A DNA stretch of 64,000 nucleotides. Source: Escherichia phage LF82-41. Below are positions 1-64,000 of the stretch, in pieces; positions within the stretch are counted from its first letter, which is position 1; every line of letters begins with the position of its first letter. Made by a program: the position numbers and the translations under genes. Below the pieces are notes generated by a model. The model saw nothing but the letters and a program-made list of their open reading frames with translations. It did not search any database and was not told where the DNA came from. The stretch lies in the sequence record PV660463; one strand, written 5' to 3'.

Positions 1-102
1 ATTAGCATACATACCATAATTTTCTTCCATCATAGCATTCAGGCGTTTGATATGATTAATGTGGGCTTCAATAGCATCAATCTGGAGTTGTTTAAGATTC
101 AT
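1..102 (-). CDS. hypothetical protein, partial (ATG at 100-102, C-terminus beyond window start)
   Basis: Open frame from ATG at 102 to position 1 (34 codons, [14 protein letters not shown]...); TAATG overlap with upstream ORF stop. Confidence 0.35.
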   Translation of the reverse strand, partial: MNLKQLQIDAIEAHINHIKRLNAMMEENYGMYAN

Positions 103-563
103 TAGTAAAGGTCCTCAGAGTAAAGTTCTTTTTCATTACCACCACGTTCAATACGTACTTGTCCAGCGTAAGTTGCAATAATCATTGCTTCTTCACGTGT
201 CCAATAATTACTATATTGGTCAATAAACCCTTGGTCATCATCACAAACTTGTTGAGTAACTAATTGAGGTTTAACTACATCTAAAACTTCTGCCATATCT
301 TTAGAATAATGACGAGCACCTGGAATAATAAGAGTTCGTCCATCTTTTAATTTAAAACGGTTGGCTGCGCAGACAATTCGTCGTTGATACTTTTGGTTTT
401 CATCCCAATACAGAGTCTGCCAACAGATTTCAGGAACTTCGTCTAAAACATTTTGTTCTGTATATTCACCACCGTAAGAAGCTAATTTAGCAGCCAGACT
501 TTCCGGAGTCTCACGCGACAAAGCTTTATCTAACAGAGCTAAACGTTCTTTAAAAGTTTTCAT
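102..563 (-). CDS. hypothetical protein (153 aa)
   Basis: ORF track; compact minus-strand packing; no motif recognised. Confidence 0.55.
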
Positions 564-889
564 TTAAACCATTCCTTAATACGTTGCCAAATAGATTTTT
601 GTGCTTGTTTATTTACACCAATCGAACGAATAACCGGTTGTGACTGCTGGTATTCTTTATAATCTTCTTTATAGATTTCGTAAGCTGCATCAACAAATGA
701 ACTGATCGCAGCCATGTAGTTTTTACGAAGGCCAAATGGCGCGTCATTATTTTCACGAATAACCGTATATTGGCCTGCTTTAATCTTTACAATTGTCCCT
801 AAATAAGCCCCGTGGTACCAAATATCCCATCCTTCCTGAGTAGGTTCTGCACATTTACGAAGTTCGTTAATAATATTCAGCTTATTCAT
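560..889 (-). CDS. hypothetical protein (109 aa), motA-adjacent
   Basis: ORF track; 4-nt overlap with downstream ORF; position equivalent to T4 motA.1/arn region. Confidence 0.55.
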
Positions 890-899
890 TATGTATTCC

Positions 900-1532
900 T
901 CACAGTACGTTAGTTACAAGGGTAATGATTTCTTTGGACACATTAGGGAAGTCAATGTAAGTATATTTACCACCGATCTTAATCTTAACATCATTTTCAA
1001 GAGAAGTAAACAGCTTTGATTCAGTTTCTGACATGTTGTATGCAAAGATTCTAAGAGCGCCATCTCGACGAATTTCGATCTGACGAATGCCTAGAACTCG
1101 TTTAGCGAATCGAACTTCTAAGTTACTACGGTTTTCACCAATTTCTTTAACTTCAACTTTATCTTTAATATTTTCAAAAACAAAGTTTGCTAATTCATGC
1201 ATTTCAGGAGTAACTCCACGTGCTTTTCTGGTGTTACGTTTCTGAAGAAGTTCTGGAGCATTTTCTTGGGCAAAGAGGTCTGCAGCTTTTTGGATAATAT
1301 CCATTGCTTCGCCGGTTGCCACAAGTCCATCACCGGATTTTTCGACTAAACCTTTCTTAATCAATACACCAATGTTAGAGTTAACAACTGATGCGCTGTA
1401 TTCTGCTTCCAGAGCTTCACGGACATTGGCAGCAGTGGTGAAGTTGTTCTTAATGATATAAACCATTATTGCAGCAGTTTTTTCATTCAGAGCGTTTTCA
1501 GAAGCTTTGATGATGTAAGTAACTTTAGACAT
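900..1532 (-). CDS. motA: MotA middle-transcription activator
   Basis: 210 aa; N-terminus MSKVTYIIKAS...NIGVLIKKGLVEKSGDGL matches remembered T4 MotA; followed by gene 52 as in T4. Confidence 0.85.
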   Translation of the reverse strand: MSKVTYIIKASENALNEKTAAIMVYIIKNNFTTAANVREALEAEYSASVVNSNIGVLIKKGLVEKSGDGLVATGEAMDIIQKAADLFAQENAPELLQKRNTRKARGVTPEMHELANFVFENIKDKVEVKEIGENRSNLEVRFAKRVLGIRQIEIRRDGALRIFAYNMSETESKLFTSLENDVKIKIGGKYTYIDFPNVSKEIITLVTNVL

Positions 1533-1566
1533 TTTATTTCTCCAAATTAGTATTTGTTTTGATAGG

Positions 1567-1598
1567 TCTATAATATCATGTTTGAAGCAAAAGTAAAC
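1567..1598 (-). promoter_or_regulatory. early-type sigma70 promoter (GTTTAC-N17-TGaTATTAT), family 1
   Basis: minus-strand GTTTAC at 1593-1598, TATTAT at 1570-1575, conserved AGACCTATC downstream; upstream of motA. Confidence 0.55.
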
Positions 1599-1635
1599 TT
1601 TATTTTGGGCTCTTTTTAAAAAGCCCTGGTAAAAT

Positions 1636-1851
1636 TTACAAACTCATTTCTTTAATAAGGCCAATAAGTTTTGCCTTTTTAGAACGAAGCTTTTCTAAAT
1701 GACGTCCATTTGAACCGCGAACCACTAAAGAATTGATTTCAACTTCTAAGAAATTTAATTCTTCAACAAGTGCTTTACGAGGAGCATTCATACCAGGTTT
1801 AACTTTACCGAAACGAGTAGTTGTGTTTTGGGTTAATTTCATTTTAGACAT
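1636..1851 (-). CDS. hypothetical small protein (71 aa)
   Basis: ORF track; own family-1 promoter upstream. Confidence 0.5.
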   Translation of the reverse strand: MSKMKLTQNTTTRFGKVKPGMNAPRKALVEELNFLEVEINSLVVRGSNGRHLEKLRSKKAKLIGLIKEMSL

Positions 1852-1887
1852 TTTATTTCTCCAATTTGGTTGTTTTGTTTTGATAGG

Positions 1888-1919
1888 TCTATAATATCAC
1901 GTTTGAAGCACATGTAAAC
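1888..1919 (-). promoter_or_regulatory. early-type promoter, family 1
   Basis: GTTTAC (1914-1919) - N17 - TATTAT (1891-1896), AGACCTATC downstream. Confidence 0.5.
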
Positions 1920-1930
1920 TGTTTTGTGAG

Positions 1931-1963
1931 AAAAAAAAAGCACAAAAGGGAGCTTCGGCTCCC
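1931..1963 (-). terminator. rho-independent terminator after gene 52
   Basis: GGGAGC-ttcg-GCTCCC hairpin (1948-1963) followed on minus strand by T-run (plus A-run 1931-1939). Confidence 0.6.
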
Positions 1964-2039
1964 TAATCATGTTTGTCCAACCAATACAGCCAAATCACTA
2001 GTGCAGCTATTGCACCGAGAAATCCTAAGGCTAGGGCAC

Positions 2040-3365
2040 TCAAAGTGCCTCCAAGTCTTTAGTGTACTCTGTCACAACATCAGTAGACTTCCAATACTCA
2101 TTTTCTTCTTTCTTAGCTTTAGCTTCTTCTGCTAGTTTACGTGCTTCGTCGGAAGTGATATGGAAGATGTTAAGACCTACCAGTTTATCGACATGTTCTT
2201 TATACATTTCGATTTGTGCTAGCTCTTCAGTCAAAGCTTTACGAGTCTTGCCCTGAATCACGATTTCACCGTTGATAACTTTTTTGATGAAGTGTGCCTT
2301 AGCAAAAGCAAGTTTAAATGCTTTTTCGGATTCAAGGATTTTGTTGTCAATACGTTTCTGAACGTAAGTCTTACGGACTTCAACAAAATCTTTGATTAAG
2401 TCCACTACGTTATCGTAGACAGCTAATTTACCCTTTTCATTAATCACTGTGATGTTTTGTGAACGACGTTCGATGAGACTAAAATCTTTCATGATTTTTT
2501 CATGACGTAGCTCTTCATCATCAGGAAGCGAGTATTCTTTGCGGAACTTCACCTTAAACCCAAAGCCGTGTTCACCGCAATCATCTTCCCATGAGATTAG
2601 ACCTTTGTCTTCCAACGGGTCAAGAACTTTACTCACATACGTTTCACGGTCGAATTTATATGGGATTTCAGTTATCTGCATTTGAGTACGAGATGTGAAC
2701 TTGTATGTTCCGTGAATCTCATAACGCCCATCAACTTCATGCACTTCACCATGGAATTCCGGGAATTCAACTTTTGGCTTAGTGACATTTTTACCTTGAA
2801 GAGCTTGTAATACAGCCTTTTTTACCGATTTAAAACTATGAGGCAGAATATTTGTTGCGTAACCGGTTGCAATACCAGATACACCATTCAAAAGAACTGT
2901 CGGAATAATAGGAAGATAGAATTTTGGTGGAATATGTTCTTTATCTTCATGAGCTGGAGCATATTCAGTATCTTTATATACGTTATAGAAATTTTTACTT
3001 ACACGAGCAAAAATATAACGAGATGCTGCAGCTTTTTGGACTGTTCTAGAACCAAAGTTGCCTTGACCATCTAACAGTGGATAGTTGTTGTTCCATGTGT
3101 TAGCCATTAATGCACCTGCATCTTGTGCAGAAGATTCACCATGGTGATAACCTAAATCTGCGACACCGCCTGCAATTGACGCAAGTTTATGAAATTTTTC
3201 TTTATTACCACGAGCTAAATCTAACGCACGATGAACCACAAAACGTTGAACCGGCTTAAATCCATCAATCATATTTGGGATTGCACGGTTTTCAACGGTG
3301 TACATCGCATATGCTAAGGCTTCGTTATCAATAATACTTTTTAGATTACGAGAATTCAATTGCAT
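2040..3365 (-). CDS. 52: DNA topoisomerase II medium subunit (GyrA-like)
   Basis: 441 aa; motif IPNMIDGFKPVQRFVVH typical of type IIA topo A-subunit; T4 gp52 size and position. Confidence 0.9.
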   Translation of the reverse strand: MQLNSRNLKSIIDNEALAYAMYTVENRAIPNMIDGFKPVQRFVVHRALDLARGNKEKFHKLASIAGGVADLGYHHGESSAQDAGALMANTWNNNYPLLDGQGNFGSRTVQKAAASRYIFARVSKNFYNVYKDTEYAPAHEDKEHIPPKFYLPIIPTVLLNGVSGIATGYATNILPHSFKSVKKAVLQALQGKNVTKPKVEFPEFHGEVHEVDGRYEIHGTYKFTSRTQMQITEIPYKFDRETYVSKVLDPLEDKGLISWEDDCGEHGFGFKVKFRKEYSLPDDEELRHEKIMKDFSLIERRSQNITVINEKGKLAVYDNVVDLIKDFVEVRKTYVQKRIDNKILESEKAFKLAFAKAHFIKKVINGEIVIQGKTRKALTEELAQIEMYKEHVDKLVGLNIFHITSDEARKLAEEAKAKKEENEYWKSTDVVTEYTKDLEAL

Positions 3366-3369
3366 ATTT

Positions 3370-3510
3370 TCACCATATTAATGAACGAATATCCATTATA
3401 ACATCTGAAATGAAAAGCACTACTTGGATTAGTCCAAACATCACACCGTAGTACAGAACCGTAAGCAACAACAAGAGCCCGAAGGCTCCTGCTAAGATTT
3501 TCTTAATCAT
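3370..3510 (-). CDS. small hydrophobic protein (46 aa)
   Basis: Manual translation MIKKILAGAFGLLLLLTVLYYGVMFGLIQVVLFISDVIMDIRSLIW; ATG overlaps stop of upstream small ORF; below ORF-track size cutoff. Confidence 0.35.
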   Translation of the reverse strand: MIKKILAGAFGLLLLLTVLYYGVMFGLIQVVLFISDVIMDIRSLIW

Positions 3511-3656
3511 TACTCGCCTTTTAACACGTTAATAAGAGCTAAGACCGCTAAGGTGCCTTGTGATACGGCCTGTTGAAATACTGTTGTTTCGCCTGTAACT
3601 AAAGTGTTAACGAATAAAAACGACCAACACAGCAATGCAATAATCCATGATACCAT
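3510..3656 (-). CDS. small membrane protein, possible ac (acriflavine sensitivity) homolog (48 aa)
   Basis: Manual translation MVSWIIALLCWSFLFVNTLVTGETTVFQQAVSQGTLAVLALINVLKGE; size and position between 52 and ndd match T4 ac. Confidence 0.4.
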   Translation of the reverse strand: MVSWIIALLCWSFLFVNTLVTGETTVFQQAVSQGTLAVLALINVLKGE

Positions 3657-3708
3657 TTTAATTACCTCAAAAATAAATTAAAGGCCCAACTTAATAGGCC
3701 CGTATAAA

Positions 3709-4155
3709 TTAGTAACTCTGTAGAATGAATTTGAAATTATCAGCCAGAAGACGGTTCATTTCAGTGAGTGTTTGATATTCTGATGTATGATTGCGAGTGA
3801 ATGCCAGAGCCAATTGTCCTTTACCATAACCGGTGGTCAGGGGTTTCATGTTCTTAGCTGCAACAAAGATTACATCATATTCAATATTGTTAGTACCCAT
3901 GGTACGGGCTAGTTGCGAACGGCCTTGACGAATGTGAGAAAGAATTGCATCCAACCCTTGTTTAGAACGTTGACGTCCTACAAAGAATCGTGCTGCTACT
4001 TGTCGCCAATCAGATGAACCTTTAACAAAGAAGTAAAAACCTTCACGAGAACGAAACTCTTTAGAAACTTCAGAACCGTATTCGCCATTACGAACTACTG
4101 CAACAACTTCACCGCCAACTGCCAGAAGGTCTTTACGAGTTAAATATTTGGACAT
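3709..4155 (-). CDS. ndd: nucleoid disruption protein Ndd
   Basis: 148 aa; C-terminal [39 protein letters not shown] matches remembered T4 Ndd. Confidence 0.8.
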
Positions 4156-4231
4156 GCTAATTTCCTCAATTGATTAATGTTTTTGTAATCCATGAGAGCA
4201 TTATACTCTGCTCTCAAGAGTTTGTACAATT

Positions 4232-4432
4232 TTATTCGGCTATATCAGAACGTTCAAAAAGCTCTTCAACAGTTAAACATTCAGTGTCATCTTCAATAAA
4301 GAATCGAGTCCAACACGTTGGGGCGATACAGTTATGAGTTTGTCCGGCGATAGAAGCTACACGAATAAGCTGCTGGCCGTTATCCAGAACAAATTTTTCA
4401 CCAATTTCAACATCTTTAAAAAGCTTAGCCAT
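4232..4432 (-). CDS. hypothetical protein (66 aa)
   Basis: ORF track. Confidence 0.45.
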   Translation of the reverse strand: MAKLFKDVEIGEKFVLDNGQQLIRVASIAGQTHNCIAPTCWTRFFIEDDTECLTVEELFERSDIAE

Positions 4433-4492
4433 TTTGTGTTCCTCATGTTTCAGTAAGACTACTATACCATAATCCTACCTTGTTGTAAACAA

Positions 4493-4603
4493 TTAAATTA
4501 CATTAAAATATGTTAAAGCCAACCATGTTCCAGTGAACGAACATGCAATGTAAAAAACCGTATCACAAATTGTTCTTAGTACAATAAGAAGTGCATTTTT
4601 CAT
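4493..4603 (-). CDS. micro-ORF, hydrophobic (36 aa)
   Basis: Manual translation MKNALLIVLRTICDTVFYIACSFTGTWLALTYFNVI; ATGA overlap with upstream micro-ORF. Confidence 0.25.
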   Translation of the reverse strand: MKNALLIVLRTICDTVFYIACSFTGTWLALTYFNVI

Positions 4604-4686
4604 AAGTACCTCAACACAATTGAAAATATTATACAAATCATTGGGATACTAAGCAACCATATTCCTATCCACATTTTAGAGCTCAT
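4600..4686 (-). CDS. micro-ORF, hydrophobic (28 aa)
   Basis: Manual translation MSSKMWIGIWLLSIPMICIIFSIVLRYL; ATGA overlap with stop of 4683..4946. Confidence 0.25.
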   Translation of the reverse strand: MSSKMWIGIWLLSIPMICIIFSIVLRYL

Positions 4687-4946
4687 ATCTCAACTTCCGC
4701 GAGTTCCATATATCCTTTGTTGATAACCTCTTTAAGGTCTTTAGAAAGAATAACATTAAAATGGTCGTTCATATGCCCGTTAACCAGACGAGTTATTTCG
4801 GCTTCAGATGACATATAAGGCACGTCCGAGTCCCAATGAGATAGACCTAAATGAGTATAAATCATCCCTTCGTCATCTGCGGTGTTGTACATTGAAACAA
4901 ACTCACCAGTCACTTTATGTTTTGCGTAGAAAAATTTAAATTTCAT
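4683..4946 (-). CDS. hypothetical protein (87 aa)
   Basis: ORF track. Confidence 0.5.
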   Translation of the reverse strand: MKFKFFYAKHKVTGEFVSMYNTADDEGMIYTHLGLSHWDSDVPYMSSEAEITRLVNGHMNDHFNVILSKDLKEVINKGYMELAEVEI

Positions 4947-5014
4947 GATGTTATCCTCTTTTAGATAGGACTACTATATCATAGTCCTACTTAGTTGTAA
5001 ACACTTTTATGAAA

Positions 5015-5572
5015 TTAGAGATGAAGATACCAGCCGTTGTAGTTGCTCTTGCGGACGATTTTCTTTAGGTCTTCATGGTCTCCCACGAACTTTATAGAAT
5101 AAGAGAAGACGTCAGGTGAGGTTTCTTTGACATTCAATATAATAATACAGTCAGCGACTCGATGATTAAGGAAGGGCCCTATGTTGATTCCGTTGCCGCC
5201 TGGATAATCACCACTGTATCCTGTGGTAACAGAAATCCATTTAGAATCCATCTGATGTGTCTTGACTTCTACACGAATTCCACAATATTTGGGATGAGCT
5301 AACACGTCCCATGCATACGTATACGGGTCTTCTACATCTTCAATACCTTTATTAACATATCCGTCTAGCCAATTTGCTACTACATACTCTGCAAAGACTG
5401 CAACCTTACAACGTCGAACTACGTCTTCTTTTATTTGACCTGGATCTTGTTTCAACGAGTACCGAGCAGTATCAGCGATCTTAACCTTCATTTCGCTAGT
5501 CAAAAACTCATTCGACAGGATAAATGTCGGAAGACTCTTCAGCCTCAACAGTCCCAAGTTCGTCTTTACCAT
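5015..5572 (-). CDS. possible endonuclease IV (DenB)-like protein; start set at internal Met with GAGG RBS (185 aa)
   Basis: Position immediately downstream of rIIB as T4 denB; length from Met-22 equals T4 DenB size; no sequence-level confirmation. Confidence 0.4.
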   Translation of the reverse strand: MVKTNLGLLRLKSLPTFILSNEFLTSEMKVKIADTARYSLKQDPGQIKEDVVRRCKVAVFAEYVVANWLDGYVNKGIEDVEDPYTYAWDVLAHPKYCGIRVEVKTHQMDSKWISVTTGYSGDYPGGNGINIGPFLNHRVADCIIILNVKETSPDVFSYSIKFVGDHEDLKKIVRKSNYNGWYLHL

Positions 5573-5795
5573 AGATACCTCTAATGTGTAGTTCGCCAAA
5601 ATAAATGCGGTCACCTTCTTCAAGATATTCTGCATCTACCGGTGGGATTTCAATAACAACTTCGTCACATTCTAACCAGCCGTAGTGTGCATCACCAGGA
5701 TGTTTTACCAATTTAGCACAATAAACTGATTTACACTTATGATGACCACGAAGATTAGCAATTTTGGATTCTGATACGTCAAATGGATGAATCAT
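5508..5795 (-). CDS. hypothetical protein (95 aa)
   Basis: ORF track; AGGGG RBS; overlaps proposed denB-like start. Confidence 0.4.
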   Translation of the reverse strand: MIHPFDVSESKIANLRGHHKCKSVYCAKLVKHPGDAHYGWLECDEVVIEIPPVDAEYLEEGDRIYFGELHIRGIYGKDELGTVEAEESSDIYPVE

Positions 5796-5805
5796 AATTA
5801 CCCCT

Positions 5806-5831
5806 AAAGAAAAAAGGGGACCGAAGTCCCC
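5806..5831 (-). terminator. rho-independent terminator after rIIB
   Basis: GGGGAC-ttcg-GTCCCC hairpin (5816-5831) followed by T-run on minus strand. Confidence 0.5.
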
Positions 5832-5836
5832 AATTA

Positions 5837-6784
5837 TTATTCTGCAAATAATTCAGTAACGTCTGAAATTACTTCATAACGACAAGTACGCATCTTAGCA
5901 TCACCGTAGTCAACCGGGATGGATACAACATCACGTGGATGAACTTTAACCTTAACAACTTTATCTGAGCTTGAACCAAAGTGGCGAATATAAGATTTAG
6001 CACAAACATGGAGACCGCGAGAACAGGTTTGAGTATCATCGTCGTTAACTCGAGTACGAGGCATTGAAACAACTTTACCTGGGGAGTTATCAAATGTACC
6101 ACTATAGCAGTCTAAATAGTCCTTACGAACTACTTTCCATGCATAGAAATACCCATCTTCAGTGATTTCAATATCGTTTGCAACCAAGAAGTCGAATAAA
6201 CGTTGTACAGCTTTTTCGCTTGGGTTTTCTAACAGGTTTTCAAGGAACGGCAGATAGAATTTAAAGTCTTCGCCTTTTTCCATAGAATCAATAATACGAT
6301 TAACCAGGCCAGAACGAATCTCTATACCTTGATAAAATAAACTACCACCTTCAATAACAACATTACCATCAACAAACTTACTAATAGCTTTCTTGATGTT
6401 AATAAGTTCGACAGCTTTACTAAGGTTTCCTGCGACCAGATTAGCTTTAATTTCTTCAAAATTTGCATGACTTGATGGGGTCGCATTGTATGCTACGCGT
6501 CCTTCAATAATTGAAATAAATTTAGATGACGCGTTCCATACGATTTCAGGACGATGTCCGCCGATAATAGGTTCATCATTTTCTGGAACTTCTTCGATTA
6601 CATAAGAGGCATCGTTTGATTCAGGGACAACGCCTTCTGCTTTAAAATTCTTAACAATCTTACGAAGAGTATCTGTTGAAATGTCGAAGTAATCGGCAAT
6701 TTCTTTACGAGTCCATTTGCCTGATTCAACCAGGCCGTAAGCTTCTAACTGTTCTTCTTGGGACAAGCATTTGATATTGTACAT
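5837..6784 (-). CDS. rIIB: rIIB rapid-lysis/membrane-integrity protein
   Basis: 315 aa; directly downstream of rIIA; N-terminal MYNIKCLSQEEQLEAYGLVESGKWTRKEIADYF consistent with rIIB. Confidence 0.8.
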   Translation of the reverse strand: MYNIKCLSQEEQLEAYGLVESGKWTRKEIADYFDISTDTLRKIVKNFKAEGVVPESNDASYVIEEVPENDEPIIGGHRPEIVWNASSKFISIIEGRVAYNATPSSHANFEEIKANLVAGNLSKAVELINIKKAISKFVDGNVVIEGGSLFYQGIEIRSGLVNRIIDSMEKGEDFKFYLPFLENLLENPSEKAVQRLFDFLVANDIEITEDGYFYAWKVVRKDYLDCYSGTFDNSPGKVVSMPRTRVNDDDTQTCSRGLHVCAKSYIRHFGSSSDKVVKVKVHPRDVVSIPVDYGDAKMRTCRYEVISDVTELFAE

Positions 6785-6793
6785 AATGTTTCC

Positions 6794-9007
6794 TTATTTA
6801 GCCGCTTCCACGGCCTTCATGAATTTAACGATTTGAGCGACCTGTTCTTTTGAAAGAGTACCACGTCGTCCCATGTATTCTGACACAATATGATAATTGG
6901 TTTCGAATTCAATAACCATTTTATCATCATTATCGTAAGCATTATCTTTAAGCTTATCGAAAATTTTAGCACACAATTCTAACTTCTTATTCAGGTCTGT
7001 ATTAGTAGCACCTGCGAATCGATTCCATCCCCAGCGATTATTTACTGTGGAGAGTTTTGCAAAGTCTTTACTGATTTCTTTGTTCTTAGAGCTAAAATAC
7101 TTACTAAGGAAGTTAAGCTCTTCATTACGAGTAATATGGTTTAGATAGGGCTGTGCTCTACGACTTGGTGATACATACTCATCATAATCCACTTTATCGA
7201 TTAGCGTAATATAGTCATTAATTGATTTTTCGAACAAGCATTCTACTTCACCAAGTTTACGAACTTTCTTAGCAATCTGTGGACGAACTACAGTGAACTC
7301 TTTAATACCTGACAAATCAGCAATACGAGTCAAGAAATTGGAGTCATAGTTCAACCAACCTTTATCTGCATCAAGACATTCAGCATTAGAACGATTACGA
7401 ACTATAGCATAACCTTGGATTTCATCTGCTTCACTTGCCGGAATAAAGAGGTCTTCTGATACCCAAACATCGTTTTCATTCTTAAAGAATCGATGAGCAC
7501 TTGGCGATTTAGGACGAGGCTCATTAGTTCGTTTCCTGACTTCAATCCATGGCTTAACGATTTGTAAAAGCTCTGAAGTCTTGTACATGTTAATGTTGTC
7601 GCCATCAAAGATAACTTTAAGGCGTTCCAGAAGTTTCATTGCATCTTCGTCTGTAGGGTCAACGAATAGTACGCTTTTACCAAAACCGCGTGGAACTTTA
7701 CCAGTTAATTTAACCTCGTCTTTAGACATTTCAATTGAATTAAGAGCTCGCATTAATGGAACGCGTCCCTTAACGTCGTCAATAACAATTTCAACGTTTT
7801 TAATGTTAATGCCAATCAGACTGTTAATTGAAATGGTTGATGATGAGCTACCACTTTCACGAATACGACGAAGACGAGGGGATTCAACGATATCGTATAC
7901 GACACCAAGATTACACCACTCAGGCCCCATTTTAAAACGTTTGTACAACTCAGAATAAGTTAGTTGTTCTTTAGAGTATTTCAGTGATTCAATATTAGAC
8001 CCAGCCTTTTCCATGTATTTACGAGCGGTATAGCCAAGAGAATCAATTTCACGGAACACATGACGCGGGTATTTACAATCAATCCATTTCTTAGAATCTT
8101 CAGCAAATAATTTTGCATCAATTTCTGCAACACGTTTATGGATATTTGCTACTGTACGTTTATCAAATGACAATGCTTCACGAGACGGGGCTACATCTAG
8201 TTCACCCATAGGGAATTTAATATAAGCTGTAGTGCATCGTGTCATCATCCATGTTTGTTCTTTAATAACACTTCCGATTGGATATACAATACCACCGTAA
8301 ACAGCCATGATATTACCGCGTTCACCCCATGGAGCTTCCTTGGCCAAATATACATCGTCAAATTCAGGAAAGTATTTAATATCTTTAACACCACGAACTT
8401 CTGCAATATCACCTAGAGGACGCATAACATAAGCAATTTCAGATGCGAACTTTTCAAAATCTTCCGGGTTAACCGGTACAACTACTTCTACACCCGTACG
8501 GTCATCAGGACCCATCTTATCTACAAAGGTCGGCTTAATCTGTGGACCTGTGTCATCTTGGTAGATTACGTAACCACGAACTTCACCGTTGTGATAAGAC
8601 GTAAGGTTAAACGTATCGGTATATGCTAATGGAGCTTTAGAGCCGAGTCCGAATCCACCAATGAAATCGTTACTCGATGTTTTAGTTGAAGCAAAATATG
8701 AGTTATAAATTCCTGGCTCTTCGTCATTACCTCGAATGGTGAAATCGCTCATACCAGGACCAAAGTCTCGAACTACAAAGCGCGGGTCTAACCGACCTGG
8801 AGCTTGAACAATAAACTTATCAGTGCAACCGTTAAGAATTTGTCCATCGATACAGTTTGTAATTAATTCACGTACACAAGCCAATTCTTTGTTTGTATAA
8901 AGGTCATTAGACAAAATCTTATAAACTTTGCTATTGCCTTGAATAGTGAATGCTGTGCTCTTACCACCTGAACCAATAATAGTTTCTTTAGCCGTTTCAA
9001 TAATCAT
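6794..9007 (-). CDS. rIIA: rIIA protein
   Basis: 737 aa; N-terminal GHKL-type ATPase-like region; T4 rIIA size and gene order. Confidence 0.85.
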   Translation of the reverse strand: MIIETAKETIIGSGGKSTAFTIQGNSKVYKILSNDLYTNKELACVRELITNCIDGQILNGCTDKFIVQAPGRLDPRFVVRDFGPGMSDFTIRGNDEEPGIYNSYFASTKTSSNDFIGGFGLGSKAPLAYTDTFNLTSYHNGEVRGYVIYQDDTGPQIKPTFVDKMGPDDRTGVEVVVPVNPEDFEKFASEIAYVMRPLGDIAEVRGVKDIKYFPEFDDVYLAKEAPWGERGNIMAVYGGIVYPIGSVIKEQTWMMTRCTTAYIKFPMGELDVAPSREALSFDKRTVANIHKRVAEIDAKLFAEDSKKWIDCKYPRHVFREIDSLGYTARKYMEKAGSNIESLKYSKEQLTYSELYKRFKMGPEWCNLGVVYDIVESPRLRRIRESGSSSSTISINSLIGINIKNVEIVIDDVKGRVPLMRALNSIEMSKDEVKLTGKVPRGFGKSVLFVDPTDEDAMKLLERLKVIFDGDNINMYKTSELLQIVKPWIEVRKRTNEPRPKSPSAHRFFKNENDVWVSEDLFIPASEADEIQGYAIVRNRSNAECLDADKGWLNYDSNFLTRIADLSGIKEFTVVRPQIAKKVRKLGEVECLFEKSINDYITLIDKVDYDEYVSPSRRAQPYLNHITRNEELNFLSKYFSSKNKEISKDFAKLSTVNNRWGWNRFAGATNTDLNKKLELCAKIFDKLKDNAYDNDDKMVIEFETNYHIVSEYMGRRGTLSKEQVAQIVKFMKAVEAAK

Positions 9008-9019
9008 ATTTTTCTCTCA

Positions 9020-9220
9020 TCACAAGTTACGTTTAAAAATTTCTGCTACTTCAAGAAGTTCTTCTTTAGTAGCTGTATCGGTTTGTATTTTATATCGAAT
9101 TTCTTTAAAGCGTTCTTTAAAGGACTCTGCTGACTCGATATCAAAAAATCTTTGGATAAGCCGGAATTCCCGGAGCACTGCTTTATCAAAAAGTTCCAAG
9201 TCCACGTTATATGTTCTCAT
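9020..9220 (-). CDS. hypothetical protein (66 aa), rIIA.1 position
   Basis: ORF track; synteny. Confidence 0.45.
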   Translation of the reverse strand: MRTYNVDLELFDKAVLREFRLIQRFFDIESAESFKERFKEIRYKIQTDTATKEELLEVAEIFKRNL

Positions 9221-9312
9221 AATATTCTCTTCAGTAGATTCCTAGGGCACTATTACTAAAGACCATATAATCTATCATCTTATGTGTAATAGTGCCTCAG
9301 GCTATTCAGGAT

Positions 9313-10413
9313 TTACGCTGTGAAGATTTTATCCCACATCGCAACAACTGCATCTCGGTTATACTTCTTCCATACTGCTTCAGCACGTTTAACTCGAGCT
9401 TCGTATGTGTCAGTGAATTCTAATACAGCTTTTGTGTAAAGCGCAACTACTTCTTTCTTAGGAGTAGAGGAATCAATTTCTACACGCACAGTATCTGGGT
9501 CGTATTCGAATGTCGCGTGCGGATAATCCTTAAAAACTAACTGAATCACAGGGACACCTTTAGAGATGGCTTCAATAGAACTATTCTCTACCGTACCCGT
9601 GTCAGGACACGTATTGATAAGTGCTTTAGCTGTTTTAAGACGTTCCATGATTTCACTGTGTGGAGCATCAATAATAACAGGATACTTAGCCGGCGGTGCC
9701 CATTTACTAGGACAGTATCCTGCACCATTTTCGCCTAGTGCTTTAATCGCTTCAAGAGCAACATCAGTACGACGCATTTTAGTGTCATAACGTTGTGCAC
9801 TAATAATCAGATCAGTCGCCGGAAGAACTTCAGGTTTATCATTCAAACAAATAACCGGATAATCTTCGGCTTCAAACAACGGATTTGCTCGCCAATAATC
9901 ATAATCAATTTTGCCAGTCAGACCTGAAGTCATATAACAATATTTGCGTTCAAATTCACGGAAGGCTTTAGTAGGAGCATAACTCTTACCACCGTTCTTA
10001 TGAATTTGAATAGTCTGGTCCCAAATTTGAACAATGCCACGAGATACCGGTTCAAATGGTGTTGCCATAAAATTCTTATGAACTTTAGAGAGACCTGCGT
10101 CTTTAATTGCCTGAACGGTTAGTTTGGTCGGTTCCATTGTAACAACGAAATCGTACTCATTAATGCCGGCTAGTTCAACAATCTTACGAGCCATAGTATA
10201 ACTCATACCTAGACTGAATTTAGTCAGATGACCAACAGGATGATGATTAACCTTCCAGTCACCAAACGTGTCATTATCAAAGCCGATATAATCAATATCA
10301 GCACCGATGGACACAAGATATTTCAATACATTTAAATGTACTGCTTCAAGACCACCTTGTACACGTTCTGGGTTAAATGGGACTGCGCGAGATGGGATAA
10401 ACATAACTTTCAT
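9313..10413 (-). CDS. GT-B fold glycosyltransferase (GT4-like), candidate DNA sugar transferase
   Basis: 366 aa; N-terminal MKVMFIPSRAVPFNPERVQGG.E resembles GT4 N-terminus; C-terminal TGTVENSSIEAISKGVPVI resembles EX7E donor-binding motif; occupies the T4 gene 60/mobA slot. Confidence 0.55.
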   Translation of the reverse strand: MKVMFIPSRAVPFNPERVQGGLEAVHLNVLKYLVSIGADIDYIGFDNDTFGDWKVNHHPVGHLTKFSLGMSYTMARKIVELAGINEYDFVVTMEPTKLTVQAIKDAGLSKVHKNFMATPFEPVSRGIVQIWDQTIQIHKNGGKSYAPTKAFREFERKYCYMTSGLTGKIDYDYWRANPLFEAEDYPVICLNDKPEVLPATDLIISAQRYDTKMRRTDVALEAIKALGENGAGYCPSKWAPPAKYPVIIDAPHSEIMERLKTAKALINTCPDTGTVENSSIEAISKGVPVIQLVFKDYPHATFEYDPDTVRVEIDSSTPKKEVVALYTKAVLEFTDTYEARVKRAEAVWKKYNRDAVVAMWDKIFTA

Positions 10414-10420
10414 AATTAAG

Positions 10421-10456
10421 CCTTATTAAAATTAAAATGAAGCTCCCGAAGGAGCT
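10421..10456 (-). terminator. rho-independent terminator after gene 39
   Basis: AGCTCC-cgaa-GGAGCT hairpin (10441-10456) followed by T-rich tract on minus strand. Confidence 0.45.
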
Positions 10457-12273
10457 TAGGACATCCATTCTTTACGAAGTTCTGAATCATCACCCATCAG
10501 CATTTCAAAGAGTTCTTTCCAATTTTCAGGAAGTTTAACTACGTCGTACACAGGGTTCTGAATCATTTCACGATACTCTGACTTTTCAAGGGAGCCTAAT
10601 CCCTTGATGTATCGAATACTATGCTTAGGCAGTGTATCTTTAACTTCTTCATACTCAGCTACAGTATAAAACCATTTTTGAGTTTTGCCAATTTGTGCAA
10701 TAATTACAGGTGTTTTAACAAAGCGAATACGTCCTTGTTCAAACAATTCAGGCCAATTACTAAAGAAAGCAAGCAAAGCAGGATAAATACTTCCAAGGCC
10801 GTCATGATCGGCATCGGTCATAATTGCAATATTACGATAGTTCGTATTCTCTGCCTTTTCACCAAGAATAAGACCTGTGATAGCACAGATATCAAAGAGC
10901 TCTTTGTTCTTCATCATATCAGCATATGACATACCCCAGCTATTCATCACCTTACCACGTAATGGGAATCCGCCGTGTAGTTCACGGTCACGAACATCAA
11001 TGAGATAACCAATTGCCGAATCACCTTCTGTTAAGAACAATGTCGTATCTGCATCTTTACCACATTGGTTAGCTTTAATATGTTTATGAACCTTAGCTTT
11101 AGTTGCCTTTTTAGCTGCTTTAGTTTCTGCTGCCTTTTCTGCTGCCAATTTACGAGCTAATGCTGCTTCAACAATAGGCATAATCAAGGCTTCATTTTTA
11201 AGAAGTGCCTGAGCAATTTTCTTAGCATCTAATTGGATATGATTACGAATATCACCATACGTTGACGTTAAACGTTCTTTAGTCTGAGAATCAAAACGCA
11301 TGTTGCTCATGTCTCTAATAAACATCAACATTGTGAGACATTCTTTAACACGAGCTTTAGTGACTTCAATACCCTTATATTTCTTTTTAATACCCGGCAA
11401 AAGATGTTCGCAGATATCGTCCATTACACATTCAACATGATGACCACCATTTTTAGTATGGATGTTATTCACATAAGTTAAATGACGGAAGCCATCTGGT
11501 GATGTTGTGAATGCTATAGAGACTTTATCATTTTCTTGAATGATATTATCTTCACCAAATTGTTTAGCAAATCGTTTAAAATTACCATCAACCTTTTTAC
11601 CATTAAATGTGAACTTGATATCAGGATAAACGACTGCCAATGTTTGAAGTCGGTCTAAAGTAATATCTAAATAAATTTGAGATAAATTATGCTCTTCAAA
11701 TGAAGTGAAATCAGGAGTGAATATTACTTTAGTGCCTTTACCTTTAGATTTCTTAGAAGACCATGATTTGTTTTCCATTCCGTTTGAACAGTTAACAGTG
11801 ATTTCATTTTCGCCATCTGACGTGATGCCTGTAAACAACGTAGAGAAGATATTAGTTAAACTACTCCCGACGCCGTTCATACCACCAGTCTTGCGTTCAG
11901 AGTCATCGCCAAAGTTACCACCGGCCTTTGGAATAGTCCAGGCTGCTACAGGCCCAGGAATTTGTTCACCTGTTTGGTCTGTAACTAAACCTTGAGGAAT
12001 ACCACGTCCGTTATCTTCCACTGAAACTTGATTATTTTTAATTTGCACATCAATTTTATTTGCAAACTTAAATGATGTACGAATAGCTTCATCAACCGAG
12101 TTGTCAATAATCTCATCGATTAATTTAACCAGACCAGGAACATATTCAACTTGTTGATATTTACCAAACAAAAAACGCTCATGGGCTTCTTTGGCCGAAG
12201 AACCAATATACATGCCACTACGTTTCTTAATATGTTCTACATCTGACAGTACCTTAATTTCATTTTTAATCAT
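10456..12273 (-). CDS. 39: DNA topoisomerase II large (ATPase, GyrB-like) subunit, contiguous 39+60 form
   Basis: 605 aa; GyrB-like ATPase N-terminus and TOPRIM-like C-terminal region in one ORF; T4 splits this into 39 and 60. Confidence 0.9.
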   Translation of the reverse strand: MIKNEIKVLSDVEHIKKRSGMYIGSSAKEAHERFLFGKYQQVEYVPGLVKLIDEIIDNSVDEAIRTSFKFANKIDVQIKNNQVSVEDNGRGIPQGLVTDQTGEQIPGPVAAWTIPKAGGNFGDDSERKTGGMNGVGSSLTNIFSTLFTGITSDGENEITVNCSNGMENKSWSSKKSKGKGTKVIFTPDFTSFEEHNLSQIYLDITLDRLQTLAVVYPDIKFTFNGKKVDGNFKRFAKQFGEDNIIQENDKVSIAFTTSPDGFRHLTYVNNIHTKNGGHHVECVMDDICEHLLPGIKKKYKGIEVTKARVKECLTMLMFIRDMSNMRFDSQTKERLTSTYGDIRNHIQLDAKKIAQALLKNEALIMPIVEAALARKLAAEKAAETKAAKKATKAKVHKHIKANQCGKDADTTLFLTEGDSAIGYLIDVRDRELHGGFPLRGKVMNSWGMSYADMMKNKELFDICAITGLILGEKAENTNYRNIAIMTDADHDGLGSIYPALLAFFSNWPELFEQGRIRFVKTPVIIAQIGKTQKWFYTVAEYEEVKDTLPKHSIRYIKGLGSLEKSEYREMIQNPVYDVVKLPENWKELFEMLMGDDSELRKEWMS

Positions 12274-12310
12274 GTTGTCTCCTCGTTATGAAGGTATTCT
12301 ATCATCCGAA

Positions 12311-12338
12311 ATCTAAAGCAAAAAGGGCCGAAGCCCTT
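12311..12338 (-). terminator. rho-independent terminator
   Basis: AAGGGC-cgaa-GCCCTT hairpin followed by T-run on minus strand. Confidence 0.45.
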
Positions 12339-12762
12339 ATTTAAATTTAATTTTCTGAAGTGCATCAATTGCAGCCAGTCGCCCTTGTTCACTTTTAACT
12401 GTAATGACCACATCGCCTGATACGATCACCGAACCATCAACAAATTCTATAGAGCCTTTTTTGAAATCAACAGATGTATCTGGTTCCGGAACTTCTTCAA
12501 AGAATTTAAATTCTGCACCATAAAGCAGAATATCACCTTGCATACTATGAATAGTTCGGCCATAATCGCCTACGGCTTCTACAGCAATCACTGAAACGCC
12601 GTAACCAATCATCTCTTCTACAATAAAATCTTTGGACAATAAAGTAGTATGCAGATTAGTATTAAGACGTTTACCAGTCGTATTAAGAATTCTCAAGAAA
12701 TTATCTTCCTGTCCTTTGATAATACGATATTTCTTACCAACTTCAAAACCTTTAAAAGCCAT
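12337..12762 (-). CDS. hypothetical protein (141 aa)
   Basis: ORF track. Confidence 0.5.
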   Translation of the reverse strand: MAFKGFEVGKKYRIIKGQEDNFLRILNTTGKRLNTNLHTTLLSKDFIVEEMIGYGVSVIAVEAVGDYGRTIHSMQGDILLYGAEFKFFEEVPEPDTSVDFKKGSIEFVDGSVIVSGDVVITVKSEQGRLAAIDALQKIKFK

Positions 12763-12764
12763 AA

Positions 12765-12944
12765 TTAACCCTTCTTAAGTAAGTCGTAAAAACCACCGTT
12801 CACATGTTTAGGAGCAGAAACCCGACGAGTAGACAGACGATGACATTCAGGGCAAACATCGTTTTCTCGTTCAGAAATCCTTTTAATTTTTTCATATTCA
12901 TGTCCACAATCTTCAGATTGACATTTATAGTCGTATAACGGCAT
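12765..12944 (-). CDS. FmdB-like zinc-ribbon protein (59 aa)
   Basis: Manual translation MPLYDYKCQSEDCGHEYEKIKRISERENDVCPECH...; two CxxC pairs; below track cutoff. Confidence 0.45.
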   Translation of the reverse strand: MPLYDYKCQSEDCGHEYEKIKRISERENDVCPECHRLSTRRVSAPKHVNGGFYDLLKKG

Positions 12945-12946
12945 TA

Positions 12947-13375
12947 TTATTCCTTAAAATGTGCTTTCAACATTTGATACAAAGACCATGCCTGGTCGTT
13001 ATTTTCGATAGTAATCGTCATCACAGGAAATTCAGACAATTCGTCAAGTTCGTCAGAATCTTGCTCTTCAGACTCTTGATATGGATTTCCAACTTCATCA
13101 AAAAACTCTGCTTCACTAGTAGAGAGCCAGATAAAGTTTTCATCAAGAATATCACCACCTGTCGCGTATCCAACCATGCCAGTAGATGTCACAATTTTAG
13201 TAGGACGTCCAAGATGGTCAACATCTAATACTTTAAATGGTTCCATGCCAAGACGTCGTGCATAAATCCCATTATCAGTATGGTCTTTAATAAACTCTTC
13301 TTGGGCACGTTTATCTTTAAATTGGTACCATGAGTTAACGCGGAATTTATTAGCCATTAGTAAGTTTCCTTCCAA
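12947..13375 (-). CDS. hypothetical acidic protein (142 aa)
   Basis: ORF track. Confidence 0.5.
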
Positions 13376-13584
13376 TAAGTTGTACCGTTTTCAGTGATTT
13401 CACGGAAGATACCATAGATAGGCATTTCATCACCGAGTTTTTCGTAAACGTAAACCACTTCGGTGTAGCATAAAAATTCGGTCCAGCTTTTCTGTACAAC
13501 AACTAAATCAGGATTAAACAGAACATCTTCAAACTCATCGATGTTTGAATCAGTAGTTACGTTTTTAATGATTTGACGTTTCAT
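13357..13584 (-). CDS. hypothetical protein (about 75 aa; start at internal Met with GAGGAG RBS)
   Basis: Track ORF N-terminus is read-through of promoter element; AGAGGAG RBS precedes Met at 13584. Confidence 0.45.
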
Positions 13585-13610
13585 AATATTCTCCTCTTGT
13601 TTTGATAGGT

Positions 13611-13642
13611 CTATAGTATCATAGACCATAGTTGTTGTACAT
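13611..13642 (-). promoter_or_regulatory. early-type promoter, family 1
   Basis: TGTACA - spacer - TGaTACTAT + AGACCTATC on minus strand. Confidence 0.45.
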
Positions 13643-14166
13643 CATTTTAGCAAAATAAAATCAACTTGTTCTGCCAATGAACGTCTAAACATTAATTGAC
13701 AACTTCCGAGGATGAAATCAGGTGCTTCATAGACCGCGATGTAGTATCCTTTAGCTTTCAAGAGTTCAACATCCACTTGGTCATCAAACCATGCATAAAC
13801 CGCGTCAACACTTTCAAATCCAAAATAGAACCCTTGAGCCCAATCTTCGTTCAATTCAAATGTGTGCTCAATTCTATAGTATCTTAAGATATTTTGTTCA
13901 AGGAGTTTGTCTTCATTTACTGTAGGACGATTAGGGACATTATAGTTGTCGCCGTGATGGTAGAAGTTACCTGAGAGTATTCCATGCTTATCAAGGAACT
14001 CCCATGTTTCTTCAGAGTTGTCGGTGCCCGACCAACCGTATGGCGAACGAGGTTCTTTATTCCAAGAGGTTTCCCAAATTCTGACGGCTTTACCATCTTC
14101 GATAGCAACTCCTGGTAAAGATTCACGTTGAGTGCAAAAACTACGTTCTACGCGGTAAACTAACAT
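13642..14166 (-). CDS. hypothetical protein (174 aa)
   Basis: ORF track. Confidence 0.5.
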   Translation of the reverse strand: MLVYRVERSFCTQRESLPGVAIEDGKAVRIWETSWNKEPRSPYGWSGTDNSEETWEFLDKHGILSGNFYHHGDNYNVPNRPTVNEDKLLEQNILRYYRIEHTFELNEDWAQGFYFGFESVDAVYAWFDDQVDVELLKAKGYYIAVYEAPDFILGSCQLMFRRSLAEQVDFILLK

Positions 14167-14225
14167 ATTATTCTCCTCTGGTTGATATGGTTATAATATC
14201 AAAAACAGAGGAGAAGTAAACAACT

Positions 14226-14645
14226 TTATGCAAAAGATGCTGGACAATATTTTTTGATTTGGAACTCAGGAACTACCATGAACTGTCCAGCGAAAACGAT
14301 GTTATAAAGCTTAACACCATCTTCTACCCAACGGTCGCTAATAAATCCGGCTATTTGCTTAGTTTTCCATGGCGTTCCATCAGTTGCAGCATCAATAGTA
14401 AATTCATGGTCTTTTACAACTAAAACAGACCTGCATAGTTTCCATTTGAACGCTTTTTCTTCTGGTTCAATGAATTGGCTTTTAACGTAACCAATGTTGC
14501 CATCAGCATCACGAACTTTAACTTCATTGCGACCAAAAACAGGATCACTTACATAAAGAACTTCAACCAACTTACCAGCAACTTTAGAGCGAGAAGCATC
14601 CGATACGTGTACGTAATCACCAATAGAGAGATTTACAATATTCAT
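14226..14645 (-). CDS. paralog family protein 1 (139 aa)
   Basis: Shares SASRSK.AG.LVEV and FISD.WVEDG.KLYNIVF blocks with 14655..15110. Confidence 0.55.
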   Translation of the reverse strand: MNIVNLSIGDYVHVSDASRSKVAGKLVEVLYVSDPVFGRNEVKVRDADGNIGYVKSQFIEPEEKAFKWKLCRSVLVVKDHEFTIDAATDGTPWKTKQIAGFISDRWVEDGVKLYNIVFAGQFMVVPEFQIKKYCPASFA

Positions 14646-14654
14646 AATAATTCC

Positions 14655-15110
14655 TTAAGCTTTACGAGGAGACACATAGCGAGTGATTTCAGATTCTTTA
14701 ACAACTCGGAAGTCACCTAAGAATACGATATTGTATAACTTTTCACCATCTTCAACCCATTGGTCACTAATGAAGCCACACATAATATCAGTTTTGTTTG
14801 GATAACCGTATTCATCGATGAAGTCAAATTCTTTATCAGTCTGGAATTCAACACCTTTGCAAAGGGCCCATTTGAACTGTACATTGGGTTCAGTAGAAGC
14901 AAAATGAGCGCTCACATGAGTTTCCAAGAATTTAGGACTTACGTAAGCGTACTGAGTTTCAGTTTTTCCAGAACTAGGAATGATTCGAACTTTAACTTCT
15001 TTAACACGACCAGTACCATTAGTACGAAGTCCTACCACTTCAACTAGACGACCTGCAGCTTTAGAACGAGATGCAGACGATACACGCTTAATTTCACCAA
15101 TAGTAATCAT
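14655..15110 (-). CDS. paralog family protein 2 (about 151 aa, start at internal Met)
   Basis: Paralog of 14226..14645; family-2 promoter overlaps the track ORF N-terminus. Confidence 0.55.
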   Translation of the reverse strand: MITIGEIKRVSSASRSKAAGRLVEVVGLRTNGTGRVKEVKVRIIPSSGKTETQYAYVSPKFLETHVSAHFASTEPNVQFKWALCKGVEFQTDKEFDFIDEYGYPNKTDIMCGFISDQWVEDGEKLYNIVFLGDFRVVKESEITRYVSPRKA

Positions 15111-15138
15111 AATTTCTCTCTCTTTGTTTAAGTTGAAT

Positions 15139-15170
15139 TCATTATACTCCATCCGTCCTTGGATGTACAA
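15139..15170 (-). promoter_or_regulatory. early-type promoter, family 2 (TTGTACA...GGAGTATAAT)
   Basis: minus-strand TATAAT at 15141-15146 with TTGTAC about 18 nt upstream. Confidence 0.5.
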
Positions 15171-15172
15171 CA

Positions 15173-15667
15173 TTAATTAAGGATATTAACCACAGCACTA
15201 CGTGGAACTACACTAAAATCACCTGCATGAACAACGTTCAGAAGTTCAACACCGTCTTCAATCCACTGATCAGTTACCCATCCATTTACTGGACCAGCGA
15301 ATGGTCGTCGAATTGAAACATATTTACACAACAAATCAGTAGGCTCAATAGGCTTAATCAGAGTACCATACATACAAGCGATATCCATATCAATACAGAT
15401 GTCTTTAACAGGTTCTACTTCTTCAATCAACAGTTCAAAGTCGGTGCTTGGAAGGGCGGTAGTAGAAATTGTACCATATGAATTTTTAATTTCTAAGAAT
15501 AACCAAGGGCCTTCAACTTGTTTGATGAAGTTAACAATAGTGAAACTATTACCTTGAGTGGCACCTAAAATTTCACAAAACTTTTCATAAGCTCGCACTG
15601 AAGCACCGTACCAGTTGATTTGTTTTTCATCTTTCAGGATGTAAGTAGCCGTGGTATTGATATTCAT
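15173..15667 (-). CDS. paralog family protein 3 (164 aa)
   Basis: C-terminus GWVTDQWIEDGVELLNVVHAGDFSVV aligns with the other two paralogs. Confidence 0.55.
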   Translation of the reverse strand: MNINTTATYILKDEKQINWYGASVRAYEKFCEILGATQGNSFTIVNFIKQVEGPWLFLEIKNSYGTISTTALPSTDFELLIEEVEPVKDICIDMDIACMYGTLIKPIEPTDLLCKYVSIRRPFAGPVNGWVTDQWIEDGVELLNVVHAGDFSVVPRSAVVNILN

Positions 15668-15693
15668 AATATTTTCCTCTCGTTAAGATAGGT

Positions 15694-15725
15694 TCATTAT
15701 ACTCCAACCATCCTTGGTTGTAAAC
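15694..15725 (-). promoter_or_regulatory. early-type promoter, family 2
   Basis: GTTTAC (15720-15725) - N18 - TATAAT (15696-15701) on minus strand. Confidence 0.5.
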
Positions 15726-15730
15726 TGGTT

Positions 15731-16408
15731 TTATCGCTGTTTTACACTTAACGGGTCAGGATTCTCAGGGACATCTTCAAGGCCAAGCGCATAACGCTGA
15801 GCATATTTTAACATCAAAATATCTTTAGCACAATCGTGAATACTATCATGGGCAACGAATCCTTTTAGCGTACCCATCGGTAATGGACACATACTTAATC
15901 CTCGTGTCAACGAGTAAGCTTCGATTGCCGTACGAATATCACGTTGAGCCCAGAATTTAACAGGTTCTAATTTATCGGTATCAATATCTGGTTCAAGAAC
16001 ACCTTCATCACGATAGAGGTCACGAATCAAATCGACCAAGATAGGGAAGTCAAAGCTCATACCACGGCACCACATCTGTGATTTCCATTGGTCAACTTTA
16101 TTAGCTCGACAATAATCTAAAAAGATTTTAATGCCTTCAAGCGTAGTGACATCGTCTTCAGACGGGGCCAGGTTTTTACGTGCTTCTGCTGATTGTTCTT
16201 TCCACCATTTCATAGTGGATTTAGCGAAAACTCGCTTCCCTTTTTGAGAAGCTAAATTAAATTTAATTCGCTTACCTCGTTGAACAAGTTCTTCAAATGT
16301 TTCAACAACATCAGGGTCCGAATTATATGCAATAACCGCAAGGTCAATAACAGCAGCTTTTGACGTATTGCCGAATGTTTCAAAATCTATAATAACATCA
16401 GTGCTCAT
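15731..16408 (-). CDS. dexA: exonuclease A (DnaQ-like 3'-5' exonuclease)
   Basis: 225 aa; N-terminal IIDFETFG exo I motif; T4 DexA size and position next to dda. Confidence 0.75.
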   Translation of the reverse strand: MSTDVIIDFETFGNTSKAAVIDLAVIAYNSDPDVVETFEELVQRGKRIKFNLASQKGKRVFAKSTMKWWKEQSAEARKNLAPSEDDVTTLEGIKIFLDYCRANKVDQWKSQMWCRGMSFDFPILVDLIRDLYRDEGVLEPDIDTDKLEPVKFWAQRDIRTAIEAYSLTRGLSMCPLPMGTLKGFVAHDSIHDCAKDILMLKYAQRYALGLEDVPENPDPLSVKQR

Positions 16409-16417
16409 AATTTTCTC

Positions 16418-17731
16418 TCAAATAAAATGGACGTCAAAACGACCACGAGTTGTGCCGACATACAATAACTGTTTAGCTAGTTCTGAATCGGCATAATGGA
16501 TACACGGTGTATAAACAAAGGCCGTGTCAACAGACATACCCTGGGCCTTATGGAAGGTTGATACTGGTAGTGCCTTCACCTTAGTGAACATGCGTTTAGC
16601 ATCCCAGAATTCGCTCCATGGAGCTTTACCACCTTTATTCCAGAATTTGTATGTTTCTGCAGTCTTAGCCAAAAACAAATTGAATTTATAAAGCTCTTCT
16701 TCAGAAGAAATAACCTTTATATCTTCGCGGACGTATTCTTCATCATCGCCATATGTTTCTACTGTAAGATTCCAGTATCGTATCATATATTCGCCTGAAA
16801 CACCACGTGCTTTAACAAATGTAGACGTTTCTACGGCATCTCGAATACGAACGAATTGCCCGTTATTGAAAAGCATTTCAGACATATTTTTGCCATCTAG
16901 CTTATACGTCTTGGTAAACGGCTCTTGTAGAACAATGACCTCGTCTTTAATAAATGGCTTTTCTGTTTCGAGAAGTTTTCGGCGAATAATTGAATTTAAC
17001 TTGTCCACCGACTTATTTGTGAATGCCATCATTCGATTTTCGAAAAGGTCTTCAGGAGTTTTAACGACATTAAAATAGTTCATCATATATGATTTAAGGT
17101 CTGTATATCCATGAACACCGTGCCCATCAACTACTTTATCATAAATCCATTTGCCATTACGAATATCAGTCGCAACATCAATAATTGGTGCATTGCTACG
17201 TTTAACTTCTGTAAGGTTGCATTGCACGAAGTCTTTGTGAGTGAAGAAAGGACTTAGATACGCAGTTGATTCGCCTGGGTCTACCGGTCGAATCTGGCAT
17301 CGGTCACCAATTCCAATTACTGTACACCATTTAGGGATACTAGCTAACATTATTTTAAACAGAGAACGGTCACACATTGACGCTTCATCAAATAACAGTA
17401 CACGACACAAGGCTAAGTCGGGAACCTTTTTCTGTTCAAACAATACGTTTTCTTCGTATGTGGTTGGGTTGATTTTAAGAATGCTATGAATGGTTGATGC
17501 TTCTTGACCCGCAAGTTTGCTTAGAACCTTTTTAGCAGCATGTGTAGGGGCTGCTAAAATAATACCTGATTCTCCAGAAGAAATAAGGGCTTCAACGATG
17601 AATCTAGTAAGGGTTGTTTTACCTGTACCGGCAGGTCCATTAATAGTTACATGATGTTTCTTTTCTTTAATAGCTTCCATAACAACGTTGAAGGCGTTTT
17701 TCTGGCCTTCAGTCAAATCATCAAATGTCAT
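16418..17731 (-). CDS. dda: Dda DNA helicase (SF1B)
   Basis: 437 aa; Walker A GPAGTGKTT; T4 Dda size and synteny. Confidence 0.9.
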   Translation of the reverse strand: MTFDDLTEGQKNAFNVVMEAIKEKKHHVTINGPAGTGKTTLTRFIVEALISSGESGIILAAPTHAAKKVLSKLAGQEASTIHSILKINPTTYEENVLFEQKKVPDLALCRVLLFDEASMCDRSLFKIMLASIPKWCTVIGIGDRCQIRPVDPGESTAYLSPFFTHKDFVQCNLTEVKRSNAPIIDVATDIRNGKWIYDKVVDGHGVHGYTDLKSYMMNYFNVVKTPEDLFENRMMAFTNKSVDKLNSIIRRKLLETEKPFIKDEVIVLQEPFTKTYKLDGKNMSEMLFNNGQFVRIRDAVETSTFVKARGVSGEYMIRYWNLTVETYGDDEEYVREDIKVISSEEELYKFNLFLAKTAETYKFWNKGGKAPWSEFWDAKRMFTKVKALPVSTFHKAQGMSVDTAFVYTPCIHYADSELAKQLLYVGTTRGRFDVHFI

Positions 17732-18039
17732 CGTAAAGTCCCTGCAATTGGAATACTAACAATACGGCCTGTGTCCAGGATTCGTTGATACAATCTTTGC
17801 GTCTCCGCATCTAGTTTAACGTGTTTCATTTCAAGCTTATTAAACCAGAACTTACGCGGAGTTTCGACCATTCTTAGAACTCCCATTTTTAAATCTGTTT
17901 TATACTGTGTTTTCAAAGTATCGAAAACTTTATCTGCAATATCCTTTCTAAAAAATACTGCAGGACGATGCTCATCAAGTGGAACCGGGACAGTAAATCC
18001 TTCCATATCTCGATAAACTATTGCATATACATAAACCAT
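17728..18039 (-). CDS. hypothetical protein (103 aa), dda.1 position
   Basis: ORF track; 4-nt overlap with dda. Confidence 0.5.
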   Translation of the reverse strand: MVYVYAIVYRDMEGFTVPVPLDEHRPAVFFRKDIADKVFDTLKTQYKTDLKMGVLRMVETPRKFWFNKLEMKHVKLDAETQRLYQRILDTGRIVSIPIAGTLR

Positions 18040-18041
18040 AA

Positions 18042-18788
18042 TTAACCTTTAATCAGTTGGAATAATGATGCGCTAAGTGGTAAGCCACGTTTCAATTTTA
18101 ATTTACCAATGAAACCAATCTTTTCAAAACGTTGCAGACCTTGGATAACTTTATCATATGTATCGAAAAGCGATTCAGCGTCAGTTAATTTAGTTTTAGT
18201 TTTCCAGTCAGAGCCTTTAAGAAGAACGTTGAGTTTAGTAAGTTCATGGCCTTCTGCTTGATGTGAGCCATTAATGCGTGCTTTCAAAGCAACAATTCTA
18301 AGTTTAGATTCGTTAGATAAAGGTTGATTTTTCATCATGTTCGCCATATGCTTAACACGATTTTCACGTTTTGCTCGGATTTTTAAAATAGTACCATAAA
18401 CCTTTTTAATTTGGGCCCATTTCTTCTCGTCGAGATTAAGTTTCTCTACTTTACGGGCAGAAGGATTAGCGATACGTCTTGCAATGGCGTCACGTTTCTC
18501 AATAAGTTCTTCTAATGTTAAATCAGAACGAGCCGTGTTATATTTTTTCTTAACCGGGATAACATTACCTTTAATGTAGCCTATATCATTATTAAAACGT
18601 TCTAAGGATAATTTCTCACCTTCAACAGAGTTATTAAAAGATTCACCTGAGTAAGCGCAGACCTTTTGATCAAGAATGTTTTTAAGGTAATTAAAGTCTA
18701 AGTTAAAATCCTTAGAGCGTCTCTTCGCAGAAGCTCTGGTGTGGTCAAGTCGACGATTGATTTTGTTAATTTTATTATTTGATAACAT
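18042..18788 (-). CDS. Srd-like protein (position-based); contains degenerate HNH-like segment
   Basis: 248 aa; between dda.1 and modA as T4 srd; segment CAYSG...LSLERFNNDIGYIKGNVIPV. Confidence 0.4.
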   Translation of the reverse strand: MLSNNKINKINRRLDHTRASAKRRSKDFNLDFNYLKNILDQKVCAYSGESFNNSVEGEKLSLERFNNDIGYIKGNVIPVKKKYNTARSDLTLEELIEKRDAIARRIANPSARKVEKLNLDEKKWAQIKKVYGTILKIRAKRENRVKHMANMMKNQPLSNESKLRIVALKARINGSHQAEGHELTKLNVLLKGSDWKTKTKLTDAESLFDTYDKVIQGLQRFEKIGFIGKLKLKRGLPLSASLFQLIKG

Positions 18789-18835
18789 AATATTTTCCTC
18801 TGTCTTACGGACGTTAGGTCATTTAGCTGATAGGT

Positions 18836-18868
18836 CTATAATATCATGCCCTCAGGTAGTGTACACTC
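18836..18868 (-). promoter_or_regulatory. early-type promoter, family 1
   Basis: TGaTATTAT + AGACCTATC element upstream of 18788 start. Confidence 0.45.
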
Positions 18869-18940
18869 TTTTTTCATAAAATGCTTTAATTTTTTATGTG
18901 TTATAATGGTTCTGAGTTCCATCCGGTTATTCCAATTCAG

Positions 18941-19549
18941 TCAGTAACTGACAATAGACAGATTCCAGATTGTATAACGTCCATCCTGAATAATAGAATC
19001 TACACGCAGTGTAGTCCCTATAGGGAGCATAAATTCACATTCGTCAGATATAAGTCTAGCATTAGACCGTCTTGTCGCTTCAGGAAAAGCTCCATTGAAC
19101 TCACAAGATGGCGCAGCCAGAATCATGTTAAGCATATGTTCACGGAAGTTGAAAGCAAATGGTGCATCTTTGATGCAGAACATATTAAATGTTCCGTAAA
19201 AATTATACGAAGCAAAGTTACGTGCTACACCGAACACTGGACTAAAGCTCATTACTCTATCAAATTTAATAATACTACCAATACCTTTATCATCGAGTGC
19301 GGCCATAGTTTTCTTAGAGATTCCACGATACATTGTCTCAGGAACAGAAGACGTCCAATTTCTACGAACGATTGAACTTAACTCCTGTTGAATACAGTCT
19401 GGCTTGTTTTCCATACACTGCCAAAGGATGCTTTGTTCAATGTCGCTGAATTGACTATCAATTTCGTACTGCAATACATCTTGATATTCGGGGTTTTGAG
19501 CACGACGAACCATTTCTTCAATTTCACACTCGTTATACGGCATAAACAT
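18941..19549 (-). CDS. modA: ADP-ribosyltransferase ModA-like
   Basis: 202 aa; paralogous to 19607..20188; T4 modA/modB tandem arrangement after srd. Confidence 0.55.
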   Translation of the reverse strand: MFMPYNECEIEEMVRRAQNPEYQDVLQYEIDSQFSDIEQSILWQCMENKPDCIQQELSSIVRRNWTSSVPETMYRGISKKTMAALDDKGIGSIIKFDRVMSFSPVFGVARNFASYNFYGTFNMFCIKDAPFAFNFREHMLNMILAAPSCEFNGAFPEATRRSNARLISDECEFMLPIGTTLRVDSIIQDGRYTIWNLSIVSY

Positions 19550-19606
19550 TTAGGTTTCTCCTGTGGTTGATAAAGGTATAGTATCATCATCGGAAGAGTT
19601 TGTACA

Positions 19607-20188
19607 CTAAAAATTCAACATTTTTAAATGAATGATTTTGTATAGTCGAGATAAAGGGTCATATTCTAAGTCTTCAATTTCCACAATCTCAAATCTAGAG
19701 ATACCTGAGACCATGTATTCTTGTTCAGATTCAATCATATCTAGGACGTCAACACGCGTTTCTTCCATAACATGCTTAGGATTCTTTCCGGCAAGTACAA
19801 TGTTAACCATGTTTTGGTAGTAATCAAAAATGAATGGAGCATTCCTGAGACTAAGAATAGTGTACGTCTGATATTCCCATCTCCCGGAGAATTGACGAGC
19901 TGTACCGAAATCAGTTGTGAACGATGTTACTCGTCCAGGAGACCATTGGCATCCAACAGAAAGAAGGGAAAGACGTTCTACTTCTTCTGGAGTTACACCA
20001 CGGTAGAGTTCTACTGGTACTGTAGAAGTCATATGCTTACGAACAAGATGGTCTAATTCATAGTGGAAATCCGGGTCTTCCTTAGAATCGGTGCAAGCCC
20101 AGAGAATGTTTTGTTCTTGGCGGGTGAATTTACTATCAATCAGATTTGTTAGGTATTCGCGTTCTTGAAGTTCAGATTGACATGTCAT
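19607..20188 (-). CDS. modB: ADP-ribosyltransferase ModB-like
   Basis: 193 aa; shared blocks ILW.C, TS.VP...YRG with the modA-like ORF. Confidence 0.55.
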   Translation of the reverse strand: MTCQSELQEREYLTNLIDSKFTRQEQNILWACTDSKEDPDFHYELDHLVRKHMTSTVPVELYRGVTPEEVERLSLLSVGCQWSPGRVTSFTTDFGTARQFSGRWEYQTYTILSLRNAPFIFDYYQNMVNIVLAGKNPKHVMEETRVDVLDMIESEQEYMVSGISRFEIVEIEDLEYDPLSRLYKIIHLKMLNF

Positions 20189-20404
20189 GATAGACCTCCA
20201 TTTAAAGATAAGCCTATCATAACACGAGAGGAGGGAATGTAAACTACTTTTTAAGCTTTCCTACTAAAGGACCATCTGGGCCAGGTTGTTCTAACATGAA
20301 TAAGGACGCTTTAAAAAGCAATGTCAACCCTTTCACCATTCGATACCATGTCTCAAAGTCTTTTTCCTTGATTTCTAGTAAGAATTTCTCTTTCAATTTA
20401 TCTT

Positions 20405-20593
20405 TCATTTCCAAGGACTCCATGGTGGAGGGTCGTCATAATAAGAGGCAAGGTCTTTCAGGGCTTCGACAGGTAAACTAAAGCCGTGTCGTTGTATAAT
20501 ACTATCTAGTTCATCAACAAGTTCACTACGATGCACTTTAGGAGCCTCAACTTCAGGCTCGTCAAACATACTCATAAGGTCCATATTATTCAC
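20405..20593 (-). CDS. hypothetical protein (62 aa)
   Basis: ORF track. Confidence 0.4.
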   Translation of the reverse strand: MNNMDLMSMFDEPEVEAPKVHRSELVDELDSIIQRHGFSLPVEALKDLASYYDDPPPWSPWK

Positions 20594-21050
20594 CGAGATA
20601 AAAACTAACAGGTTCAGAGAATGTTTCTAGCGCTACACCTTTTGTCTTAAAAAATTTCCAAATAGCTCGTTGCAAATGGACTAAATCTGCTAATGATGTA
20701 ATAAAGTATTTTTTGGCAAAATACTTATGGTCCCGCTTTTCAAACAGGTCTAAACGCTTTTCAGGATTCACATAAACAGCATTTTCTGTAGATTCGTACC
20801 CTAAATCCTTTATGCCTTCTTCAAGACTAAACGGAGAATTTTTAGAACGAGTAATAGCTCCAACTCGCTCTACACGAATTTTGTAACCTTTAGGAATCTG
20901 CAATTTGCAGAATTCTTCTACGATATATTGCGGATTATTTAGACTTTTGTTAATGAGAATAACTATTTCTAGTGGAGTCTTATCTTCCACTGGTATATGT
21001 TTAAATGACTTGGCTTCAAGCAAATACATTTTAAATAGCATAGCATCCAT
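20586..21050 (-). CDS. hypothetical protein (154 aa)
   Basis: ORF track. Confidence 0.5.
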   Translation of the reverse strand: MDAMLFKMYLLEAKSFKHIPVEDKTPLEIVILINKSLNNPQYIVEEFCKLQIPKGYKIRVERVGAITRSKNSPFSLEEGIKDLGYESTENAVYVNPEKRLDLFEKRDHKYFAKKYFITSLADLVHLQRAIWKFFKTKGVALETFSEPVSFYLGE

Positions 21051-21256
21051 TATAATTTCCTCGATGGTTCACCCATATAAAGTTTTACAATACGTTCGCC
21101 TTCATCTTCGACGAGCTTTTCTTCATGTTTCTGGAATTCTTTAGCCATATTCTCTTCAAGAACATCCAGCCAATCTTCTGGACCGACACCATCGTCCCAG
21201 CTTTTAAACCATTTAACTATCTTGTTCATTCGCAGCTCCCTGAGCTTGAACCACAA
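21050..21256 (-). CDS. hypothetical protein (68 aa)
   Basis: ORF track; abuts upstream ORF. Confidence 0.45.
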   Translation of the reverse strand: MWFKLRELRMNKIVKWFKSWDDGVGPEDWLDVLEENMAKEFQKHEEKLVEDEGERIVKLYMGEPSRKL

Positions 21257-21537
21257 TCAGAATAACTTGACCCGGAATCACCAGACCAAGACGATACGTA
21301 TGAATGATTATAACTTGATGAGTTTGAAGCAGACTTAGGACGAACAACTTCTTCCATCATGCCGTCACCGATATATTCCCAACCTTTTTCGTGTGTATCA
21401 GGAATAGGCATCATACCTTCGCCTGGTTTAACAGCAAAAAACTTCTTCAGCATCGTAAGCATTAATTGTTCCTCGAACAAAACGAACACCACCATCATCC
21501 CAACGGATTTCGGCATTAAATTTGACGTCTTCACCAT
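21226..21537 (-). CDS. hypothetical Ser/Cys-rich protein (start uncertain, probably internal Met)
   Basis: ORF track; C-terminal SGDSGSSYSDCGSSSGSCE. Confidence 0.35.
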   Translation of the reverse strand: MVKTSNLMPKSVGMMVVFVLFEEQLMLTMLKKFFAVKPGEGMMPIPDTHEKGWEYIGDGMMEEVVRPKSASNSSSYNHSYVSSWSGDSGSSYSDCGSSSGSCE

Positions 21538-21655
21538 CCATCATGAATGAGTGTACGACTACATCATCGTAATATCCAAGACCGTATTTCAACGAAACTT
21601 CTTGAGCAATCAAAGCACCTAATGTGTTATTAGGTTTAATCCAACGATTTAACAT
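21428..21655 (-). CDS. hypothetical protein (about 75 aa; start at Met with AGAGGAG RBS)
   Basis: Strong RBS before Met at 21655. Confidence 0.45.
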   Translation of the reverse strand: MLNRWIKPNNTLGALIAQEVSLKYGLGYYDDVVVHSFMMDGEDVKFNAEIRWDDGGVRFVRGTINAYDAEEVFCC

Positions 21656-21722
21656 ATTGTTCTCCTCTTGAGTAAGTAAGAATATCTTAACACAGTTTTT
21701 ATTGGTTGTAAACTGTAGAAAC

Positions 21723-21748
21723 AAAAAAAAGGAATCCCGAAGGATTCC
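21723..21748 (-). terminator. rho-independent terminator after soc
   Basis: GGAATCC-cgaa-GGATTCC hairpin (21731-21748) followed by 8-nt T-run on minus strand. Confidence 0.6.
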
Positions 21749-21757
21749 TTAAATTAT

Positions 21758-21994
21758 TTAACCACTTACTGGTGTAGGGGTAAACATTGCAGCGTTCTTA
21801 GTTTTCCAAGTTGCTGCATCAGAAACGACATCAGAATAAGCTGCCTTTTCTGATGGAAAGATTTGGTAATGGGAATCTGCAATCCGATGTTCGTTTGAAT
21901 AAATCTCAAACGGCACAGAAACTTCCATACCTTTAACTTCTTTGCCTTCACCAGCAGGATGCGTAAAGGTTTTGATGTTTACATAACCACCCAT
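21758..21994 (-). CDS. soc: small outer capsid protein Soc
   Basis: 78 aa; GYVNIKTF...HYQ.FPSEKAAYS matches remembered T4 Soc. Confidence 0.8.
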   Translation of the reverse strand: MGGYVNIKTFTHPAGEGKEVKGMEVSVPFEIYSNEHRIADSHYQIFPSEKAAYSDVVSDAATWKTKNAAMFTPTPVSG

Positions 21995-21996
21995 AA

Positions 21997-22317
21997 TTAA
22001 CTCCTTTGTTGTTTAATTACAGGTGTATTTATAATGAATTTCTTCGGGACAATAAAATATCCGAATTTAGCTAATATAACAACATCACCGTTAATTATTA
22101 CCGGAGAATAATCATCTGGAGTATTAAATTTCCAGTGGAGTCTAGTATTATATCCATCAGAGCCGAATGCTTTATTAGCCGGTCTCCCGGCTTTTTGCCA
22201 TGCATAAAAATCAAGTTTCATTTGCAACCCAATCAACCATATGTAGATGGTCTGATAATTGACTAACATGCTGAAGCTGATTAGACAGGAGCTTACAAAT
22301 AAGCTCACTGTTATCAT
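21997..22317 (-). CDS. hypothetical protein (start uncertain)
   Basis: ORF track; contains soc late promoter in its 3' part. Confidence 0.35.
   Translation of the reverse strand: MITVSLFVSSCLISFSMLVNYQTIYIWLIGLQMKLDFYAWQKAGRPANKAFGSDGYNTRLHWKFNTPDDYSPVIINGDVVILAKFGYFIVPKKFIINTPVIKQQRS
22027..22034 (-). promoter_or_regulatory. late promoter TATAAATA upstream of soc
   Basis: minus-strand TATAAATA about 30 nt upstream of soc ATG. Confidence 0.5.
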
Positions 22318-22383
22318 TTTTAAATAGCTGGTTAATACGTTTCTTGTGGGCTTTCTTAAGCTGGCGTTTATTTAAACGAGCCA

Positions 22384-22905
22384 TTAATAACCTCGGTCTT
22401 GACGTGCGAAGTTTTCAGCATTTTTCAGGTAATACAGTTTAAAGATTTCTTCTGCAGTAAGTCCAAGGCCTTGGAACATATTCAGAACAAAGTGGAGGAT
22501 ATCAATCATCTCAAATTTAATTTCAAGCTGGTCTTCAGGAGACAGTTCATCGATACGACGATTTCGATATTCAGCATGGTGTGCTTTCCATGGCTTCCAT
22601 ACAGAGCTAGCGGCTTTTTCACCGTTGGACATACCACCAAGTGAAGTCAGCAGTTCACGGAATTCATCATCAATATAATCTTTCTGATTACGCAGCCAAT
22701 CAACAACATCACCGGCAGTAGCCAATTCATCAGGATGTTTGTTATGTTCAGGCTTGTCATTTGCCAGACGAACCTGTAAAGATTTCTGCATATCAAGCAT
22801 TACCTGCAGTGGGTCTTTATCTTCGTGAATCAGAGCATTAAAATAAGCTTCTTCTGCTTTATCAACACCAGAAATAAGTTGTGAACATTCGTTAAAGTGT
22901 GCCAT
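22384..22905 (-). CDS. 56: dCTP pyrophosphatase (dCTPase, MazG-like)
   Basis: about 173 aa from Met at 22905; T4 gp56 size and position between soc and 61. Confidence 0.8.
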   Translation of the reverse strand: MAHFNECSQLISGVDKAEEAYFNALIHEDKDPLQVMLDMQKSLQVRLANDKPEHNKHPDELATAGDVVDWLRNQKDYIDDEFRELLTSLGGMSNGEKAASSVWKPWKAHHAEYRNRRIDELSPEDQLEIKFEMIDILHFVLNMFQGLGLTAEEIFKLYYLKNAENFARQDRGY

Positions 22906-22993
22906 TATTTTTCCTTTCAATTCAGTATAAGAGAGTTAATTCTAACATTAATTTTATAAAGCGTAATAAATAATAGGTAACTAAGGAGATATT

Positions 22994-23191
22994 ATGTTTA
23001 AACTTCCATCGTTAATCAACGCTATTAAAGGCAATAAAAAGAAAACTGCTATCGCTGCAATAGTTGTAGGTGGCATTATTTCATGGAACTTCGGGATTGC
23101 ACCATTGTTAGTTGCTAATGGTATTATAGTTCCTTCTGTTCCATTGGATACTGTAGTTGATTTGGCCTTTGCTATTATAGGGCTTGTTTAA
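22994..23191 (+). CDS. small hydrophobic protein on plus strand (65 aa)
   Basis: AAGGAG RBS 5 nt before ATG; hydrophobic IAAIVVGGIISWNFGIAPLLVANGIIV; sits in the 61-56 intergenic gap. Confidence 0.4.
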   Translation: MFKLPSLINAIKGNKKKTAIAAIVVGGIISWNFGIAPLLVANGIIVPSVPLDTVVDLAFAIIGLV

Positions 23192-24210
23192 ATCTTCGAA
23201 TAACGAGATAATCTCATTTTAGCATGCAACCCACTTGAAATATTCTGTTTCATATATTCTAAAATTTCTTGTGGTGTTGCATTTTCTTTCATTACCATAT
23301 CATTCACATCCTTTGATCTCCATGGACTTCGGTCCCAGAACATGACACGTTCGCCTGCATCAACTAATCGCTTCATGCGAGCTATAGTATCCGGATGCCT
23401 AGGTTCATTATCCATTACCCATACCCGACGTTCTTTAAATGGTACCACATCTAAATCTATTGAGCCGCCTGTAATAGCGATTGCATTGGGTATGAATAAA
23501 CTATCAATAGGGCCTTCCATTACCCAGACGTCCCCTTCCTTAACACGTTCAACACCATAAATTTTTGTTGCAGACTCAAACGCTTTAATAGTGATATATT
23601 TCTGAGGAGCATCTTTACGAAGTGCACGTCCTTGGAATGACTCGGCCTTCCCATCTTTATTAAAAATAGGAATCACTAAACGCGGTTCAGGAATCTCTTT
23701 CTTATACGTACCAGGTTGAATCTTGTTGACCAATTTAGGCCATTCTAATGTGAACCATAATCTGTTCCATGATTCTTTAGGAATACACCGAGACTTAACA
23801 TATTTCACAATAGGATGCTCTTCAGGCAGCTTGTCCAGACGAGAACAAGACGGCAAAGAATTTATAGTCTTTTTCTCTGGGGCAGGCTTAGCTTCAGGAA
23901 CCTTTTCAATCTTTGGTTCCATTCTAGCTTTTTCTTTACGAACTTCCATTAGATATTCGCGATAAAGCTCTTCATCATACTCTTTTAAGTATCCGGAAAT
24001 TGTATTATGATATTGACAGTTATAGCAATGCACATTACCTGGAGTACCGCCATAATACCATCCACGAGCTTTCATTGCATCTGTCTGGGAGTCGCCACAA
24101 ACTGGACATCGAAATGTTAATTTAAATGTGCTTGAATTATTGATTTGTCTAAAACGAGGTAGGTGAGAAAACGCACGATAAGCAAATTCATTATCTATCC
24201 ATTCAGCCAT
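23188..24210 (-). CDS. 61: DNA primase
   Basis: 340 aa; N-terminal zinc ribbon CPVCGDS...CYNC; T4 gp61 size and synteny. Confidence 0.9.
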   Translation of the reverse strand: MAEWIDNEFAYRAFSHLPRFRQINNSSTFKLTFRCPVCGDSQTDAMKARGWYYGGTPGNVHCYNCQYHNTISGYLKEYDEELYREYLMEVRKEKARMEPKIEKVPEAKPAPEKKTINSLPSCSRLDKLPEEHPIVKYVKSRCIPKESWNRLWFTLEWPKLVNKIQPGTYKKEIPEPRLVIPIFNKDGKAESFQGRALRKDAPQKYITIKAFESATKIYGVERVKEGDVWVMEGPIDSLFIPNAIAITGGSIDLDVVPFKERRVWVMDNEPRHPDTIARMKRLVDAGERVMFWDRSPWRSKDVNDMVMKENATPQEILEYMKQNISSGLHAKMRLSRYSKI

Positions 24211-24249
24211 AGTATTCTCCAGAGGCCTTAAATTAATAAGGCCATCATA

Positions 24250-24744
24250 TCACAACTTATTAATATTTACTTTAATTCGCTTTCTTTTCTTGGAAGGAAT
24301 TTGTTCTGGACCTTTATTTACGACTGCACCTGTAGTTGTTCCTGATGCAATAGCTTGAGGGCTGCCACCTGAATCACCAGCAACCATATCCTCAAATAAA
24401 GGGAGTTCTTTAAATATTTCTTTCTGCTGTTCTTCCGTAATGTTATAGCGGGATGCTACGGCACTCCAGGCAGACATCATTGAGGCCATTCCATTAAGAC
24501 CTGGAACAGTGCTCATCATTCGCTTCATTGAACGAACTGAAGCATGAAAAGGTGTATAAGCCGCTTTCTCTTCTGGAGTAGAAGGACGTTTAAGAACACT
24601 TCCACGTTCATCGATGATTTTGGCTTCGTATGCTTTCCATTCGGTAAAAGGTTTTTGCATTAGTCGAATAAACTTATATGCATAAACTGAATCTATTGCA
24701 GTGTTAATAATACCCATAGGTACCTCCTGAGTATATTTAATCAA
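24250..24744 (-). CDS. hypothetical protein (164 aa)
   Basis: ORF track. Confidence 0.5.
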   Translation of the reverse strand: MIKYTQEVPMGIINTAIDSVYAYKFIRLMQKPFTEWKAYEAKIIDERGSVLKRPSTPEEKAAYTPFHASVRSMKRMMSTVPGLNGMASMMSAWSAVASRYNITEEQQKEIFKELPLFEDMVAGDSGGSPQAIASGTTTGAVVNKGPEQIPSKKRKRIKVNINKL

Positions 24745-24934
24745 TCACAAAGATCGCTTTATCACCGTTTGCATCTGTGACTTCATATGTAGTGTCTTCA
24801 TAGTGTGGAATATTCCAAATTACACCATCATTAGCTTTTACGCTAATATGGCATTGGTGTTTTGAAACAACTTCATAATCTTCAAAACTTGTAAAAACAC
24901 TAATTTTAGAACCAGTGCAAATTGCAGTAGTCAT
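24737..24934 (-). CDS. hypothetical protein (65 aa)
   Basis: ORF track. Confidence 0.45.
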   Translation of the reverse strand: MTTAICTGSKISVFTSFEDYEVVSKHQCHISVKANDGVIWNIPHYEDTTYEVTDANGDKAIFVID

Positions 24935-24935
24935 T

Positions 24936-25595
24936 TTAACCTCGATTCATAAATGCATTAAATATTTGGTCATCAACAGAAATTTCTAATTCGACTTCAA
25001 TTGTTTCAGCCTTTTCTTCAGGTGGTAATTCGTATCCACACACTACAATTTTTTCATCGATATCAAAATATACAGAAGCAATACGGTTAATGTTACTTTC
25101 AGTTAAGTCTAAATCAACATCAACATCTTTTTGACCTACACTTAAAGGATAACTAATACGGGTTATTTTATTATCTTTAACAAAGAGTCCACCAACATAC
25201 TCTGTACTACGTTTGAAGTTTACACGTTTCCGAATTGAAAGATATGATACATCTTTACCGTGAGCTCGGCTCATAGGACATAATGAATAACTAGAATAAG
25301 AGATATCAAATCCTACGCCTTCAACATGTGCCAGAGTATCATGAGTAAACCAATTATAGTCGTATGCCAAATCCATTAAATTATAATATGTGAACGGAAC
25401 TGGATTAACGTCATACGTTGTACCTTTAAAATCTGCCCAGGCAACGATTTCGTTATCTTTAACAATTACAAAAATTACACCAATATGGTATCCGTTATTA
25501 TTTTCATTCGGCGTTATATTATAACATTGTGCATTAGGAAATTTACCATATTTAAATGGCGCATTTTTGTGCATATAATAAATCATATTATTCAC
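24936..25595 (-). CDS. hypothetical protein (219 aa)
   Basis: ORF track. Confidence 0.5.
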   Translation of the reverse strand: MNNMIYYMHKNAPFKYGKFPNAQCYNITPNENNNGYHIGVIFVIVKDNEIVAWADFKGTTYDVNPVPFTYYNLMDLAYDYNWFTHDTLAHVEGVGFDISYSSYSLCPMSRAHGKDVSYLSIRKRVNFKRSTEYVGGLFVKDNKITRISYPLSVGQKDVDVDLDLTESNINRIASVYFDIDEKIVVCGYELPPEEKAETIEVELEISVDDQIFNAFMNRG

Positions 25596-25881
25596 CTGTG
25601 ATTTCGGTTACGATATCTTTGTTATCGAAATTAGGGTCACAATACAAAACATAGTTGTACTGCATGATACCGCCAGACTTAAGTTGTTCAACAACTTTAT
25701 TAACCATATTAGGACGGTCTCGTTTAGTGATGTTCATGATATCAGAGAAGATTTGTTGTTCAACATCTTCTTGATTTGCAGTCATTGACCACTCACAGAG
25801 GTCTTTATCATAACCTGCTGTAACTGGAGCTGGTGCACATGATACTGCGAGTAAGATTGCTGCCAATGATAACTTTTTCAT
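25588..25881 (-). CDS. secreted protein with signal peptide, possible spackle (Sp)
   Basis: 97 aa; N-terminal MKKLSLAAILLAVSCAPAPVTA; size equals T4 Sp; located between 61 and 41. Confidence 0.45.
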   Translation of the reverse strand: MKKLSLAAILLAVSCAPAPVTAGYDKDLCEWSMTANQEDVEQQIFSDIMNITKRDRPNMVNKVVEQLKSGGIMQYNYVLYCDPNFDNKDIVTEITGE

Positions 25882-25944
25882 TTTAACTCCTTAGTTGATT
25901 TGATAGGACTACTATACTATAGTCCATCTATAATGTAAACAAGT

Positions 25945-26193
25945 TTATTCTTTTTCGCGAATAATAATTACTTGATGAGGCTGCTGAGCAGATTTCTTTT
26001 CGGCAACGATAGACCAAATTAAAGTTCCAATCCAACCAACCATCGTCCAGTTAAAGAGTAAAGATACAAAGAAGATTGCTGTTGTGCTTTTTGTGTCACG
26101 AATAAGTGCGATTACCCAAGGCAACATGTAAATGATGATTGAACCAATACCTGCGATTAAAACTGCTACTGAACTAGCCACGAATAATTCCAT
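25945..26193 (-). CDS. small integral membrane protein (82 aa)
   Basis: Two hydrophobic segments. Confidence 0.5.
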   Translation of the reverse strand: MELFVASSVAVLIAGIGSIIIYMLPWVIALIRDTKSTTAIFFVSLLFNWTMVGWIGTLIWSIVAEKKSAQQPHQVIIIREKE

Positions 26194-26254
26194 GTTAATT
26201 TCCTCTTGATTTGTTATGTTTATAGTATCTTGTTTTAACTTCGGTGTAAACCAA

Positions 26255-26623
26255 TTAATTAAATTTGTTTAAACGTTCAATACACTGGACGTAGTTATTC
26301 GCGATTTGTTTCTGGGTAGGCTCTTTACCAGTTGTTTCAACATAGCGAATAAATGCGATTTCAGTAGCCTGTAGACAATGTTCTTTAACGCGTTGTTCTT
26401 TTGACATAGCTACAGTATCAGAGTCACGATAACGTTGAGCATGAGCATCAGCTTGAATCATTCGATTACCTACAGTAACCGGGTCTTCCACTTCAACTTT
26501 AGGTTGGTTATACTGTTTAACATTCGGGTTATAAATCAATTGGCCAACGTTATTAGGGATAAAGCCATGAGCACCACATCCGGTTAATCCAAATACCATT
26601 GCTAAAGCGATTAATTTTTTCAT
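26255..26623 (-). CDS. lipoprotein (start at Met with lipobox LTGC)
   Basis: MKKLIALAMVFGLTGC signal peptide and lipobox; track N-terminal extension is read-through of promoter element. Confidence 0.55.
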   Translation of the reverse strand: MKKLIALAMVFGLTGCGAHGFIPNNVGQLIYNPNVKQYNQPKVEVEDPVTVGNRMIQADAHAQRYRDSDTVAMSKEQRVKEHCLQATEIAFIRYVETTGKEPTQKQIANNYVQCIERLNKFN

Positions 26624-26649
26624 TTCAATTTCCTCTATAGTTGATAGGT

Positions 26650-26681
26650 CTATAGTATCACTACCATAGACCCCTGTAAAC
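26650..26681 (-). promoter_or_regulatory. early-type promoter, family 1
   Basis: GTTTAC (26676-26681) - N18 - TACTAT + AGACCTATC. Confidence 0.45.
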
Positions 26682-26693
26682 AATTATTTTATT

Positions 26694-26897
26694 TTATTCC
26701 TCGTCTTCATGCTCGTAAGCATGTTCTTCAGATTCACGGTCGCAGTCTAAACAAGTCGCATTATCATATGCATCGAAAACAGCTTCGTCTTCATAGACGC
26801 TACAACCACACACTACACATTCTACTTCTTCCATTTTAGATTTCCTCTTTACGCCAATCGGATTCAAAAACTTTCTTATCATCAACAAATGCTTCAA
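26694..26897 (-). CDS. acidic Cys-rich small protein (67 aa)
   Basis: CVVCGC...CLDC pattern. Confidence 0.45.
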   Translation of the reverse strand: MKHLLMIRKFLNPIGVKRKSKMEEVECVVCGCSVYEDEAVFDAYDNATCLDCDRESEEHAYEHEDEE

Positions 26898-27039
26898 CTA
26901 AAGCTTTATTTACTTCAGCAAATTGAGAAGTGGCCCGTAGGATTTGGTCTTTATCAGACACGTCCATGGTAACTTCTTTGGTAAACATATTCCCATTTTC
27001 AAACCAACCAATAAACAACACTTTAGCCATATTTTTCAT
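26836..27039 (-). CDS. dmd: Dmd-like protein (discriminator of mRNA degradation)
   Basis: VLFIGWFENGNMFTKEVTM...AEVNKALVEAFVDDKKV matches remembered T4 Dmd; GAGGA RBS. Confidence 0.6.
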   Translation of the reverse strand: MKNMAKVLFIGWFENGNMFTKEVTMDVSDKDQILRATSQFAEVNKALVEAFVDDKKVFESDWRKEEI

Positions 27040-27040
27040 T

Positions 27041-27358
27041 TTAGATTTCCTCACAGAAGGCCCATTCAGCGTGATAAACTGTAGCACCTTTAGTATCATT
27101 CATTTGAACTACGTCTACCGGAGAAATTACTCGATAGAGACGTGGTTCACCTCCATAAGAGCGTGCTGCTCGTCCTGCATAAATCTTTGCTAAACCGATA
27201 TCTTCAGTAAAGAATACACGATCCAAGTTTTTCTTACGTCCAGTTTCAGACAGAACTCCTGTTTCTTCAGGAGGACAAAGCATGTTTTCGATGTTAGCTG
27301 AACTACTTGAACCGTGATAAAAAATCTTAAATTCTGCTTTACAATCGATGGTTTTCAT
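27041..27358 (-). CDS. hypothetical protein (105 aa)
   Basis: ORF track; family-1 promoter upstream. Confidence 0.5.
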   Translation of the reverse strand: MKTIDCKAEFKIFYHGSSSSANIENMLCPPEETGVLSETGRKKNLDRVFFTEDIGLAKIYAGRAARSYGGEPRLYRVISPVDVVQMNDTKGATVYHAEWAFCEEI

Positions 27359-27382
27359 TTTGTTCTCCAGTAGTTGATAGGT

Positions 27383-27413
27383 CTATAATAACACAACTAC
27401 TGGAGAAGTAAAC
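27383..27413 (-). promoter_or_regulatory. early-type promoter, family 1, flanked by 12-bp inverted repeat
   Basis: GTTTAC (27408-27413) - N17 - TATTAT (27385-27390); CTCCAGTAGTTG / CAACTACTGGAG arms flank. Confidence 0.45.
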
Positions 27414-27788
27414 TTAAAAACGTAATTTAGATATATCTGCGTTGATTTCGTTTTGGTTTGCGTCGTATGCAATTAAACGAACCGCTTTAGATGGGTCATT
27501 CAATGCATAGAAATGATGGAACATTGCTCGAACGATATCACCATTTACGAGTTCTACCTGGATAGGAGAACCTTTTTCGAGTTGGAAATGTTCATAAGCT
27601 TTGATGGTTCGTAGATAATCAAGTTTTTGATTTCCAGCTCCAACTATTTGTACGATACGTTTGCCCATGTTTTCCATACGAGATACAATAGTTTTAGGAG
27701 CAAGAATAACGTAGGTTGCCAGCGGAGAAACTACTTCAACAGTTGTGTTTTCGGTGATTGCAGTAAAAATTGCTTGAGACATATTCAT
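27414..27788 (-). CDS. hypothetical protein (124 aa)
   Basis: ORF track. Confidence 0.5.
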   Translation of the reverse strand: MNMSQAIFTAITENTTVEVVSPLATYVILAPKTIVSRMENMGKRIVQIVGAGNQKLDYLRTIKAYEHFQLEKGSPIQVELVNGDIVRAMFHHFYALNDPSKAVRLIAYDANQNEINADISKLRF

Positions 27789-27852
27789 AATGTTTTCCTC
27801 TTGGTTGGTGTAAGTTCATCATATCATGCCTAGAGGAAGATGTAAACCCCGA

Positions 27853-27880
27853 AAGGAGACCGAAGTCTCCTTTTTATTAA
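27853..27880. terminator. stem-loop with T-run (orientation ambiguous)
   Basis: AAAGGAGAC-cgaa-GTCTCCTTT then TTTTTATT on plus strand; lies just downstream of gene 41 stop. Confidence 0.4.
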
Positions 27881-29319
27881 AATTTTAACTCATTGGCTAA
27901 GCTATCTAGGTCAGCACGTGTTGCTTTGGCTTTACCTACGCGTTCCGTACGATTCACCTCTGCCTGACGCATCTGAGCACCTGCGTTTTCATTTACTGTG
28001 TTAGGTGTGTTCATGCCTTCTTGCTCAATCTCAATCCATTTCTGGTTGCCTTTACGTACACCCATCAAGAACTTGTTCCACTTATTCTTATCACCGTATC
28101 GTGATTTGATTTGTTTGATAAGTTGTTGTTCAGCTTGTGCAAGTTCTTCAGTTTCAATTACAGCCAACATGAAATCTGCTGTTGCTGGTAAACCTGCTGA
28201 TTCTGCAATATCACTCATGTTCATGTCTGAAGCATCCCATGCTGCACGTCCTACTTGAGCTGCAGTCCATAGAACTGTTTCAGATTCTACTGCTAATGCA
28301 CGAAGTTCTTCTGCGATAGCTTTAACTAATGTGTAGCTATTTTCAGTGTAAACTCTGATACGACAAGACCCACAAATACCTAAGTAATCAACCATGATTA
28401 CAGATGGCACAAAGTTCTTCTTGAGTTTCAATTCATTAAGCAATGCACGAAATGTATTAGCATTAGCTCCACCGGTAGGATACTGTTTAACTACTAAACG
28501 TCCTAATGTTGTTTTTGAACGCCATTTTTCCATCTTGGCTTTATATTCAGCATAAGATACGTTACCATCATCGATATCATCGAGTGATACGTCAAGCATG
28601 TTTGCATCTATACGCTTAGCACAAACTTCTTCAGCCATTTCCATGGAAATATAAAGAACATTATGTCCTGTTTGAAGATAATCTGCAGCAAGTGAACAAA
28701 GGCCTAAAGATTTGCCGACGTTAACACCGGCCATTAAAACATTCAGTGTACCGGTTTCAGCACCACCTTTAGTGATTTTATTCAAAATGTTTAATTTGAA
28801 CGGGACCTTACGTGCTTTATTTAGATAAGAAAGCCAGCGTGCTTCATAGTCTTCCATCCAGTCATGACCAACATAACTATCAAACGAAATTGAAAGTGCT
28901 TGACGCATAATATCAGGAATAGCTCCTACGTCAGGCATTTTCTTGTTACGTTGTTCTGGAGGTAGTTCAGCATTAGACTGAATCTCAATGATTTTGGATG
29001 TAGCATTATACATCGCTTTTTGCTGGACATATTTCTCAGTTTCTTTAACCAACCATTCGTGGTCTTCAGGAGTATCAGCCAATTTTTCAATTAGGTCTGA
29101 AGTTCCTTTATATTCGGCTTCAGTTAAAGAACTGTTATCTAAAGCCACCTTTAATGCGTTGATAGATGGCATTGCATTATATTCGTTAACGTGGCTCTTT
29201 ATAATTTTAAAGACATTTTTTGCCGGTCCACGCTCAAAGTAATCAGAATCCATATAAGGCCAGACCTTAGAAAAATAAGCCTGGTCGTATACGAGATGAG
29301 ACAAAATAATTTCTACCAC
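27877..29319 (-). CDS. 41: replicative DNA helicase (DnaB-like)
   Basis: 480 aa; Walker A GVNVGKS; T4 gp41 size and synteny. Confidence 0.9.
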   Translation of the reverse strand: MVEIILSHLVYDQAYFSKVWPYMDSDYFERGPAKNVFKIIKSHVNEYNAMPSINALKVALDNSSLTEAEYKGTSDLIEKLADTPEDHEWLVKETEKYVQQKAMYNATSKIIEIQSNAELPPEQRNKKMPDVGAIPDIMRQALSISFDSYVGHDWMEDYEARWLSYLNKARKVPFKLNILNKITKGGAETGTLNVLMAGVNVGKSLGLCSLAADYLQTGHNVLYISMEMAEEVCAKRIDANMLDVSLDDIDDGNVSYAEYKAKMEKWRSKTTLGRLVVKQYPTGGANANTFRALLNELKLKKNFVPSVIMVDYLGICGSCRIRVYTENSYTLVKAIAEELRALAVESETVLWTAAQVGRAAWDASDMNMSDIAESAGLPATADFMLAVIETEELAQAEQQLIKQIKSRYGDKNKWNKFLMGVRKGNQKWIEIEQEGMNTPNTVNENAGAQMRQAEVNRTERVGKAKATRADLDSLANELKF

Positions 29320-29328
29320 GATAACTCC

Positions 29329-29670
29329 TTAAAAGAATTTAAATTTTTTCTTGGTTCGTTCATTAAAAGCTTGTTGTACTTGCATTGTAACACATTTTTC
29401 AACATGTGGTGCAAGTTCTGCTTTTCTGTCCTGGTCAAGAACTGCAAAGTCCATTACGATTTTACCATCAACCCAGTCTAGTTTTGTAATATAGACTATA
29501 TGATGGGAACCGTCTTCAAGTGTAATCAGAATCTCTTGAATGACATTTTCCATTGCTGAACGGACAATTTTAAGAGATTCATTAAACACTCGTTCTTTGC
29601 GAATGTCCTCCCCTTCCGAAGAAGGGGATTCATCAACGATTTCTAGATTTAAATCATCGAGATTATTCAT
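29329..29670 (-). CDS. 40: gene 40-like protein (position-based; start at internal Met)
   Basis: about 113 aa between 41 and uvsX. Confidence 0.45.
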   Translation of the reverse strand: MNNLDDLNLEIVDESPSSEGEDIRKERVFNESLKIVRSAMENVIQEILITLEDGSHHIVYITKLDWVDGKIVMDFAVLDQDRKAELAPHVEKCVTMQVQQAFNERTKKKFKFF

Positions 29671-30835
29671 CGAAATCTTCCATTTCGTCAAGGTCGTTTT
29701 CAATATCTGCTGCAGACGGAGCATCAGAAGCTTTAACAGGAACTTTAGTTGTTGCTTTGCAATTAATAAGGTCGTTAACAGCGTCATCAACTTCTTTAAT
29801 AGAAGAGATAGCACCTAGTTTATATTTAGTTTCAATTGCATCTCGGAAAGGTTTGTGTTTAAACAACGGTCCCCAGAATTCTACACAATCAGTAGCTTTA
29901 GCACGCCACGATTTCTCTTCACGAATCATTTCGCCTGTTTCTTCGTCAAGGAATTCACGAGCATACCAACCGGCTTTAGGCTTAACAACAAATCCAATTT
30001 CAGTTGCCATTTCTAACAAGCCACTGAATGGGTCGATACCACCATCAAAATTAACTGTGATTGGGAAAGTAGATTTCTCTTTAACTGTACGAGATTTTTC
30101 TGCTTTCAACGTGAAGTCATAACCGGTCAATTCTGTACCTTCTTTAACCTGACGTTTAGAGATAAAGAATACAGTGTTAGCAGAATAAAGAATACCTGTA
30201 CCACCGCCCATAATCTCTTTAGGATACAATCCGCCAATTTCCATTGCGGTATGGTTAATTGCAACACACGGAATATCTTTAATAGTCAGATACGGGGTCA
30301 CAATACGGAAAAGAGATTTAAGTGCCTTAGCACGAGACATATCACCTACAACTTTCTCGTTCAATGCATCTTCAGTTTCTTTCTTAGATGCAGTATTACC
30401 GATTGAATCGATAAAGATAATAACTTTATCACCGCGTTCAATCGCGTCAAGCTGATTAGTCATATCAACTTTAAGTTGTTCGACTGACTGAATTGGTGTA
30501 TGAACTACACGGTCTAAATCAACACCCATTGAACGAAAATAAGATTCTGAAGCACCAAATTCTGAATCATAGAACAAACAGATTGCATCTTTATATTTCT
30601 TCATATACGCTGCAACCATAGTTAGTCCAAACAACGTTTTAAAGTGTTTAGAAGGAGCAGCAAAAATAGTCAAGCCTGATTGCAATCCTGCATTCAGAGC
30701 ACCACCTAGTGCAATATTCAACATCGGAATACGAGTAGGGACTTCATCACGATTATTAAACAGCTTAGACTTAGTCAAGTCTGCAGTCATTTTAGAAGTA
30801 GAAGCTTTAATCAGACGAGATTTTAAATCAGACAT
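29663..30835 (-). CDS. uvsX: UvsX recombinase (RecA-like)
   Basis: 390 aa; RecA fold features; T4 UvsX size and synteny. Confidence 0.9.
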   Translation of the reverse strand: MSDLKSRLIKASTSKMTADLTKSKLFNNRDEVPTRIPMLNIALGGALNAGLQSGLTIFAAPSKHFKTLFGLTMVAAYMKKYKDAICLFYDSEFGASESYFRSMGVDLDRVVHTPIQSVEQLKVDMTNQLDAIERGDKVIIFIDSIGNTASKKETEDALNEKVVGDMSRAKALKSLFRIVTPYLTIKDIPCVAINHTAMEIGGLYPKEIMGGGTGILYSANTVFFISKRQVKEGTELTGYDFTLKAEKSRTVKEKSTFPITVNFDGGIDPFSGLLEMATEIGFVVKPKAGWYAREFLDEETGEMIREEKSWRAKATDCVEFWGPLFKHKPFRDAIETKYKLGAISSIKEVDDAVNDLINCKATTKVPVKASDAPSAADIENDLDEMEDFDE

Positions 30836-30933
30836 TGTATTTTTCCATAGGCATCATTATATTTTACTCATGTTTAAAAGATAAAACGATTATATACTAA
30901 GGGTTATACAGCATTTAAAACTTTAAATGGCTC

Positions 30934-31482
30934 TTAACGAGCCCATTTAATGATTTCTGTAATCAAATTATTACGTTCGCTTGCATTAAATCCTATAACT
31001 TTGTTAGAACCATCATGATTAAGTAATTGATACGTTTGGATTTTGTTATGAATTGCAAACTCTTCAAAATGTGAAATGACTGTATTAAAACCGAATGAAG
31101 ACAAAGTAATAAGGTCGTCTTCAAAACTTTCAGTCATTTCGTTACGTGTTAAAATAATTGTGAACACATCATGGTTTTGGCAAAGACGAACATAATCCTG
31201 TTCATAAACGTCAAGAACCGAGTCCGCATCTTGTCGAATACGTCCATAAACCCAGTTACTAATATATCCACGGTCTAATAGATAAATCTTAGTAGGGTCT
31301 AAATAATTCAACATCGTTTCGAAACAGCCAACTTCATTTCGAGACTTAACATCGAAACGCCCATCAACTGTTCGTTTAGGGAAATCAATCTTTACATATC
31401 TTTCACTAATTTCCATTATGTCATTAATGAAAGTTGTTTTACCAGCATTATCCGGCCCGTCTACTAAAATAATTTTAGCCAT
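30934..31482 (-). CDS. P-loop kinase-like protein (182 aa)
   Basis: Walker A ILVDGPDNAGKTT at N-terminus; sits in T4 beta-gt slot. Confidence 0.55.
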   Translation of the reverse strand: MAKIILVDGPDNAGKTTFINDIMEISERYVKIDFPKRTVDGRFDVKSRNEVGCFETMLNYLDPTKIYLLDRGYISNWVYGRIRQDADSVLDVYEQDYVRLCQNHDVFTIILTRNEMTESFEDDLITLSSFGFNTVISHFEEFAIHNKIQTYQLLNHDGSNKVIGFNASERNNLITEIIKWAR

Positions 31483-31483
31483 T

Positions 31484-32383
31484 TTATTCCTCGATTACGA
31501 CATCTTCGTATTTAGGTATATTATACGGCGAAGAAATTAAAGCATTAAAGTAGATGAACTCACCAAGACCTGGATGGAATACTTCTTCAGGATTTTCGAA
31601 ATATTGAATCTTCGGACGTCCTTTAAGAATTTGATAGTACTCAGTTTTAGTTGGATTAAAAATTCGAATCAGCGCTTCTTCAGGATACTTATTTCTGTCG
31701 AAACTATTATTTGGATCAGTTATATAAAGCGGTTGACCTAATTGAATTGCGCATTCAACAACTTGTTCAAAACGATAGCATGGGTCACTAATTCGAAATG
31801 GATGAAAAATACCATCTAGATGAATAGGAGCCAAATCACCTACAAGACGCTGCATGACGGAAGGACGTATAACTTTCTGCGTTACGATAATCTTATTACC
31901 ATCTGCACCTGCGTTAACCAGCACTTCTTTTTGACGTTCATTCAACACAGTAGTTTGAAGTGAACGATTAACAGACAACATGTCGGTTTTTAAGAATTCA
32001 TCAATATAAAAACGTGGTTTATTAGGGTCTGCAGTGATATTGAAATTGAATTCTACATCAAAAGCGCCGTCATATCCAGTGATATCTGTGATTAGAAAAT
32101 CACAATCATAATAAGCAATTAATGAATCAACCACAAATTCATTTTCAGACCAAAAATATTTACGAGTATTATACGCGTTATCTTTATACCATAATGGAAC
32201 AAACTTAAATTCTGGGAAAAGACGTTCGCATTCTTTAATATCAGATGCATTACGTGGATATGTAATCACATCACCCGGATTAGCACGGTGCAAATGAAGT
32301 TGGAAGTTGCCATCCTTAAGGATAGCATACTGTCCAGTTTCATAAGACCGCATACTCAAGATAGGTACGCGGAAAATAGCCAT
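31484..32383 (-). CDS. hypothetical protein (299 aa), beta-gt slot
   Basis: ORF track; tight packing with neighbours; no motif recognised. Confidence 0.55.
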   Translation of the reverse strand: MAIFRVPILSMRSYETGQYAILKDGNFQLHLHRANPGDVITYPRNASDIKECERLFPEFKFVPLWYKDNAYNTRKYFWSENEFVVDSLIAYYDCDFLITDITGYDGAFDVEFNFNITADPNKPRFYIDEFLKTDMLSVNRSLQTTVLNERQKEVLVNAGADGNKIIVTQKVIRPSVMQRLVGDLAPIHLDGIFHPFRISDPCYRFEQVVECAIQLGQPLYITDPNNSFDRNKYPEEALIRIFNPTKTEYYQILKGRPKIQYFENPEEVFHPGLGEFIYFNALISSPYNIPKYEDVVIEE

Positions 32384-33099
32384 TAGTCAAGGAATCCTTT
32401 AACATAATCAAAATCACGTTCAAACACATGGGCACTTACCATGGTATGAGTATAATCACCAACTTCTACACCACATTCGTTAGCGATATAATGAAGTAAT
32501 TTTCCTTGGAGATAAAAATCCAACTGCATAACAACAGCACAGTTCTGGGAACGCATATGACAGTGGGTATAAAGCTTACCGTCACGAATATAATAAGTCA
32601 CTGAGTCAGTACATGGATATTCAAGCGTTTCGTCCGAATCAAGCAAAGCCTGATCAGAACTTTCTAAAATTTGGAACACAACTCTTCGAGAGTTAGGCTT
32701 CTCTTTAAGTTCTTTTAGAAGAGCCGGTAATTGGGCCGCAATGCGAGGACCATAGAAAGTGTTGAAGTTCGCCGGCAAAGCATCCGATTTTGGTTTAGAA
32801 ATAAATTTAGCGACATTAGGATATGCCTTAAACGCTTCTTCTGCATCAGTACCACCAGAAATCATAAACTTCCAGAAGTCTTCAGCATATTCATAAGAGA
32901 TGCGGTTAATACGTGGGTCGGTCATTTTGAATGATGATGGAGTGTCAACAACTACTGTCATAGACCCAATTTCATTACAACGTCCAATACGAGAATCAGT
33001 TACGAATTCTGGGTTTTCTAAAATTTCACGATTGACTGCTTTAAATGCGGATTGAAAATCTGCGGCTTTGATATATTTCATTGTGTTATGTTTTCCCAT
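32383..33099 (-). CDS. thymidylate synthase-family pyrimidine hydroxymethylase-like enzyme (divergent gp42-like)
   Basis: 238 aa; NSRRVVFQI and EYPCTDSVTYYIRDGKLYTHCHMRSQNCAVV align with T4 gp42 DSRRGIMIY / FMCTNTVQYLIRDKKINAVVNMRSND. Confidence 0.65.
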   Translation of the reverse strand: MGKHNTMKYIKAADFQSAFKAVNREILENPEFVTDSRIGRCNEIGSMTVVVDTPSSFKMTDPRINRISYEYAEDFWKFMISGGTDAEEAFKAYPNVAKFISKPKSDALPANFNTFYGPRIAAQLPALLKELKEKPNSRRVVFQILESSDQALLDSDETLEYPCTDSVTYYIRDGKLYTHCHMRSQNCAVVMQLDFYLQGKLLHYIANECGVEVGDYTHTMVSAHVFERDFDYVKGFLD

Positions 33100-33141
33100 G
33101 TTTACCTCAATACAATTTATTATATACTCGATTCGTAAAGC

Positions 33142-33381
33142 TTATTTGAATTTCTTGGCAATGTTGGTATACCGTAAAGCTTCAGCATCGATACTTCCAA
33201 GAACACTGTGAAGAAATGCATCAGCGTAGTATTCCAATCGAACAGGTTCTTTAATCATTTTAGCCGCTTTGGTTTCAAACAGGCCCATAAGGGCCTTTTT
33301 AAGAATTTGTTCGCTGCTGTTAATTTTTATAGTCAAAATCTCTTCGTTAAGTTGGTGGTTAAAAGTTTTTCTAGAAATCAT
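33142..33381 (-). CDS. hypothetical protein (79 aa)
   Basis: ORF track. Confidence 0.45.
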   Translation of the reverse strand: MISRKTFNHQLNEEILTIKINSSEQILKKALMGLFETKAAKMIKEPVRLEYYADAFLHSVLGSIDAEALRYTNIAKKFK

Positions 33382-34538
33382 TCTGGGTACCTCAAAGCGT
33401 CATCAGAGTTAGTTATATCAATAATAGATATAGAGTTTTCTGCTAACCCGTTTTTAGATAACTGACGTTTATAATATCTTTCACAATATGTACACGTCGT
33501 CCCACAGATTTCATTAGCACAATCGAAATCTGGATGTCTGAACCACCTTTTTTCTAAAAAGCCATCTAACAAAGAGGTTTCAATATTTACTGTATGTGAA
33601 AACTCAGTTTCATTTTCAAGAGTGAAAATAGTCTCTAAAGGCTTCCACAGTTCTAACAAATTACCTTCAAACTTTTCAGAAGCGTATGCTTCAAGAACTT
33701 TCAAAATGTAGTCTGTGCTACCTGTACGTCCTGAAACTTTGAATTGAGTGATACCAATATCATTATAAAGTTTCAAATCTTGAGGACGAACAAAACGAGT
33801 TCTCAACCAGTTAAATGGGTCTGTATCACGAGCTTTAATACAGTGCTGCATAGGATACCCATTTAAGGATTTAGCATCATCAGCGGTAACATCAGTACTA
33901 TGGAAAATATAGCAAGAGTCACGATAACTACAATGTGTTGTATACCCTTTACCAGCATTAGAACAGAACTCATTTACAAGAACTTCAAATATTATATTGT
34001 TCTTATTGCAAAACTCTGCTGCACGCTTCAGGAAAGAAACTGAACGGTTCTTATGAATTCCGCAACAGACCTTTTTGATGTTATATTGGTCGTGCAAGTA
34101 TTTGATTTGAGTTACAGCATCGACATGTAGAATTGTTGAAACTTCAATCTCAATATCTTTATTGACTTCACGAACAATTTCCATAACAACAGGGTTAGCG
34201 ATAGTAATACGCCATACGCCTATTGACCAAAGATACTGAACATAATCCTGAATAGCTTTCTTCTTCCACTCAACTAGTTCTCTTTTTGAACCAGGATTTA
34301 TCGTGTTGAGTGTATAGTTAAAGCAAATACCTAATTCGTTACAACGTTTAACGTAGTCTTCTAACATCTTTTTGTCAACGTCAGGAAGCCTAAAATCAGG
34401 TCTGGCTGCTACAAAAGCCATTTCTCTTGTAGAGCCATATACTTCGTTTATCAAGCTATTAGGATAAGTTTTATTGAGCTCTACGATTTTATCAAGAAGA
34501 GCTAAATCAAAATTCGTTCCGATTTTAAAAGTATTCAT
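33378..34538 (-). CDS. Cys-rich protein (386 aa), possible Fe-S/U32-like enzyme
   Basis: C-terminal C-x3-C-x3-C-x2-C (CANEICGTTCTYC); internal EFCSNAGKGYTTHCSY loosely resembles U32 signature; tentative. Confidence 0.5.
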   Translation of the reverse strand: MNTFKIGTNFDLALLDKIVELNKTYPNSLINEVYGSTREMAFVAARPDFRLPDVDKKMLEDYVKRCNELGICFNYTLNTINPGSKRELVEWKKKAIQDYVQYLWSIGVWRITIANPVVMEIVREVNKDIEIEVSTILHVDAVTQIKYLHDQYNIKKVCCGIHKNRSVSFLKRAAEFCNKNNIIFEVLVNEFCSNAGKGYTTHCSYRDSCYIFHSTDVTADDAKSLNGYPMQHCIKARDTDPFNWLRTRFVRPQDLKLYNDIGITQFKVSGRTGSTDYILKVLEAYASEKFEGNLLELWKPLETIFTLENETEFSHTVNIETSLLDGFLEKRWFRHPDFDCANEICGTTCTYCERYYKRQLSKNGLAENSISIIDITNSDDALRYPE

Positions 34539-34595
34539 TTTTTTTGCATCTCGCGTTAATTGATGCGATGGTTTTTGCAGGTCTTACTTAAATTA

Positions 34596-34997
34596 TTATA
34601 GATTCGGTTTATATGATTTAAATGTTTCGAATTCGCCTTTATTCATAAGAGCTTTGAATTCGTCAGGACGCATAGCTTTGTCGTCGATAATCCAATCATA
34701 TACTGGTTTATGTGTTAGCAAATTATGGTACTTCAAACCAATGTTTTCCAAGTTCTGAATCAGACTTGGGAGAATGTCAATTGCTATACGTCCAGGACCT
34801 ACTGACTTCATACCGCGAGCAGTGTAAAGCGTTATGGTATGCCCTGCATCATACAGGGCATTAATGGCGGTCACCATTTCGACGTCTGGTTTGAAGTTCA
34901 CGTAATCACGATTGTTATTCCACTCTGTTATACAATCATCGACATCAAAACAAAGATTAAGCATGTTTTCTACACGGTGCATTAGATTCGTTCCCAT
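34596..34997 (-). CDS. HAD-superfamily phosphatase-like protein (133 aa)
   Basis: N-terminal FDVDDCIT resembles HAD motif I. Confidence 0.5.
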   Translation of the reverse strand: MGTNLMHRVENMLNLCFDVDDCITEWNNNRDYVNFKPDVEMVTAINALYDAGHTITLYTARGMKSVGPGRIAIDILPSLIQNLENIGLKYHNLLTHKPVYDWIIDDKAMRPDEFKALMNKGEFETFKSYKPNL

Positions 34998-36667
34998 TGA
35001 TGAGTGATATCGCCACCGATTGGACGATAAGAAACACCAGTTTCTTTATCAGTTAGTACCCATTTACCAGGATTTTTTGTAATCAGAGTAGCCGTTACAG
35101 GTTCTGCTACGTCATAACTAATAGAGCCGTCTTGAAGTACACGGCCCATGTTATGTAATTGCTTAGTCAGAAGTTCCATACCTTTATAATATGCGGCTAC
35201 CGCTTTAAGTGGATTATTCTTGAAATAACCACCTAATGCAATCCAGATAATTGCTACAGCCAAATGATGATACTCGTTAAACGAACTCATCTTTCCATAT
35301 TTGTAAACTAATGGATTGATGTTAATAGTCACATTACAAGTTGTTTCATCAATAGTAAACTGTCCCCAGGTCGGATTAGCATTGAATTCATCATAACCTG
35401 AAACAGCATAAAGCACTTTAGCTTCATCATATAATTTTGGCCCGTAAATCTTGGTTTCACCAAAATATCCACGAGGGTCGATAAACTTGACTTCGCCGTT
35501 ATCAGTAATCATAGTATTACTGAAGTTTGGGTCGCCGTGAATAACAGAGTACTGTCCCTGAGAACGGTTATGATAACGAATAAGATGTTCTAAAGCTTGT
35601 TTCAACATTGGCTTCAGACGTCCAATCTTAGTGTAGTTCACGTGTGTGATTTTACCAAATGAATCAATCAATGGCTGAATGCTTTCACAACGATCAATAA
35701 CTTTCGTATAGAACTCTTTAGTGAAATCACGGCGAACAGTTTCAGGACTTACAAAATAAGTGTCTGTGCTGAATTTCAGTGCATCTAAAATTGCATCAAC
35801 AATTTGTGGACGAGCAAGACTTGATTTGGATTTAATATATTCAAATGCCGGCTTACCTTTAATACGTTCCATTTCAAAATTATTTTCATTTACCGAAACT
35901 AACTGTGGAACTGAATCTGATTTCACTTTCAAATACCACGAAATCTCATCTTTCTGAAGAGCCCGTCCCTGTTCGGTTAATGCGAATTTAGTTACAGTTT
36001 CTTCACCAATTTCAACTGCATTAAAACTACGATTAAGTTCACGAACTTCATGAGCTTTTTCAAGTTTAGGCATATCACCTAAATCAATTATATTCATAAG
36101 CTCTGATTTATTGAATGCGCCGCTGTAAAGGAATTCTACGAAATCACGTCCTTTGCAGTATTCATGAATTTCCTCATCAGTAGAACCCATATAGAATTCC
36201 CAGTCTTTGAACTGATAAATTCCTACAACATTACCACCTGTTGAACCTACGTTAGTGATATTTTCACCGTCGAAATTATATCGACATTCGTCACCCTTAA
36301 CATAGATTGCGTTAACATTCCAAGACCATGAACCAAAATCAGGAATAATATCGCACCAGTTAACAACTACGTTATGGCCGTCTAAATCTTTATGTAATTT
36401 AGCAAGAGCATAAGCAGAACCATACGCTTCATCAACTGTACGAATAGTCACATTGAACCCTTCTTGCTCACAATAAGCTCGAACGGTTTCAGCAAATTTT
36501 GAATGAACTACTACAATAATTTCATCTGCGCCAAGGTCAGAATAAATTGTATACAAATTGCTCAGAATAGTGTCTTGTTTATAGTTAACAAGCACCTTAG
36601 GAATATGGTGAGTAATTGGATATAAACGAGTTGCTAATCCAGCACCAAGAATAACAGCTTTTTTCAT
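34982..36667 (-). CDS. bifunctional sugar-phosphate nucleotidyltransferase / APH-like kinase
   Basis: 561 aa; N-terminal MKKAVILGAGLATRLYP...PKVLV NTP-transferase signature; C-terminal VIHGDPNFSNTMITDNGEVKFIDPRGYFG kinase motif. Confidence 0.65.
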   Translation of the reverse strand: MKKAVILGAGLATRLYPITHHIPKVLVNYKQDTILSNLYTIYSDLGADEIIVVVHSKFAETVRAYCEQEGFNVTIRTVDEAYGSAYALAKLHKDLDGHNVVVNWCDIIPDFGSWSWNVNAIYVKGDECRYNFDGENITNVGSTGGNVVGIYQFKDWEFYMGSTDEEIHEYCKGRDFVEFLYSGAFNKSELMNIIDLGDMPKLEKAHEVRELNRSFNAVEIGEETVTKFALTEQGRALQKDEISWYLKVKSDSVPQLVSVNENNFEMERIKGKPAFEYIKSKSSLARPQIVDAILDALKFSTDTYFVSPETVRRDFTKEFYTKVIDRCESIQPLIDSFGKITHVNYTKIGRLKPMLKQALEHLIRYHNRSQGQYSVIHGDPNFSNTMITDNGEVKFIDPRGYFGETKIYGPKLYDEAKVLYAVSGYDEFNANPTWGQFTIDETTCNVTININPLVYKYGKMSSFNEYHHLAVAIIWIALGGYFKNNPLKAVAAYYKGMELLTKQLHNMGRVLQDGSISYDVAEPVTATLITKNPGKWVLTDKETGVSYRPIGGDITHQWERI

Positions 36668-36708
36668 GTTGAAGTCCTCATCGGTAAGTAGGTGTATTGT
36701 ACACTATT

Positions 36709-36852
36709 CTAGTTAAAGCATTCATACTTTGCCTGTAGACCAATCATAATCCATCCAATTACAAGTGTTGGAATCATTACCGGAGCCGTTAAGCTCCAGT
36801 AGATAGTCATGACAAGCATCAATAGTAAAAGTCCTATTGTTATTGCTTTCAT
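36709..36852 (-). CDS. small membrane protein (47 aa)
   Basis: Manual translation MKAITIGLLLLMLVMTIYWSLTAPVMIPTLVIGWIMIGLQAKYECFN; ATGA overlap with SIS gene stop. Confidence 0.35.
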   Translation of the reverse strand: MKAITIGLLLLMLVMTIYWSLTAPVMIPTLVIGWIMIGLQAKYECFN

Positions 36853-37484
36853 TGCTCGCCTCGTAACATGGCACCTAGTGCACCGCCTGGATGGAACTTA
36901 AGGAAATCATTAGAGGTAAATCCACGTTCAGATGAAAGGTTGATAGCGAACGTATCGATAAGCGCTAACAACAATGTAGTAGACATCGTCGGAGCTAAAG
37001 AGTTCTCGTCAACTTCTACCGCGATACCGGTACAGAACGTATAATCAAAAAGAGCTTCGTATTCTTGTGGAATGTCAGGGTTACAATGTAACAGAATCTG
37101 TTTAACCTGAGGACGAATCATACGAAGATGTTTAGCAACACCTATCATTTCTTCAGTCTTACCGGAACGACTGATGTGAACTAATACATCATTAGGTGCA
37201 ATAAATCCTGCGTCACCATGAGAATAATGCCCAGTGTTCAAATACATGCTAGGAATACCTAGTGAAGCAAATGTCTCAGAAGCTTTAGTTGCAATATTAG
37301 CATTCTTACCAACACCTGTAATAATTACTCGGCTTTCATAATTACTCAGTCCAGGGCGTCGAAGAGTTTCTAGAATAGCATTATAACGAGCAGGGTTTTG
37401 ACTAATTACTTTGGCCATAGCGGCCAAAGAAGAAGCTTGTTTTATGATTGCGTCAATAGCGATAGTAATAGGAGTAGTTTTCAT
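36849..37484 (-). CDS. SIS-domain sugar-phosphate isomerase (arabinose-5-phosphate isomerase-like)
   Basis: 211 aa; SIS features; C-terminal FHPGGALG resembles KdsD/KpsF-type API motif. Confidence 0.6.
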   Translation of the reverse strand: MKTTPITIAIDAIIKQASSLAAMAKVISQNPARYNAILETLRRPGLSNYESRVIITGVGKNANIATKASETFASLGIPSMYLNTGHYSHGDAGFIAPNDVLVHISRSGKTEEMIGVAKHLRMIRPQVKQILLHCNPDIPQEYEALFDYTFCTGIAVEVDENSLAPTMSTTLLLALIDTFAINLSSERGFTSNDFLKFHPGGALGAMLRGEQ

Positions 37485-37524
37485 ATTTCTCTCATTTAAT
37501 TAGTTTACCGTCCATGGCATTATA

Positions 37525-40236
37525 TCAAAAATCAAACATATCGAACAGAGATGCTTTCTTCTCGTAATCGAGTTTCGCTGCTGATGTGAATCCTTCAAGT
37601 GGTTTAATAAATGTCTTCTCAAGGAGAACAGTGTAGTCCATCCAATGAAGTACGTCGTCTTTAATTAAATCTGTGATTTCAGTACCAGAAGGCCATGCGA
37701 TACATTTATCACCGAACGGGTTTCCTTCACGTAAAGGCAGAACATATACTTTTTCACCTTCTACAACTTGTGGAGCATCAATATTACCTTTGATAGCTCG
37801 GTTATATGTCAGAATTCCACGAATATGGAACGGGCATTTGGGACCAGGGAATCCACCTACATCATATTTAGCAATGTTATTCGCAGAAGATACCGACGCG
37901 ATGCTAATATAATTCAATTGACGGAATTCTTTTTCAAACTCTTTAAAATATTCTTGTAATGATTCTTCACCTTCCTGAAGCATACGACGAATACATTCCT
38001 TAAGAGCTTTCTGTACTGCTTTAGGAGTCGAAGATTTCTGAGTCTCTAGACCCATGATTTTGAGTTTAGGCTCAGCGTAACGAGTACCTTCCATATCCCA
38101 CACGTTTAATGCATAACGTTTCTTACCAGTCCAGAATCCGCCAATACCTTTAGAACCAAGCGGAGGACCAGCGATAGCTTCTCGGTCCATGAACATTAAG
38201 TGTTGTTTATTGTTCATGTATTCACACATTTCACGGAAACCTTTATCAATAGCTGGTTCCATACGTTCACGTGCGAACTTATCTAAGAAGTCTACCCAAT
38301 GGTTGGTATCACGGAATTTAGATTCACCAACCTTATCGATAATTTTATCAGCAGATACGTAAATAGAGTCTGTATCACCATAAAGAACGAAAGCTTCACC
38401 TTCTGTACCACAAACTTCATTCAGATATTCATTAACTTTACGTTCAATCCACTGTAAAGCCATTTGACCAAATGTTGTGATTGCAGTAGCATTACGCAAA
38501 TCATAATAACGGAACCAAACGTTACCAAGTGCACCATAAAGCGAGTTGATGAGCAATTTACGGTTAATTTGTGCAGTCATACCTGCAACTTCAGTACGTT
38601 GAGCTCTAAACAACATTTCATTAAGAGATTTAGCAGACAACTTTTTAATCTTTTCTTTAATCTCATCGCTGAAGTCGAAACGATAATCAACATCTAATGG
38701 TTCGTCAACAGAAAGATTAGGATTATGCAATGCCTCTTTAATTATTTCACCATTACGTTGAGCTGCAAGCATGTAACCTTTATGTTCTTTACGTTGATTA
38801 AAGACCTTAGTGATTTCAGTTGGAACTACACCATCACGGTCTTTATAATACATCATGCCGTTAGGAGAGCAACTGTACACATCTGAAGGACGTTCAGCGA
38901 TTGCGTTAATATAATCATGCAGTGGAGCTACTTTAAACGTTCCTGCTATTGTTTCCGGGCTAATATTCACTTGGCGAATAATACTTGGATACAGGGATGT
39001 AAGGTCGAAACTCATTACATATTTGTATCGATTTGGAATAGGTTCCTTAACAAAAGCACCTGGATAAGGTTGAACCGGGTGAGAACGACCTTGTGGAATC
39101 ACCTTGCTCTGCTCTTTAAGGCTATTAAAAATAATAGCATCCCATGTTTTAATTGGGCTAAACACAGATTGAATCTGTATCTTAGCATAATAACCCATGT
39201 CCAAACTCAAGTTGATGAACTGACGCTTAGCATCAATTTGCAATACACGATACACGTCGATAATGTTATAAGAAATATACCGTTGGTGATTGCTTTCACG
39301 AAGCTTAGAAATAGGGCCGTCATATTTCAGTTTACCAACATTCAATTCAAATTCTGAAATGTAATCCAGAGAATACGACGGTTGATTGGTAAAAGAGAAT
39401 TTTTTGTAAAGGTCAATGTAATCAAGAACAGAGATACCGAACATTGTAATGATTTCACGAGAACCATACATGTTTTCGATAACTTTAACACGAGTTTTAC
39501 GATGTGGTGATAAACGTTTCGCAGTAGATTCGCCAAAAATATTCTTGATTCGGTTATACACATATGGAATATCAAATGACTCAACGTTCCATCCAGTCAA
39601 AATGACAGGAGTTTTCTGTTGCCAGAAGTTGAGATATTCCATCAACAATTCTTTTTCGTTATCGAACGGCATATAAATGATTTTATCGATAATTTCAGAT
39701 GGAACTTCATCACCGCCTTGTTCTTGAAGCTTAGCCGCAATTTCGATAGACCATTCTTCTACATTACCATACGGAGAATTCAATAGATCAAATACGTAGA
39801 ACCTGTCGTCAATTGAGTCATAATGGGTGATAGCATCAATCGGATGTTTTGCTTGTGACGGCTCAGGGAACCCATCCGGAGATGTTACTTCGATGTCGAA
39901 GTTAGCCACACGAATTTTTGTATGGTCGTATTTGATTTCATAGTTATAAGTGTCAGACAAATACGCCAATTTGAAATCGTCCATGCCAAGTGCTTCAAGT
40001 CCGATATCTTCCATGCGTTTAATCCATTGGGAGGCATCACGCATATTAGCGAACAACTTACGAGTACACGGTTTACCGTAGATATCGAAATATTTCGTAG
40101 CCTGACTTTCTGGACAATGAGCAAACAGTGATGGTTTATATTCTACTTCACGAGTACGTTCACGGCCATTAGAATCGATGTAACGTTCAAAAATTGAATC
40201 ACCAATCTGTTCAACCGTTAAGTAAAATTCTTTCAT
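37525..40236 (-). CDS. 43: DNA polymerase (family B)
   Basis: 903 aa; exo motifs (FDIE), pol motifs (SLYPS, YGDTDS); T4 gp43 size and synteny. Confidence 0.95.
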   Translation of the reverse strand: MKEFYLTVEQIGDSIFERYIDSNGRERTREVEYKPSLFAHCPESQATKYFDIYGKPCTRKLFANMRDASQWIKRMEDIGLEALGMDDFKLAYLSDTYNYEIKYDHTKIRVANFDIEVTSPDGFPEPSQAKHPIDAITHYDSIDDRFYVFDLLNSPYGNVEEWSIEIAAKLQEQGGDEVPSEIIDKIIYMPFDNEKELLMEYLNFWQQKTPVILTGWNVESFDIPYVYNRIKNIFGESTAKRLSPHRKTRVKVIENMYGSREIITMFGISVLDYIDLYKKFSFTNQPSYSLDYISEFELNVGKLKYDGPISKLRESNHQRYISYNIIDVYRVLQIDAKRQFINLSLDMGYYAKIQIQSVFSPIKTWDAIIFNSLKEQSKVIPQGRSHPVQPYPGAFVKEPIPNRYKYVMSFDLTSLYPSIIRQVNISPETIAGTFKVAPLHDYINAIAERPSDVYSCSPNGMMYYKDRDGVVPTEITKVFNQRKEHKGYMLAAQRNGEIIKEALHNPNLSVDEPLDVDYRFDFSDEIKEKIKKLSAKSLNEMLFRAQRTEVAGMTAQINRKLLINSLYGALGNVWFRYYDLRNATAITTFGQMALQWIERKVNEYLNEVCGTEGEAFVLYGDTDSIYVSADKIIDKVGESKFRDTNHWVDFLDKFARERMEPAIDKGFREMCEYMNNKQHLMFMDREAIAGPPLGSKGIGGFWTGKKRYALNVWDMEGTRYAEPKLKIMGLETQKSSTPKAVQKALKECIRRMLQEGEESLQEYFKEFEKEFRQLNYISIASVSSANNIAKYDVGGFPGPKCPFHIRGILTYNRAIKGNIDAPQVVEGEKVYVLPLREGNPFGDKCIAWPSGTEITDLIKDDVLHWMDYTVLLEKTFIKPLEGFTSAAKLDYEKKASLFDMFDF

Positions 40237-40294
40237 TTAATTTCCTTTAGACGAGTTATTGTCTTTTGTTTGTTGATGAAATTATTATACTCCA

Positions 40295-40314
40295 AATGGG
40301 ACCGAAGTCCCATT
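40295..40314 (-). terminator. stem-loop after regA
   Basis: AATGGGAC-cgaa-GTCCCATT hairpin. Confidence 0.35.
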
Positions 40315-40317
40315 GCT

Positions 40318-40695
40318 TTAATTACCAATTGTATATTTTGCTTTCAAAGTCCAGTCATCTTTCTGTTTAAAAGAGATAACACGGAAGTTATTAGTCAGGC
40401 CAAACAGATCTTCACGAGCAGAGTCTTCAATAACAATTAATCCCCAGTCTTCAAGCAACTGAGCAATCGAATCACGTCGCTGATAGTCTTCACCATCGAT
40501 ATCAACTTGTCGCCCGTCCATACGCAGCATTTCTTTAAAGTGGACGATGTAATATTTACCTTGCTTTTGGAGGATATGACAGGACTGATAAAGAACTTTA
40601 TCCTTGTTATTAGCGATGCCCATACGGGTCAAAGTCTCTTTGACTTTCAGAAAATCTTCAGGGTTCTTCAATTTAATTTCAATCATTTTTACCAT
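40318..40695 (-). CDS. regA: translational repressor RegA
   Basis: [40 protein letters not shown] matches remembered T4 RegA. Confidence 0.85.
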
Positions 40696-41252
40696 TCCAA
40701 TGCTAATTTTTTAAATTGTTTTTGTTCTTTCACGTTTTTGGTAACTTCTTTGAGAAATTCATCAGTGACCATGGCCTTCAGTTCTTTAAGGACTATTGGC
40801 AACTTGTTATTTTTTTCAAGGAGCCGCTTATACTCGGTAGCATCGTTCATGTTGATTGTGTAATGTTTCATCAACAGTTTGATAACTAGTAACTCTGAAG
40901 TGTCTTCTACTAGTTTAGCCCATTTAGAGAATCGACGACCACGCGGAATTGCCGCCATCATATAGTTGAAGTGTGCTTCATCACTTAATTCAGAACCGAC
41001 TAAGTTCATCATGTAAACAGCTGGCATACATTCTGGGAACTGGGATAATGAGTTCTCAACCATAAATTTTGAGTAGTCGACCTGAGCAATTGACATCGAT
41101 TTCTTTTCATTAATAGCATTAATGATTTTAAAGAATTCATTCTCAGGTTTTTCTTTAAACATATCAGCACATTTTTGAATCGCATCAGCGTCATTAGACT
41201 TCCATGCAATTTGGTGCTCGTTAAGCTGGACGTCATCATCAAATAAGTTCAT
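40689..41252 (-). CDS. 62: clamp loader small subunit
   Basis: 187 aa; synteny regA-62-44-45. Confidence 0.8.
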
Positions 41253-41253
41253 A

Positions 41254-42216
41254 TTATTTCCAAGTCAGTTCACAGGTCAGTTGAAGAAGCATATACATAA
41301 CATGTAATTCAATATTACTTGCTAATCCGTGAAACTTATTATTTTCGCCTGCAATTTCATAAAGCGAAATAATACTTTTACCAGGTGCAACTTGGTCATA
41401 ACATTCTGAAACTAATTTATCGATGAACCATGAATAATCTGCGGCATATTTTGGAGCTAATGCACGAAGCTGTTTTATATCTTTGTTCTTCATTGCTTCG
41501 ATAACATCAGAGACTGTGCCACGGTCATTAGTTACGATAGACAAAATACCAGCATCAAGAACACCTTTAGACGAGTACTGGTCTAATTGACCAATTGTAC
41601 GACGAAAGTCCGGGAAGTTCTTTTTAACCAGAGCTGCAACAACTTTCATATCAGCGATTTCGATATTTTCGTTCTTACAGATTTCAACCATACGATGAAT
41701 CATTTTCTTCATCATCGAGATTTTATCTTCTTCGGTTGGACGTCCGAATTCGATAACTCGACAACGGCTACGTAATGGTTCAATAATTCCATCAATATTG
41801 TTAGCAGTGATAATAATAGAGCAGTTACTAGAGAATTCTTCCATGAATGTACGAAGGTGACGTTGTGATTCGGCGAGACCACTACGGTCGAATTCATCAA
41901 TAACAATAACTTTAGGCTTGCCTTCCATTGAGACTGAACGAGCGAATGCAGTTAACGGACCACGCACAAAATCAATCTTACAATCAGAGCCGTTGACGAA
42001 CATCATTTCGGCATTGATATCATTACATAATGCTTTTGCTACGGTTGTTTTACCTGTACCAGGAGAAGGAGAGTGCAAAATAATATGAGGAAGTTTTCCT
42101 TTAGATACTAAAGACTTGAATGTTTCATGGTCATACGCAGGCAGAATACATTCGTCAATGGAAGAAGGACGATATTTCTGTTCTAGAATGTGTTCTTTGG
42201 AATTGATAGTAATCAT
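41254..42216 (-). CDS. 44: clamp loader large subunit (AAA+)
   Basis: 320 aa; Walker [11 protein letters not shown]; synteny. Confidence 0.9.
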
Positions 42217-42291
42217 GTAATTTTCCTCATTATCATTAATCTGGAGGATTTCTCCTCCATAATCGTACTACATTAAACGTAAAGCTTTGAC

Positions 42292-42978
42292 TTAGAAGTC
42301 GTGAGTAGAATCGGCTTCCATTGCAATAACGTAACTTACTTGAGAGCTTTCAAACTTAGCTGCAACTTTATCACCAGCTCCCCACAACATTACTTTATAG
42401 TTACCTGGCTGGATTTTCATATTAGCCATATTGATTACGAAGTTAAAGTTATTAGAACCATCATAATCGGTAAGAGTCAAAGAATACTTAGGACGAGTCA
42501 AGCCAGAATCTTCAACTTTATTGTAACCATTGATAACAATTTTACCATCTTTATTTGTAATAGCAATTGTATCAATCTGGAGACCACGTGAAACTCGAAG
42601 CAATTGTTGAAGGTCTTCAGCTTTAATTTCAGTAATCACAGAAGCCACCGGGAATTGAATTGGCTTATTAGGAAAAACAATGGTGCTCTTGTCGGCAGCA
42701 GGCCAATAAACTGTGGAACGTGTATCTGCAATTTTAATATTGCCATCAGTGTGCATTGAAATTTCAGCATCGTCAGACACTAGACTCAAAATGCTTAAGA
42801 AGCTATTCAAATCATAAAGTGCTACGTCAAAATCAATTTCATCAGAGATATTTGCTTCCGCGTAAGTGGTGCCATTAACTGCACGGGTCATAATAAATTT
42901 ACCTTGACTCAGCAGAATACCGGAGTTAATAGAGGCAAAGTTTTTCAGAATAGCGATAGTATCTTTAGACAGTTTCAT
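42292..42978 (-). CDS. 45: sliding clamp
   Basis: MKLSKDTIAILKNFASINSGILL matches remembered T4 gp45 N-terminus; start at Met-6 of track ORF. Confidence 0.9.
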   Translation of the reverse strand: MKLSKDTIAILKNFASINSGILLSQGKFIMTRAVNGTTYAEANISDEIDFDVALYDLNSFLSILSLVSDDAEISMHTDGNIKIADTRSTVYWPAADKSTIVFPNKPIQFPVASVITEIKAEDLQQLLRVSRGLQIDTIAITNKDGKIVINGYNKVEDSGLTRPKYSLTLTDYDGSNNFNFVINMANMKIQPGNYKVMLWGAGDKVAAKFESSQVSYVIAMEADSTHDF

Positions 42979-43020
42979 TTTATTTCCTTTCAAGACAATT
43001 CAAAGTTTATAACAAATTTA

Positions 43021-43437
43021 TTATGCAGCAACCATCTGCTTTTTAATAGCTTCAGGCAGTGATTCAATATATTCTGGAATTTTAGAAGCAACAATTTCGC
43101 CAGCTGCAATTAGTTGTTCGTCGGCATCAACACAATAGAAATCTTCCAGGCGCTCAGAACCATCTTTATCAAGAACGATTTTTCCACCAGCTTCAATAGA
43201 ATCTTTATAGTGCTTACGCATCAGATGAATCCACATATCAGATACATCATTATCAATAAAACCATAAATCATAAAACGAGTTTCTTGCGGCAAAGATTGA
43301 AGCTTTTTAGCACTTGCGTCATCACAATGCAGGACCCATGCTTTACGAACACGATTATGGTTATGTGGGTTAGCGTCAGTACGGATAGAAGTAACTTTCA
43401 GATCAGCAGCAGTGAAACCTTTAGCAGTAGTAAACAT
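43021..43437 (-). CDS. RpbA-like (position-based) protein (138 aa)
   Basis: Between 45 and 46 as T4 rpbA. Confidence 0.4.
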   Translation of the reverse strand: MFTTAKGFTAADLKVTSIRTDANPHNHNRVRKAWVLHCDDASAKKLQSLPQETRFMIYGFIDNDVSDMWIHLMRKHYKDSIEAGGKIVLDKDGSERLEDFYCVDADEQLIAAGEIVASKIPEYIESLPEAIKKQMVAA

Positions 43438-43449
43438 ATTATTTCTCTC

Positions 43450-43650
43450 TTATTCGTAGAAGTCGGTAACTGTCCATGCGGAATTGCGATTAGACATTAT
43501 TTTATTATACTCATCTTTAAAAGCAGATTTGAGCATTTGTTCAGTAACAATATGTTCTTCACCTGAAAATGTATTGGTCAAAACATATTTTTTAATTTCA
43601 GGGACAACGAGAAGATGTTGTCCGGTTGAATACTCCATGTTGTTCTCCAT
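43450..43650 (-). CDS. hypothetical protein (66 aa)
   Basis: ORF track. Confidence 0.45.
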   Translation of the reverse strand: MENNMEYSTGQHLLVVPEIKKYVLTNTFSGEEHIVTEQMLKSAFKDEYNKIMSNRNSAWTVTDFYE

Positions 43651-43692
43651 TTAATTTGATGTGGTCATTATAACCACATCGTGTTAAAGCGT

Positions 43693-45381
43693 TTATGAAA
43701 CAGTCATTACCGTAAATCGTCCAACTTTGCTCATCTGAAGATGTTGTCCATAAGCTTGTGGGTCATGGTCTCTGTGACTAATTATAAACACGTTTGCATC
43801 GGTTAGAGAGTTAAGAATTGTTGAAATAGCTTTAATACCTTCAGAATCAGTCGCGGAATCCATGACTTCGTCCATAATTAATGTATTGATTCTAACACCA
43901 GAGACCTTTTCAGCAATATCTCGCCATGTAAACAACAATGCGATATCGATACGTGCCTTTTCACCTTGACTAAATGAAGCATAACTAAAATCTTCACGAC
44001 CACGTGATTTTATAGATTCATTGAATTCTTCATCAATAGAAAACACGTAATCGGCTTCCATGATTTTAAGATAATGGTTAATCTGCTTGTTGAACAGAGG
44101 CACATATTTTTTAATGATAGCACCTTTAATACCAGAATCTTTTAACATATCTGTGATAATACCACGATGGTATTTTTCAAGAACGATATCTGATTTTGTT
44201 TTAATGATTTTATCAAGTTCTTTTTGAAGCAAAGCTATCTCATCGGCATGGTCGATAAATTCCGCCGAGGCTTGCTCTATTGCAGCTTTAACTTTCTTAG
44301 CTTTATCAATAGTGGCAATCATTGCTTGTTTCTTGGTACGGATATCGGATGCAAGGTCCTGTTTAGTCTTAACATTAGCTCGATATTCGTCCACTAGGAC
44401 ACTCAGATTATCTCTGTGGCAGGTAAGTTGCTCGAATGAGTGATTACATTCATGAAGCTTATCGGTAATCTTAGAGACAATAGGGTCACCCTGGTGCAAC
44501 TGTGATGCGCAAGTAGGACATGTACCGCCATCATGATACATCTTAATAACTTTGTTATATGAGTCAATTTTAGATTTAATCAAGAATGCCTCTTGTCCGA
44601 TCTTGTTGAATGCCTCAGTAGGGTCTTCGTCAAGAACGATATTAAGTAGACGCTCGTTAGCTTCTTCAATTTCTGCTTTTAATGAACGAGCTTCTTTGGC
44701 TAGGTCGTCATACATATTCTGTAGACGCGCTACATTATCGCCAGATAATTTCTTTTGACGTTCGATATTCTCGTTATAAATCTTAATTTGTTGGATAATA
44801 CCATCTTTCTTGGCATCGAGAACTTGTCCCTGGGAATTAAGTTCTCGAACTTGAGACTTATTGATTTTATCCATTTCAGCTAGTGTTCCAACTTCTAATA
44901 AGTCTTCAACAAGCTTTCTGCGAGCAGGGGTGCTAAGAGCCATGAAAGGGGTATACCCTGCCGTCCCAAGCACAACGATCTGTTTAAAAGACGCGTATGA
45001 CATTCCGATGCTACGTTCAAATTCTTCTTGGAAGTCACGACTGCTGGCAGATTCATCAAGACGAACACCGTCAACGGAGATTTCGAAAATATTGGGCTTT
45101 TGGCCTCGTTTAATGAAGTATTTTTTATCATCGAATTCCATCCAAAGCTCAACTAAGAGCTCTTTCTTGTTCGTGCTATTAATGATTTGTCCTTTCTTAA
45201 CATCACGAAATGGTTTACCGAAAAGTCCGAAAGTAATGGCTTCTAACATCGTAGATTTACCACCACCATTTTTACCAGTGATTAATGTCTTTTGGACTTT
45301 ATCTAATTGGATATCAATAGGATTCCCACCTACCGACATGATGTTTTGATAACGAACACGATTTAATTTAAATGATTTCAT
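43693..45381 (-). CDS. 46: recombination endonuclease subunit (Rad50/SbcC-like ATPase)
   Basis: 562 aa; Walker A GKNGGGKST, coiled coil with CPTC zinc hook, C-terminal signature region. Confidence 0.9.
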   Translation of the reverse strand: MKSFKLNRVRYQNIMSVGGNPIDIQLDKVQKTLITGKNGGGKSTMLEAITFGLFGKPFRDVKKGQIINSTNKKELLVELWMEFDDKKYFIKRGQKPNIFEISVDGVRLDESASSRDFQEEFERSIGMSYASFKQIVVLGTAGYTPFMALSTPARRKLVEDLLEVGTLAEMDKINKSQVRELNSQGQVLDAKKDGIIQQIKIYNENIERQKKLSGDNVARLQNMYDDLAKEARSLKAEIEEANERLLNIVLDEDPTEAFNKIGQEAFLIKSKIDSYNKVIKMYHDGGTCPTCASQLHQGDPIVSKITDKLHECNHSFEQLTCHRDNLSVLVDEYRANVKTKQDLASDIRTKKQAMIATIDKAKKVKAAIEQASAEFIDHADEIALLQKELDKIIKTKSDIVLEKYHRGIITDMLKDSGIKGAIIKKYVPLFNKQINHYLKIMEADYVFSIDEEFNESIKSRGREDFSYASFSQGEKARIDIALLFTWRDIAEKVSGVRINTLIMDEVMDSATDSEGIKAISTILNSLTDANVFIISHRDHDPQAYGQHLQMSKVGRFTVMTVS

Positions 45382-45632
45382 ATGTATTCTCTTCGAATGA
45401 AGTCCTCTACATATTTTAACATGTCATCCCTATCAGCAAAATATTCATCTAGTTCTGCATACATAACAACACCTGGTGCGTACTCACAGGTAACATACAT
45501 TGTTCCAAAGAAACGAGGAGTTGATTCCTCGTAATTCTCAGTCCATTCAACGATACCAATATAACCGTCACCAATACTAAATTCGTGACGATGGATTTCA
45601 TAGTCAGTCTTCGTCATTATACGCATCCTCAA
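45378..45632 (-). CDS. hypothetical protein (84 aa)
   Basis: ORF track; T4 46.1 position. Confidence 0.45.
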   Translation of the reverse strand: MRMRIMTKTDYEIHRHEFSIGDGYIGIVEWTENYEESTPRFFGTMYVTCEYAPGVVMYAELDEYFADRDDMLKYVEDFIRREYI

Positions 45633-45861
45633 TACACGCTTCAGCCATTTTAAGAATAGAGCCAGGAGTATCGTTGTCCATTATATTAAAGCTAAATTCA
45701 ATAGCCCAGTCGGTACAGACATGAACGGCTTTAACTTCATTGCCTTCAACGCGTAATGGCTCAATCCAATACTTGATAGTGTTCTCGAATCCATCATCAT
45801 CTTTAACGTCTATTTCAACTTCAAGCCCAAGCCCAGCATTGTTAAATTCATCTAAAGTCAT
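45604..45861 (-). CDS. hypothetical protein (85 aa)
   Basis: ORF track; T4 46.2 position. Confidence 0.45.
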   Translation of the reverse strand: MTLDEFNNAGLGLEVEIDVKDDDGFENTIKYWIEPLRVEGNEVKAVHVCTDWAIEFSFNIMDNDTPGSILKMAEACIEDAYNDED

Positions 45862-46877
45862 TGTGTTGCCTCAATATAAAGTTCGTTGGAATATTTGACC
45901 AGCGCTTCTCTGTCTTCGTCTGAGATATCTGGAATCGCGTCAATATATTCTTTAATGATATCTTGAAGTGATTTAATCTCGATTTCCTGGTCGTCATCAG
46001 ATTCAACACTGTTATCAACTTTAGAAACCATACGAAGAGAGTGAACTACTTTTTCAAGTTCAGATTCAAACTTAGTCAACTCTGAATCAATTTCTGATAC
46101 TATAACACGTACGGCTAGATTAGTATAATCAGAATAATTGATTTTGCCTTTAAATGGATAAGTGATTCGTCGATGCCATGTCGTTTCATTAGGAATAAAT
46201 TCCATACGTTCAACATCAGTGTCAAATACCCAGAATCCACGTGGGTCGTTCTCGTCACCTGCAGTAAGGGTCCATGGTGTCCCAATATATTTGACGTTAG
46301 CAGCTTCAGAGATTGTGTGGAAGTGGCCGGACCAGACTTGTTTATAGGTCTTTAAGAAATCAGGTTCAAGCCCATGAGACTTCATTCCTTTATAGAAATA
46401 AAAGCCATTCAGTTCCCAGTGCCCAACACAATACGCAGCAGAAGAAGTCTTGATATGCTCTAAGATTTCACCTGTATTTTCTTCACACATCCATGGAACG
46501 ATATCAATCAGACATCCATCAAAATCTACAGTAGTTGGATGTTCGTAAATAGTAAAGTTTTCAAATTGAGTTAACAATTCAGAAACAGTGTTAGGTGTTA
46601 TTGTATTCTTAAACGCCATGTCATGGTTTCCTATCGTGACATGAACGTGAATGCCTGCTTTAGAAATCATATCAACGATTTCACGATTGAATTCCATTGT
46701 ACGATGTGTTATTGCTTTACGGACGTCGAACCAATCACCGTACTGAATCCAAGTTTTAATCCCGTGTTTCTTAGAGTATTCAATTGCTTGACGAATACCA
46801 TCACGTTGAATATCTTGAACCCATGGGTCATCTTGTTTGACTCCGATATGGAAGTCTCCTAAGTGCAAAATTTTCAT
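45858..46877 (-). CDS. 47: recombination endonuclease subunit (Mre11/SbcD-like)
   Basis: 339 aa; N-terminal LHLGDFHIG phosphoesterase motif; synteny. Confidence 0.9.
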   Translation of the reverse strand: MKILHLGDFHIGVKQDDPWVQDIQRDGIRQAIEYSKKHGIKTWIQYGDWFDVRKAITHRTMEFNREIVDMISKAGIHVHVTIGNHDMAFKNTITPNTVSELLTQFENFTIYEHPTTVDFDGCLIDIVPWMCEENTGEILEHIKTSSAAYCVGHWELNGFYFYKGMKSHGLEPDFLKTYKQVWSGHFHTISEAANVKYIGTPWTLTAGDENDPRGFWVFDTDVERMEFIPNETTWHRRITYPFKGKINYSDYTNLAVRVIVSEIDSELTKFESELEKVVHSLRMVSKVDNSVESDDDQEIEIKSLQDIIKEYIDAIPDISDEDREALVKYSNELYIEATQ

Positions 46878-46921
46878 ATTATTTCCTCATTAGTTAATTC
46901 ATTCTATCATCCGTTTATAAA

Positions 46922-46947
46922 GCAAAAAAGGAACTCCGAAGAGTTCC
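46922..46947 (-). terminator. rho-independent terminator
   Basis: GGAACTC-cgaa-GAGTTCC hairpin (46930-46947) followed by T-run on minus strand. Confidence 0.55.
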
Positions 46948-47120
46948 TATCCACATAGTACACCGTACAGAGGCTCATTTGGACTTTTAAATCGAATGGG
47001 CTTGTACGTAATAGTTCCTTCGGCTTTAGCTTTATCATAAGACTCTTTAAAACGTCTCATTCTTTCTGCTTTGCCTTTACGGATTTTATCGAAATTTTCA
47101 GAAGTCGGGATGTTCATCAT
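46947..47120 (-). CDS. small basic protein (57 aa)
   Basis: Manual translation MMNIPTSENFDKIRKGKAERMRRFKESYDKAKAEG...; below track cutoff. Confidence 0.35.
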   Translation of the reverse strand: MMNIPTSENFDKIRKGKAERMRRFKESYDKAKAEGTITYKPIRFKSPNEPLYGVLCG

Positions 47121-47159
47121 GCATAAGCACCTCTCGGAAAATGCCTAAATCGATTTCTC

Positions 47160-47381
47160 TCATCGTTTCCACCATTTCTTAACTTGAAATGAATCAACCC
47201 ACACGAGTTGTTTTGGGTCTGCCTTTACAATAGGCGGACAAATTTCTGTAATAGAACCGTCGTGATATTCCTTTTCAGAAATTTTAACACAAAGAGGACC
47301 ACCCAATTTAACGGTGAACCCTGCGTTCAGCTTCAGACGTTTAAACTTTGTTTGAACTAGCGCCATTAATGATGTCCTCAA
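47160..47381 (-). CDS. hypothetical protein (73 aa)
   Basis: ORF track. Confidence 0.45.
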   Translation of the reverse strand: MRTSLMALVQTKFKRLKLNAGFTVKLGGPLCVKISEKEYHDGSITEICPPIVKADPKQLVWVDSFQVKKWWKR

Positions 47382-47664
47382 TAGCCTGACGAGTAGTAAC
47401 CCACTGGATTTTAATTAACTTGTCATTATATGGTTGTCGTAGAATATCCCGAGATTTCTTAATAGCGTATTCGTAAGCTTCGAAGTTGTTTTGAATTGCT
47501 GCTTCTTGAGCATGAGCATAAAGACGGTTTAGTTCAAAACGATTCTTTTTAAGAATCTTTTCGGATTTTTTACGTGCTTCAGCTTCGTTTTTCTTTTGGA
47601 TTTCTTGTAGCATTTTAGCTACTGCATCTTCTGCTTCTTTATTTTCAATAATCTCGGTAGTCAT
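47341..47664 (-). CDS. hypothetical protein (107 aa)
   Basis: ORF track. Confidence 0.45.
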   Translation of the reverse strand: MTTEIIENKEAEDAVAKMLQEIQKKNEAEARKKSEKILKKNRFELNRLYAHAQEAAIQNNFEAYEYAIKKSRDILRQPYNDKLIKIQWVTTRQAIEDIINGASSNKV

Positions 47665-47665
47665 A

Positions 47666-47881
47666 TTATCTCATTAAATTAAAATAAAAACGTCCGTCCT
47701 CTTCAATACAGAACTCGTACTCAACTGGAGTCCCATTTATCGAAAATGACACGTCATGTGGGTTCAAAGGGTCGATGTCAAAATTAATTTTAAATTCTCG
47801 GCCCAACAGTTTTACCAAATAAGGGATTGCTTCGTCAAAAGGTTCTTCTAAGTAGTTAGAGATATCAATTGTCATCCTCAT
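47666..47881 (-). CDS. hypothetical protein (start trimmed to avoid overlap with gene 55)
   Basis: ORF track; internal Met after gp55 stop. Confidence 0.4.
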
Positions 47882-48440
47882 ATAAAAAATCCAAACTAGG
47901 CGAATCGCTAACAACTTCCTTCTTTTCAGCCCCAGGAGCTTTATAAGCGGATTCTTCATAATGCGTCATTTTATCGTAGATGTCTTGAATAAACGTTTCA
48001 TCTACCAACGCTACCATATCATCGTCATGACTGTCGTAGACGTTATGAACGAAGTAACTATATTTCTTTGCAACTTCCTTACGTTCTTTTTTGATACGTT
48101 GGACAAAAGCATTAAAACAAGCTCGAGTTATGTATGCATGTGGGTTATTGTACTTAGTTTCGTCGAAATTATGAAGTCCCTTAATAGAGGCTTCAATCCC
48201 ATCTGCAATCATCTCCTGCTTCCAAGACTGGGTATATCCTGAAAAGTTGAAACGTTTGGACAGGCCTTCGGCGATAAGCATAATTGCTAAACCGATGGTA
48301 TCATTCTGACGAATAATTTTGTTTGGGTCTTTATTATTTAAGAGCTCCTTTTTCCACTCGATTATAGCAGCGAGAAGCTCTTTATTATTCACATAGTTAT
48401 TTTTAGGTTTTTGTTCAGTCATAAGTACCTCTTGGCTCAA
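47865..48440 (-). CDS. 55: late-transcription sigma factor
   Basis: 191 aa; T4 gp55 size and position. Confidence 0.85.
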
Positions 48441-48494
48441 TTCATAGGTCTATTATATCATAATATTTAGAGACCTATCTTAAAGCACGAGATA

Positions 48495-48764
48495 CTATCG
48501 GAGCAAACAATACGCCTGGAATACTTTTTCCATTAAACGTTTGAACTCATGTATATCGATATAAAGCTCAGTAAGACCGACATTATAAAGAAAATCTAAA
48601 AAGTTCTCATGTGTTTCGTTATAGACGCCTTCGTTTAATTGAGATACATGAGTTTCCCAAAAACCGACACCTTTAACAAATGGAAAATACGTAACTTTCA
48701 TAAAGTTGTCGACGTAAAATTCGCCCAGCTTTTCTTCAGTTATACTGATTCGAGTTAATTTCAT
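48495..48764 (-). CDS. hypothetical protein (89 aa)
   Basis: ORF track. Confidence 0.45.
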   Translation of the reverse strand: MKLTRISITEEKLGEFYVDNFMKVTYFPFVKGVGFWETHVSQLNEGVYNETHENFLDFLYNVGLTELYIDIHEFKRLMEKVFQAYCLLR

Positions 48765-48988
48765 TCTAGTTCCTTTGCTGCAAATAAGGCAGCATCCAAT
48801 GAATCAAATTGGTCAACGAAATCAATATTCAACGCATCGTCAACCGTAGCATATAACCACCATTGTTTGAATTCGTATTCTAGAATAAATCCAGGACCTT
48901 CAATCTGAGGAAGACCTAGACTATTTGTACCAACTTCGTAACCAGCTAGACGCAGGTCATTAATCAAAGTTTCTGTTAATACGCTCAT
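48761..48988 (-). CDS. hypothetical protein (75 aa)
   Basis: ORF track. Confidence 0.45.
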   Translation of the reverse strand: MSVLTETLINDLRLAGYEVGTNSLGLPQIEGPGFILEYEFKQWWLYATVDDALNIDFVDQFDSLDAALFAAKELE

Positions 48989-49356
48989 TTTACCGCCTTA
49001 ACAATTTTAAGGTCAACGAATTTTTTCTTACGTTGATTTTTCATACGACGGATAGTCTTTTCAGAGATTTCATGTTTCTGATAAGCTTTAGATTCAACAC
49101 CAAATGCAGCAACGTCAAATTCAGAAAGAATATATTGTACTAGAATTTCACGAATAGAATTACGTCCAATTTTCTGGTCGTGTTTTTGCATGATTTCATA
49201 AAGACGGAATTCCCACGCGTCAAGAACTTGAGGAGTAACAATACCACCTTTTTCTAGAAGACTAACAACTTTATCGAAAGCGAAAGAGTTCACTACGTTT
49301 TTGATTTTAGTAGACATATTATTTTCCTCTGTTATTTTATTATCCAACGAGAGCAT
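48985..49356 (-). CDS. hypothetical protein (123 aa)
   Basis: ORF track. Confidence 0.45.
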   Translation of the reverse strand: MLSLDNKITEENNMSTKIKNVVNSFAFDKVVSLLEKGGIVTPQVLDAWEFRLYEIMQKHDQKIGRNSIREILVQYILSEFDVAAFGVESKAYQKHEISEKTIRRMKNQRKKKFVDLKIVKAVK

Positions 49357-49383
49357 TATACTCTGCTCTCAAGAGTTTGTGCG

Positions 49384-49623
49384 TTATTTCGTGATAAGAT
49401 AATGTAAATAGTTTGCTTGACGAACACTGATATCAACACCCATATCAAAGATACCTTTATAGAACGGGTATTTGTTTTCAGTAGAATCTAGACTAAAAGC
49501 CTTTCCGCCACAACTAACGGTAATAGCATCAGTTAAAGTGTCATATACAAACTTAATAGTTGAGCCGTTCACTACAACTTCAAGACGTTTTTTCGATGTA
49601 ATAATGTCTAATTCTTGTTCCAT
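49384..49623 (-). CDS. hypothetical protein (79 aa)
   Basis: ORF track. Confidence 0.45.
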   Translation of the reverse strand: MEQELDIITSKKRLEVVVNGSTIKFVYDTLTDAITVSCGGKAFSLDSTENKYPFYKGIFDMGVDISVRQANYLHYLITK

Positions 49624-49678
49624 GATATTCTCCTCAAATTGGTAGGAAGAAGTGTTATCTTCCTACCATCATAAACTA

Positions 49679-49891
49679 TTAACCGAACTTTTTAGCGCCT
49701 TTCCAGCCTTCGTACATAACTGCACAAGTCAATAGTACAGCATGTTGGCATTCTTTGTATTTGTAAATCCAGAACCAGCGTAAGAAGTCTTCATCCTCAA
49801 CGCCGTTGAGTTTCATATTGGCAAAGAATTCGGCACGTTCTTCACGAAGTTGCCATGACACAATATTTTCAGGATTCATTTTGTGTTCCAC
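49679..49891 (-). CDS. hypothetical protein (70 aa)
   Basis: ORF track. Confidence 0.45.
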   Translation of the reverse strand: MEHKMNPENIVSWQLREERAEFFANMKLNGVEDEDFLRWFWIYKYKECQHAVLLTCAVMYEGWKGAKKFG

Positions 49892-50103
49892 GCCCCATTT
49901 TCATCGATGAACTTAATCCAGTCATTTACAGACCATTTAGTTGTATCACCCTTTGGATTAACATTTAAAGTATATAATCCCTGCTTAAAAAGCATTCGTT
50001 TGATATTCATAATTTCCTCAACTGTAACGATAACATTCGTTAGCTTTACGTTTGGCTTCAGTATGAGAAGTATTATAATCATACTCTTCTTTACTGTAAA
50101 CAT
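49876..50103 (-). CDS. hypothetical protein (75 aa)
   Basis: ORF track. Confidence 0.4.
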   Translation of the reverse strand: MFTVKKSMIIILLILKPNVKLTNVIVTVEEIMNIKRMLFKQGLYTLNVNPKGDTTKWSVNDWIKFIDENGAWNTK

Positions 50104-50341
50104 CTTTTTTCAACTTACGAACTTCTTTGCGGAGTTGTCGATTCATTTCATTCTTGACTTCAGAATCAACTCCTTTCATACGTTTCCATTTATCTGAGCG
50201 GAAAATGTTTTCAACCATGTCTTTGTGGCTAACACCGTCAGGAGCTTTACGCTTACCAAAATAGTCATAATCGCGAACTTTCAAATCTTTACGACGATAT
50301 GTTTTACCCATAAGTACCTCAGAGGTTGATTGATACGACAC
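50018..50341 (-). CDS. hypothetical basic protein (107 aa)
   Basis: ORF track. Confidence 0.4.
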   Translation of the reverse strand: MSYQSTSEVLMGKTYRRKDLKVRDYDYFGKRKAPDGVSHKDMVENIFRSDKWKRMKGVDSEVKNEMNRQLRKEVRKLKKDVYSKEEYDYNTSHTEAKRKANECYRYS

Positions 50342-50567
50342 GTTTGATAAAATTCACTTCACTTACTGAAAGGTCTTTAAGACCGATTGATTCTAAACGC
50401 TGAGTAAGCGTCAACATCGGGATATAATCCCAATGAGTTTTATTTGCTTGATAAGTACGGACGCCATTAGCAATTTCAACATGTAAATCGGAAATGATAA
50501 TGAATACCAGTCGCTCGTCATTAACTTTAAGGGTTAGAACAACTTTCTTTGAGTCTAAACTAATCAT
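50319..50567 (-). CDS. hypothetical protein (82 aa)
   Basis: ORF track. Confidence 0.45.
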   Translation of the reverse strand: MISLDSKKVVLTLKVNDERLVFIIISDLHVEIANGVRTYQANKTHWDYIPMLTLTQRLESIGLKDLSVSEVNFIKRVVSINL

Positions 50568-50866
50568 GGTTTAATTTCCTTTGCAATTGAACAGAAGATA
50601 CCACGGTCACAAAGCATTTCACCAATTTCCGGATATTTGATTGAACGGTACCAAACATCCAGGCTTGAAACTCTGGTTATCTGTACTGCATTACCGTTGA
50701 CAGAATAGTACTGGTCAACCTTAATTTCTTTATCTTCAATTGTCATTTTATTTTCCTCTATAGTAGATGGTTTAATCTTAACACAACTATTGAGGATGTA
50801 AACTGTTTTATGAAAATATTTTTGGTTTGAGAGGGGCACAAGGAGATAGTGAAGTGAAGATTCCAA
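50564..50866 (-). CDS. hypothetical protein (start uncertain)
   Basis: ORF track. Confidence 0.4.
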   Translation of the reverse strand: MESSLHYLLVPLSNQKYFHKTVYILNSCVKIKPSTIEENKMTIEDKEIKVDQYYSVNGNAVQITRVSSLDVWYRSIKYPEIGEMLCDRGIFCSIAKEIKP

Positions 50867-50911
50867 TAGATTATATTGGAAATGGGATAAAGAAGACCAG
50901 GCGGCACCTGG

Positions 50912-51235
50912 TCAATCTTCTATGATATCAGAGTCATATCCTAATGAAATCAAGGACTTTTTAAACTCTGCAATATTCTTTTGTTTCTTATCATTTAAAA
51001 ATATGACAGGATAACGAATATTAAGTGAAGTGAATCCTGCACGTTTAGCAAGAGATACGATTAAAGGACGGTCATATTCAATCTTACCATTATTAGTGAG
51101 GACTTTATAAAATGTATAAGGAGCATTGAGCTCCTTTAAAAGTTTTGTAACAGTATAACATCCTGGACAACGTCCAACTTCTTCAGGGATGCCATAAATT
51201 TCAATCTTGTTCTTTAAGTTCGAGTTTTGTTCCAC
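50912..51235 (-). CDS. glutaredoxin/NrdH-like redoxin (CPGC), start codon uncertain (possibly GTG)
   Basis: KIEIYGIPEEVGRCPGCYTVTKLL redoxin motif; no in-frame ATG before the domain that avoids overlap. Confidence 0.5.
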   Translation of the reverse strand: MEQNSNLKNKIEIYGIPEEVGRCPGCYTVTKLLKELNAPYTFYKVLTNNGKIEYDRPLIVSLAKRAGFTSLNIRYPVIFLNDKKQKNIAEFKKSLISLGYDSDIIED

Positions 51236-51518
51236 GAGAAATAATTCCTTGGTAAGCCCAATAAGGAGGATTAACAGAATCCTCACCAGAGTTTTCTTCA
51301 GGAAAATAAACCTGGATAACGAAGCCGGATTCATCAAAGGTAAAATAAACCGTAGGCAGTTCACCTAACAAATCGGCACGAGCGTTGATTTCTTCGAGGT
51401 CTTGTTCACGTCCAGCCCAGAAGCTTGGGTTCAGACTACATTCATAGAAATAATAGTCATTACCGAACATATCAAAACCATTCCAACTCTCTACTACATA
51501 CCGCTCAAAACTAATCAT
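51201..51518 (-). CDS. hypothetical acidic protein (105 aa)
   Basis: ORF track. Confidence 0.45.
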   Translation of the reverse strand: MISFERYVVESWNGFDMFGNDYYFYECSLNPSFWAGREQDLEEINARADLLGELPTVYFTFDESGFVIQVYFPEENSGEDSVNPPYWAYQGIISRGTKLELKEQD

Positions 51519-51520
51519 AA

Positions 51521-51736
51521 TTAAGCCTTTTTATCAAGAACAGAATTCAGTTTATTAGTAATTTTGTCCAAACGTTCATTGAATTCGCTGGAGGATAAAC
51601 CCTTTTCTGGAGAAATTAAACTAATCACGAAAAATACACCAGTAAAAGGAATAAGAAAAATAGCTCCAACTGCCATAAACAAAAAGAACGTTACAGTTGT
51701 AAGAAAATCAGCTAAACCTTTACGAAATTTGTACAT
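51521..51736 (-). CDS. small membrane protein (71 aa)
   Basis: Hydrophobic core FLTTVTFFLFMAVGAIFLIPFTGVFFVISLI. Confidence 0.45.
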   Translation of the reverse strand: MYKFRKGLADFLTTVTFFLFMAVGAIFLIPFTGVFFVISLISPEKGLSSSEFNERLDKITNKLNSVLDKKA

Positions 51737-51846
51737 ATTTACCCTTAATTAACTAAGTATTGATAATCATTAAACTATATTGCGAATAAAATTCTGGACC
51801 AAAACGAAAAATCATATCATTTATAGTATCCATAATGTAATTCAAT

Positions 51847-52317
51847 TTAATCATGTTTCCACACCCCATCGGTATTTGACCAAAGCCGCTGATTATCTGA
51901 TCCTCGCCACAGCTTTTTAGTCGGAAGATTTTTCTCATACTTCCCATCAATAATAACATCAACATATTTAAGCATTTCTAGTTGTTTAATATCTTCAAAC
52001 TTATATCCTGTCCACAACCAAATGCTTTTATTGGGATAAAGATTTTTTACTGTTTGAGCAATGCAATGAATAACAACTCGGTTATCAGGATAGAGAGGGT
52101 CACCTCCGGTTATAGTTAATCCTTCTATATAATCATTATTCAAATATTCAATTAATTGTTCTAGTGTTTCACCAGTGAATGGAATACCATTTCTAGCATT
52201 CCATGTTGATTTATTATAACACCCTTCGCATTTATGCAAACAACCCGTAACGAAAAGAACGACCCTGCATCCCGGGCCATTCACAAAATCGCAAGGATAA
52301 AATCTATCATAATTCAT
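51847..52317 (-). CDS. nrdG: anaerobic ribonucleotide reductase activating protein (radical SAM)
   Basis: 156 aa; CxxxCxxC-like cluster CLHKCEGC; immediately upstream of nrdD. Confidence 0.85.
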   Translation of the reverse strand: MNYDRFYPCDFVNGPGCRVVLFVTGCLHKCEGCYNKSTWNARNGIPFTGETLEQLIEYLNNDYIEGLTITGGDPLYPDNRVVIHCIAQTVKNLYPNKSIWLWTGYKFEDIKQLEMLKYVDVIIDGKYEKNLPTKKLWRGSDNQRLWSNTDGVWKHD

Positions 52318-54131
52318 TGGTGTTTAACCCTATGCATGATTTCTTTATTTTTACCGAGATTAAATCCGCGTTCGTTCGGATTTCCTAAATAACCGCATGT
52401 TCTTCTTATGGTGTTCATCTTTTTAGGATCAGTTTCTCCGCAAACTGAACAAACAAATCCGTTTTCAGTAGGAGTCATTTCATGGGTACTTCCACATGTA
52501 AAACATTTATCCACTGGCATATTAACACCAAAATAATCTAAATGTTGTGCAGCATAATCCCAGACGGCCTCAAGTCCCTTTAAATTGTTTTTCATATCTG
52601 GAAGTTCAACATAAGAAATGTGACCACCTGTCGCAATGAAATGATATGGCGCTTCACGAGAAATCTTTTCAAACGGAGTAATATTTTCTTCTACTGAAAC
52701 GTGGAAACTGTTAGTGTACCAGCCTTTATCGGTAACATCTTTTACACTTCCATATTTTTCTGTATCGAGTTTACAGAAGCGATAACAAAGGTTTTCAGCA
52801 GGAGTAGAATACAAACTAAAAGCAAAACCAGTTCTTTCAGTCCACTGTTTAAGATGAGCATTCATTTTAGTTAAAATTTCTTGTCCAATATCACGACCAA
52901 CAAGAATATTCAATTCATGAATACCGATGTATCCTAAAGACACTGAACTTCTACCGTTTTTAAATAACTCAATTATATCGTCATCAGGTTTAAGACGAAC
53001 CCCGAATGCACCTTCTTGGTAAAGAATAGGAGCAACAGTCGCTTTAACTCCTTTTAAGGAACTAATTCTACATATCAAAGCTTCAAAACATAAATCCATT
53101 CGTTCATTGAATAATTCAACAAATTTCTGTTCATTGAACTGTGTTCCAATATAAGAATCTAATGCGATGCGAGGAAGATTCAGTGTTACAACACCGAGAT
53201 TATTACGTCCATCAAGAATTTCATTACCAGTCGAATCTTTCCATACGCTCAAGAAACTACGGCAGCCCATTGGAGAAACCGGAACTGAAGAACCAGTAAT
53301 AGCTTTATTATTCTTAACCGAAATAATGTCAGGATACATTCTTTTGCTTGCACATTCTAACGCAAGTTGTTTAATATCATAGTTCGGATCATCTTTATAA
53401 AGATTAACACCTTCTTCAACAAACATAACAAGTTTAGGAAAAATAGGAGTTATCCCATCACGACCAAGACCTTTAATGCGGTTTTTAAGAATTGCCTTCT
53501 GAATCATTCGTTCAGTCCAATCGGTTCCCGTACCAAATGTAATTGTTACAAAAGGCGTTTGTCCGTTTGAACTAAAGAGAGTATTTACTTCATATTCATA
53601 AGCTTGGAATGCATCGTATACGTCTTTTTCTGTTTTAGATTGAGCATAATTCAACGCATCAGCTATTTGCCATTTTTCTGCATCCTCAATATGTTTTGCA
53701 TAGGTGCGTTTAACATAAGGAGAAAGTACTTTATCTACATTAGCAAAAGTCGTTCCGCCGTATTGATGTGAAGCAACCTGTGCAGTAATTTGTGCCATAA
53801 TTGCAGTAGCAACACCAATCGATTTAGGCGTTTCAATTTGAGCATTGCCTAATTTAAATCCATTCTCAAGCATCCCCTTTAAATCGACTAAACAGCAATT
53901 AGTAAATGGAAGAGCAGGAGAATAATCAATATCATGCATATGAATGATTCCGCTTTCATGCGCATTCATAATAAAAGACGGGACCATATTTTTGGCAATG
54001 TGCTTAGACACAATACCAGCCATAAGGTCCCGTTGAGTTGGAAAAACACGAGAATCTTTATTAGCATTCTCGTTTAAAAGGTCTTTATTAGTTTTATGAA
54101 TTAATCCTTCAATTTCTTTTTCAATTTTCAT
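52314..54131 (-). CDS. nrdD: anaerobic ribonucleoside-triphosphate reductase
   Basis: 605 aa; C-terminal zinc ribbon CFTCGS...CSVCG and glycyl-radical region RRTCGYLG. Confidence 0.9.
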   Translation of the reverse strand: MKIEKEIEGLIHKTNKDLLNENANKDSRVFPTQRDLMAGIVSKHIAKNMVPSFIMNAHESGIIHMHDIDYSPALPFTNCCLVDLKGMLENGFKLGNAQIETPKSIGVATAIMAQITAQVASHQYGGTTFANVDKVLSPYVKRTYAKHIEDAEKWQIADALNYAQSKTEKDVYDAFQAYEYEVNTLFSSNGQTPFVTITFGTGTDWTERMIQKAILKNRIKGLGRDGITPIFPKLVMFVEEGVNLYKDDPNYDIKQLALECASKRMYPDIISVKNNKAITGSSVPVSPMGCRSFLSVWKDSTGNEILDGRNNLGVVTLNLPRIALDSYIGTQFNEQKFVELFNERMDLCFEALICRISSLKGVKATVAPILYQEGAFGVRLKPDDDIIELFKNGRSSVSLGYIGIHELNILVGRDIGQEILTKMNAHLKQWTERTGFAFSLYSTPAENLCYRFCKLDTEKYGSVKDVTDKGWYTNSFHVSVEENITPFEKISREAPYHFIATGGHISYVELPDMKNNLKGLEAVWDYAAQHLDYFGVNMPVDKCFTCGSTHEMTPTENGFVCSVCGETDPKKMNTIRRTCGYLGNPNERGFNLGKNKEIMHRVKHQ

Positions 54132-54601
54132 TTTAAACTCTTTCTAAGCTGCTTTTTGAATGAAGCTATTAATTGTGTTTTAGTATCAGATTCATTATAT
54201 TCAAATCCTCTTTGAAGCATCTCGGTCATCATTTCCTCTTTACCTAGTCTTGAGAACTCTTTAGTTTTGTCTGGAACAAAATTAGGATGGATATTATTAT
54301 CAGAATAATCTTGTTTCAAATAAGCAAGAAGAGCTTCAAGCCATTCGAGGTAATCAACGTTTTGACCTTTAAGACCAGAACGGTTGAACTTATGCTTCAT
54401 TTGACCTTCTGCTGCATTGCACAGGTTACATAGTAAACCACGAACCTTACCAGCTTTTGGCCCGTTTAATTCATGGTCGTGGTCAAGATGGTTACCTTGA
54501 ACATCAGGGTCTAATTCACGGTGGCAAATAGGACACTTACCGTTCTGTGCATCATAAAATTTTTGTTTTTCTTCTTTGTATAATTTGCCAGATAATAACA
54601 T
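54128..54601 (-). CDS. 49: endonuclease VII (Holliday junction resolvase)
   Basis: 157 aa; near-identical to remembered T4 gp49 (MLL.GKLYKEEKQKFYDAQNGKC...). Confidence 0.95.
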   Translation of the reverse strand: MLLSGKLYKEEKQKFYDAQNGKCPICHRELDPDVQGNHLDHDHELNGPKAGKVRGLLCNLCNAAEGQMKHKFNRSGLKGQNVDYLEWLEALLAYLKQDYSDNNIHPNFVPDKTKEFSRLGKEEMMTEMLQRGFEYNESDTKTQLIASFKKQLRKSLK

Positions 54602-54630
54602 AATAAACCCTTACCTTAAATAGATAAGGG

Positions 54631-54638
54631 TATTTATA
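54631..54638 (-). promoter_or_regulatory. late promoter TATAAATA upstream of gene 49
   Basis: minus-strand TATAAATA about 30 nt upstream of gene 49 ATG. Confidence 0.5.
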
Positions 54639-54640
54639 AT

Positions 54641-54820
54641 TTAGTAAACGTTATAAAAGCCTCGATGGAAACGCTTATACTGACGAATCATTCTTTTAGT
54701 AGGACGAGTTTCTGAAATAATTGAAGTCCTCATATTTGGATTGTTTGGGGCCCCAATCATAATAAATTTCCAAGATTTTTGCCCATTTTTTCTTTCACCA
54801 TAAAATAGTTCAGTTTTCAT
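54641..54820 (-). CDS. small basic protein, paralog A (59 aa)
   Basis: Manual translation MKTELFYGERKNGQKSWKFIMIGAPNNPNMRTSIISETRPTKRMIRQYKRFHRGFYNVY; paralog of 55245..55442. Confidence 0.4.
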   Translation of the reverse strand: MKTELFYGERKNGQKSWKFIMIGAPNNPNMRTSIISETRPTKRMIRQYKRFHRGFYNVY

Positions 54821-54829
54821 AATAAACCT

Positions 54830-55243
54830 TTAACTTAAACGTCTTTCTAAGTATTCAATGTATTCCGCTGCGGCTTGCATCAGATTACCTTCATAACCGT
54901 CATTATTTTCTTGACCAGCTAATTTAGCTAAAGCATAAGAAATACGTTCACCTTCGAATTCGCCAAGTCCACCATCACAAACTACTTGGTCAATTTCTTC
55001 GAGTTCATCTATTGAATGGGATTCCCAGAAGCACCAAAGAGAAGTATCACGGTCATAGATGCAAAGTTTCTCACCTGTGTTCAACATCACTTCGATAATG
55101 CCATGGTCGCCATAACCATCTTCGGTAGTAGTACCAATTACCTTGAGGATTGTTCCTTTCTTTAATTCAGGAAACTTGACTTGTAGTTCTTCGTCTTCTT
55201 TAACAATCTTGAACCATTTACCGCGAGTTTCAGAAATATTCAT
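54830..55243 (-). CDS. hypothetical acidic protein (about 137 aa from internal Met)
   Basis: ORF track; T4 pin position but no sequence confirmation. Confidence 0.4.
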   Translation of the reverse strand: MNISETRGKWFKIVKEDEELQVKFPELKKGTILKVIGTTTEDGYGDHGIIEVMLNTGEKLCIYDRDTSLWCFWESHSIDELEEIDQVVCDGGLGEFEGERISYALAKLAGQENNDGYEGNLMQAAAEYIEYLERRLS

Positions 55244-55244
55244 A

Positions 55245-55442
55245 TCAATATTCTCTATAAAAGTTACGATGAGAACGTTTAGCTTTGCGAAGCTGACGTT
55301 TAGTAGGACGAACTGTAAATGGTTGTCCAGAGAAAAAATTCGGATCGGTTTTAATAAGCAAATACCAATCATGCTTGCCATTTTTTAATAAACGGTACAA
55401 TAATTTAACTTGCATAATAATCTCTTCCCATTTCCATATCAA
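55245..55442 (-). CDS. small basic protein, paralog B
   Basis: KNGKHDW...RPTKRQLRKAKRSHRNFY aligns with paralog A. Confidence 0.4.
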   Translation of the reverse strand: MIWKWEEIIMQVKLLYRLLKNGKHDWYLLIKTDPNFFSGQPFTVRPTKRQLRKAKRSHRNFYREY

Positions 55443-55543
55443 TTAATTCATTTATTGAAGGTTCATCATAACATGGTTCTTCGTCGTTGTAAACCGTTTC
55501 GACGTCTGGCTCGACAGTCTCCCATCGAGCAGAATACCACAGT

Positions 55544-55900
55544 TTAACCCCGGAGTTTATTGAGCTCTTCATAATCAATCCAGGATTCTAGCCCTGACGG
55601 CAGGTCACATTCAATGTTCCACAGAAGCTCTTCAATGGCTTGCAGGCGATTATATTCTTCAACAGTAATAGTAACCATTGGTGCAACCGGTTCTGCCTTT
55701 TTAACAATCATATCGTTCATCAGGATGTAAAGGTCATCACGAACGACAGTGTCGTTCCATCCCCATGATTTGGCTTCGTAAGCTAATGTTGAAGGTAGCA
55801 CATTTAAAACTTCAATAATAGTTGGAGCATCAGGACCAAGTTCATTGGCACAAACTTCGTATACATCCTGGAAATCTTTAAGATTTAATGAATATGTCAT
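55544..55900 (-). CDS. hypothetical protein (118 aa)
   Basis: ORF track. Confidence 0.45.
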   Translation of the reverse strand: MTYSLNLKDFQDVYEVCANELGPDAPTIIEVLNVLPSTLAYEAKSWGWNDTVVRDDLYILMNDMIVKKAEPVAPMVTITVEEYNRLQAIEELLWNIECDLPSGLESWIDYEELNKLRG

Positions 55901-55918
55901 TTAAAATTTTCTCGCAGG

Positions 55919-56215
55919 TTATTGTTCTACCCATGAACAAGAGACTTCAAAATCAGGACCACCGTATTCCCAGTGATATTCACCAACAGGAATCCAGTCA
56001 CCGTGCTCGTTTTCTTCATAGTCCTCAGGCTCAAGGCCAACGAATCGCCATTGGACACCAATGATTCGATTACCCATCATTACTCGAAATTCGCCCCATG
56101 GATTATCGATAGCATACTGAATATCGTTCTTGGCACGAGAGCACATTTCTTGATATAATAAAGCTTCTAATTCACCCTGGTCATAAGGGCCAGGGAAAGT
56201 TAAATCAATACTCAT
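55919..56215 (-). CDS. hypothetical protein (98 aa)
   Basis: ORF track. Confidence 0.45.
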   Translation of the reverse strand: MSIDLTFPGPYDQGELEALLYQEMCSRAKNDIQYAIDNPWGEFRVMMGNRIIGVQWRFVGLEPEDYEENEHGDWIPVGEYHWEYGGPDFEVSCSWVEQ

Positions 56216-56475
56216 TTAAAATATTCTCGTAGTTGGTCAAATCCACCAATGTGACTTCCGTCAGGAGCAAACACTTGAGGCATAGTCAATCCAACTTGTG
56301 ATTCACGTCCAAGCTTAACCAGAAGCTCAGCAATTTTCTCATCGTCGAACACACCTTTTTCCGGCATAACATTAATGAATTCGAATGGCTGTTTCTTAAC
56401 AGTCAGCAATCGTTTCGCATTATCACAATAAATGCATTTATGAATAGTAGAGTCATACCCGTACACTTTAAACAT
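56212..56475 (-). CDS. nrdC: thioredoxin/glutaredoxin NrdC
   Basis: MFKVYGYDS.IHKC.YCDNAKRLLTVKKQPFEFIN.MPEKG matches remembered T4 NrdC. Confidence 0.9.
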   Translation of the reverse strand: MFKVYGYDSTIHKCIYCDNAKRLLTVKKQPFEFINVMPEKGVFDDEKIAELLVKLGRESQVGLTMPQVFAPDGSHIGGFDQLREYFK

Positions 56476-56881
56476 TATTTTTCCTTTCATCGATTAAATA
56501 TGCAATGCCAAATACAATACATGTAATAAAACCTGTGATACAGATAGAAACCAACAACACTGTACCAAAGAACCAAATCAAGTTATCTTTAGTAGTTTGT
56601 TTGATATCCATCTCACGAATTTCTATAGCTATCGTATCACCTTTATTCAGAAGCGTATAAAACGATGGCGATACACGTCTGTCAAAAACTCGTCCTTGCT
56701 CATCTTTATAGACTGCAATAAATTCTAATTTAGAATATTTTCCTGTAGATTGGCCTGAGATTAATTCCACTACCTCCACAGGAATTACTTTAGTTTCCAT
56801 GTAAGTATTCTGGCTGTTCCAAATGAATGGAATAATAGCAAAAACTAAAGCTGTGATAAAACAACGAAGGCTATATCTCAT
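56468..56881 (-). CDS. membrane protein (137 aa)
   Basis: N- and C-terminal hydrophobic segments. Confidence 0.45.
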   Translation of the reverse strand: MRYSLRCFITALVFAIIPFIWNSQNTYMETKVIPVEVVELISGQSTGKYSKLEFIAVYKDEQGRVFDRRVSPSFYTLLNKGDTIAIEIREMDIKQTTKDNLIWFFGTVLLVSICITGFITCIVFGIAYLIDERKNNV

Positions 56882-57186
56882 TATAATGTTCTCTCAAAAT
56901 TGTGGAAGCATTTACGGCATTTCAATTTCAAGTTATCAGTGGTCCAGTTAACCAGTTGGACTTGGATAGTTCCACATTCCGGACATGGGTGTTTTGCTGC
57001 CGATTTGGCAGCATTTTCACGTCGTTCAACCATTTTCATGATTTCGTTCCATGCCGGAGGAACGAACTCTTCTTCATCGTAGATATTATCTCGCTGAACA
57101 AATTCAATCTTTGAACTATCATCAATAAACTTAACTAAGCCATGATTAGTGCTCATATCAATATCCTCTAGAAGACGTAGTTTCAT
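56881..57186 (-). CDS. zinc-ribbon protein (101 aa)
   Basis: CPECG...CRKC. Confidence 0.45.
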   Translation of the reverse strand: MKLRLLEDIDMSTNHGLVKFIDDSSKIEFVQRDNIYDEEEFVPPAWNEIMKMVERRENAAKSAAKHPCPECGTIQVQLVNWTTDNLKLKCRKCFHNFERTL

Positions 57187-58136
57187 TATAAAACCTCAAT
57201 GGCATTTCGTAAACCGTCCGCTTTCGCATTCAGAGCTTTTAACGATTTAGTTTGTTCTGCAATCTGGGCTTCGACTTCTTTCAGACGAGATTTGAGGTAC
57301 TCGCGTTCTTCAGCCATGATATCAACCTTTTCTGCTTTAGGTTCTTTAATAGTCTTAAGTTTATACTCGTTAGGGTTCTTCAGCTTAATTCGGGTGCGAG
57401 AACTGTATAACATTGAACCGTTATCTTCGGATTCGTCGAACGTTTCAACAACATCCATAGTCTCTAACAATGTAATAAGTTTATAAGACAATGAACGAAC
57501 GGTTTTGTTATGCTTATTAATTTCTTCAGCTTTCATGGTACCGAGATTACGTGAGTAGTAATAAGGAACCTGGATATCAATTGATAATGATGCGTTACCA
57601 TTACCAGTCGGTTTGAATACTGCAGTAACCCAATCTTTAACATGAACTTTATTTGTACGACCATCACCGCCCGTGAATAATTTACGAGAATGTTTAAAAA
57701 GCATATTCACTTGGTTATTGAATTCACAAGCAAATTTATCAGCAAATTTAGTTTCAGGAATGGTAGATAACCAATCAGCCAAATGAGTCTTTTTAACATC
57801 ATTAACAATAGTGAATTCAACCAAATCAGTTTTAGATGTCACAGATTTAATAAAGCTAGGCTTCATAAAGTTTTTAATGTTATCGCGAGCTACAGTAGAA
57901 GATAATAAACGAGAACGTTTGAACCATTGAAGCAGTGTCCCTAATGAATGAGAATACGCATTCTGAGTATCTTTACAAATATGATTTTCTTGGCCTGTGT
58001 ATGTACCAAAATCGCGAAGAATACCACTTACTACATCTCGGTGTGGAACATCAAATCCTAGTGCACCAACAGCGCGCTGGGCATGAACGTTAGCGATAAG
58101 ACCGGCAAAGTATTCAATGTAATGTGAACGTGTCAT
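57186..58136 (-). CDS. hypothetical protein with C-terminal coiled coil (316 aa)
   Basis: ORF track; own family-2 promoter; heptad-like C-terminus. Confidence 0.55.
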   Translation of the reverse strand: MTRSHYIEYFAGLIANVHAQRAVGALGFDVPHRDVVSGILRDFGTYTGQENHICKDTQNAYSHSLGTLLQWFKRSRLLSSTVARDNIKNFMKPSFIKSVTSKTDLVEFTIVNDVKKTHLADWLSTIPETKFADKFACEFNNQVNMLFKHSRKLFTGGDGRTNKVHVKDWVTAVFKPTGNGNASLSIDIQVPYYYSRNLGTMKAEEINKHNKTVRSLSYKLITLLETMDVVETFDESEDNGSMLYSSRTRIKLKNPNEYKLKTIKEPKAEKVDIMAEEREYLKSRLKEVEAQIAEQTKSLKALNAKADGLRNAIEVL

Positions 58137-58162
58137 AATATTTTCCTCTCGTTAAGATAGAT

Positions 58163-58194
58163 TCATTATACTCCAACCATCCTTGGTTGTAAAC
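58163..58194 (-). promoter_or_regulatory. early-type promoter, family 2
   Basis: GTTTAC (58189-58194) - N18 - TATAAT (58165-58170). Confidence 0.5.
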
Positions 58195-58198
58195 TGAT

Positions 58199-59158
58199 TT
58201 ATGATTTTAATGCATTCATTGCGTTAAAAAGTTTAGAGTACTGCAACTGGAGATTCGTTACAACACTTTGAGCATCACGAAGCTTAGCTTGTGCTTTGTC
58301 AAGTTCAACGGACAGTTGGTCTACAGTAGCCTTGATTTGATTGTAATGGTAATCTTCGACCGGAAGAAGGTCATTAGAAACATTTAGTTTTACTGCAGAC
58401 AGTTTGCACACATTTGGCAAACCTTTAAACATTGATTTTCCCGAAGTAGAATATGAACCTAGAACTTCAGCATTACCAATCGGGGTTGCAGTAATTGACG
58501 CTTCAAATGTTGCATTTTCCTTTTTAAGATTTTGATAGTATTCAGAGTCTTTGTGCCACCACGGCGCAGGAACCTTTTTACCAATAGATACACGAGCCTG
58601 GATAGCGATATGGCCCTTATTCTTGATAGGGTAGATAATATTAAGCTCACGAGAATAAATTGCTTTAATCTGGTGGATATTATCACCTAAAACTTCCAAC
58701 GCTTGGTGGAATACACGAGCAACGTTATCATTCTTAGGTTTATACGTAAGAGTGAACTCGTTCTCACTGATAACCATGATTTCTAACTTATCGTAAGTAT
58801 ATTTCAAATGTTTCATGTTAATTGCTTGAGGACGAATACGAGAAGCAATGGCCATCAGATTGTTAAGGTTATTCCGGAACTGCTTAGCGAAATATTGACC
58901 TTCACCGCCAATACAAAAATTACGAAGTTTCTGTTTGGCCAATAAACGGCTGAACTCACCATTTTTAATGAACTCTTTAACGGGTGTGTTAGTAACGCAT
59001 TCAAATTGGGTAAACATACGAGAAGTAATCCCATAATATGAACAGATTTCCTCAATCTCTTCAGGAGTCTTTACAGGCATACGGATAGGATTAGGTCCTG
59101 GAGTGTATGCGTTCGAGGTAAATTCTTTGATAAGTTCTCTACGTGTAATAAAAGCCAT
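58199..59158 (-). CDS. hypothetical protein with C-terminal coiled coil (319 aa)
   Basis: ORF track; own family-2 promoter. Confidence 0.55.
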   Translation of the reverse strand: MAFITRRELIKEFTSNAYTPGPNPIRMPVKTPEEIEEICSYYGITSRMFTQFECVTNTPVKEFIKNGEFSRLLAKQKLRNFCIGGEGQYFAKQFRNNLNNLMAIASRIRPQAINMKHLKYTYDKLEIMVISENEFTLTYKPKNDNVARVFHQALEVLGDNIHQIKAIYSRELNIIYPIKNKGHIAIQARVSIGKKVPAPWWHKDSEYYQNLKKENATFEASITATPIGNAEVLGSYSTSGKSMFKGLPNVCKLSAVKLNVSNDLLPVEDYHYNQIKATVDQLSVELDKAQAKLRDAQSVVTNLQLQYSKLFNAMNALKS

Positions 59159-59182
59159 TTTATATTCCTCATGTTGAAAAAT

Positions 59183-59215
59183 TTATTATACTCCAACCAT
59201 CCTTGGTTGTACATC
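59183..59215 (-). promoter_or_regulatory. early-type promoter, family 2
   Basis: TTGTACA...GGAGTATAAT on minus strand. Confidence 0.5.
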
Positions 59216-60209
59216 ATTCCTTAAGAAGTTTTACTACTTGAATAAGATTAGCTCGTTCTGTTTTATTTTTACCGTTTAAGCCTGCTAATCGTGAGATTTC
59301 ATCGTCAGTCTGTTGAATAGTTACATTAAGTTCGTTAATCAAAGCTTCAAAGTATTTGATTTGCTCAGCATGTTTTGATTCAAATTTCTGAACAGGAATA
59401 ACATCTTGGTTCAGTTCATCAATAAGGTCTTTAAGAGCATCTTCTTGGTTGATATCATATTCAACTTCTTTTATTTCTTCAAAGAGCTCGTCTTTATATC
59501 TAACGTCTTTTAGTCCTGGAGCTGGTCCTGAAATCTCTTCTTTAAGAGTACAAACATACCCAATACGGTATCCAATGCAGTCTCGCTTGATATCAACTTC
59601 GTCGATAAATCCACAATGTTTAAGACCAGAGCCGATTATGTCAAAATATCCTTGACGTCGTCCTTCAAACGTTACACGAACTACTAAGACAGTTTTACCA
59701 CCAACCTTTTGAAGCTCACATTTATAAAAGTCTGTTGAACCTGAATAACGTGGATGAGTTTTAAAGTTCATCTGACGATCTAGGCCCATTTGTAAACGTG
59801 CTGTTACGGCCATAAAACGTGTTTGGTTCTCGTTAAGATGAGCAACAATCCATTTCAAAGGCATTTTACACTGTTCACGACCGAACAAATCAGTACGTCC
59901 TAGATTACGCAGGATGTTGTTAGAGTTAATCATCGACAGAACGTTAAGTTTATTCAGCGCGCTGAAGATTCCGTCAGCCATTGATTTCCCATAACCTTTA
60001 CACGCTTTAATAAGTGCTCGCGGCAGATTAGTATAGATTTCAGACGGCATATGAAAATCAAATTTACTAGTCAGTAATTGATGAACTTGGATAGCAATTT
60101 GCTCATAATTAAGTGCTCTGCGATCGTTATGGTCTTTAAACCACACTTTAATCTGTGAAGCACATAAACCGTTAATTTCATGTTTTACCGCATCAGATGT
60201 AATGCTCAT
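59214..60209 (-). CDS. hypothetical protein with C-terminal coiled coil (331 aa)
   Basis: ORF track. Confidence 0.55.
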   Translation of the reverse strand: MSITSDAVKHEINGLCASQIKVWFKDHNDRRALNYEQIAIQVHQLLTSKFDFHMPSEIYTNLPRALIKACKGYGKSMADGIFSALNKLNVLSMINSNNILRNLGRTDLFGREQCKMPLKWIVAHLNENQTRFMAVTARLQMGLDRQMNFKTHPRYSGSTDFYKCELQKVGGKTVLVVRVTFEGRRQGYFDIIGSGLKHCGFIDEVDIKRDCIGYRIGYVCTLKEEISGPAPGLKDVRYKDELFEEIKEVEYDINQEDALKDLIDELNQDVIPVQKFESKHAEQIKYFEALINELNVTIQQTDDEISRLAGLNGKNKTERANLIQVVKLLKE

Positions 60210-60271
60210 AACTATTTCCTCAGATTGAATTGGAACTCAAAACCATTATAACCCGTCCTTGGGTAAAGCGT

Positions 60272-60799
60272 TTATGCGTGAACCGTCTTTAAACGTTCTT
60301 CAAATTTCCGAAGAGTACTAATACGTTCTGCTTTCTGTTTTGTATAGTTTGCAATACGTTCTGAAGTGAGAGCGTATCGTTCGTTTACTGTTTCTTTCAT
60401 GAAGTCAGGGATTTCACGAGAAGCTTTAATTTCATCAAACTTATCGAGTACTGCCTGGTCTTCAGCGATTAAATTTTCATACATCTCGATATCTTTCTTG
60501 ATAAACTCGATATCTTCCTGAGTTACTTTGGATAAACGAGATGCTTTATCCTTTTTGTACTGCTCGTTAGTTTCACGAGACCAGAATAATGTACGTTTTT
60601 TGTTAGTGTTTTTGTAGACTTCCACAATTCCAACTGAATCGATGATAACAATCCAATTCCAGCGAGATTTGAAAATCTGACCTCCATCCACAGTAATCTC
60701 GTTACCATAAGCAACGTCATTAAAGAACTTGCTCTGTGCTTCAGATTTAAATTTACCGTCGTTATAATTTACCAGGTTGAAAATATCTTTAGCGTTCAT
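60272..60799 (-). CDS. hypothetical protein with C-terminal coiled coil (175 aa)
   Basis: ORF track; family-1 promoter upstream. Confidence 0.5.
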   Translation of the reverse strand: MNAKDIFNLVNYNDGKFKSEAQSKFFNDVAYGNEITVDGGQIFKSRWNWIVIIDSVGIVEVYKNTNKKRTLFWSRETNEQYKKDKASRLSKVTQEDIEFIKKDIEMYENLIAEDQAVLDKFDEIKASREIPDFMKETVNERYALTSERIANYTKQKAERISTLRKFEERLKTVHA

Positions 60800-60824
60800 G
60801 TTTTACCTCCAGTAGTTGATAGGT

Positions 60825-60855
60825 CTATAATAACATAACCATAGACCTTGTAAAC
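60825..60855 (-). promoter_or_regulatory. early-type promoter, family 1
   Basis: GTTTAC (60850-60855) - N17 - TATTAT (60827-60832) + AGACCTATC. Confidence 0.45.
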
Positions 60856-60857
60856 AA

Positions 60858-61145
60858 CTAAAAGAAACTTTTTTCGGTATTTTTTCCACTGAACCAAACA
60901 GACTTCGGGATTTTTTGTAATTTTTCAGATTTAAGTTTCTCTTCATGTTCTTTCTTATATACACTCTTGTCGTACTGGAGCATCTCTATGGCATTCTTTT
61001 GCAAATGATCTAAGGTAATTAAGGCTTTAGTTTTTCCTTTCAAGGAAGAGTCCTGGCGAACCTCCTCGCTATATTGCATTGTAGAACTAACCATACGATG
61101 TGCATAGAGTTCGACTGCGGCTTTAATTTTTTGCATAAAATCCAT
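60858..61145 (-). CDS. hypothetical protein (95 aa)
   Basis: ORF track. Confidence 0.4.
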   Translation of the reverse strand: MDFMQKIKAAVELYAHRMVSSTMQYSEEVRQDSSLKGKTKALITLDHLQKNAIEMLQYDKSVYKKEHEEKLKSEKLQKIPKSVWFSGKNTEKSFF

Positions 61146-61283
61146 AACATATCCTCTTTGATTTGTACATCATTATTTTTAAATATTTCTATGCCCTCAG
61201 TAGGTTCCTGGTGTCCTTCTTTGAGGTAAGCCATATGATTATTCATCTTTATGGCTTTTGTTACCTCAGAACTTCCTATAAGC

Positions 61284-62285
61284 TTATTTCAGTAAAGTAA
61301 CTTCCGAGATTTCTTCCCAACCATCTTTATCAGTTGAAATAAAATCTGCTACATAAAGAGCCGTACGTAATGATACATTGCGAAGACGAGATACGTTAGC
61401 CTTCATCCAGGACAATGCTTTGTACGTTTCAGCATCAGTCAAGCCACGTTTCTGCATCATGTCAGTAGATAATATTACATCTTCAACTCGAACCATAATC
61501 TCTTCATTAGAGTGTACTCCAAGGTCGAGATACACTGAACGAGATACTAAAGCTTGAAGGTGCGGAGCAAGTTTCGAACCGCGTTCTAACTCTTTATCAA
61601 TATCAACGTTTGTAATGAAAACGATAGTACCTTCAAACTCAAATTCTTTATCGATACCCTTATCATCAAGATAAGATGACGCAGTGCTCCAACAAACTTT
61701 GCGTTTATCGCCGGTATCTAATGCGGCTTTAAGAAGGTTCAGGATGTCCATATCTGAGAATACGTCAACGTCATCGATTAAGAGAACGCTGTCTGCATCA
61801 CGGTTGAGCCAAAGTTGTTCGTAAAGGCCAATACCAGAGATTTTACCATTAATGCTTTTGTATTTGATGAAACCATTATCATTAGCATTACTAAGTGCTT
61901 TATCCAGAGAATACGTCTTACCAATACCAGCTGCACCTGAAATAATGAGTGAACGAATTTTGCCATCGATAATGCCATTCGTCATCATGTTCATTACTTT
62001 AAAGCGTTTGTTGATACGAGTTTTCATATCTTCAGTGCTTTCAACAACTGCAACTGGTGATGTCTCAACTCCTTCCATTACGATGTCTGATTTGAAGACC
62101 CATACTCCACGTTCAGAACCATCAATCATAACGAAAATTTTACCGTCACCTAAGTGGGAACATTCAGGATTAAGCTTTGCCGGGAACCATGTCTTTGTGG
62201 CAACATAAGAACCAGAGATTTCGTTATTACGATAAATACCTTTTTTGATTTGAACGTTGAACATTTTATTCTCCAATTTACTCAT
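61284..62285 (-). CDS. P-loop ATPase (333 aa)
   Basis: Walker A ISGAAGIGKTYS and Walker B-like VLLIDDVDV. Confidence 0.55.
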   Translation of the reverse strand: MSKLENKMFNVQIKKGIYRNNEISGSYVATKTWFPAKLNPECSHLGDGKIFVMIDGSERGVWVFKSDIVMEGVETSPVAVVESTEDMKTRINKRFKVMNMMTNGIIDGKIRSLIISGAAGIGKTYSLDKALSNANDNGFIKYKSINGKISGIGLYEQLWLNRDADSVLLIDDVDVFSDMDILNLLKAALDTGDKRKVCWSTASSYLDDKGIDKEFEFEGTIVFITNVDIDKELERGSKLAPHLQALVSRSVYLDLGVHSNEEIMVRVEDVILSTDMMQKRGLTDAETYKALSWMKANVSRLRNVSLRTALYVADFISTDKDGWEEISEVTLLK

Positions 62286-62300
62286 TTCGTTTCGATAGGT

Positions 62301-62330
62301 CTATAGTATCATATCCTAAAAGCATGTACA
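62301..62330 (-). promoter_or_regulatory. early-type promoter, family 1
   Basis: TGTACA - N16 - TACTAT + AGACCTATC. Confidence 0.4.
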
Positions 62331-62340
62331 CTACTTTTTA

Positions 62341-62377
62341 AAAATATTTTAACCCCCTAAAGGGACCCGAAGGTCCC
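62341..62377 (-). terminator. rho-independent terminator
   Basis: GGGACC-cgaa-GGTCCC hairpin then T-rich tract on minus strand. Confidence 0.5.
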
Positions 62378-62382
62378 CACAT

Positions 62383-62649
62383 TTACTTATCGCACTTAGC
62401 AACATAATTAGGCATATCACAGAATACGGAGCGTGTAACTACTCGACCCTTTGACCATGCTTCAGTTGCTTGTCCTGCCGTGCTATTAATATAGCTTGAT
62501 TTAATGTTCTCAATACCCTGAGAATGTGATGCATTTACCGAACCATTTGAAGGCCCGGAAGACTGGCTACCACCAGCTCCTGCACCCGTGGTAGCACCAA
62601 CAGAGAACGCCATCATTACTGCGAATAAACCAATTACTAATTTTTTCAT
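62383..62649 (-). CDS. small secreted protein with signal peptide (88 aa)
   Basis: MKKLVIGLFAVMMAFSVGA signal peptide; Gly/Ser-rich linker; two Cys. Confidence 0.5.
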   Translation of the reverse strand: MKKLVIGLFAVMMAFSVGATTGAGAGGSQSSGPSNGSVNASHSQGIENIKSSYINSTAGQATEAWSKGRVVTRSVFCDMPNYVAKCDK

Positions 62650-62680
62650 ATTTACCTCAAGTGAATGGTTATTTATCTAT

Positions 62681-63670
62681 TTATTTATAGTAAGAATTAT
62701 GATTTTCGAGATAGACTTGCTCAAGGAAATCATCCCAGAAACTCATATCTACTTTTTGTTGCATACCGTTCTTAGCGGCTTGTTCTGATGCTTGTTCAAC
62801 TTGGTCAACGATATCTTCTAGGAATTCTTGTACAGTTTTAAATGTATGTTTACCAAGCTTGACATCGAGAATAAATGGAGCATCCTGAAGCGGGTAAACC
62901 AGGTCGCCAGTTTTGTAAATTTCCAATAATTGAAGTCCACCACGACATGCATGACTCAATGCTTTCCAGTCAATACCTTCGTTAGCTTCTGCCTTACGAG
63001 CACGTTCACCATAGTTCTCTTCCAGTTTAACCAGGATGGCATTGAACTCTTTATTGGTTAACGTATCTTGGAATTTACGGTCCAACAGATTATAGAATGT
63101 TTGCTTACCTGTTTTCTCGTTTTCGGTTTCAACCCATGAAGCAAATTCACCTACAGGCAGAACATTCTTCATATGTGATAAACGAATTACTGCACCATTA
63201 TCAAAGTATTGTCCCCATTCATTAGAACGTTTAAGGGCTTGACGAAGAACAGCCAGTCGAGAACCCTTGACACCGTATTTAGAAGCTTGCTTACGGACAT
63301 ACCCTAAATAAGATTTCATGTTAGTGGTATAGAAACGAGACCTATTATCTTGAATATATTTCCATACATCAGGCAAATCAGATTTAACTACTAGACTTTG
63401 TGGAGTGTGAAGCATATCTAATGCGACGGTTTCACCATCCGCAGCTAGTTTAAAGAAATATTTGAGACTATACAACTCATGGTCTACGTCGTCTTTTGTG
63501 TTCTTAGAAGATGTGTTATTCGTGTTCTTGCTCATGTGTTCTTTAACGTTACCGGTCAAGATATCACGAGCATGAGGGACATAAATTTCTTTAAAATCGA
63601 CGTCAGATTCAGGAGTAGACGTTCCATAAAGGTGGCTACCAAAGTAGCTTTTCATAATTGTTTTCATCAT
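62681..63670 (-). CDS. Pol-beta-type nucleotidyltransferase-like protein (329 aa)
   Basis: N-terminal GSHLYGTSTPESDVDF fits the GS...DxD minimal NTase motif. Confidence 0.5.
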   Translation of the reverse strand: MMKTIMKSYFGSHLYGTSTPESDVDFKEIYVPHARDILTGNVKEHMSKNTNNTSSKNTKDDVDHELYSLKYFFKLAADGETVALDMLHTPQSLVVKSDLPDVWKYIQDNRSRFYTTNMKSYLGYVRKQASKYGVKGSRLAVLRQALKRSNEWGQYFDNGAVIRLSHMKNVLPVGEFASWVETENEKTGKQTFYNLLDRKFQDTLTNKEFNAILVKLEENYGERARKAEANEGIDWKALSHACRGGLQLLEIYKTGDLVYPLQDAPFILDVKLGKHTFKTVQEFLEDIVDQVEQASEQAAKNGMQQKVDMSFWDDFLEQVYLENHNSYYK

Positions 63671-64000
63671 TTAGCCTTATATTCAAGAGTAGGACAGACT
63701 TTTTCTTTACGAGCTTTAAGGTATTCACCTATTAATGATTTCTTACGTTCAATAGGCTCAAGTCCATTTTTAATTCGTTCTTGGTTTTGCGCAATGAGCT
63801 CAATTTCTTTATAATATTTTCTGTCGTTATATTTGTCTAACAACCAAGACGGACCAATTACCAACCCGGTAGCAATAAAAGCCATGACTGCTACAATTAA
63901 AATGCCTACACCAATTGAGGCTGGAACTAATGTCCATAGACTGCTAAAAACAAAGAATTTAGTTAAAATTTCGTGGCCAAAGATTGTGACTGCTGCTAAA
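63667..64000 (-). CDS. membrane protein, partial (N-terminus beyond window end)
   Basis: Frame stays open from 63885 to window end; hydrophobic N-terminal region. Confidence 0.4.
   Translation of the reverse strand, partial: LAAVTIFGHEILTKFFVFSSLWTLVPASIGVGILIVAVMAFIATGLVIGPSWLLDKYNDRKYYKEIELIAQNQERIKNGLEPIERKKSLIGEYLKARKEKVCPTLEYKAK

Follow-up and report, generated by a model that had tools for sequence, protein, structure and literature searches.

The element of 18 bp that recurs along the minus strand of Escherichia phage LF82-41 is probably the core of early, sigma70-dependent promoters in a T-even phage of the RB69 type, kept alike by recombination. The window analyzed here, the whole stretch of 64,000 nucleotides taken from sequence record PV660463, belongs to a Mosigvirus with 95 to 98% identity to RB69 and Shf125875. 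The core would consist of an extended -10 TG, the -10 hexamer TAYTAT, the discriminator AGACCT, and a start A followed by TC. Each copy would lie within a composite cassette of the promoter-early stem-loop (PeSL) type, in which an A-rich tract, GT(T/G)TAC, a spacer of 17 to 18 bp, and the core precede a short leader rich in A, a Shine-Dalgarno sequence, and ATG.

The minus-strand form, TGATAYTATAGACCTATC, occurs exactly six times and as a TGT variant twice, against a chance expectation of about 0.1, bearing out the claim of an earlier note that a conserved element is repeated in eight dispersed minus-strand copies (Table 1). Read on the plus strand as GATAGGTCTATARTATCA, the exact matches lie at 1561, 1882, 13604, 18829, 26643, and 62294, and the copies at 27376 and 60818 (TGT for TGA) bring the total to eight. 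In 100 dinucleotide shuffles of the sequence there were zero matches to GATAGGTCTATARTATCA; at up to three mismatches, 11 matches were found where 0.11 were expected, and a further relative with three mismatches to the 18-mer lies at 14184. The 10-mer TAGACCTATC occurs eight times on the minus strand and never on the plus strand. All 18-mer copies are intergenic, each preceding a minus-strand gene, and when the eight are aligned only TG.TA.TATAGACCTATC is invariant, the spacer and leader being variable.

Table 1. Copies of the element, each a predicted early promoter, with related features of the window
Feature	Coordinates	Strand	Details
Copy 1, predicted motA promoter	1561..1598	-	GTTTAC 1593-1598, 17-bp spacer, TGA TATTAT, AGACCT; presumed start A 1563, +3 at 1561; orthologue of RB69 Pe 3' end 162664
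Copy 2, duplicate of copy 1	1882..1919	-	presumed start 1884; predicted to drive 71-aa ORF 1636-1851
Cassette absent from RB69	1608..1842	-	ORF 1636-1851 (phrog_6200), stem-loop, second promoter copy
Copy 3, predicted cef promoter	13604..13642	-	ATGTAC, 18-bp spacer; presumed start 13606
Copy 4, predicted srd promoter	18829..18866	-	GTGTAC, 17-bp spacer; presumed start 18831
Copy 5, predicted promoter of imm.1 (signal-peptide protein)	26643..26681	-	GTTTAC, 18-bp spacer; presumed start 26645
Copy 6 (TGT), predicted promoter of RB69ORF040c homologue	27376..27413	-	presumed start 27378; RB69 Pe 20489
14-bp inverted repeat around copy 6	27363..27407	-	spacer TTCTCCAGTAGTTG x leader/Shine-Dalgarno CAACTACTGGAGAA
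Copy 7 (TGT), predicted nrdC.8 promoter	60818..60855	-	presumed start 60820
Copy 8, predicted nrdC.10 promoter	62294..62331	-	presumed start 62296
Degenerate relative TGATATAATAGACCTATG	48443..48460	-	2 mismatches; precedes gp55-region ORF
Sister allele TGATATAGTAGTCCTATC	4964..5002	-	3 mismatches; = RB69 Pe 165745
Sister allele TATAGTAGTCCTATC	25902..25940	-	GGACTA in spacer; = RB69 Pe 18970

The surroundings of the element support its reading as an early promoter. Every copy has the same order of parts (-35, spacer, TGn, TAYTAT, AGACCT, presumed start A), with GTTTAC as the -35 hexamer in five copies, GTGTAC in two, and ATGTAC in one; in all eight the spacer is 17 or 18 bp and an extended -10 TG lies at -15/-14. 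A-rich runs upstream of the copies (e.g., AAAATAAA, ACAAAACA, and TAAAAAGT) fit the tract at about -40 to -45 described by Nolan et al. (2006). The presumed starts lie 19 to 40 nt from the ATG (23 to 34 nt except at 27378, with 19 nt, and 18831, with 40 nt), and AT-rich tract, sigma70-like promoter, Shine-Dalgarno sequence, and ATG are thus combined within about 100 bp. Downstream, in sense orientation, are the T4 early-gene orthologues motA, cef, srd, imm.1, ORF040c, nrdC.8, and nrdC.10; the RB69 annotation agrees with the assignments of motA and srd, and the gene first taken for a lipoprotein gene is imm.1. A model built from the RB69 early promoter (Pe) sites in the supplement of Nolan et al. 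(2006) gave 23 matches in the window at E<0.01, all 23 on the minus strand and preceding early-gene orthologues, and zero in the replication-gene block at about 28 to 48 kb. The start register is supported by the T4 GenBank note “early promoter Pe133295,” whose coordinate is the start that the model predicts. That the eight copies are early promoters, as first proposed, is accordingly supported by these hexamers and spacings and by their match to predicted RB69 sites; their start sites and early timing are predicted from homology and consensus.

All eight copies match predicted RB69 Pe sites (3' ends 6813, 12039, 19711, 20489, 53634, 54969/55247, and 162664) and are orthologues or recombinants of these predicted promoters. 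The RB69 early promoters were listed by Nolan, Petrov, Bertrand, Krisch, and Karam (2006, Virol J 3:30; PMC1524935), whose sites are themselves predictions; the loci are shared with the window, the sequences are nearly identical, and the architecture of A-rich tract, GTTTAC, TG, and -10 is the same. Since dispersed promoter cassettes of this kind had been recorded in RB69 before, the observation is genuine but unremarkable. In the part of that paper cited here, neither the AGACCTATC block with its two alleles nor the pairing of block and spacer is set out explicitly. Copies 3 and 7 are identical to RB69 Pe 6813 and Pe 53634, while at the locus of copy 4 RB69 (Pe 12039) has AGACTTATC instead. 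Relative to RB69, this isolate has one duplicated promoter (1884), one chimeric (62296), and one replaced (26645).

Three of the eight copies lie where the window departs from RB69 by insertion, deletion, or replacement; the junctions, at 1607/1843, 26661, and 62296, are within promoter cores. Where RB69 has a single promoter, copies 1 and 2 form a duplication around an inserted ORF, and the cassette is flanked by a repeat of about 75 bp extending from GTTTAC to ATGTCTAAA. The inserted ORF (phrog_6200) is present in 76 phage records and polymorphic among relatives, and an intrinsic-terminator-like hairpin (1947-1964) lies upstream of copy 2. In copy 5, homology to RB69 stops within the promoter core, and copy 8 is a chimera whose upstream half resembles RB69 Pe 55247 and whose leader resembles Pe 54969, the intervening RB69ORF102c having been lost.

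The alleles of the block are likewise specific to lineages. At motA, nrdC.8, nrdC.10, and imm.1, T4 has TACTAT-ACAACTATC where the window has AGACCTATC, and the promoters of motB.1 and nrdC.3 are closer to each other within a genome than to their orthologues (GAAYCTATC in the window and CTTTCTATC in RB69). Because junctions and lineage-specific alleles both show it, concerted evolution would be the source of the exact identity of the 18-mers within the genome. Between the window and RB69, the discriminator differs at 0.078 per site and the leader at 0.028; the discriminator is not the more conserved of the two, which fits conversion and weakens an argument from purifying selection.

Like the copies, the early promoters of T4 (Liebig and Ruger 1989; Wilkens and Ruger 1994; Hinton 2010, PMC2988021) have GTTTAC, the spacer of 17 to 18 bp, TGn, TAYNAT, a start A about 7 nt past the -10 within CTATC, and, around the -10, inverted repeats, although their downstream conservation is weaker than that in the window. 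The 18-mer itself occurs once without mismatch in T4, before denV (start 65378). The dominant T4 core, TGGTACTAT-ACAACTATC-AACTACTGATAC, is found in 8 of 25 scanned promoters, and a ninth has ACAACCATC, whereas the window has TGATAYTAT-AGACCTATC.

Conservation beyond the -10 hexamer has a second, class-wide layer. In a tally of 37 RB69 promoters retrieved with a model truncated at -7, which leaves the downstream positions unbiased, the frequencies were 0.76 for C at -3, 0.70 for C at -2, 0.84 for T at -1, 0.84 for A at +1, 0.81 for T at +2, and 0.78 for C at +3. T4 early promoters have the same letters around the start, more weakly, and the CTATC start pattern is absent from predicted RB69 middle promoters. 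C-T-A(+1)-T-C is a property of the predicted RB69 early class that is weaker in T4, and its conservation probably reflects optimization of the discriminator and start site of a very strong promoter. Positions -6 to -2 differ between T4 and RB69 despite their common host polymerase, so these positions may not be optimized. The earlier remark that the element exceeds what sigma70 needs is correct but was partly anticipated by the preference for C at -3 to -1 stated for RB69 by Nolan et al. (2006; PMC1524935) and by the extra consensus regions described in T4 early promoters (Hinton 2010, PMC2988021).

Conservation does extend past the -10, as had been noted, but for the most part not into the initially transcribed region: with the start taken as the A of CCT-A-TC, six of the nine bases after the hexamer are upstream of the start, as an untranscribed discriminator, and only AUC would enter the RNA. 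The second function suggested at the outset, a conserved 5' leader, is highly improbable; early mRNAs would carry the block as a signal read in the RNA itself, for instance in stability, processing, or capping. The start A and the subsequent UC(A)A are highly conserved, as such a leader would be, but with that start only 3 of the 18 conserved bases are transcribed, the sequences diverge from about +6 both among copies and among orthologues, and an Rfam search of the window returned no match.

The other suggested function was a regulator-binding site. A phage-encoded regulator, or a determinant for phage-modified RNA polymerase, might use the block to tune or shut off the early class, and reviews describe the mechanism of early-promoter shut-off as unknown. 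The block is specific to early promoters, being absent from predicted middle promoters; its variable part is lineage specific (AGACC or AGTCC here, ACAAC in T4), as if coevolving with a trans-acting factor; and at least five lineages have retained it at the motA promoter despite divergence of the leader. We nevertheless consider this role improbable, and the suggestion unsupported. An operator would be expected to occur independently of promoter elements and to have a fixed dyad or direct-repeat symmetry and a cognate DNA-binding protein. The block is found only together with a -10 hexamer, its internal symmetry differs between the two main alleles (ATAG-AC-CTAT versus ATAG-TAGTC-CTAT), and no candidate cognate protein was identified. 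Close relatives swap discriminators at orthologous promoters without visible consequence, and within a single genome there are several discriminators unrelated to one another, each matched by a spacer that compensates for it. At the sister allele at 4964, for example, the spacer TAGGACTA compensates the altered block to give a 10-bp stem (hairpin z, -2.5); that at 25902 carries the TAGTCCTATC allele, also with a hairpin z of -2.5. In the degenerate relative at 48443, which is without a recognizable -35 and matches the RB69 Pe model weakly (E, 0.063), the upstream ATAGGTCT is complementary to AGACCTAT. Spacer changes that compensate changes in the block point to base pairing rather than protein recognition.

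Complementarity and covariation are significant between spacer and discriminator and between spacer and Shine-Dalgarno sequence. Among 58 RB69 promoters, 16 have a perfect spacer-discriminator stem of at least 6 bp, compared with 4.1 expected, and the pairs are compensatory (GGACTA/TAGTCC, GGTCTA/TAGACC, GGGCTA/TAGCCC, and GAGAGCA/TGCTCTC). For spacer-Shine-Dalgarno stems of 8 bp or more, the count is 6, with 1.08 expected in a permutation test; all those of at least 7 bp overlap the Shine-Dalgarno sequence, and related genomes have compensatory variants of the arms. Mean folding z is -2.26 for promoters and -0.16 for random 60-mers, with a preference for the sense strand that is seen in z-scores only (raw energies, p = 0.22). 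At the nrdC.8 promoter, the spacer-discriminator stem of the window is replaced in JS98-like genomes by a spacer-Shine-Dalgarno stem with the same leader. Such observations favor the reading that the conserved bases are kept for pairing with the spacer, the functional unit being a hairpin with the -10 inside it, formed in read-through RNA or by extrusion from DNA, that would act as an attenuator, stability element, or translational gate.

As an explanation of the block, however, this reading is unlikely. A significant hairpin (z of -2 or lower) is present in four of the eight copies: 13606, with the spacer arm GGTCTATG (13620-13627) pairing with UAUAGACC (13608-13615) through seven Watson-Crick pairs and one closing G-U (-9.5 kcal/mol; z, -2.3); 26645, with a 12-bp stem (26662-26673 with 26646-26657; -17.3 kcal/mol; z, -4.0); 60820, with an 11-bp stem (60838-60848 with 60821-60831; -13.6 kcal/mol; z, -2.0); and 27378. 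The invariant block has no hairpin at 1563 (z, -0.27), 1884, 18831 (z, +0.7), or 62296 (z, +0.6), and since half of the copies have none, pairing cannot explain the block. Moreover, the block is unpaired, in the loop, where stems reach the Shine-Dalgarno sequence, and comparison of promoters shows the 5' arm changing to fit the block, not the converse. The stems lack a U-run after them on the sense strand, which makes the terminator role claimed for PeSL stem-loops doubtful at these copies. Under the promoter-core explanation that we prefer, the block would serve in half of the copies as the 3' arm or loop of a hairpin whose 5' arm is in the spacer and which would exist solely in read-through RNA from upstream promoters.

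The strongest hairpin is at 27378, where the inverted repeat reported at 27366-27403 is real and in fact longer (27363-27407). Its 5' arm (27394-27407) lies upstream of the presumed start and its 3' arm (27363-27376) over the Shine-Dalgarno sequence, and it folds at -21.1 kcal/mol (z, -6.2). In T4, the ribosome-binding sites of e, soc, 49, and I-TevI are masked when transcripts are long, and a proximal promoter unmasks them. The same geometry is found at 27378, alone among the eight copies, and nearby at 14186. By analogy with T4 e, soc, and 49, burial of the Shine-Dalgarno sequence would tie translation at 27378 to the gene's own promoter, and we infer from arm layout and covariation that this copy fits the type of promoter-dependent unmasking, with a predicted effect on translation. 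In the T4 cases, the promoter within the early transcript is a late or middle one, whereas the proximal promoter here is itself predicted to be early.

The nearest described relatives of these cassettes are PeSLs, termed “mobile regulatory cassettes” (Arbiol et al. 2010, PMC2839356; Comeau, Arbiol, and Krisch 2014, PMC4122927), whose stem-loops overlap the -35 and -10 boxes or lie between them and which are sites of indels. The two are alike in their AT-rich tract, sigma70-like early promoter, Shine-Dalgarno sequence, and ATG, in their concentration among small nonessential ORFs, and in their position at the junctions of insertions, deletions, and replacements that distinguish close relatives; a significant stem-loop at -35/-10 is present in four of the eight copies here. 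PeSLs were described in RB49/phi1, T4/PST, and KVP40/nt-1, and RB69-like phages are not among these. Excision as mini-circles is a further trait ascribed to PeSL cassettes. The stems of RB49 PeSLs are G/C rich, and one was shown to terminate transcription; those in the window are short, AT rich, and without a U-run, and half of the copies are stemless.

If T4 is a guide, these promoters would be used by the host RNA polymerase, still unmodified, in the first minutes after infection. Exchange between the dispersed cassettes, by homologous recombination or gene conversion, would homogenize the core within a lineage and would also shuffle genes among the cassettes.

The conserved element is the core of the already catalogued RB69-type early promoters, set in cassettes resembling the published promoter-early stem-loop (PeSL) cassettes (PMC2839356; PMC4122927). 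Its plus-strand form, GATAGGTCTATARTATCA, has six exact matches in the window, at 1561, 1882, 13604, 18829, 26643, and 62294, and none in 100 dinucleotide-preserving shuffles; sites with one mismatch at 27376 and 60818 bring the total to eight. Allowing up to three mismatches, 11 matches were observed versus 0.11 expected, which together with the shuffles rules out a chance or low-complexity artifact. The eight dispersed copies described in an earlier note, made from the sequence without database searches, are thus far beyond chance. Read on the minus strand, all of them are TG(A/T)TAYTATAGACCTATC and lie between minus-strand ORFs; the window has eight occurrences of the 10-mer TAGACCTATC on that strand and none on the plus strand. 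In each copy, a 17- or 18-bp spacer with TGn at its end separates GT(T/G)TAC or ATGTAC from the hexamer TAYTAT, which is followed by AGACCT and, exactly 7 nt past the hexamer, by an A. Only TG.TA.TATAGACCTATC is invariant among the eight, the upstream spacer and the downstream leader both being variable.

Nolan et al. (2006; PMC1524935) gave the coordinates of 58 predicted RB69 early promoters in Additional file 3; the extracted sites all end on the A of CCT-A, which those authors took as the start. No phage paper turned up in a full-text search for TAGACCTATC, TAGTCCTATC, and ACAACTATCAACT as literal strings. The window is 95 to 98% identical to Mosigvirus genomes (e.g., Shigella phage Shf125875 and RB69), and matching coordinates over the whole RB69 genome, with RB69 position 1 at window position 6794, assigned the copies to the catalogued sites.

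Copies of the element in the window (named by the presumed start A), the corresponding RB69 early promoters (Pe, named by 3' end), and the genes downstream
Copy	RB69 early promoter	Downstream gene
1563	Pe 162664	motA
1884	duplicate of Pe 162664	ORF 1636-1851, absent from RB69
13606	Pe 6813	cef
18831	Pe 12039	srd
26645	Pe 19711	imm.1
27378	Pe 20489	ORF040c
60820	Pe 53634	nrdC.8
62296	Pe 54969 + 55247 (chimera)	nrdC.10

At E<0.01, a profile derived from the RB69 sites found 23 matches in the window, all on the minus strand, and none in the replication gene block at about 28 to 48 kb. The lack of an early-type promoter throughout that block (about 28000 to 48000; replication and recombination genes 41, uvsX, 43, 45, 46, and 47) fits delayed-early or middle expression, as in T4. 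The start register also agrees with that of T4, where the GenBank feature "early promoter Pe133295" corresponds to a model start at exactly 133295. For this phage, the start sites and early timing of the predicted promoters are what we infer from sequence.

Conservation past the -10 was assessed with a model that stops at -7 (start A = +1), the downstream bases of its matches being read afterwards, which avoids circularity. In 37 RB69 promoters the favored bases were C at -3 (0.76), C at -2 (0.70), T at -1 (0.84), A at +1 (0.84), T at +2 (0.81), and C at +3 (0.78), each position carrying about 0.8 to 1.15 bits, equal to some positions of the -10. The two bases past the model of Nolan et al. 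are conserved in their 58 sites too (T at +2 in 43, C at +3 in 38). T4 (119 kb scanned) has the same letters as RB69, but more weakly, and 32 predicted RB69 middle promoters show no such downstream pattern. Because early promoters keep C-C-T-A-T-C and the predicted middle promoters are without it, we regard it as characteristic of this lineage's early class. There are two main alleles, AGACCTATC and AGTCCTATC; the latter, which the window carries at 4964 and 25902, is no rarer than the former in RB69, with eight exact copies versus six of AGACCTATC.

The earlier note had suggested that this conservation might represent a conserved 5' leader. Of the nine conserved bases that follow the hexamer, six belong to the untranscribed discriminator, only AUC would enter the predicted RNA, and leaders diverge from about +6; the leader interpretation is therefore removed. 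An Rfam scan of the whole window matched no family. We attribute the conservation beyond the -10 to a class consensus surrounding the start together with recombinational homogenization, with hairpins in a subset of promoters.

A further possibility is that the discriminator is read by a phage-encoded factor or a phage-modified RNA polymerase, as the cis element of rapid early-promoter shut-off, a process that reviews describe as unexplained in T4. The block is both early class specific and lineage specific, as such an element might look, with AGACCT or AGTCCT in RB69- and JS98-like phages and ACAACT in T4. However, discriminators are exchanged at orthologous promoters among close relatives and unrelated ones stand side by side in one genome, the alleles of the block differ in internal symmetry, and the block is never found apart from a -10, so that we consider this reading very improbable.

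Three observations point to concerted evolution by recombination among dispersed promoter cassettes as the source of copy identity. First, orthologous loci carry lineage-specific alleles: the promoters of motA, nrdC.8, nrdC.10, and imm.1 have TGGTACTAT-ACAACTATC in T4 and AGACCTATC in the window. The only exact T4 copy of the 18-mer element precedes denV, and JS98-like genomes in IMG/VR hold many copies among the matches listed, in a 15-mer scan that mixed chance single matches with multicopy T4-like genomes and supplies sequence context only, not counts. Second, paralogues can be closer than orthologues: the promoters of motB.1 and nrdC.3, which lie 42 kb from each other, are GAACCTATC and GAATCTATC in the window, where their leaders are the same, and both are CTTTCTATC in RB69. 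Third, junctions between window and RB69 sequence fall within promoter cores. Where RB69 has one promoter, a 71-aa ORF (1636-1851; 76 phage records have it and others lack it) and a stem-loop are inserted between two repeats of about 75 bp spanning GTTTAC to ATGTCTAAA. At the imm.1 promoter, RB69 homology extends no farther than CTATC, all sequence upstream of it being replaced, and promoter 62296 combines the upstream half of RB69 Pe 55247 with the Pe 54969 leader and lacks RB69ORF102c between them. Such behavior has been described for the PeSL cassettes of RB49/phi1, T4/PST, and KVP40/nt-1. Substitution rates between the window and RB69 for each promoter subregion are confounded by one-base indels and mosaic replacement and were used only qualitatively.

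The minus-strand ORF 1636-1851 (phrog_6200, no assigned function), absent from RB69, occupies the interval from gene 52 to motA, which in T4 holds the unrelated small gene motA.1; the ORF is flanked by a duplicated promoter, Shine-Dalgarno sequence (SD), and first three codons. An 88-aa minus-strand ORF (62383-62649, phrog_2243) is inserted relative to RB69 between nrdC.11 and promoter 62296, and RB69ORF102c is absent. At the position of T4/RB69 gene 61.4, which is tifA, the ToxN inhibitor beside dmd, the minus-strand ORF at 26694-26897 is unrelated to both TifA proteins; it probably encodes a Cys-rich acidic protein of 46 aa, MEEVECVVCGC...CLDC...EHEDEE (phrog_13952). At this anti-defense locus one gene has been replaced by another, and the junction is in the core of promoter 26645. 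Three more short stretches without an RB69 nucleotide match (22033-22382, 55917-56200, and 61112-61283) are not located at any confidently predicted early promoter. The T4 copy before denV, TGATACTATAGACCTATC at T4 65378, adjoins the internal-protein gene ipII; it has a 10-bp stem between spacer and SD (TCTCCTGTAG/CTACAGGAGA) and a core otherwise typical of RB69- and JS98-like phages.

In 16 of the 58 RB69 promoters, the spacer (-30 to -13) can form a perfect stem of 6 bp or more with the segment from -9 to +4, versus a mean of 4.1 and a maximum of 11 in 5000 random re-pairings of the partners. The arms covary (GGACTA/TAGTCC, GGTCTA/TAGACC, GGGCTA/TAGCCC, GGATGAT/ATCATCC, and GAGAGCA/TGCTCTC, the last becoming GAGAGAT/TCTCTC in the RB69 orthologue of window promoter 49348). 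When 98 distinct promoters (of RB69, T4, and the window) were placed in a single pairing register, 55% of cells were paired, versus 30 to 45% with the partner slid, and the covariation score of this register was reached by 2 of 500 shuffles. RNA folding of -31 to +28 gave z-scores that averaged -2.26 and were lower than -2 in 30 of 58 promoters, compared with -0.16 for random same-strand 60-mers. A second class of stem pairs the spacer with the leader and SD: six stems of at least 8 bp were found versus 1.08 expected, all overlapping the SD, with compensatory variants in related genomes (CTCCTGTAG/CTACAGGAG, CTCCATTAG/CTAATGGAG, and CTCCAGTAG/CTACTGGAG).

Among the eight copies, 13606, 26645, and 60820 have a spacer-discriminator stem, and the inverted repeat remarked on in the earlier note proved to be the spacer-SD stem of copy 27378; folding gave no hairpin in copies 1563, 1884, 18831, and 62296. 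Because these four are without one, the invariant block is independent of pairing, and adaptation runs from spacer to block. With a 5' arm that precedes the start, the hairpins are possible only in read-through RNA or extruded DNA. As to which, z-scores favor the sense strand over the antisense, and the raw energy difference is not significant (p = 0.22). No U-run follows the hairpins on the sense strand, so they are not canonical terminators, and an intrinsic-terminator reading was rejected.

Two other promoter families were observed. Members of the second (window 15689 and 58158; also 59178 and 15134) have the common spacer AACCAAGGATGGTTGGAG and TATAAT without TG; those preceding motB.1 and nrdC.3 differ over about 60 nt, including leader and SD, only by one discriminator C/T, and their RB69 counterparts have a different discriminator in common. 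In the third, ACAAACTCTTGAGAGCAGAGTATAATGCTCTC (window 4193 and 49348; T4 7179), a 7-bp stem encloses the -10, and the counterparts have GGGACC/GGTCCC in T4 and GAGAGAT/TCTCTC in RB69, a clear case of compensatory change.

Concerted evolution of dispersed promoters, with spacers shaped for pairing to the discriminator or the ribosome-binding site, extends published work and is not new in kind; a larger significance would follow only if the discriminator block were a handle for switching early promoters off. For annotation, the element identifies the phage's early transcription units, and it also marks sites of gene gain, loss, and swap, including one beside the anti-defense locus dmd/61.4.

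Follow-up and report, generated by a model that had tools for sequence, protein, structure and literature searches.

Three adjoining open reading frames on the minus strand of a T4-type phage genome share blocks of sequence, and two of them are preceded by almost the same promoter, which raises the question of what these genes are and whether the promoters were duplicated together with them. The stretch of DNA analyzed here (the window, 64 kb) comes from an RB69-like Mosigvirus and is 99.4% identical to phage ATK47; from dexA to motB.2 its identity is 99.4% with ATK47 and 95.5% with RB69. The original prediction placed a tandem triad of paralogous genes at 14226-15667, and these coordinates are exact: the three minus-strand frames lie back to back at 15173-15667, 14655-15173 and 14226-14645. 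What it missed is their identity, as these genes belong to the motB family, which has been named and published. The genes of the locus are listed below.

15173..15667, minus strand: motB.1, 164 aa (PHROG 2333, E 1.7e-82; PF17613, E 1.5e-8, C-terminus only)
14655..15110, minus strand: motB, 151 aa (PF17613, E 2.5e-38, profile positions 2-157 against residues 22-167 of the long ORF)
14226..14645, minus strand: second motB copy (copy 2), 139 aa, ortholog of RB69ORF010c 'similar to motB' (PF17613, E 3.8e-23; PHROG 1671, E 1e-51)
13642-14166, minus strand: motB.2, the next gene, named as in the RB69 annotation (no Pfam match; PHROG 1106)

The gene order dda, dexA, motB.1, motB, copy 2, motB.2 agrees with the RB69 annotation; the T4 annotation has the same gene names and order, but with a rearrangement. 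Orthologs are present in syntenic position, and the motB cluster of the window is located between dexA and cef in the early region of a Tevenvirinae genome. Very probably, the triad is the early-gene cluster motB.1 > motB > motB-like (RB69ORF010c) of an RB69-like T4-type phage, including the account of its domain, history and promoters developed in the following. The cluster sits on the minus strand with dexA on one side and motB.2/cef on the other. The literature as well as Pfam and PHROG already cover the family, the C-terminal domain common to its members and the additional motB gene of RB69-type phages. Two motB genes, motB.1 and a 29-aa peptide have been described in RB69, together with a C-terminal domain common to MotB and MotB.1 and differing N-terminal domains (Patterson-West et al., 2021, PMC7827196, sections 3.1-3.2). 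T4 carries only one motB, whereas this published RB69 arrangement of two motB genes and motB.1 is exactly that of the window. The triad by itself contributes nothing new, and the by-products of its analysis are of modest value.

Two further candidates in this region were rejected. The neighboring motB.2, which is listed as 'transcriptional regulator' in some GenBank records, is not a fourth member of the triad, since PF17613 does not match it and its PHROG is a different one. For non-coding RNA at 13000-17000, Rfam returned a Y_RNA match of 26.6 bits against a gathering score of 38 bits, which is below threshold and was taken as chance.

How far the likeness among the three proteins extends was assessed by several comparisons. 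All three exceed the curated gathering score of 25 bits of Pfam PF17613 (MotB, 'Modifier of transcription'), scoring 131.9 bits (motB), 82.6 bits (copy 2) and 35.1 bits (motB.1, matched in its C-terminal part only). Using BLASTP, motB and copy 2 align over their full length (45% identity, ~148 columns, E 2e-31), and motB.1 aligns with either of them only in 29-36 C-terminal residues (E 2e-10 to 3e-10). An hhalign comparison of the two subfamily profiles gave 98.5% probability (E 3.9e-15), limited to 51 C-terminal columns. It could be argued that the likeness is a chance or compositional effect, since the block in common with motB.1 is short, and nothing further speaks for it; against E-values of 2e-31 and about 1e-10, the hhalign probability and the Pfam score passed by all three, the probability of this explanation is practically negligible. 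The similarity that the original prediction had proposed is significant, and its description of a tandem triad of paralogs with a C-terminal motif holds for the C-terminal domain, but only two of the genes are full-length paralogs and the third shares this domain alone. Of the two blocks it named, SASRSK.AG.LVEV occurs in motB and copy 2 and is absent from motB.1, whose N-terminal domain is unrelated, and FISD.WVEDG.KLYNIVF fits two proteins literally, while a relaxed form, WVTDQWIEDGVELLNVVHAGDFSVV, occurs in the third.

The central gene encodes a protein with the full two-domain architecture (PF17613 positions 2-157), consisting of a basic KOW-like N-terminal domain (computed pI 10.7) and the shared C-terminal domain, which is acidic here (pI 4.7). 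The protein shares 48% identity with T4 MotB, which has the same two domains and comes from the same early dispensable dexA-cef region; T4 MotB has 162 aa, and the window proteins are shorter (motB 151 aa, copy 2 139 aa). The start of motB is the conserved ATG at 15110 (MITIGEIK...), giving the 151 aa annotated in RB69 and RB3. A form of 172 aa starting at the TAATG overlap with motB.1 was rejected: RB3 does not conserve the extension, which also lacks a Shine-Dalgarno sequence and lies outside the family profile. This reading is too long because its first 21 codons are promoter and 5'UTR DNA.

Judged by its sequence, the motB.1 of the window is an ortholog of T4 MotB.1, as it is 46% identical to the intact T4 protein (143 aa, from MT984581) over 162 columns (E 1e-46), immediately precedes motB, as in T4, and ends in the same C-terminal domain. 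The AlphaFold2 model (pLDDT 78.1) has a predicted N-terminal beta-barrel (~1-85) unrelated to MotB, a linker of low confidence that carries IDMDIACMYGTLIKP, and the shared C-terminal domain (~107-164; window 15176-15349). In contrast to T4 MotB.1, the window protein contains a 20-aa linker insertion with the motif DMDIACMYGTL. The N-terminal 85 residues had no match to PF17613, so that the full architecture of KOW and C-terminal domain is not present; because these residues match nothing, motB.1 is a relative of the MotB family by its C-terminal domain only. The N-terminal domain of MotB.1 has been described as LSm-like, together with other phage proteins of LSm-like fold (GoF and Frd.2), and T4 strains whose motB.1 carries an amber mutation or a deletion showed no phenotype (PMC12152347).

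Furthermore, the gene is intact in the window, whereas 1-nt insertions within the WIEDG motif cut short the reference MotB.1 entries, leaving 119 aa (13.8 kDa) in T4 and 132 aa plus the 29-aa ORF012c in RB69. Read as ATTGAAGATGG without the extra G, the T4 frame would encode 143 aa, with a calculated mass of about 16 kDa. T4 MotB.1 most likely has 143 and not 119 aa, and the RB69 'ORF012c' represents the end of motB.1 behind the frameshift. This correction of the annotation bears on experiments that use a reference-based construct. The 88-93% DNA identity of the motB.1 C-terminal domain across genera had raised the suspicion of a constraint at the nucleotide level, which was rejected, since T4 and the window have synonymous differences at 8 of ~22 codons. 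Because synonymous codons vary freely between the two, the constraint acts on the protein.

The second part of the question concerns the promoters. Near-identical promoters in front of two genes of the triad had been predicted, and they are present before motB.1 and motB. These two genes do not form the closest paralog pair. The consensus scan and the search for further copies gave the following sites.

15696..15724, minus strand: early sigma-70-type promoter of motB.1 (11/12 in the consensus scan; -35 TTTACA, 17-nt spacer, -10 TATAAT)
15141..15169, minus strand: early promoter of motB, inside the spurious 21-codon extension (10/12; -35 TGTACA, 17-nt spacer, -10 TATAAT)
58162..58191, minus strand: third copy of the cassette, before an unrelated 316-aa gene (57186-58136)
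59182..59211, minus strand: fourth copy of the cassette, before an unrelated 319-aa gene (58199-59158)
14193..14220, minus strand: weaker promoter-like site before motB.2 (TTTACT, 16-nt spacer, TATTAT)

From the position of its promoter we infer that motB.1 is transcribed from near 15689. The spacer of this promoter contains a 6-bp inverted repeat (CAACCA-AGGA-TGGTTG); in the motB promoter the repeat reads CATCC..GGATG, with substitutions in the two arms that complement each other when compared with the remaining three copies. These repeats fold weakly (5-6 bp, -3.1 to -5.5 kcal/mol). The window has four copies of the cassette, against none expected by chance. The motB.1 and motB promoters belong to this repeated early-promoter cassette, which serves unrelated genes as well, and are not relics of the gene duplication. 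By BLASTP, the gene following the 58-kb copy and the one following the 59-kb copy showed no similarity to each other, and no relation of either to MotB was found.

The claim that the duplication included the promoter did not hold up. Promoter and gene could have been copied as one unit, with the two promoters as relics of a tandem duplication, and their agreement at 27 of 30 core positions, 555 nt apart and before two members of one family, speaks for such an event. However, the cassette also stands, some 43 kb away, before two unrelated genes, and in the stretch that begins with the -35 element and ends with the ATG the motB.1 copy agrees with the 58-kb copy at 62 of 63 positions (98%), but its identity to the promoter of motB is only 76%. 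The coding likeness between motB.1 and motB is confined to a core of ~36 codons with 54% nucleotide identity, which is far more diverged than the promoters, and the true full-length duplicate, copy 2, is the one without a promoter. Moreover, phage RB3 has a T4-type promoter joined to an RB69-type motB, so that promoter and gene assort independently. We consider a joint duplication very unlikely and prefer the repeated cassette.

Such a cassette calls to mind the PeSL (promoter-early stem-loop) elements of T4-type phages (Arbiol et al., 2010, PMC2839356; Comeau et al., 2014, PMC4122927). Like these, the copies in the window are near-identical strong sigma-70-type early promoters in plastic early regions before small unrelated genes, and they likewise coincide with a recombination junction (RB3 versus the phage of the window). 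Unlike PeSLs, they lack a separate GC-rich terminator stem-loop and have instead the short inverted repeat of 5-6 bp inside the spacer between -35 and -10; on the minus strand at 13000-17000 neither a terminator-like site nor a PeSL stem-loop was found beside the promoters. By this comparison, the cassette resembles PeSL in action but falls outside the PeSL definition, because no separate GC-rich terminator stem-loop adjoins the promoters. Cassettes that assort independently of the genes they drive are in keeping with modular exchange in T4-type phages as proposed for PeSL.

For copy 2, the consensus scan of 13000-17000 matched no promoter directly upstream. Its start lies 9 nt past the motB stop with an AGGA Shine-Dalgarno sequence ahead, and because of this spacing and the missing promoter match copy 2 is probably co-transcribed with motB and read from the motB promoter. 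The protein has the two-domain architecture, with PHROG 1671 matched at positions 2-166 and the N- and C-terminal halves each matching PF17613. Its identity to T4 MotB is about 39% and, in contrast to the T4 protein, its N-terminal domain is not basic (pI 5.7; C-terminal domain pI 8.7); two loops are missing as well. Because of this different charge distribution and the missing loops, copy 2 may not act like MotB.

The same features, together with its shorter length (139 versus 151 aa) and the missing promoter of its own, could be taken as signs of a redundant duplicate that decays to a pseudogene. However, the frame is intact, and dN/dS of 0.09-0.14 versus RB69 and RB3, which is lower than for motB itself, indicates that copy 2 is under purifying selection. 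Frequent frameshifts or stop codons among natural isolates, or a dN/dS near 1, were not seen in copy 2. Of 754 phage records with motB, 207 contain copy 2, among them that of the Tequatrovirus RB3, and its length of 139 aa is kept across two genera; the AlphaFold2 model is confident (pLDDT 83.7). Decay thus appears extremely improbable, and these data speak for a functional gene.

All three proteins end in one shared domain, a predicted small beta-barrel with the core D-Q-W-x-E-D-G-x-x-L-x-N-x-V-x-x-G, preceded by a KOW-like barrel in MotB and copy 2 and by a different barrel, described as LSm/SH3-like, in MotB.1. An exhaustive HMM search of 1.84 billion proteins found a tiny family of 27 clusters at 50% identity, in nearly all of which the match to this domain is at or near the C-terminus. 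Among solved structures, nothing significant emerged when PDB sequences were searched with profiles of the two subfamily alignments. The domain has been called OB-fold-like, of the cold-shock type, and both domains were left as possible DNA binders (PMC7827196), but judged by our models it may be SH3/Tudor-like rather than an OB-fold. The resemblance to readers with tandem SH3-like barrels (53BP1 tandem Tudor, Spt5 KOW6-KOW7, KIN17 tandem SH3-like) concerns the fold only, with 9-20% sequence identity, and implies neither homology nor a shared ligand.

We assume that an old duplication of a gene with KOW and C-terminal domain, followed by a swap of the N-terminal domain in one copy, may have given rise to motB.1, and that a later tandem duplication of motB may have produced copy 2, which purifying selection retains. 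It is also possible, though we hold this only tentatively, that the C-terminal block does not descend from a whole-gene duplication but is a mobile domain, shuffled or converted between neighbors and fused repeatedly to new N-terminal domains. In line with this, MotB.1-type C-terminal domains that are 74-88% identical stand behind at least four N-terminal architectures (143-145, 164-169, 177-183 and 245-252 aa), distant family members join a KOW N-terminal domain to a MotB.1-type C-terminal domain, and the locus is visibly mosaic between genera. Within the window, however, the C-terminal domains of motB.1 and motB share only ~44-55% identity as protein and 54-59% as DNA, and because they are so diverged at both levels a recent conversion between the two genes did not take place. 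A recent transfer of DNA is further countered by the freely differing synonymous sites of the motB.1 domain in T4 and the window mentioned above, which point to selection at the protein level. Shuffling and duplication are compatible, as the replacement of an N-terminal domain after duplication, as in our two-step scheme, is itself domain shuffling.

As to function, DNA binding without sequence specificity, co-purification with H-NS and StpA and toxicity upon overexpression are known for T4 MotB only (PMC6070864, PMC7827196), which also raises the burst size about two-fold (Patterson-West et al., 2018, PMC6070864). By homology to T4 MotB, which alters the H-NS footprint, the proteins of the window may play an early role in host takeover, and a MotB-like function is predicted for the RB69-type proteins by transfer at 48% identity. 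Because of charge and conservation, it seems feasible that DNA is bound by the basic KOW-like N-terminal domain, while the shared C-terminal domain, which is acidic in MotB and MotB.1 and conserved very strongly, would be a common module for docking or assembly. A more far-reaching proposal, which we regard as rather unlikely, is that this module, acidic in MotB and MotB.1 and under extreme constraint at the protein level, is an SH3/Tudor-like docking domain and not an OB-fold DNA binder, that it tethers interchangeable N-terminal domains (KOW-like, LSm-like and others) to a common target such as H-NS/StpA, and that the T4 and RB69 references halve it by 1-nt errors. If this is true, published work on the 13.8-kDa 'MotB.1' may concern a protein without the C-terminal half of the conserved domain. 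Our data suggest a testable division of labor in this family, with the basic KOW N-terminal domain acting on DNA and the conserved C-terminal domain on a partner.

The original prediction that three contiguous open reading frames within 14226-15667 form a family is confirmed with corrections. In the open reading frame listing the locus is organized as follows:

16418-17731, dda, ahead of the triad
15731-16408, dexA, ahead of the triad
15173-15667, minus strand, motB.1, 164 aa
14655-15173, minus strand, open reading frame listed with 172 aa, contains motB
14226-14645, minus strand, second motB copy (copy 2), 139 aa
13642-14166, open reading frame of 174 aa, after the triad

All three proteins exceed the 25-bit threshold of Pfam PF17613 ("motB, modifier of transcription"), with scores of 131.9 (motB), 82.6 (copy 2) and 35.1 bits (motB.1). 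Using BLASTP, motB and copy 2 are 45% identical over the full length (E 2e-31), and only 29-36 C-terminal residues of motB.1 align with either of them (44-55% identity, E 2e-10 to 3e-10). A profile-profile comparison of MotB (29 sequences) with MotB.1 (27 sequences) gave 98.5% probability and an E-value of 3.9e-15, limited to the C-terminal 51 columns. Furthermore, PHROG 1671 ("MotB-like transcriptional regulator") spans motB and copy 2 end to end; motB.1 is assigned to PHROG 2333, and no more than its last 38 residues match PHROG 1671. The similarity is therefore real, but the term paralogous triad holds for the C-terminal domain (C-domain) and not beyond it. The C-terminal block is the only one common to all three proteins, in the relaxed form D-Q-W-x-E-D-G-x-x-L-x-N-x-V-x-x-G, whereas the second proposed block, the N-terminal SASRSK.AG.LVEV, is found in two of the three.

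Megablast of 13600-16450 against phage genomes matched 460 records with Enterobacteria phages ATK47/ATK48 at the top (99.4% identity) and RB69 at 95.5%, and the window therefore stems from an RB69-like Mosigvirus. The gene order in the RB69 record is dexA, motB.1 (plus a 29-aa "ORF012c"), motB, RB69ORF010c ("similar to motB"), motB.2, cef and goF, and in T4 it is dexA, motB.2, motB.1, motB and cef. RB69 has been reported to have two motB copies, one motB.1 and a peptide of 29 aa that corresponds to the C-terminal core (Patterson-West et al., PMC7827196), so that the triad is, in the light of earlier publications, a known arrangement of a known, annotated gene family. Downstream of cef, goF and a second open reading frame of ~141 aa, equivalent to RB69ORF005c, are located on the minus strand at 12337-12762 and 12947-13375. 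The RB69ORF005c equivalent opens with a sequence (FEVGKKYRI...) resembling that of the small beta-barrel proteins encoded nearby, and may also belong to the GoF/Frd.2/MotB.1 N-domain family.

In the 172-aa open reading frame, the first 21 codons were rejected as part of MotB: the family profile starts at residue 22, the start is annotated at MITIGEIK in RB69 and RB3, and these codons are not conserved as protein in RB3 and hold a sigma-70-type promoter. MotB therefore extends from 15110 to 14655 (151 aa). The promoter elements are:

15169..15164, minus strand, -35 element TGTACA
15146..15141, minus strand, -10 element TATAAT, after a 17-nt spacer

Copy 2 starts 9 nt past the motB stop codon and is preceded by an AGGA Shine-Dalgarno sequence; a promoter scan revealed no promoter-like site ahead of it on its own strand. 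Judged from the sequence, copy 2 would be co-transcribed with motB.

Two near-identical promoters ahead of two family genes had also been predicted correctly, as the motB.1 promoter (15724..15696) matches 11 and the motB promoter (15169..15141) 10 of 12 consensus positions. The 30-nt core TACA-N-CCAAGGAYGGWTGGAGTATAATGAA of this promoter cassette occurs four times in the window, with 0 occurrences expected by chance:

15138-15167, minus strand, cassette core
15693-15722, minus strand, cassette core
58162-58191, minus strand, cassette core
59182-59211, minus strand, cassette core
57186-60209, minus strand, three genes in a row, similar in size (316, 319 and 331 aa) and assigned to PHROGs 1435, 2351 and 2257, none of which has a known function

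The two cassettes at 58-59 kb lie ahead of the 316-aa and 319-aa genes, which belong to different PHROGs and resemble neither each other nor MotB. Two of the three genes in 57186-60209 thus have a cassette of the motB.1/motB type, and BLASTP detected no similarity between neighbouring pairs of the three. This distribution does not fit a duplication that included the promoter, as had been suggested. Between the -35 element and the ATG, 62 of 63 bases of the motB.1 promoter are shared with the 58-kb copy, but its identity to the motB promoter is only 76%; the common coding core of motB.1 and motB has only 54% DNA identity, and copy 2, the youngest duplicate, lacks a promoter.

A comparison of RB3 (NC_025419.1, a Tequatrovirus) at 1440-2925 with window positions 14226-15730 revealed a mosaic between genera. 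RB3 contains a T4-type motB.1 and a T4-type promoter (TTTACAAACTCTTGGGACCAGAGTATAAT), which is joined to an RB69-like motB 5' part, as well as an RB69-type copy 2. In 60-column windows, its motB is 97-100% identical to ours from ~15122 to ~14978, which covers the 5'UTR and the first third of motB, and the switch is located at the promoter/5'UTR boundary. Cassette distribution, identity pattern, the promoterless copy 2 and this junction together argue that the motB.1 and motB promoters are not relics of gene duplication. The cassettes behave similarly to the promoter-early stem-loop cassettes of T4-type phages (PMC2839356, PMC4122927), but the defining adjacent terminator stem-loop was not found at the motB.1 and motB promoters in a scan of the locus; the window cassettes have just a 5-6 bp inverted repeat within the spacer. 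This repeat between -35 and -10 reads CAACCA-AGGA-TGGTTG, and complementary substitutions in both arms keep it intact in the motB cassette (CATCC..GGATG). The repeat may be a dyad to which a protein binds, or just reflect shared ancestry.

To survey copy number, we used copy 2 as tblastn query, which matched 961 places in 754 phage records, 207 more places than records. The best match reaches 80% identity to copy 2 or more in 207 records, and those of this group that were listed all have two places; therefore, 207 phages evidently carry motB and copy 2. In the other 547 the best match has less than 60% identity, and those listed all have a single place, so that motB is evidently the only copy in these phages. 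Having two copies is typical of Mosigvirus and is also seen in RB3. The dN/dS ratio against RB69 and RB3 is 0.09-0.14 for copy 2 and 0.21-0.24 for motB. Copy 2 is thus under purifying selection and a maintained gene rather than a decaying duplicate.

Both reference annotations of motB.1 are affected by frameshifts. RB69 (AY303349.1, 3070-3566) has two 1-nt insertions compared with window positions 15173-15667, where the 164-aa gene is intact. This explains the 132-aa "motB.1" and the 29-aa "RB69ORF012c" as one split gene and thereby the orphan 29-aa "Category 3" peptide of Patterson-West et al. (2021). The T4 reference (AF158101.6 = NC_000866.4; 2292-2651 and downstream to 2215) contains one additional G, TGGATTG(G)AAGATGG, reading ATTGGAAGATGG where the sequence is otherwise ATTGAAGATGG. 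Therefore, the reference MotB.1 has only 119 aa (13.8 kDa) and breaks off halfway through the conserved WIEDG motif (...DQWIGRWR*), with the remaining 28 codons intact in the next frame. None of the 13 further records listed under T4/T4T has the extra G, and it is also missing from the near-identical RB55 and RB59. These records encode a 143-aa MotB.1 with the full C-domain, annotated in MT984581.1 (95-526) and identical to the sequence on 256 contigs. The published MotB.1 experiments (PMC12152347) refer to the coordinates of NC_000866.4 and to a product of 13.8 kDa, so that the frameshift bears on the question of whether the C-domain was complete in these constructs.

Only 27 clusters were recovered when the three C-domains were used for an exhaustive profile search of 1.84 billion representative proteins, and in nearly all clusters the match is at or near the C-terminus. 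Homologs whose MotB.1-type C-domain is 74-88% identical carry various N-terminal parts, in proteins of 143-145, 164-169, 177-183 and 245-252 aa. In many distant members a MotB-like KOW N-domain occurs together with a MotB.1-like C-domain, and these proteins contain the linker motif D-x-D-V-A-S-M-Y, which the window MotB.1 shares as IDMDIACMYGTL:

15370-15414, linker motif, MotB.1 residues ~89-103; homologs P0029-P0060, P0228, P0231, P0234, P0237

In MotB.1-type proteins the motif D-[MFT]-D-[IV]-A-[CS]-M-Y-[GL]-T is located either in the linker, immediately ahead of the C-domain, or at the very N-terminus. Distant KOW-type members likewise have it in their linker, and it may be a short partner-binding peptide motif. 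The mixed architectures and the common linker motif suggest that MotB and MotB.1 diverged from a common ancestor of the KOW-linker-CTD type, and MotB.1 would then have gained a new N-domain. The MotB.1 N-domain has been grouped with GoF and Frd.2 in an LSm/SH3-like family, and no phenotype was found for T4 motB.1 mutants (Kim et al., 2025, PMC12152347).

AlphaFold2 models were fair to good (pLDDT 83.7 for copy 2, 78.1 for MotB.1). Each half of copy 2 is modeled as four strands, a 3-10 turn and a fifth strand, and the MotB.1 C-domain, behind a disordered linker (residues 86-106), has the same pattern (strands 116-119, 127-137, 140-147, 150-155 and 159-163). On the basis of these models, the published OB-fold assignment of the C-domain may be questioned, but is not overturned. 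The new value is modest, namely the corrected motB.1 annotation in T4 and RB69 and this suggested re-reading of the fold. The N-domain is strongly basic in MotB (pI 10.7) and near-neutral in copy 2 (5.7); the C-domain is acidic in MotB (4.7) and MotB.1 (4.65; whole protein 4.5) and mildly basic in copy 2 (8.7). Between T4 and our phage the MotB.1-type C-domain is almost invariant as protein, while synonymous sites differ. DNA binding by T4 MotB is not sequence-specific and extends to both unmodified and modified DNA; the protein also co-purifies with H-NS and StpA, and it increases burst size twofold (Patterson-West et al., PMC6070864). Because of charge and conservation we assume, with moderate to low confidence, a division of labour in which DNA binding would reside in the KOW-like N-domain and the C-domain would act as a module for docking or assembly with a conserved partner, for which H-NS/StpA would be the obvious candidate given the T4 data.

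What the first reader, a model, noticed from the sequence alone, without database searches (positions are those of the whole stretch)
22994..23191. Plus-strand small membrane-protein ORF with strong Shine-Dalgarno in a minus-strand gene block
A 65-aa hydrophobic ORF preceded by AAGGAG at ideal spacing lies between the end of gene 61 and the start of gene 56, antisense to the surrounding operon. Opposite-strand small genes are rare in this region and could encode an exclusion or lysis-timing factor.
Basis: seen in the sequence. Interest (0 to 1): 0.45.

Follow-up and report, generated by a model that had tools for sequence, protein, structure and literature searches.

The report
Conserved late small membrane-protein gene
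The flagged ORF is a real small membrane-protein gene, already catalogued as a hypothetical protein, that T4-like enterobacterial phages keep between their dCTPase and primase genes and probably switch on late; its function is unknown and the T4 reference annotation omits it.

Summary
ORF 22994..23191 (+) encodes 65 aa, has AAGGAG five nt before a unique ATG, and lies between gene 56 (dCTPase) and gene 61 (primase), overlapping the gene 61 stop by 4 nt.

It is a genuine gene. It matches PHROG 2024 over its full length (function unknown; RB69ORF029w). Substitutions are codon-periodic, with dN/dS of about 0.1-0.3. It sits in the same slot and orientation in at least 10 T4-like genera.

In RB69 it is the only plus-strand CDS in about 66 kb. 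T4 early and middle transcription all runs the other way. All 12 lineages examined carry a late-promoter box, (N)ATAAATA or ATTAAATA, 19-40 nt upstream. The box is a perfect TATAAATA in Bp7 and Marfa and AATAAATA here, the commonest T4 variant. It is therefore most likely a late, gp55-dependent gene.

The product is predicted to have a charged N-terminus in the cytoplasm, one TM helix, and a short acidic amphipathic periplasmic tail. The invariant residues (W-N, P, G, LP, D/E) cluster in the outer half. It shows no similarity to holins, Imm, RI or Ac.

"Lysis-timing or exclusion factor" remains a guess. Late expression argues against an Imm/Sp-type early factor. The gene is already catalogued as hypothetical, although it is unannotated in the T4 reference.

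The parts
22965..22972 (+). Late-promoter-like box AATAAATA (T4 late consensus TATAAATA with A at -13). The inferred transcription start is about 22978, giving a leader of about 16 nt that includes the SD.
   Evidence: Sequence. ATAAATA occurs only 3 times on the + strand of the 64-kb window. All 12 lineages have [AT]TAAATA at -19..-40 from the ATG, against a background of 0.24 per strand-kb and P of about 0.008 per 40 nt. Review PMC2988020 reports 9 of 50 T4 late promoters with A(-13). The TSS position is inferred, not measured.
22983..22988 (+). Shine-Dalgarno AAGGAG, 5 nt before the ATG.
   Evidence: It is the only + strand AAGGAG-N4-8-ATG in the window. AGGAGG or AAGGAGG is conserved in all lineages.
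22994..23191 (+). CDS of the 65-aa small membrane protein (phrog_2024; orthologue of RB69ORF029w).
22994..23044 (+). Residues 1-17: Lys-rich amphipathic N-terminus with 4-5 K/R and no acidic residues, predicted cytoplasmic. Its sequence is poorly conserved across genera; only its charged character is kept.
   Evidence: (helix 3-11). Topology is inferred from the positive-inside rule.
23045..23116 (+). Residues 18-41: the transmembrane helix, carrying invariant W31-N32 and P37 and near-invariant A41.
   Evidence: Kyte-Doolittle 19-residue window maxima are 1.9-2.6. AF2 predicts helix 15-41 with pLDDT of about 88-90.
23117..23188 (+). Residues 42-65: x-G turn, a Pro-containing loop (invariant G43; L/V-P47), a conserved acidic residue (D52) and a short amphipathic helix (51-64). 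This part is predicted periplasmic or interfacial.
   Evidence: In distant orthologues only about 14 residues follow the acidic position, which is too short for a second TM. This is inferred.
23188..23191 (.). 4-nt convergent overlap (TTAA) of the small ORF's stop with the gene 61 stop.
   Evidence: The same overlap occurs in T4, S16, Moon and Marfa.
22939..22963 (-). Context: MotA-type middle-promoter-like element for gene 56, made of a CGCTTTA box (22963-22957), a 12-bp spacer and a TAGAAT -10 (22944-22939). It lies back-to-back with the small gene's late box.
   Evidence: The consensus (a/t)3TGCTTtA placed 12+/-1 bp from TAtaaT comes from PMC2988021. The box is TGCTTCA in CJ20 and L016 and TGCTTTA in L009. 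This is a consensus match only.
22384..22905 (-). Context: gene 56 (dCTPase / NTP pyrophosphohydrolase), divergent from the small gene.
23188..24210 (-). Context: gene 61 (DNA primase), convergent with the small gene.

Best explanation
This is a genuine, monocistronic late gene of T4-like enterobacterial phages. After DNA replication starts, gp55-RNA polymerase initiates at the variant late box AATAAATA (22965-22972), about 16 nt upstream of the ATG. A strong SD drives translation of a 65-aa protein.

The protein inserts in the inner membrane with its Lys-rich N-terminus in the cytoplasm. It has one TM helix and a short acidic amphipathic tail at the periplasmic face. The invariant residues (W-N and P inside the helix, then G, L-P and D/E just outside it) sit in the outer half of the molecule, while the cytoplasmic N-terminus is free to vary. 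The protein therefore most likely works by binding another membrane or periplasmic component, or itself, through the Asn/Pro-containing helix, and acts on the envelope late in infection. Modulation of lysis or lysis inhibition, or late protection against superinfection, are the most plausible roles.

Shown here: the gene is real and under purifying selection, its position is conserved, the late-box is conserved, and the hydrophobic helix is present.
Inferred: late timing, membrane topology and partner binding.
Guessed: the biological role.

My component confidences are: real gene about 0.95, membrane protein about 0.9, late expression about 0.8, envelope/lysis-type role about 0.35.
For: Coding:
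- Full-length match to phrog_2024, E = 1.4e-26.
- tblastn finds 692 phage records.
- Substitutions by codon position are 31/12/40 for window vs T4. dN/dS is 0.11 (vs T4), 0.28 (vs CJ20) and 0.09-0.15 for close pairs.
- Synonymous sites are saturated, yet the frame, length and start are kept.

Synteny:
- The gene is on the + strand between 56 (or dam in T4) and 61 in Mosigvirus, Tequatrovirus, Gaprivervirus, Jiaodavirus, Gelderlandvirus, Moonvirus, Kanagawavirus, Dhakavirus, Marfavirus and two metagenomic lineages.
- All of these score as phrog_2024.

Late expression:
- It is the only + strand CDS in about 66 kb of RB69.
- All 12 lineages have a late box 19-40 nt upstream. It is a perfect TATAAATA in Bp7 and Marfa. 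The A(-13) variant seen here occurs in 9 of 50 T4 late promoters.
- ATAAATA occurs only 3 times on the window's + strand.
- A strong hairpin or terminator follows the ORF in CJ20, L020, L016 and JD18, consistent with a self-contained transcription unit.

Protein:
- One hydrophobic segment with KD19 of 1.9-2.6.
- AF2 pLDDT of 85, with helices 3-11, 15-41 and 51-64.
- The invariant W, N, P and G positions and the charge distribution are shown in the 12-lineage alignment.
Against: - No transcript, ribosome-footprint or peptide evidence could be reached. The TSS table of the T4 dRNA-seq preprint is not held.
- Most lineages, including the window, T4 and CJ20, lack the first T of the late box, so the promoter may be weak.
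- In several lineages the box abuts or overlaps the MotA box or the -10 of the divergent gene 56 promoter. Part of its conservation could come from that.
- No terminator follows the ORF in the window or in T4.
- The TM helix of the window protein is only marginally hydrophobic on the Hessa scale (+3 kcal/mol by simple sum).
- The curated T4 annotation never included the gene.
- Two T4 lab-derived genomes carry frameshifted copies. This means either the gene is dispensable or the sequences contain errors.
- Nothing tests the function.
Confidence: 0.6

Rival explanations
1. It is a holin or pinholin-like protein, as one UniProt entry for a homologue (vB_EcoM_OE5505) is labelled. It would accumulate in the membrane late and form holes.
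For: It is small, probably late, and has one TM helix with Gly/Ala-rich stretches. The 'Holin' label appears on P0066 / A0A482MZV5.
Against: The label is a submitter or automatic annotation. The four papers that mention the phage are isolation or diversity studies by title and abstract, and I did not open them. No holin model in Pfam or NCBIfam matches at E<=1. The C-terminus is hydrophobic and acidic rather than the charged hydrophilic tail typical of holins. The gene is not next to an endolysin or spanin gene. These phages already have holin T (RB69 t).
Confidence: 0.06
2. It is an Imm/Sp-type superinfection-exclusion factor made early, which blocks DNA entry or the gp5 lysozyme of secondary phages.
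For: It is a small inner-membrane protein in a phage family known for membrane exclusion proteins. imm and sp lie only about 2.5-3 kb away in RB69.
Against: There is no profile similarity to Imm (hhalign probability 0.6%). It lies on the strand that carries no early or middle transcription in T4 (PMC2988020). It has a late box and not an early or middle promoter.
Confidence: 0.1
3. The ORF is a by-product. What is conserved is minus-strand function (the 3' UTR of gene 61, the gene 56 middle promoter or oriA region), or a late antisense RNA that silences primase or dCTPase expression.
For: The ORF is fully antisense to the 61-to-56 read-through region. Without a terminator in the window and T4, its transcript would run antisense into gene 61. 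A MotA-type promoter abuts it.
Against: Codon-periodic substitution and dN/dS well below 1 hold even where synonymous sites are saturated. Amino-acid motifs are kept at 30-50% identity across genera while the DNA is unalignable. The SD and ATG are conserved everywhere. Lineages with a terminator hairpin, or an extra gene between the ORF and 61, would not make antisense RNA to gene 61. An RNA role could at most be additional.
Confidence: 0.05
4. It is a type-I-toxin-like small hydrophobic peptide. Its mRNA would be held in check by the complementary early/middle read-through transcript and would damage the membrane when expressed.
For: Its size and hydrophobicity fit, and it is fully complementary to the transcripts that cross the 61-56 junction.
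Against: It has a late promoter and a strong unmasked SD. It is conserved as a single-copy syntenic gene of a lytic phage with a specific polar motif (WN..P..G..P..D/E), not merely a hydrophobic stretch. No toxin family matches.
Confidence: 0.05
5. It is a late membrane anchor or chaperone for particle assembly, for example in prohead initiation at the inner membrane.
For: Late timing and membrane location fit.
Against: The cytoplasmic N-terminus, which would have to contact assembling particles, is the least conserved part. Conservation is concentrated in the outer half of the helix and the periplasmic tail. The gene is absent from RB49, which assembles the same kind of head.
Confidence: 0.08

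Closest known systems
RB69ORF029w / PHROG family phrog_2024 (hypothetical proteins of T4-like phages; S16 gp16.1, JD18 gp010, Moon gp035, Marfa gp028, Bp7 gp130)
   Same: It is the same family. The HMM match is full-length (E = 1.4e-26), identity to RB69ORF029w is 97%, and the position and orientation between genes 56 and 61 are the same.
   Different: Nothing differs. The family itself has no assigned function and no solved structure.
T4 late genes embedded in early regions (for example soc, driven by a TATAAATA box)
   Same: A late-promoter box lies close upstream, the leader is short and the SD is strong. soc, 1 kb away in the window, has a perfect TATAAATA at 22026-22033 on the minus strand.
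   Different: This gene is on the opposite strand to everything around it. In most lineages its box lacks the first T.
T4 holin T and antiholin RI (lysis timing and lysis inhibition)
   Same: These are late-acting inner-membrane proteins with N-in/C-out topology that work through periplasm-proximal contacts. This comparison rests on established knowledge, not on a test made here.
   Different: No sequence or profile similarity to RI was found, and holin T was not compared here. The periplasmic part is only about 24 residues rather than a folded domain. The gene is not in the t or rI neighbourhood.
T4 Imm and Sp (superinfection exclusion) and Ac (small membrane protein)
   Same: They are small phage-encoded inner-membrane or periplasmic proteins of the same phages.
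   Different: Those genes lie on the early strand, and there is no similarity to Imm or Ac. Sp was not compared.

Membership tests
phrog_2024 / RB69ORF029w family | Full-length match to the family profile | tested here: met
   E = 1.4e-26, covering residues 1-65 of a 65-position profile. Orthologues from 8 other lineages also match.
phrog_2024 / RB69ORF029w family | Conserved position: plus strand, between gene 56 (or dam) and gene 61, convergent with 61 | tested here: met
phrog_2024 / RB69ORF029w family | Signature W-N-[FYL]-x4-P-x-A-x3-G-x3-P-x4-[DE] after a basic cluster | tested here: met
   12-lineage alignment and 22-sequence alignment.
T4-type late genes (gp55-dependent) | TATAAATA-type box about 6 nt upstream of the transcription start, with no -35 element | tested here: met
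   AATAAATA at 22965-22972. This variant is found at 9 of 50 T4 late promoters. It is present in 12 of 12 lineages and is a perfect TATAAATA in two of them.
T4-type late genes (gp55-dependent) | Transcript appears only after replication onset and depends on gp55, gp33 and gp45 | not testable with these tools
   A T4 dRNA-seq data set exists (150 phage TSS, 22 of them antisense), but its table is not held.
Holins | At least one TM domain in a small late protein | tested here: met
Holins | Charged, hydrophilic C-terminal cytoplasmic tail | tested here: not met
   The C-terminus is hydrophobic, with only 1-2 acidic residues and 0-1 basic residues. The charged part is N-terminal.
Holins | Match to a holin family model, or location in a lysis cassette next to the endolysin or spanin | tested here: not met
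   No Pfam or NCBIfam hit at E<=1. The neighbours are dCTPase and primase. Holin t is encoded elsewhere.
Holins | Forms lethal membrane lesions on expression | not testable with these tools
   Needs an experiment.
Imm/Sp superinfection-exclusion proteins | Homology to Imm or Sp | tested here: not met
   hhalign against RB69 Imm gives probability 0.6%. Sp was not compared directly. No Pfam T4_Spackle hit.
Imm/Sp superinfection-exclusion proteins | Early expression from the early/middle strand | tested here: not met
   The gene is on the opposite strand and has a late box. No plus-strand sigma-70-like promoter was found within 1 kb upstream of the ORF.
Antiholin RI / SAR-domain proteins | Homology to RI, or a releasable weakly hydrophobic signal-anchor plus a periplasmic domain | tested here: not met
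   hhalign against RB69 RI gives probability 0.3%. There is no periplasmic domain. The marginal hydrophobicity of the helix is a lead only.
Type I toxin peptides | Small hydrophobic peptide whose mRNA is controlled by an overlapping antisense RNA and is toxic on expression | tested here: inconclusive
   Size and complementarity to read-through transcripts fit. Control and toxicity are not testable here.

The most novel reading that the evidence does not exclude
The T4 reference annotation has overlooked a late inner-membrane protein that is conserved in at least 10 genera of T4-like enterobacterial phages (most of them Tevenvirinae). It would be a missing component of late envelope control: a partner of holin T, antiholin RI or the spanins that tunes lysis or lysis inhibition, or a late-acting exclusion factor. 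It would act through the invariant Asn/Pro-containing outer half of its TM helix.
Probability: 0.25. Interest if true: 0.6.

Novelty: already known. Interest (0 to 1): 0.35.

Why it matters
T4 is one of the best-studied viruses, yet its curated reference genome leaves the dam-61 gap empty. A 66-aa gene sits there that is conserved in at least 10 T4-like genera, is under purifying selection, and is the only gene pointing the 'late' way in about 66 kb of early genes. The ORF is not new, because automatic pipelines and the RB69 record already list it as hypothetical. What this analysis adds is comparative evidence for late expression, a topology model and the conserved motif. Together these make a cheap, well-defined knockout and fusion experiment in T4 worthwhile. 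If the protein turns out to take part in lysis timing, lysis inhibition or late exclusion, it would add a component to a classical system.

Tried and rejected
- Word-indexed protein search with the single sequence found only 7 close relatives. With an alignment it found 74 hits, all T-even.
- The full HMM scan of 1.84 billion representatives found only 7 hits. Three were distant and proved to be syntenic orthologues. No host or non-phage relatives were found; the 'bacterial' hits are phage-sized contigs.
- Pfam, NCBIfam and the PDB sequence search gave nothing.
- The BFVD fold search returned only family members. I did not run PDB or AFDB fold searches, because a 65-aa helical model gives meaningless matches.
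- hhalign against RB69 Imm, RI and Ac showed no relation.
- Literature: 'RB69ORF029w' gave 0 papers. Searches for T4 ribosome profiling, unannotated ORFs or TSS found no study of this ORF. The four OE5505 papers are isolation or diversity studies by title and abstract, and I did not open them to check the 'Holin' label. Miller et al. 2003 is not held. The dRNA-seq TSS table of the T4 NAD-cap preprint is not held.
- A perfect plus-strand TATAAATA does not occur anywhere in the window.
- The sigma-70 promoter and terminator scan found nothing on the plus strand near the ORF.
- No hairpin follows the ORF in the window or in T4 (z = -0.6 and -0.2).
- I rejected the idea that the ORF is a chance antisense frame, on the evidence.

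Full report
OBSERVATION. The window is a Mosigvirus (RB69-like T-even phage). It is 97-98% identical to phages LH01, DCP548 and SHSML-52-1 across this region.
- The plus-strand ORF runs from ATG 22994 to TAA 23189-23191 and encodes 65 aa.
- AAGGAG lies at 22983-22988, five nt before the ATG. An in-frame TAA at 22982-22984 leaves no alternative start.
- The ORF fills the gap between the start of gene 56 (dCTPase, 22384..22905, minus) and the end of gene 61 (primase, 23188..24210, minus). It overlaps the gene 61 stop by four bases.
- ORF length alone means little here, because several antisense 'shadow' ORFs of 60-81 aa lie nearby. However, this is the only plus-strand AAGGAG-N4-8-ATG in all 64 kb.

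IT IS A REAL GENE.
- The protein matches PHROG family phrog_2024 end to end (E = 1.4e-26, function unknown).
- tblastn finds it in 692 phage records. Identity is above 93% in Mosigvirus, where RB69 annotates it as RB69ORF029w, and about 50-54% in Tequatrovirus.
- Between the window and T4, differences by codon position are 31/12/40. Nei-Gojobori dN/dS is 0.11. It is 0.28 against the Gaprivervirus CJ20 and 0.09-0.15 for close pairs within genera.
- For the distant pairs synonymous sites are saturated, so those ratios are rough. Still, the periodicity, the kept frame, length and start, and the close-pair values all indicate purifying selection on a protein.

DISTRIBUTION AND SYNTENY.
- A profile scan of 1.84 billion representative proteins found only seven hits.
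- The three distant ones (E about 1e-4) share W-N-[FY]...P.A..HG...P...E. Two were looked up, and both lie on the plus strand between the dCTPase and primase genes of other T4-like phages.
- tblastn with two of these sequences, and the annotated records, extend the family to Jiaodavirus (JD18), Gelderlandvirus (S16 gp16.1), Moonvirus, Kanagawavirus (PEi20), Dhakavirus (Bp7), Marfavirus and, by tblastn only, Enterobacter phages. There is a reciprocal weak hit back to the Mosigvirus ORF.
- All score as phrog_2024.
- The four-base stop overlap with gene 61 recurs in T4, S16, Moon and Marfa.
- RB49 (Krischvirus) lacks the gene; its genes 56 and 61 are 14 bp apart.
- In T4 the homologue is a 66-aa ORF at 17738..17938 (+) in the 309-bp dam-61 gap. 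Both the curated records (NC_000866, AF158101) leave it unannotated, while a pharokka-annotated T4 lists it.

EXPRESSION.
- In RB69 this is the only plus-strand CDS between asiA (159.9 kb) and rI.1 (58.7 kb), about 66 kb and more than 125 genes.
[quoted passage not shown] It lists 50 late promoters: 32 perfect TATAAATA, nine with A at -13, and the rest single deviations or a TA-to-AT change (PMC2988020).
- The window has AATAAATA at 22965-22972, with its first base 29 nt before the ATG (21 nt separate the box from the ATG). ATAAATA occurs only three times on the plus strand of the window.
- In all 12 lineages examined an [AT]TAAATA box lies 19-40 nt upstream of the ATG. It is a perfect TATAAATA in Bp7 and Marfa; AATAAATA, GATAAATA or CATAAATA in most others; and ATTAAATA in S16 and Moon. 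The background is 0.24 per strand-kb, about 0.008 per 40-nt stretch. The lineages are related, so this is not 12 independent trials. But the surrounding DNA is largely unalignable and the box shifts relative to the SD.
- I infer a gp55-dependent start near 22978 and a leader of about 16 nt.
- Strong hairpins follow the ORF in CJ20 (z = -4.75), in L020 (z = -4.0, followed by T6), in L016 and in JD18. None follows in the window or T4, where the late transcript would run antisense into gene 61.
- On the other strand a MotA-type middle-promoter-like element for gene 56 (CGCTTTA, 12 bp, TAGAAT; 22963-22939) sits back-to-back with the late box. In some lineages the two overlap, which could account for part of the box's conservation. 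In T4, where dam intervenes, I saw no MotA-type box next to GATAAATA.

THE PROTEIN.
- There is one clear hydrophobic segment, at residues about 18-41 (Kyte-Doolittle 19-window 1.9-2.6), preceded by a basic N-terminus.
- AlphaFold2 with a 19-sequence alignment gives pLDDT 85 with helices 3-11, 15-41 and 51-64.
- Across 12 lineages the N-terminus keeps only its charge. The invariant or near-invariant positions (W31, N32, P37, A41, G43, L/V-P47, D/E52, G63) lie in the outer half of the helix and the tail.
- In distant orthologues only about 14 residues follow the acidic position, too few for a second span.
- I therefore infer N-in, one TM, and a short periplasmic or interfacial amphipathic tail. 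The conserved Asn and Pro inside the helix suggest helix-helix contact with a partner or self-association. These points are inference, not measurement.

FUNCTION AND RIVALS.
- No Pfam, NCBIfam or PDB relative exists.
- Profile comparison with RB69 Imm, RI and Ac is negative.
- Fold search in BFVD returns only family members, one of which carries a 'Holin' label. The four papers that mention that phage are isolation or diversity studies by title and abstract; I did not open them.
- The holin reading fails on the C-terminal tail, on gene neighbourhood and on model matches.
- An early Imm/Sp-type role is disfavoured by strand and promoter type.
- A purely RNA-level or by-product explanation is contradicted by the codon-level selection.
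- The most economical reading is a late inner-membrane protein acting on the periplasm-proximal side of the envelope. The specific role (lysis timing or inhibition, late exclusion, other) is unresolved.
- Frameshifted copies in two T4 lab derivatives hint at dispensability but may be sequencing errors.

NOVELTY.
- The ORF is already catalogued: RB69ORF029w, phrog_2024, and 'hypothetical protein' or 'putative transmembrane protein' in hundreds of records.
- This analysis adds its spread across at least 10 T4-like genera, the comparative case for a late promoter, the topology and motif model, and the point that the T4 and PEi20 reference annotations omit it.
- Interest is modest. It is a tidy, testable gap in T4 annotation and not a new kind of system.

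Noticed in passing
L002 4739..4939 (+) = T4 NC_000866 17738..17938: The curated T4 reference genomes (NC_000866, AF158101) leave the 309-bp dam-61 gap unannotated. It holds a 66-aa orthologue of this gene with AAGGAGG and GATAAATA upstream. A pharokka-annotated T4 (OZ209057) does call it.
   Followed up: yes
L027 695..880 (+) (Edwardsiella phage PEi20, NC_028683): The PEi20 reference record also leaves its copy unannotated. The copy is 61 aa and has CATAAATA 22 nt upstream.
   Followed up: partly
window 22939-22963 (-): A MotA-type middle-promoter-like element for gene 56 (CGCTTTA, 12 bp, TAGAAT) lies back-to-back with the small gene's late box. Better MotA boxes (TGCTTCA, TGCTTTA) occupy the same place in CJ20, L016 and L009. 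In T4 the oriA primer promoter is annotated at gene 56.
   Followed up: partly
window 22026-22033 (-): A perfect late box TATAAATA lies just upstream of soc (21758..21994, minus). It is one of only three perfect boxes in the window, all on the minus strand.
   Followed up: no
L003 2757-2790; L020 6201-6229; L023 1383-1398; L016 5594-5615: Strong GC-rich hairpins, two of them with UUCG loops, lie between the convergent small gene and gene 61 in Gaprivervirus, Jiaodavirus and two metagenomic lineages. They are absent where the two stops overlap (window, T4, S16, Moon, Marfa).
   Followed up: partly
P0075 (hit): This is a 61-aa T4-type copy. Every difference I compared with T4 fits a C-to-T change at the DNA level (A>V, T>I, S>F, P>L, H>Y, R>C). 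It looks like an assembly of bisulfite-converted or deaminated T4 spike-in DNA, not a natural variant.
   Followed up: no
L032 1411-1608 (T4_ev240) and L033 594-790 (T4_583L): Two T4 lab derivatives carry frameshifted copies of the small gene. One has a 1-nt loss in AATAAGAAACG. The other has a 2-nt loss plus a 4-nt loss in the SD-ATG spacer. Either the gene is dispensable in the laboratory or these are sequencing errors.
   Followed up: partly
L034 1009-1024 (RB49): In RB49 (Krischvirus) genes 56 and 61 are only 14 bp apart, with no small gene between them.
   Followed up: no
L028 872..1526 (Bp7); L020 6204..6578: Extra genes are inserted between the small gene and gene 61 in some lineages: a homing endonuclease in Bp7 and a 124-aa ORF in L020. 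T4 instead has dam between the small gene and gene 56. The junction appears to be an insertion hotspot, yet the small gene is retained.
   Followed up: no
window 21997..22317 (-): The ORF just upstream of soc begins with a very hydrophobic stretch. Phage 55 annotates its shorter version as a 'putative transmembrane protein'. This is another small membrane protein of unknown function in the neighbourhood.
   Followed up: no
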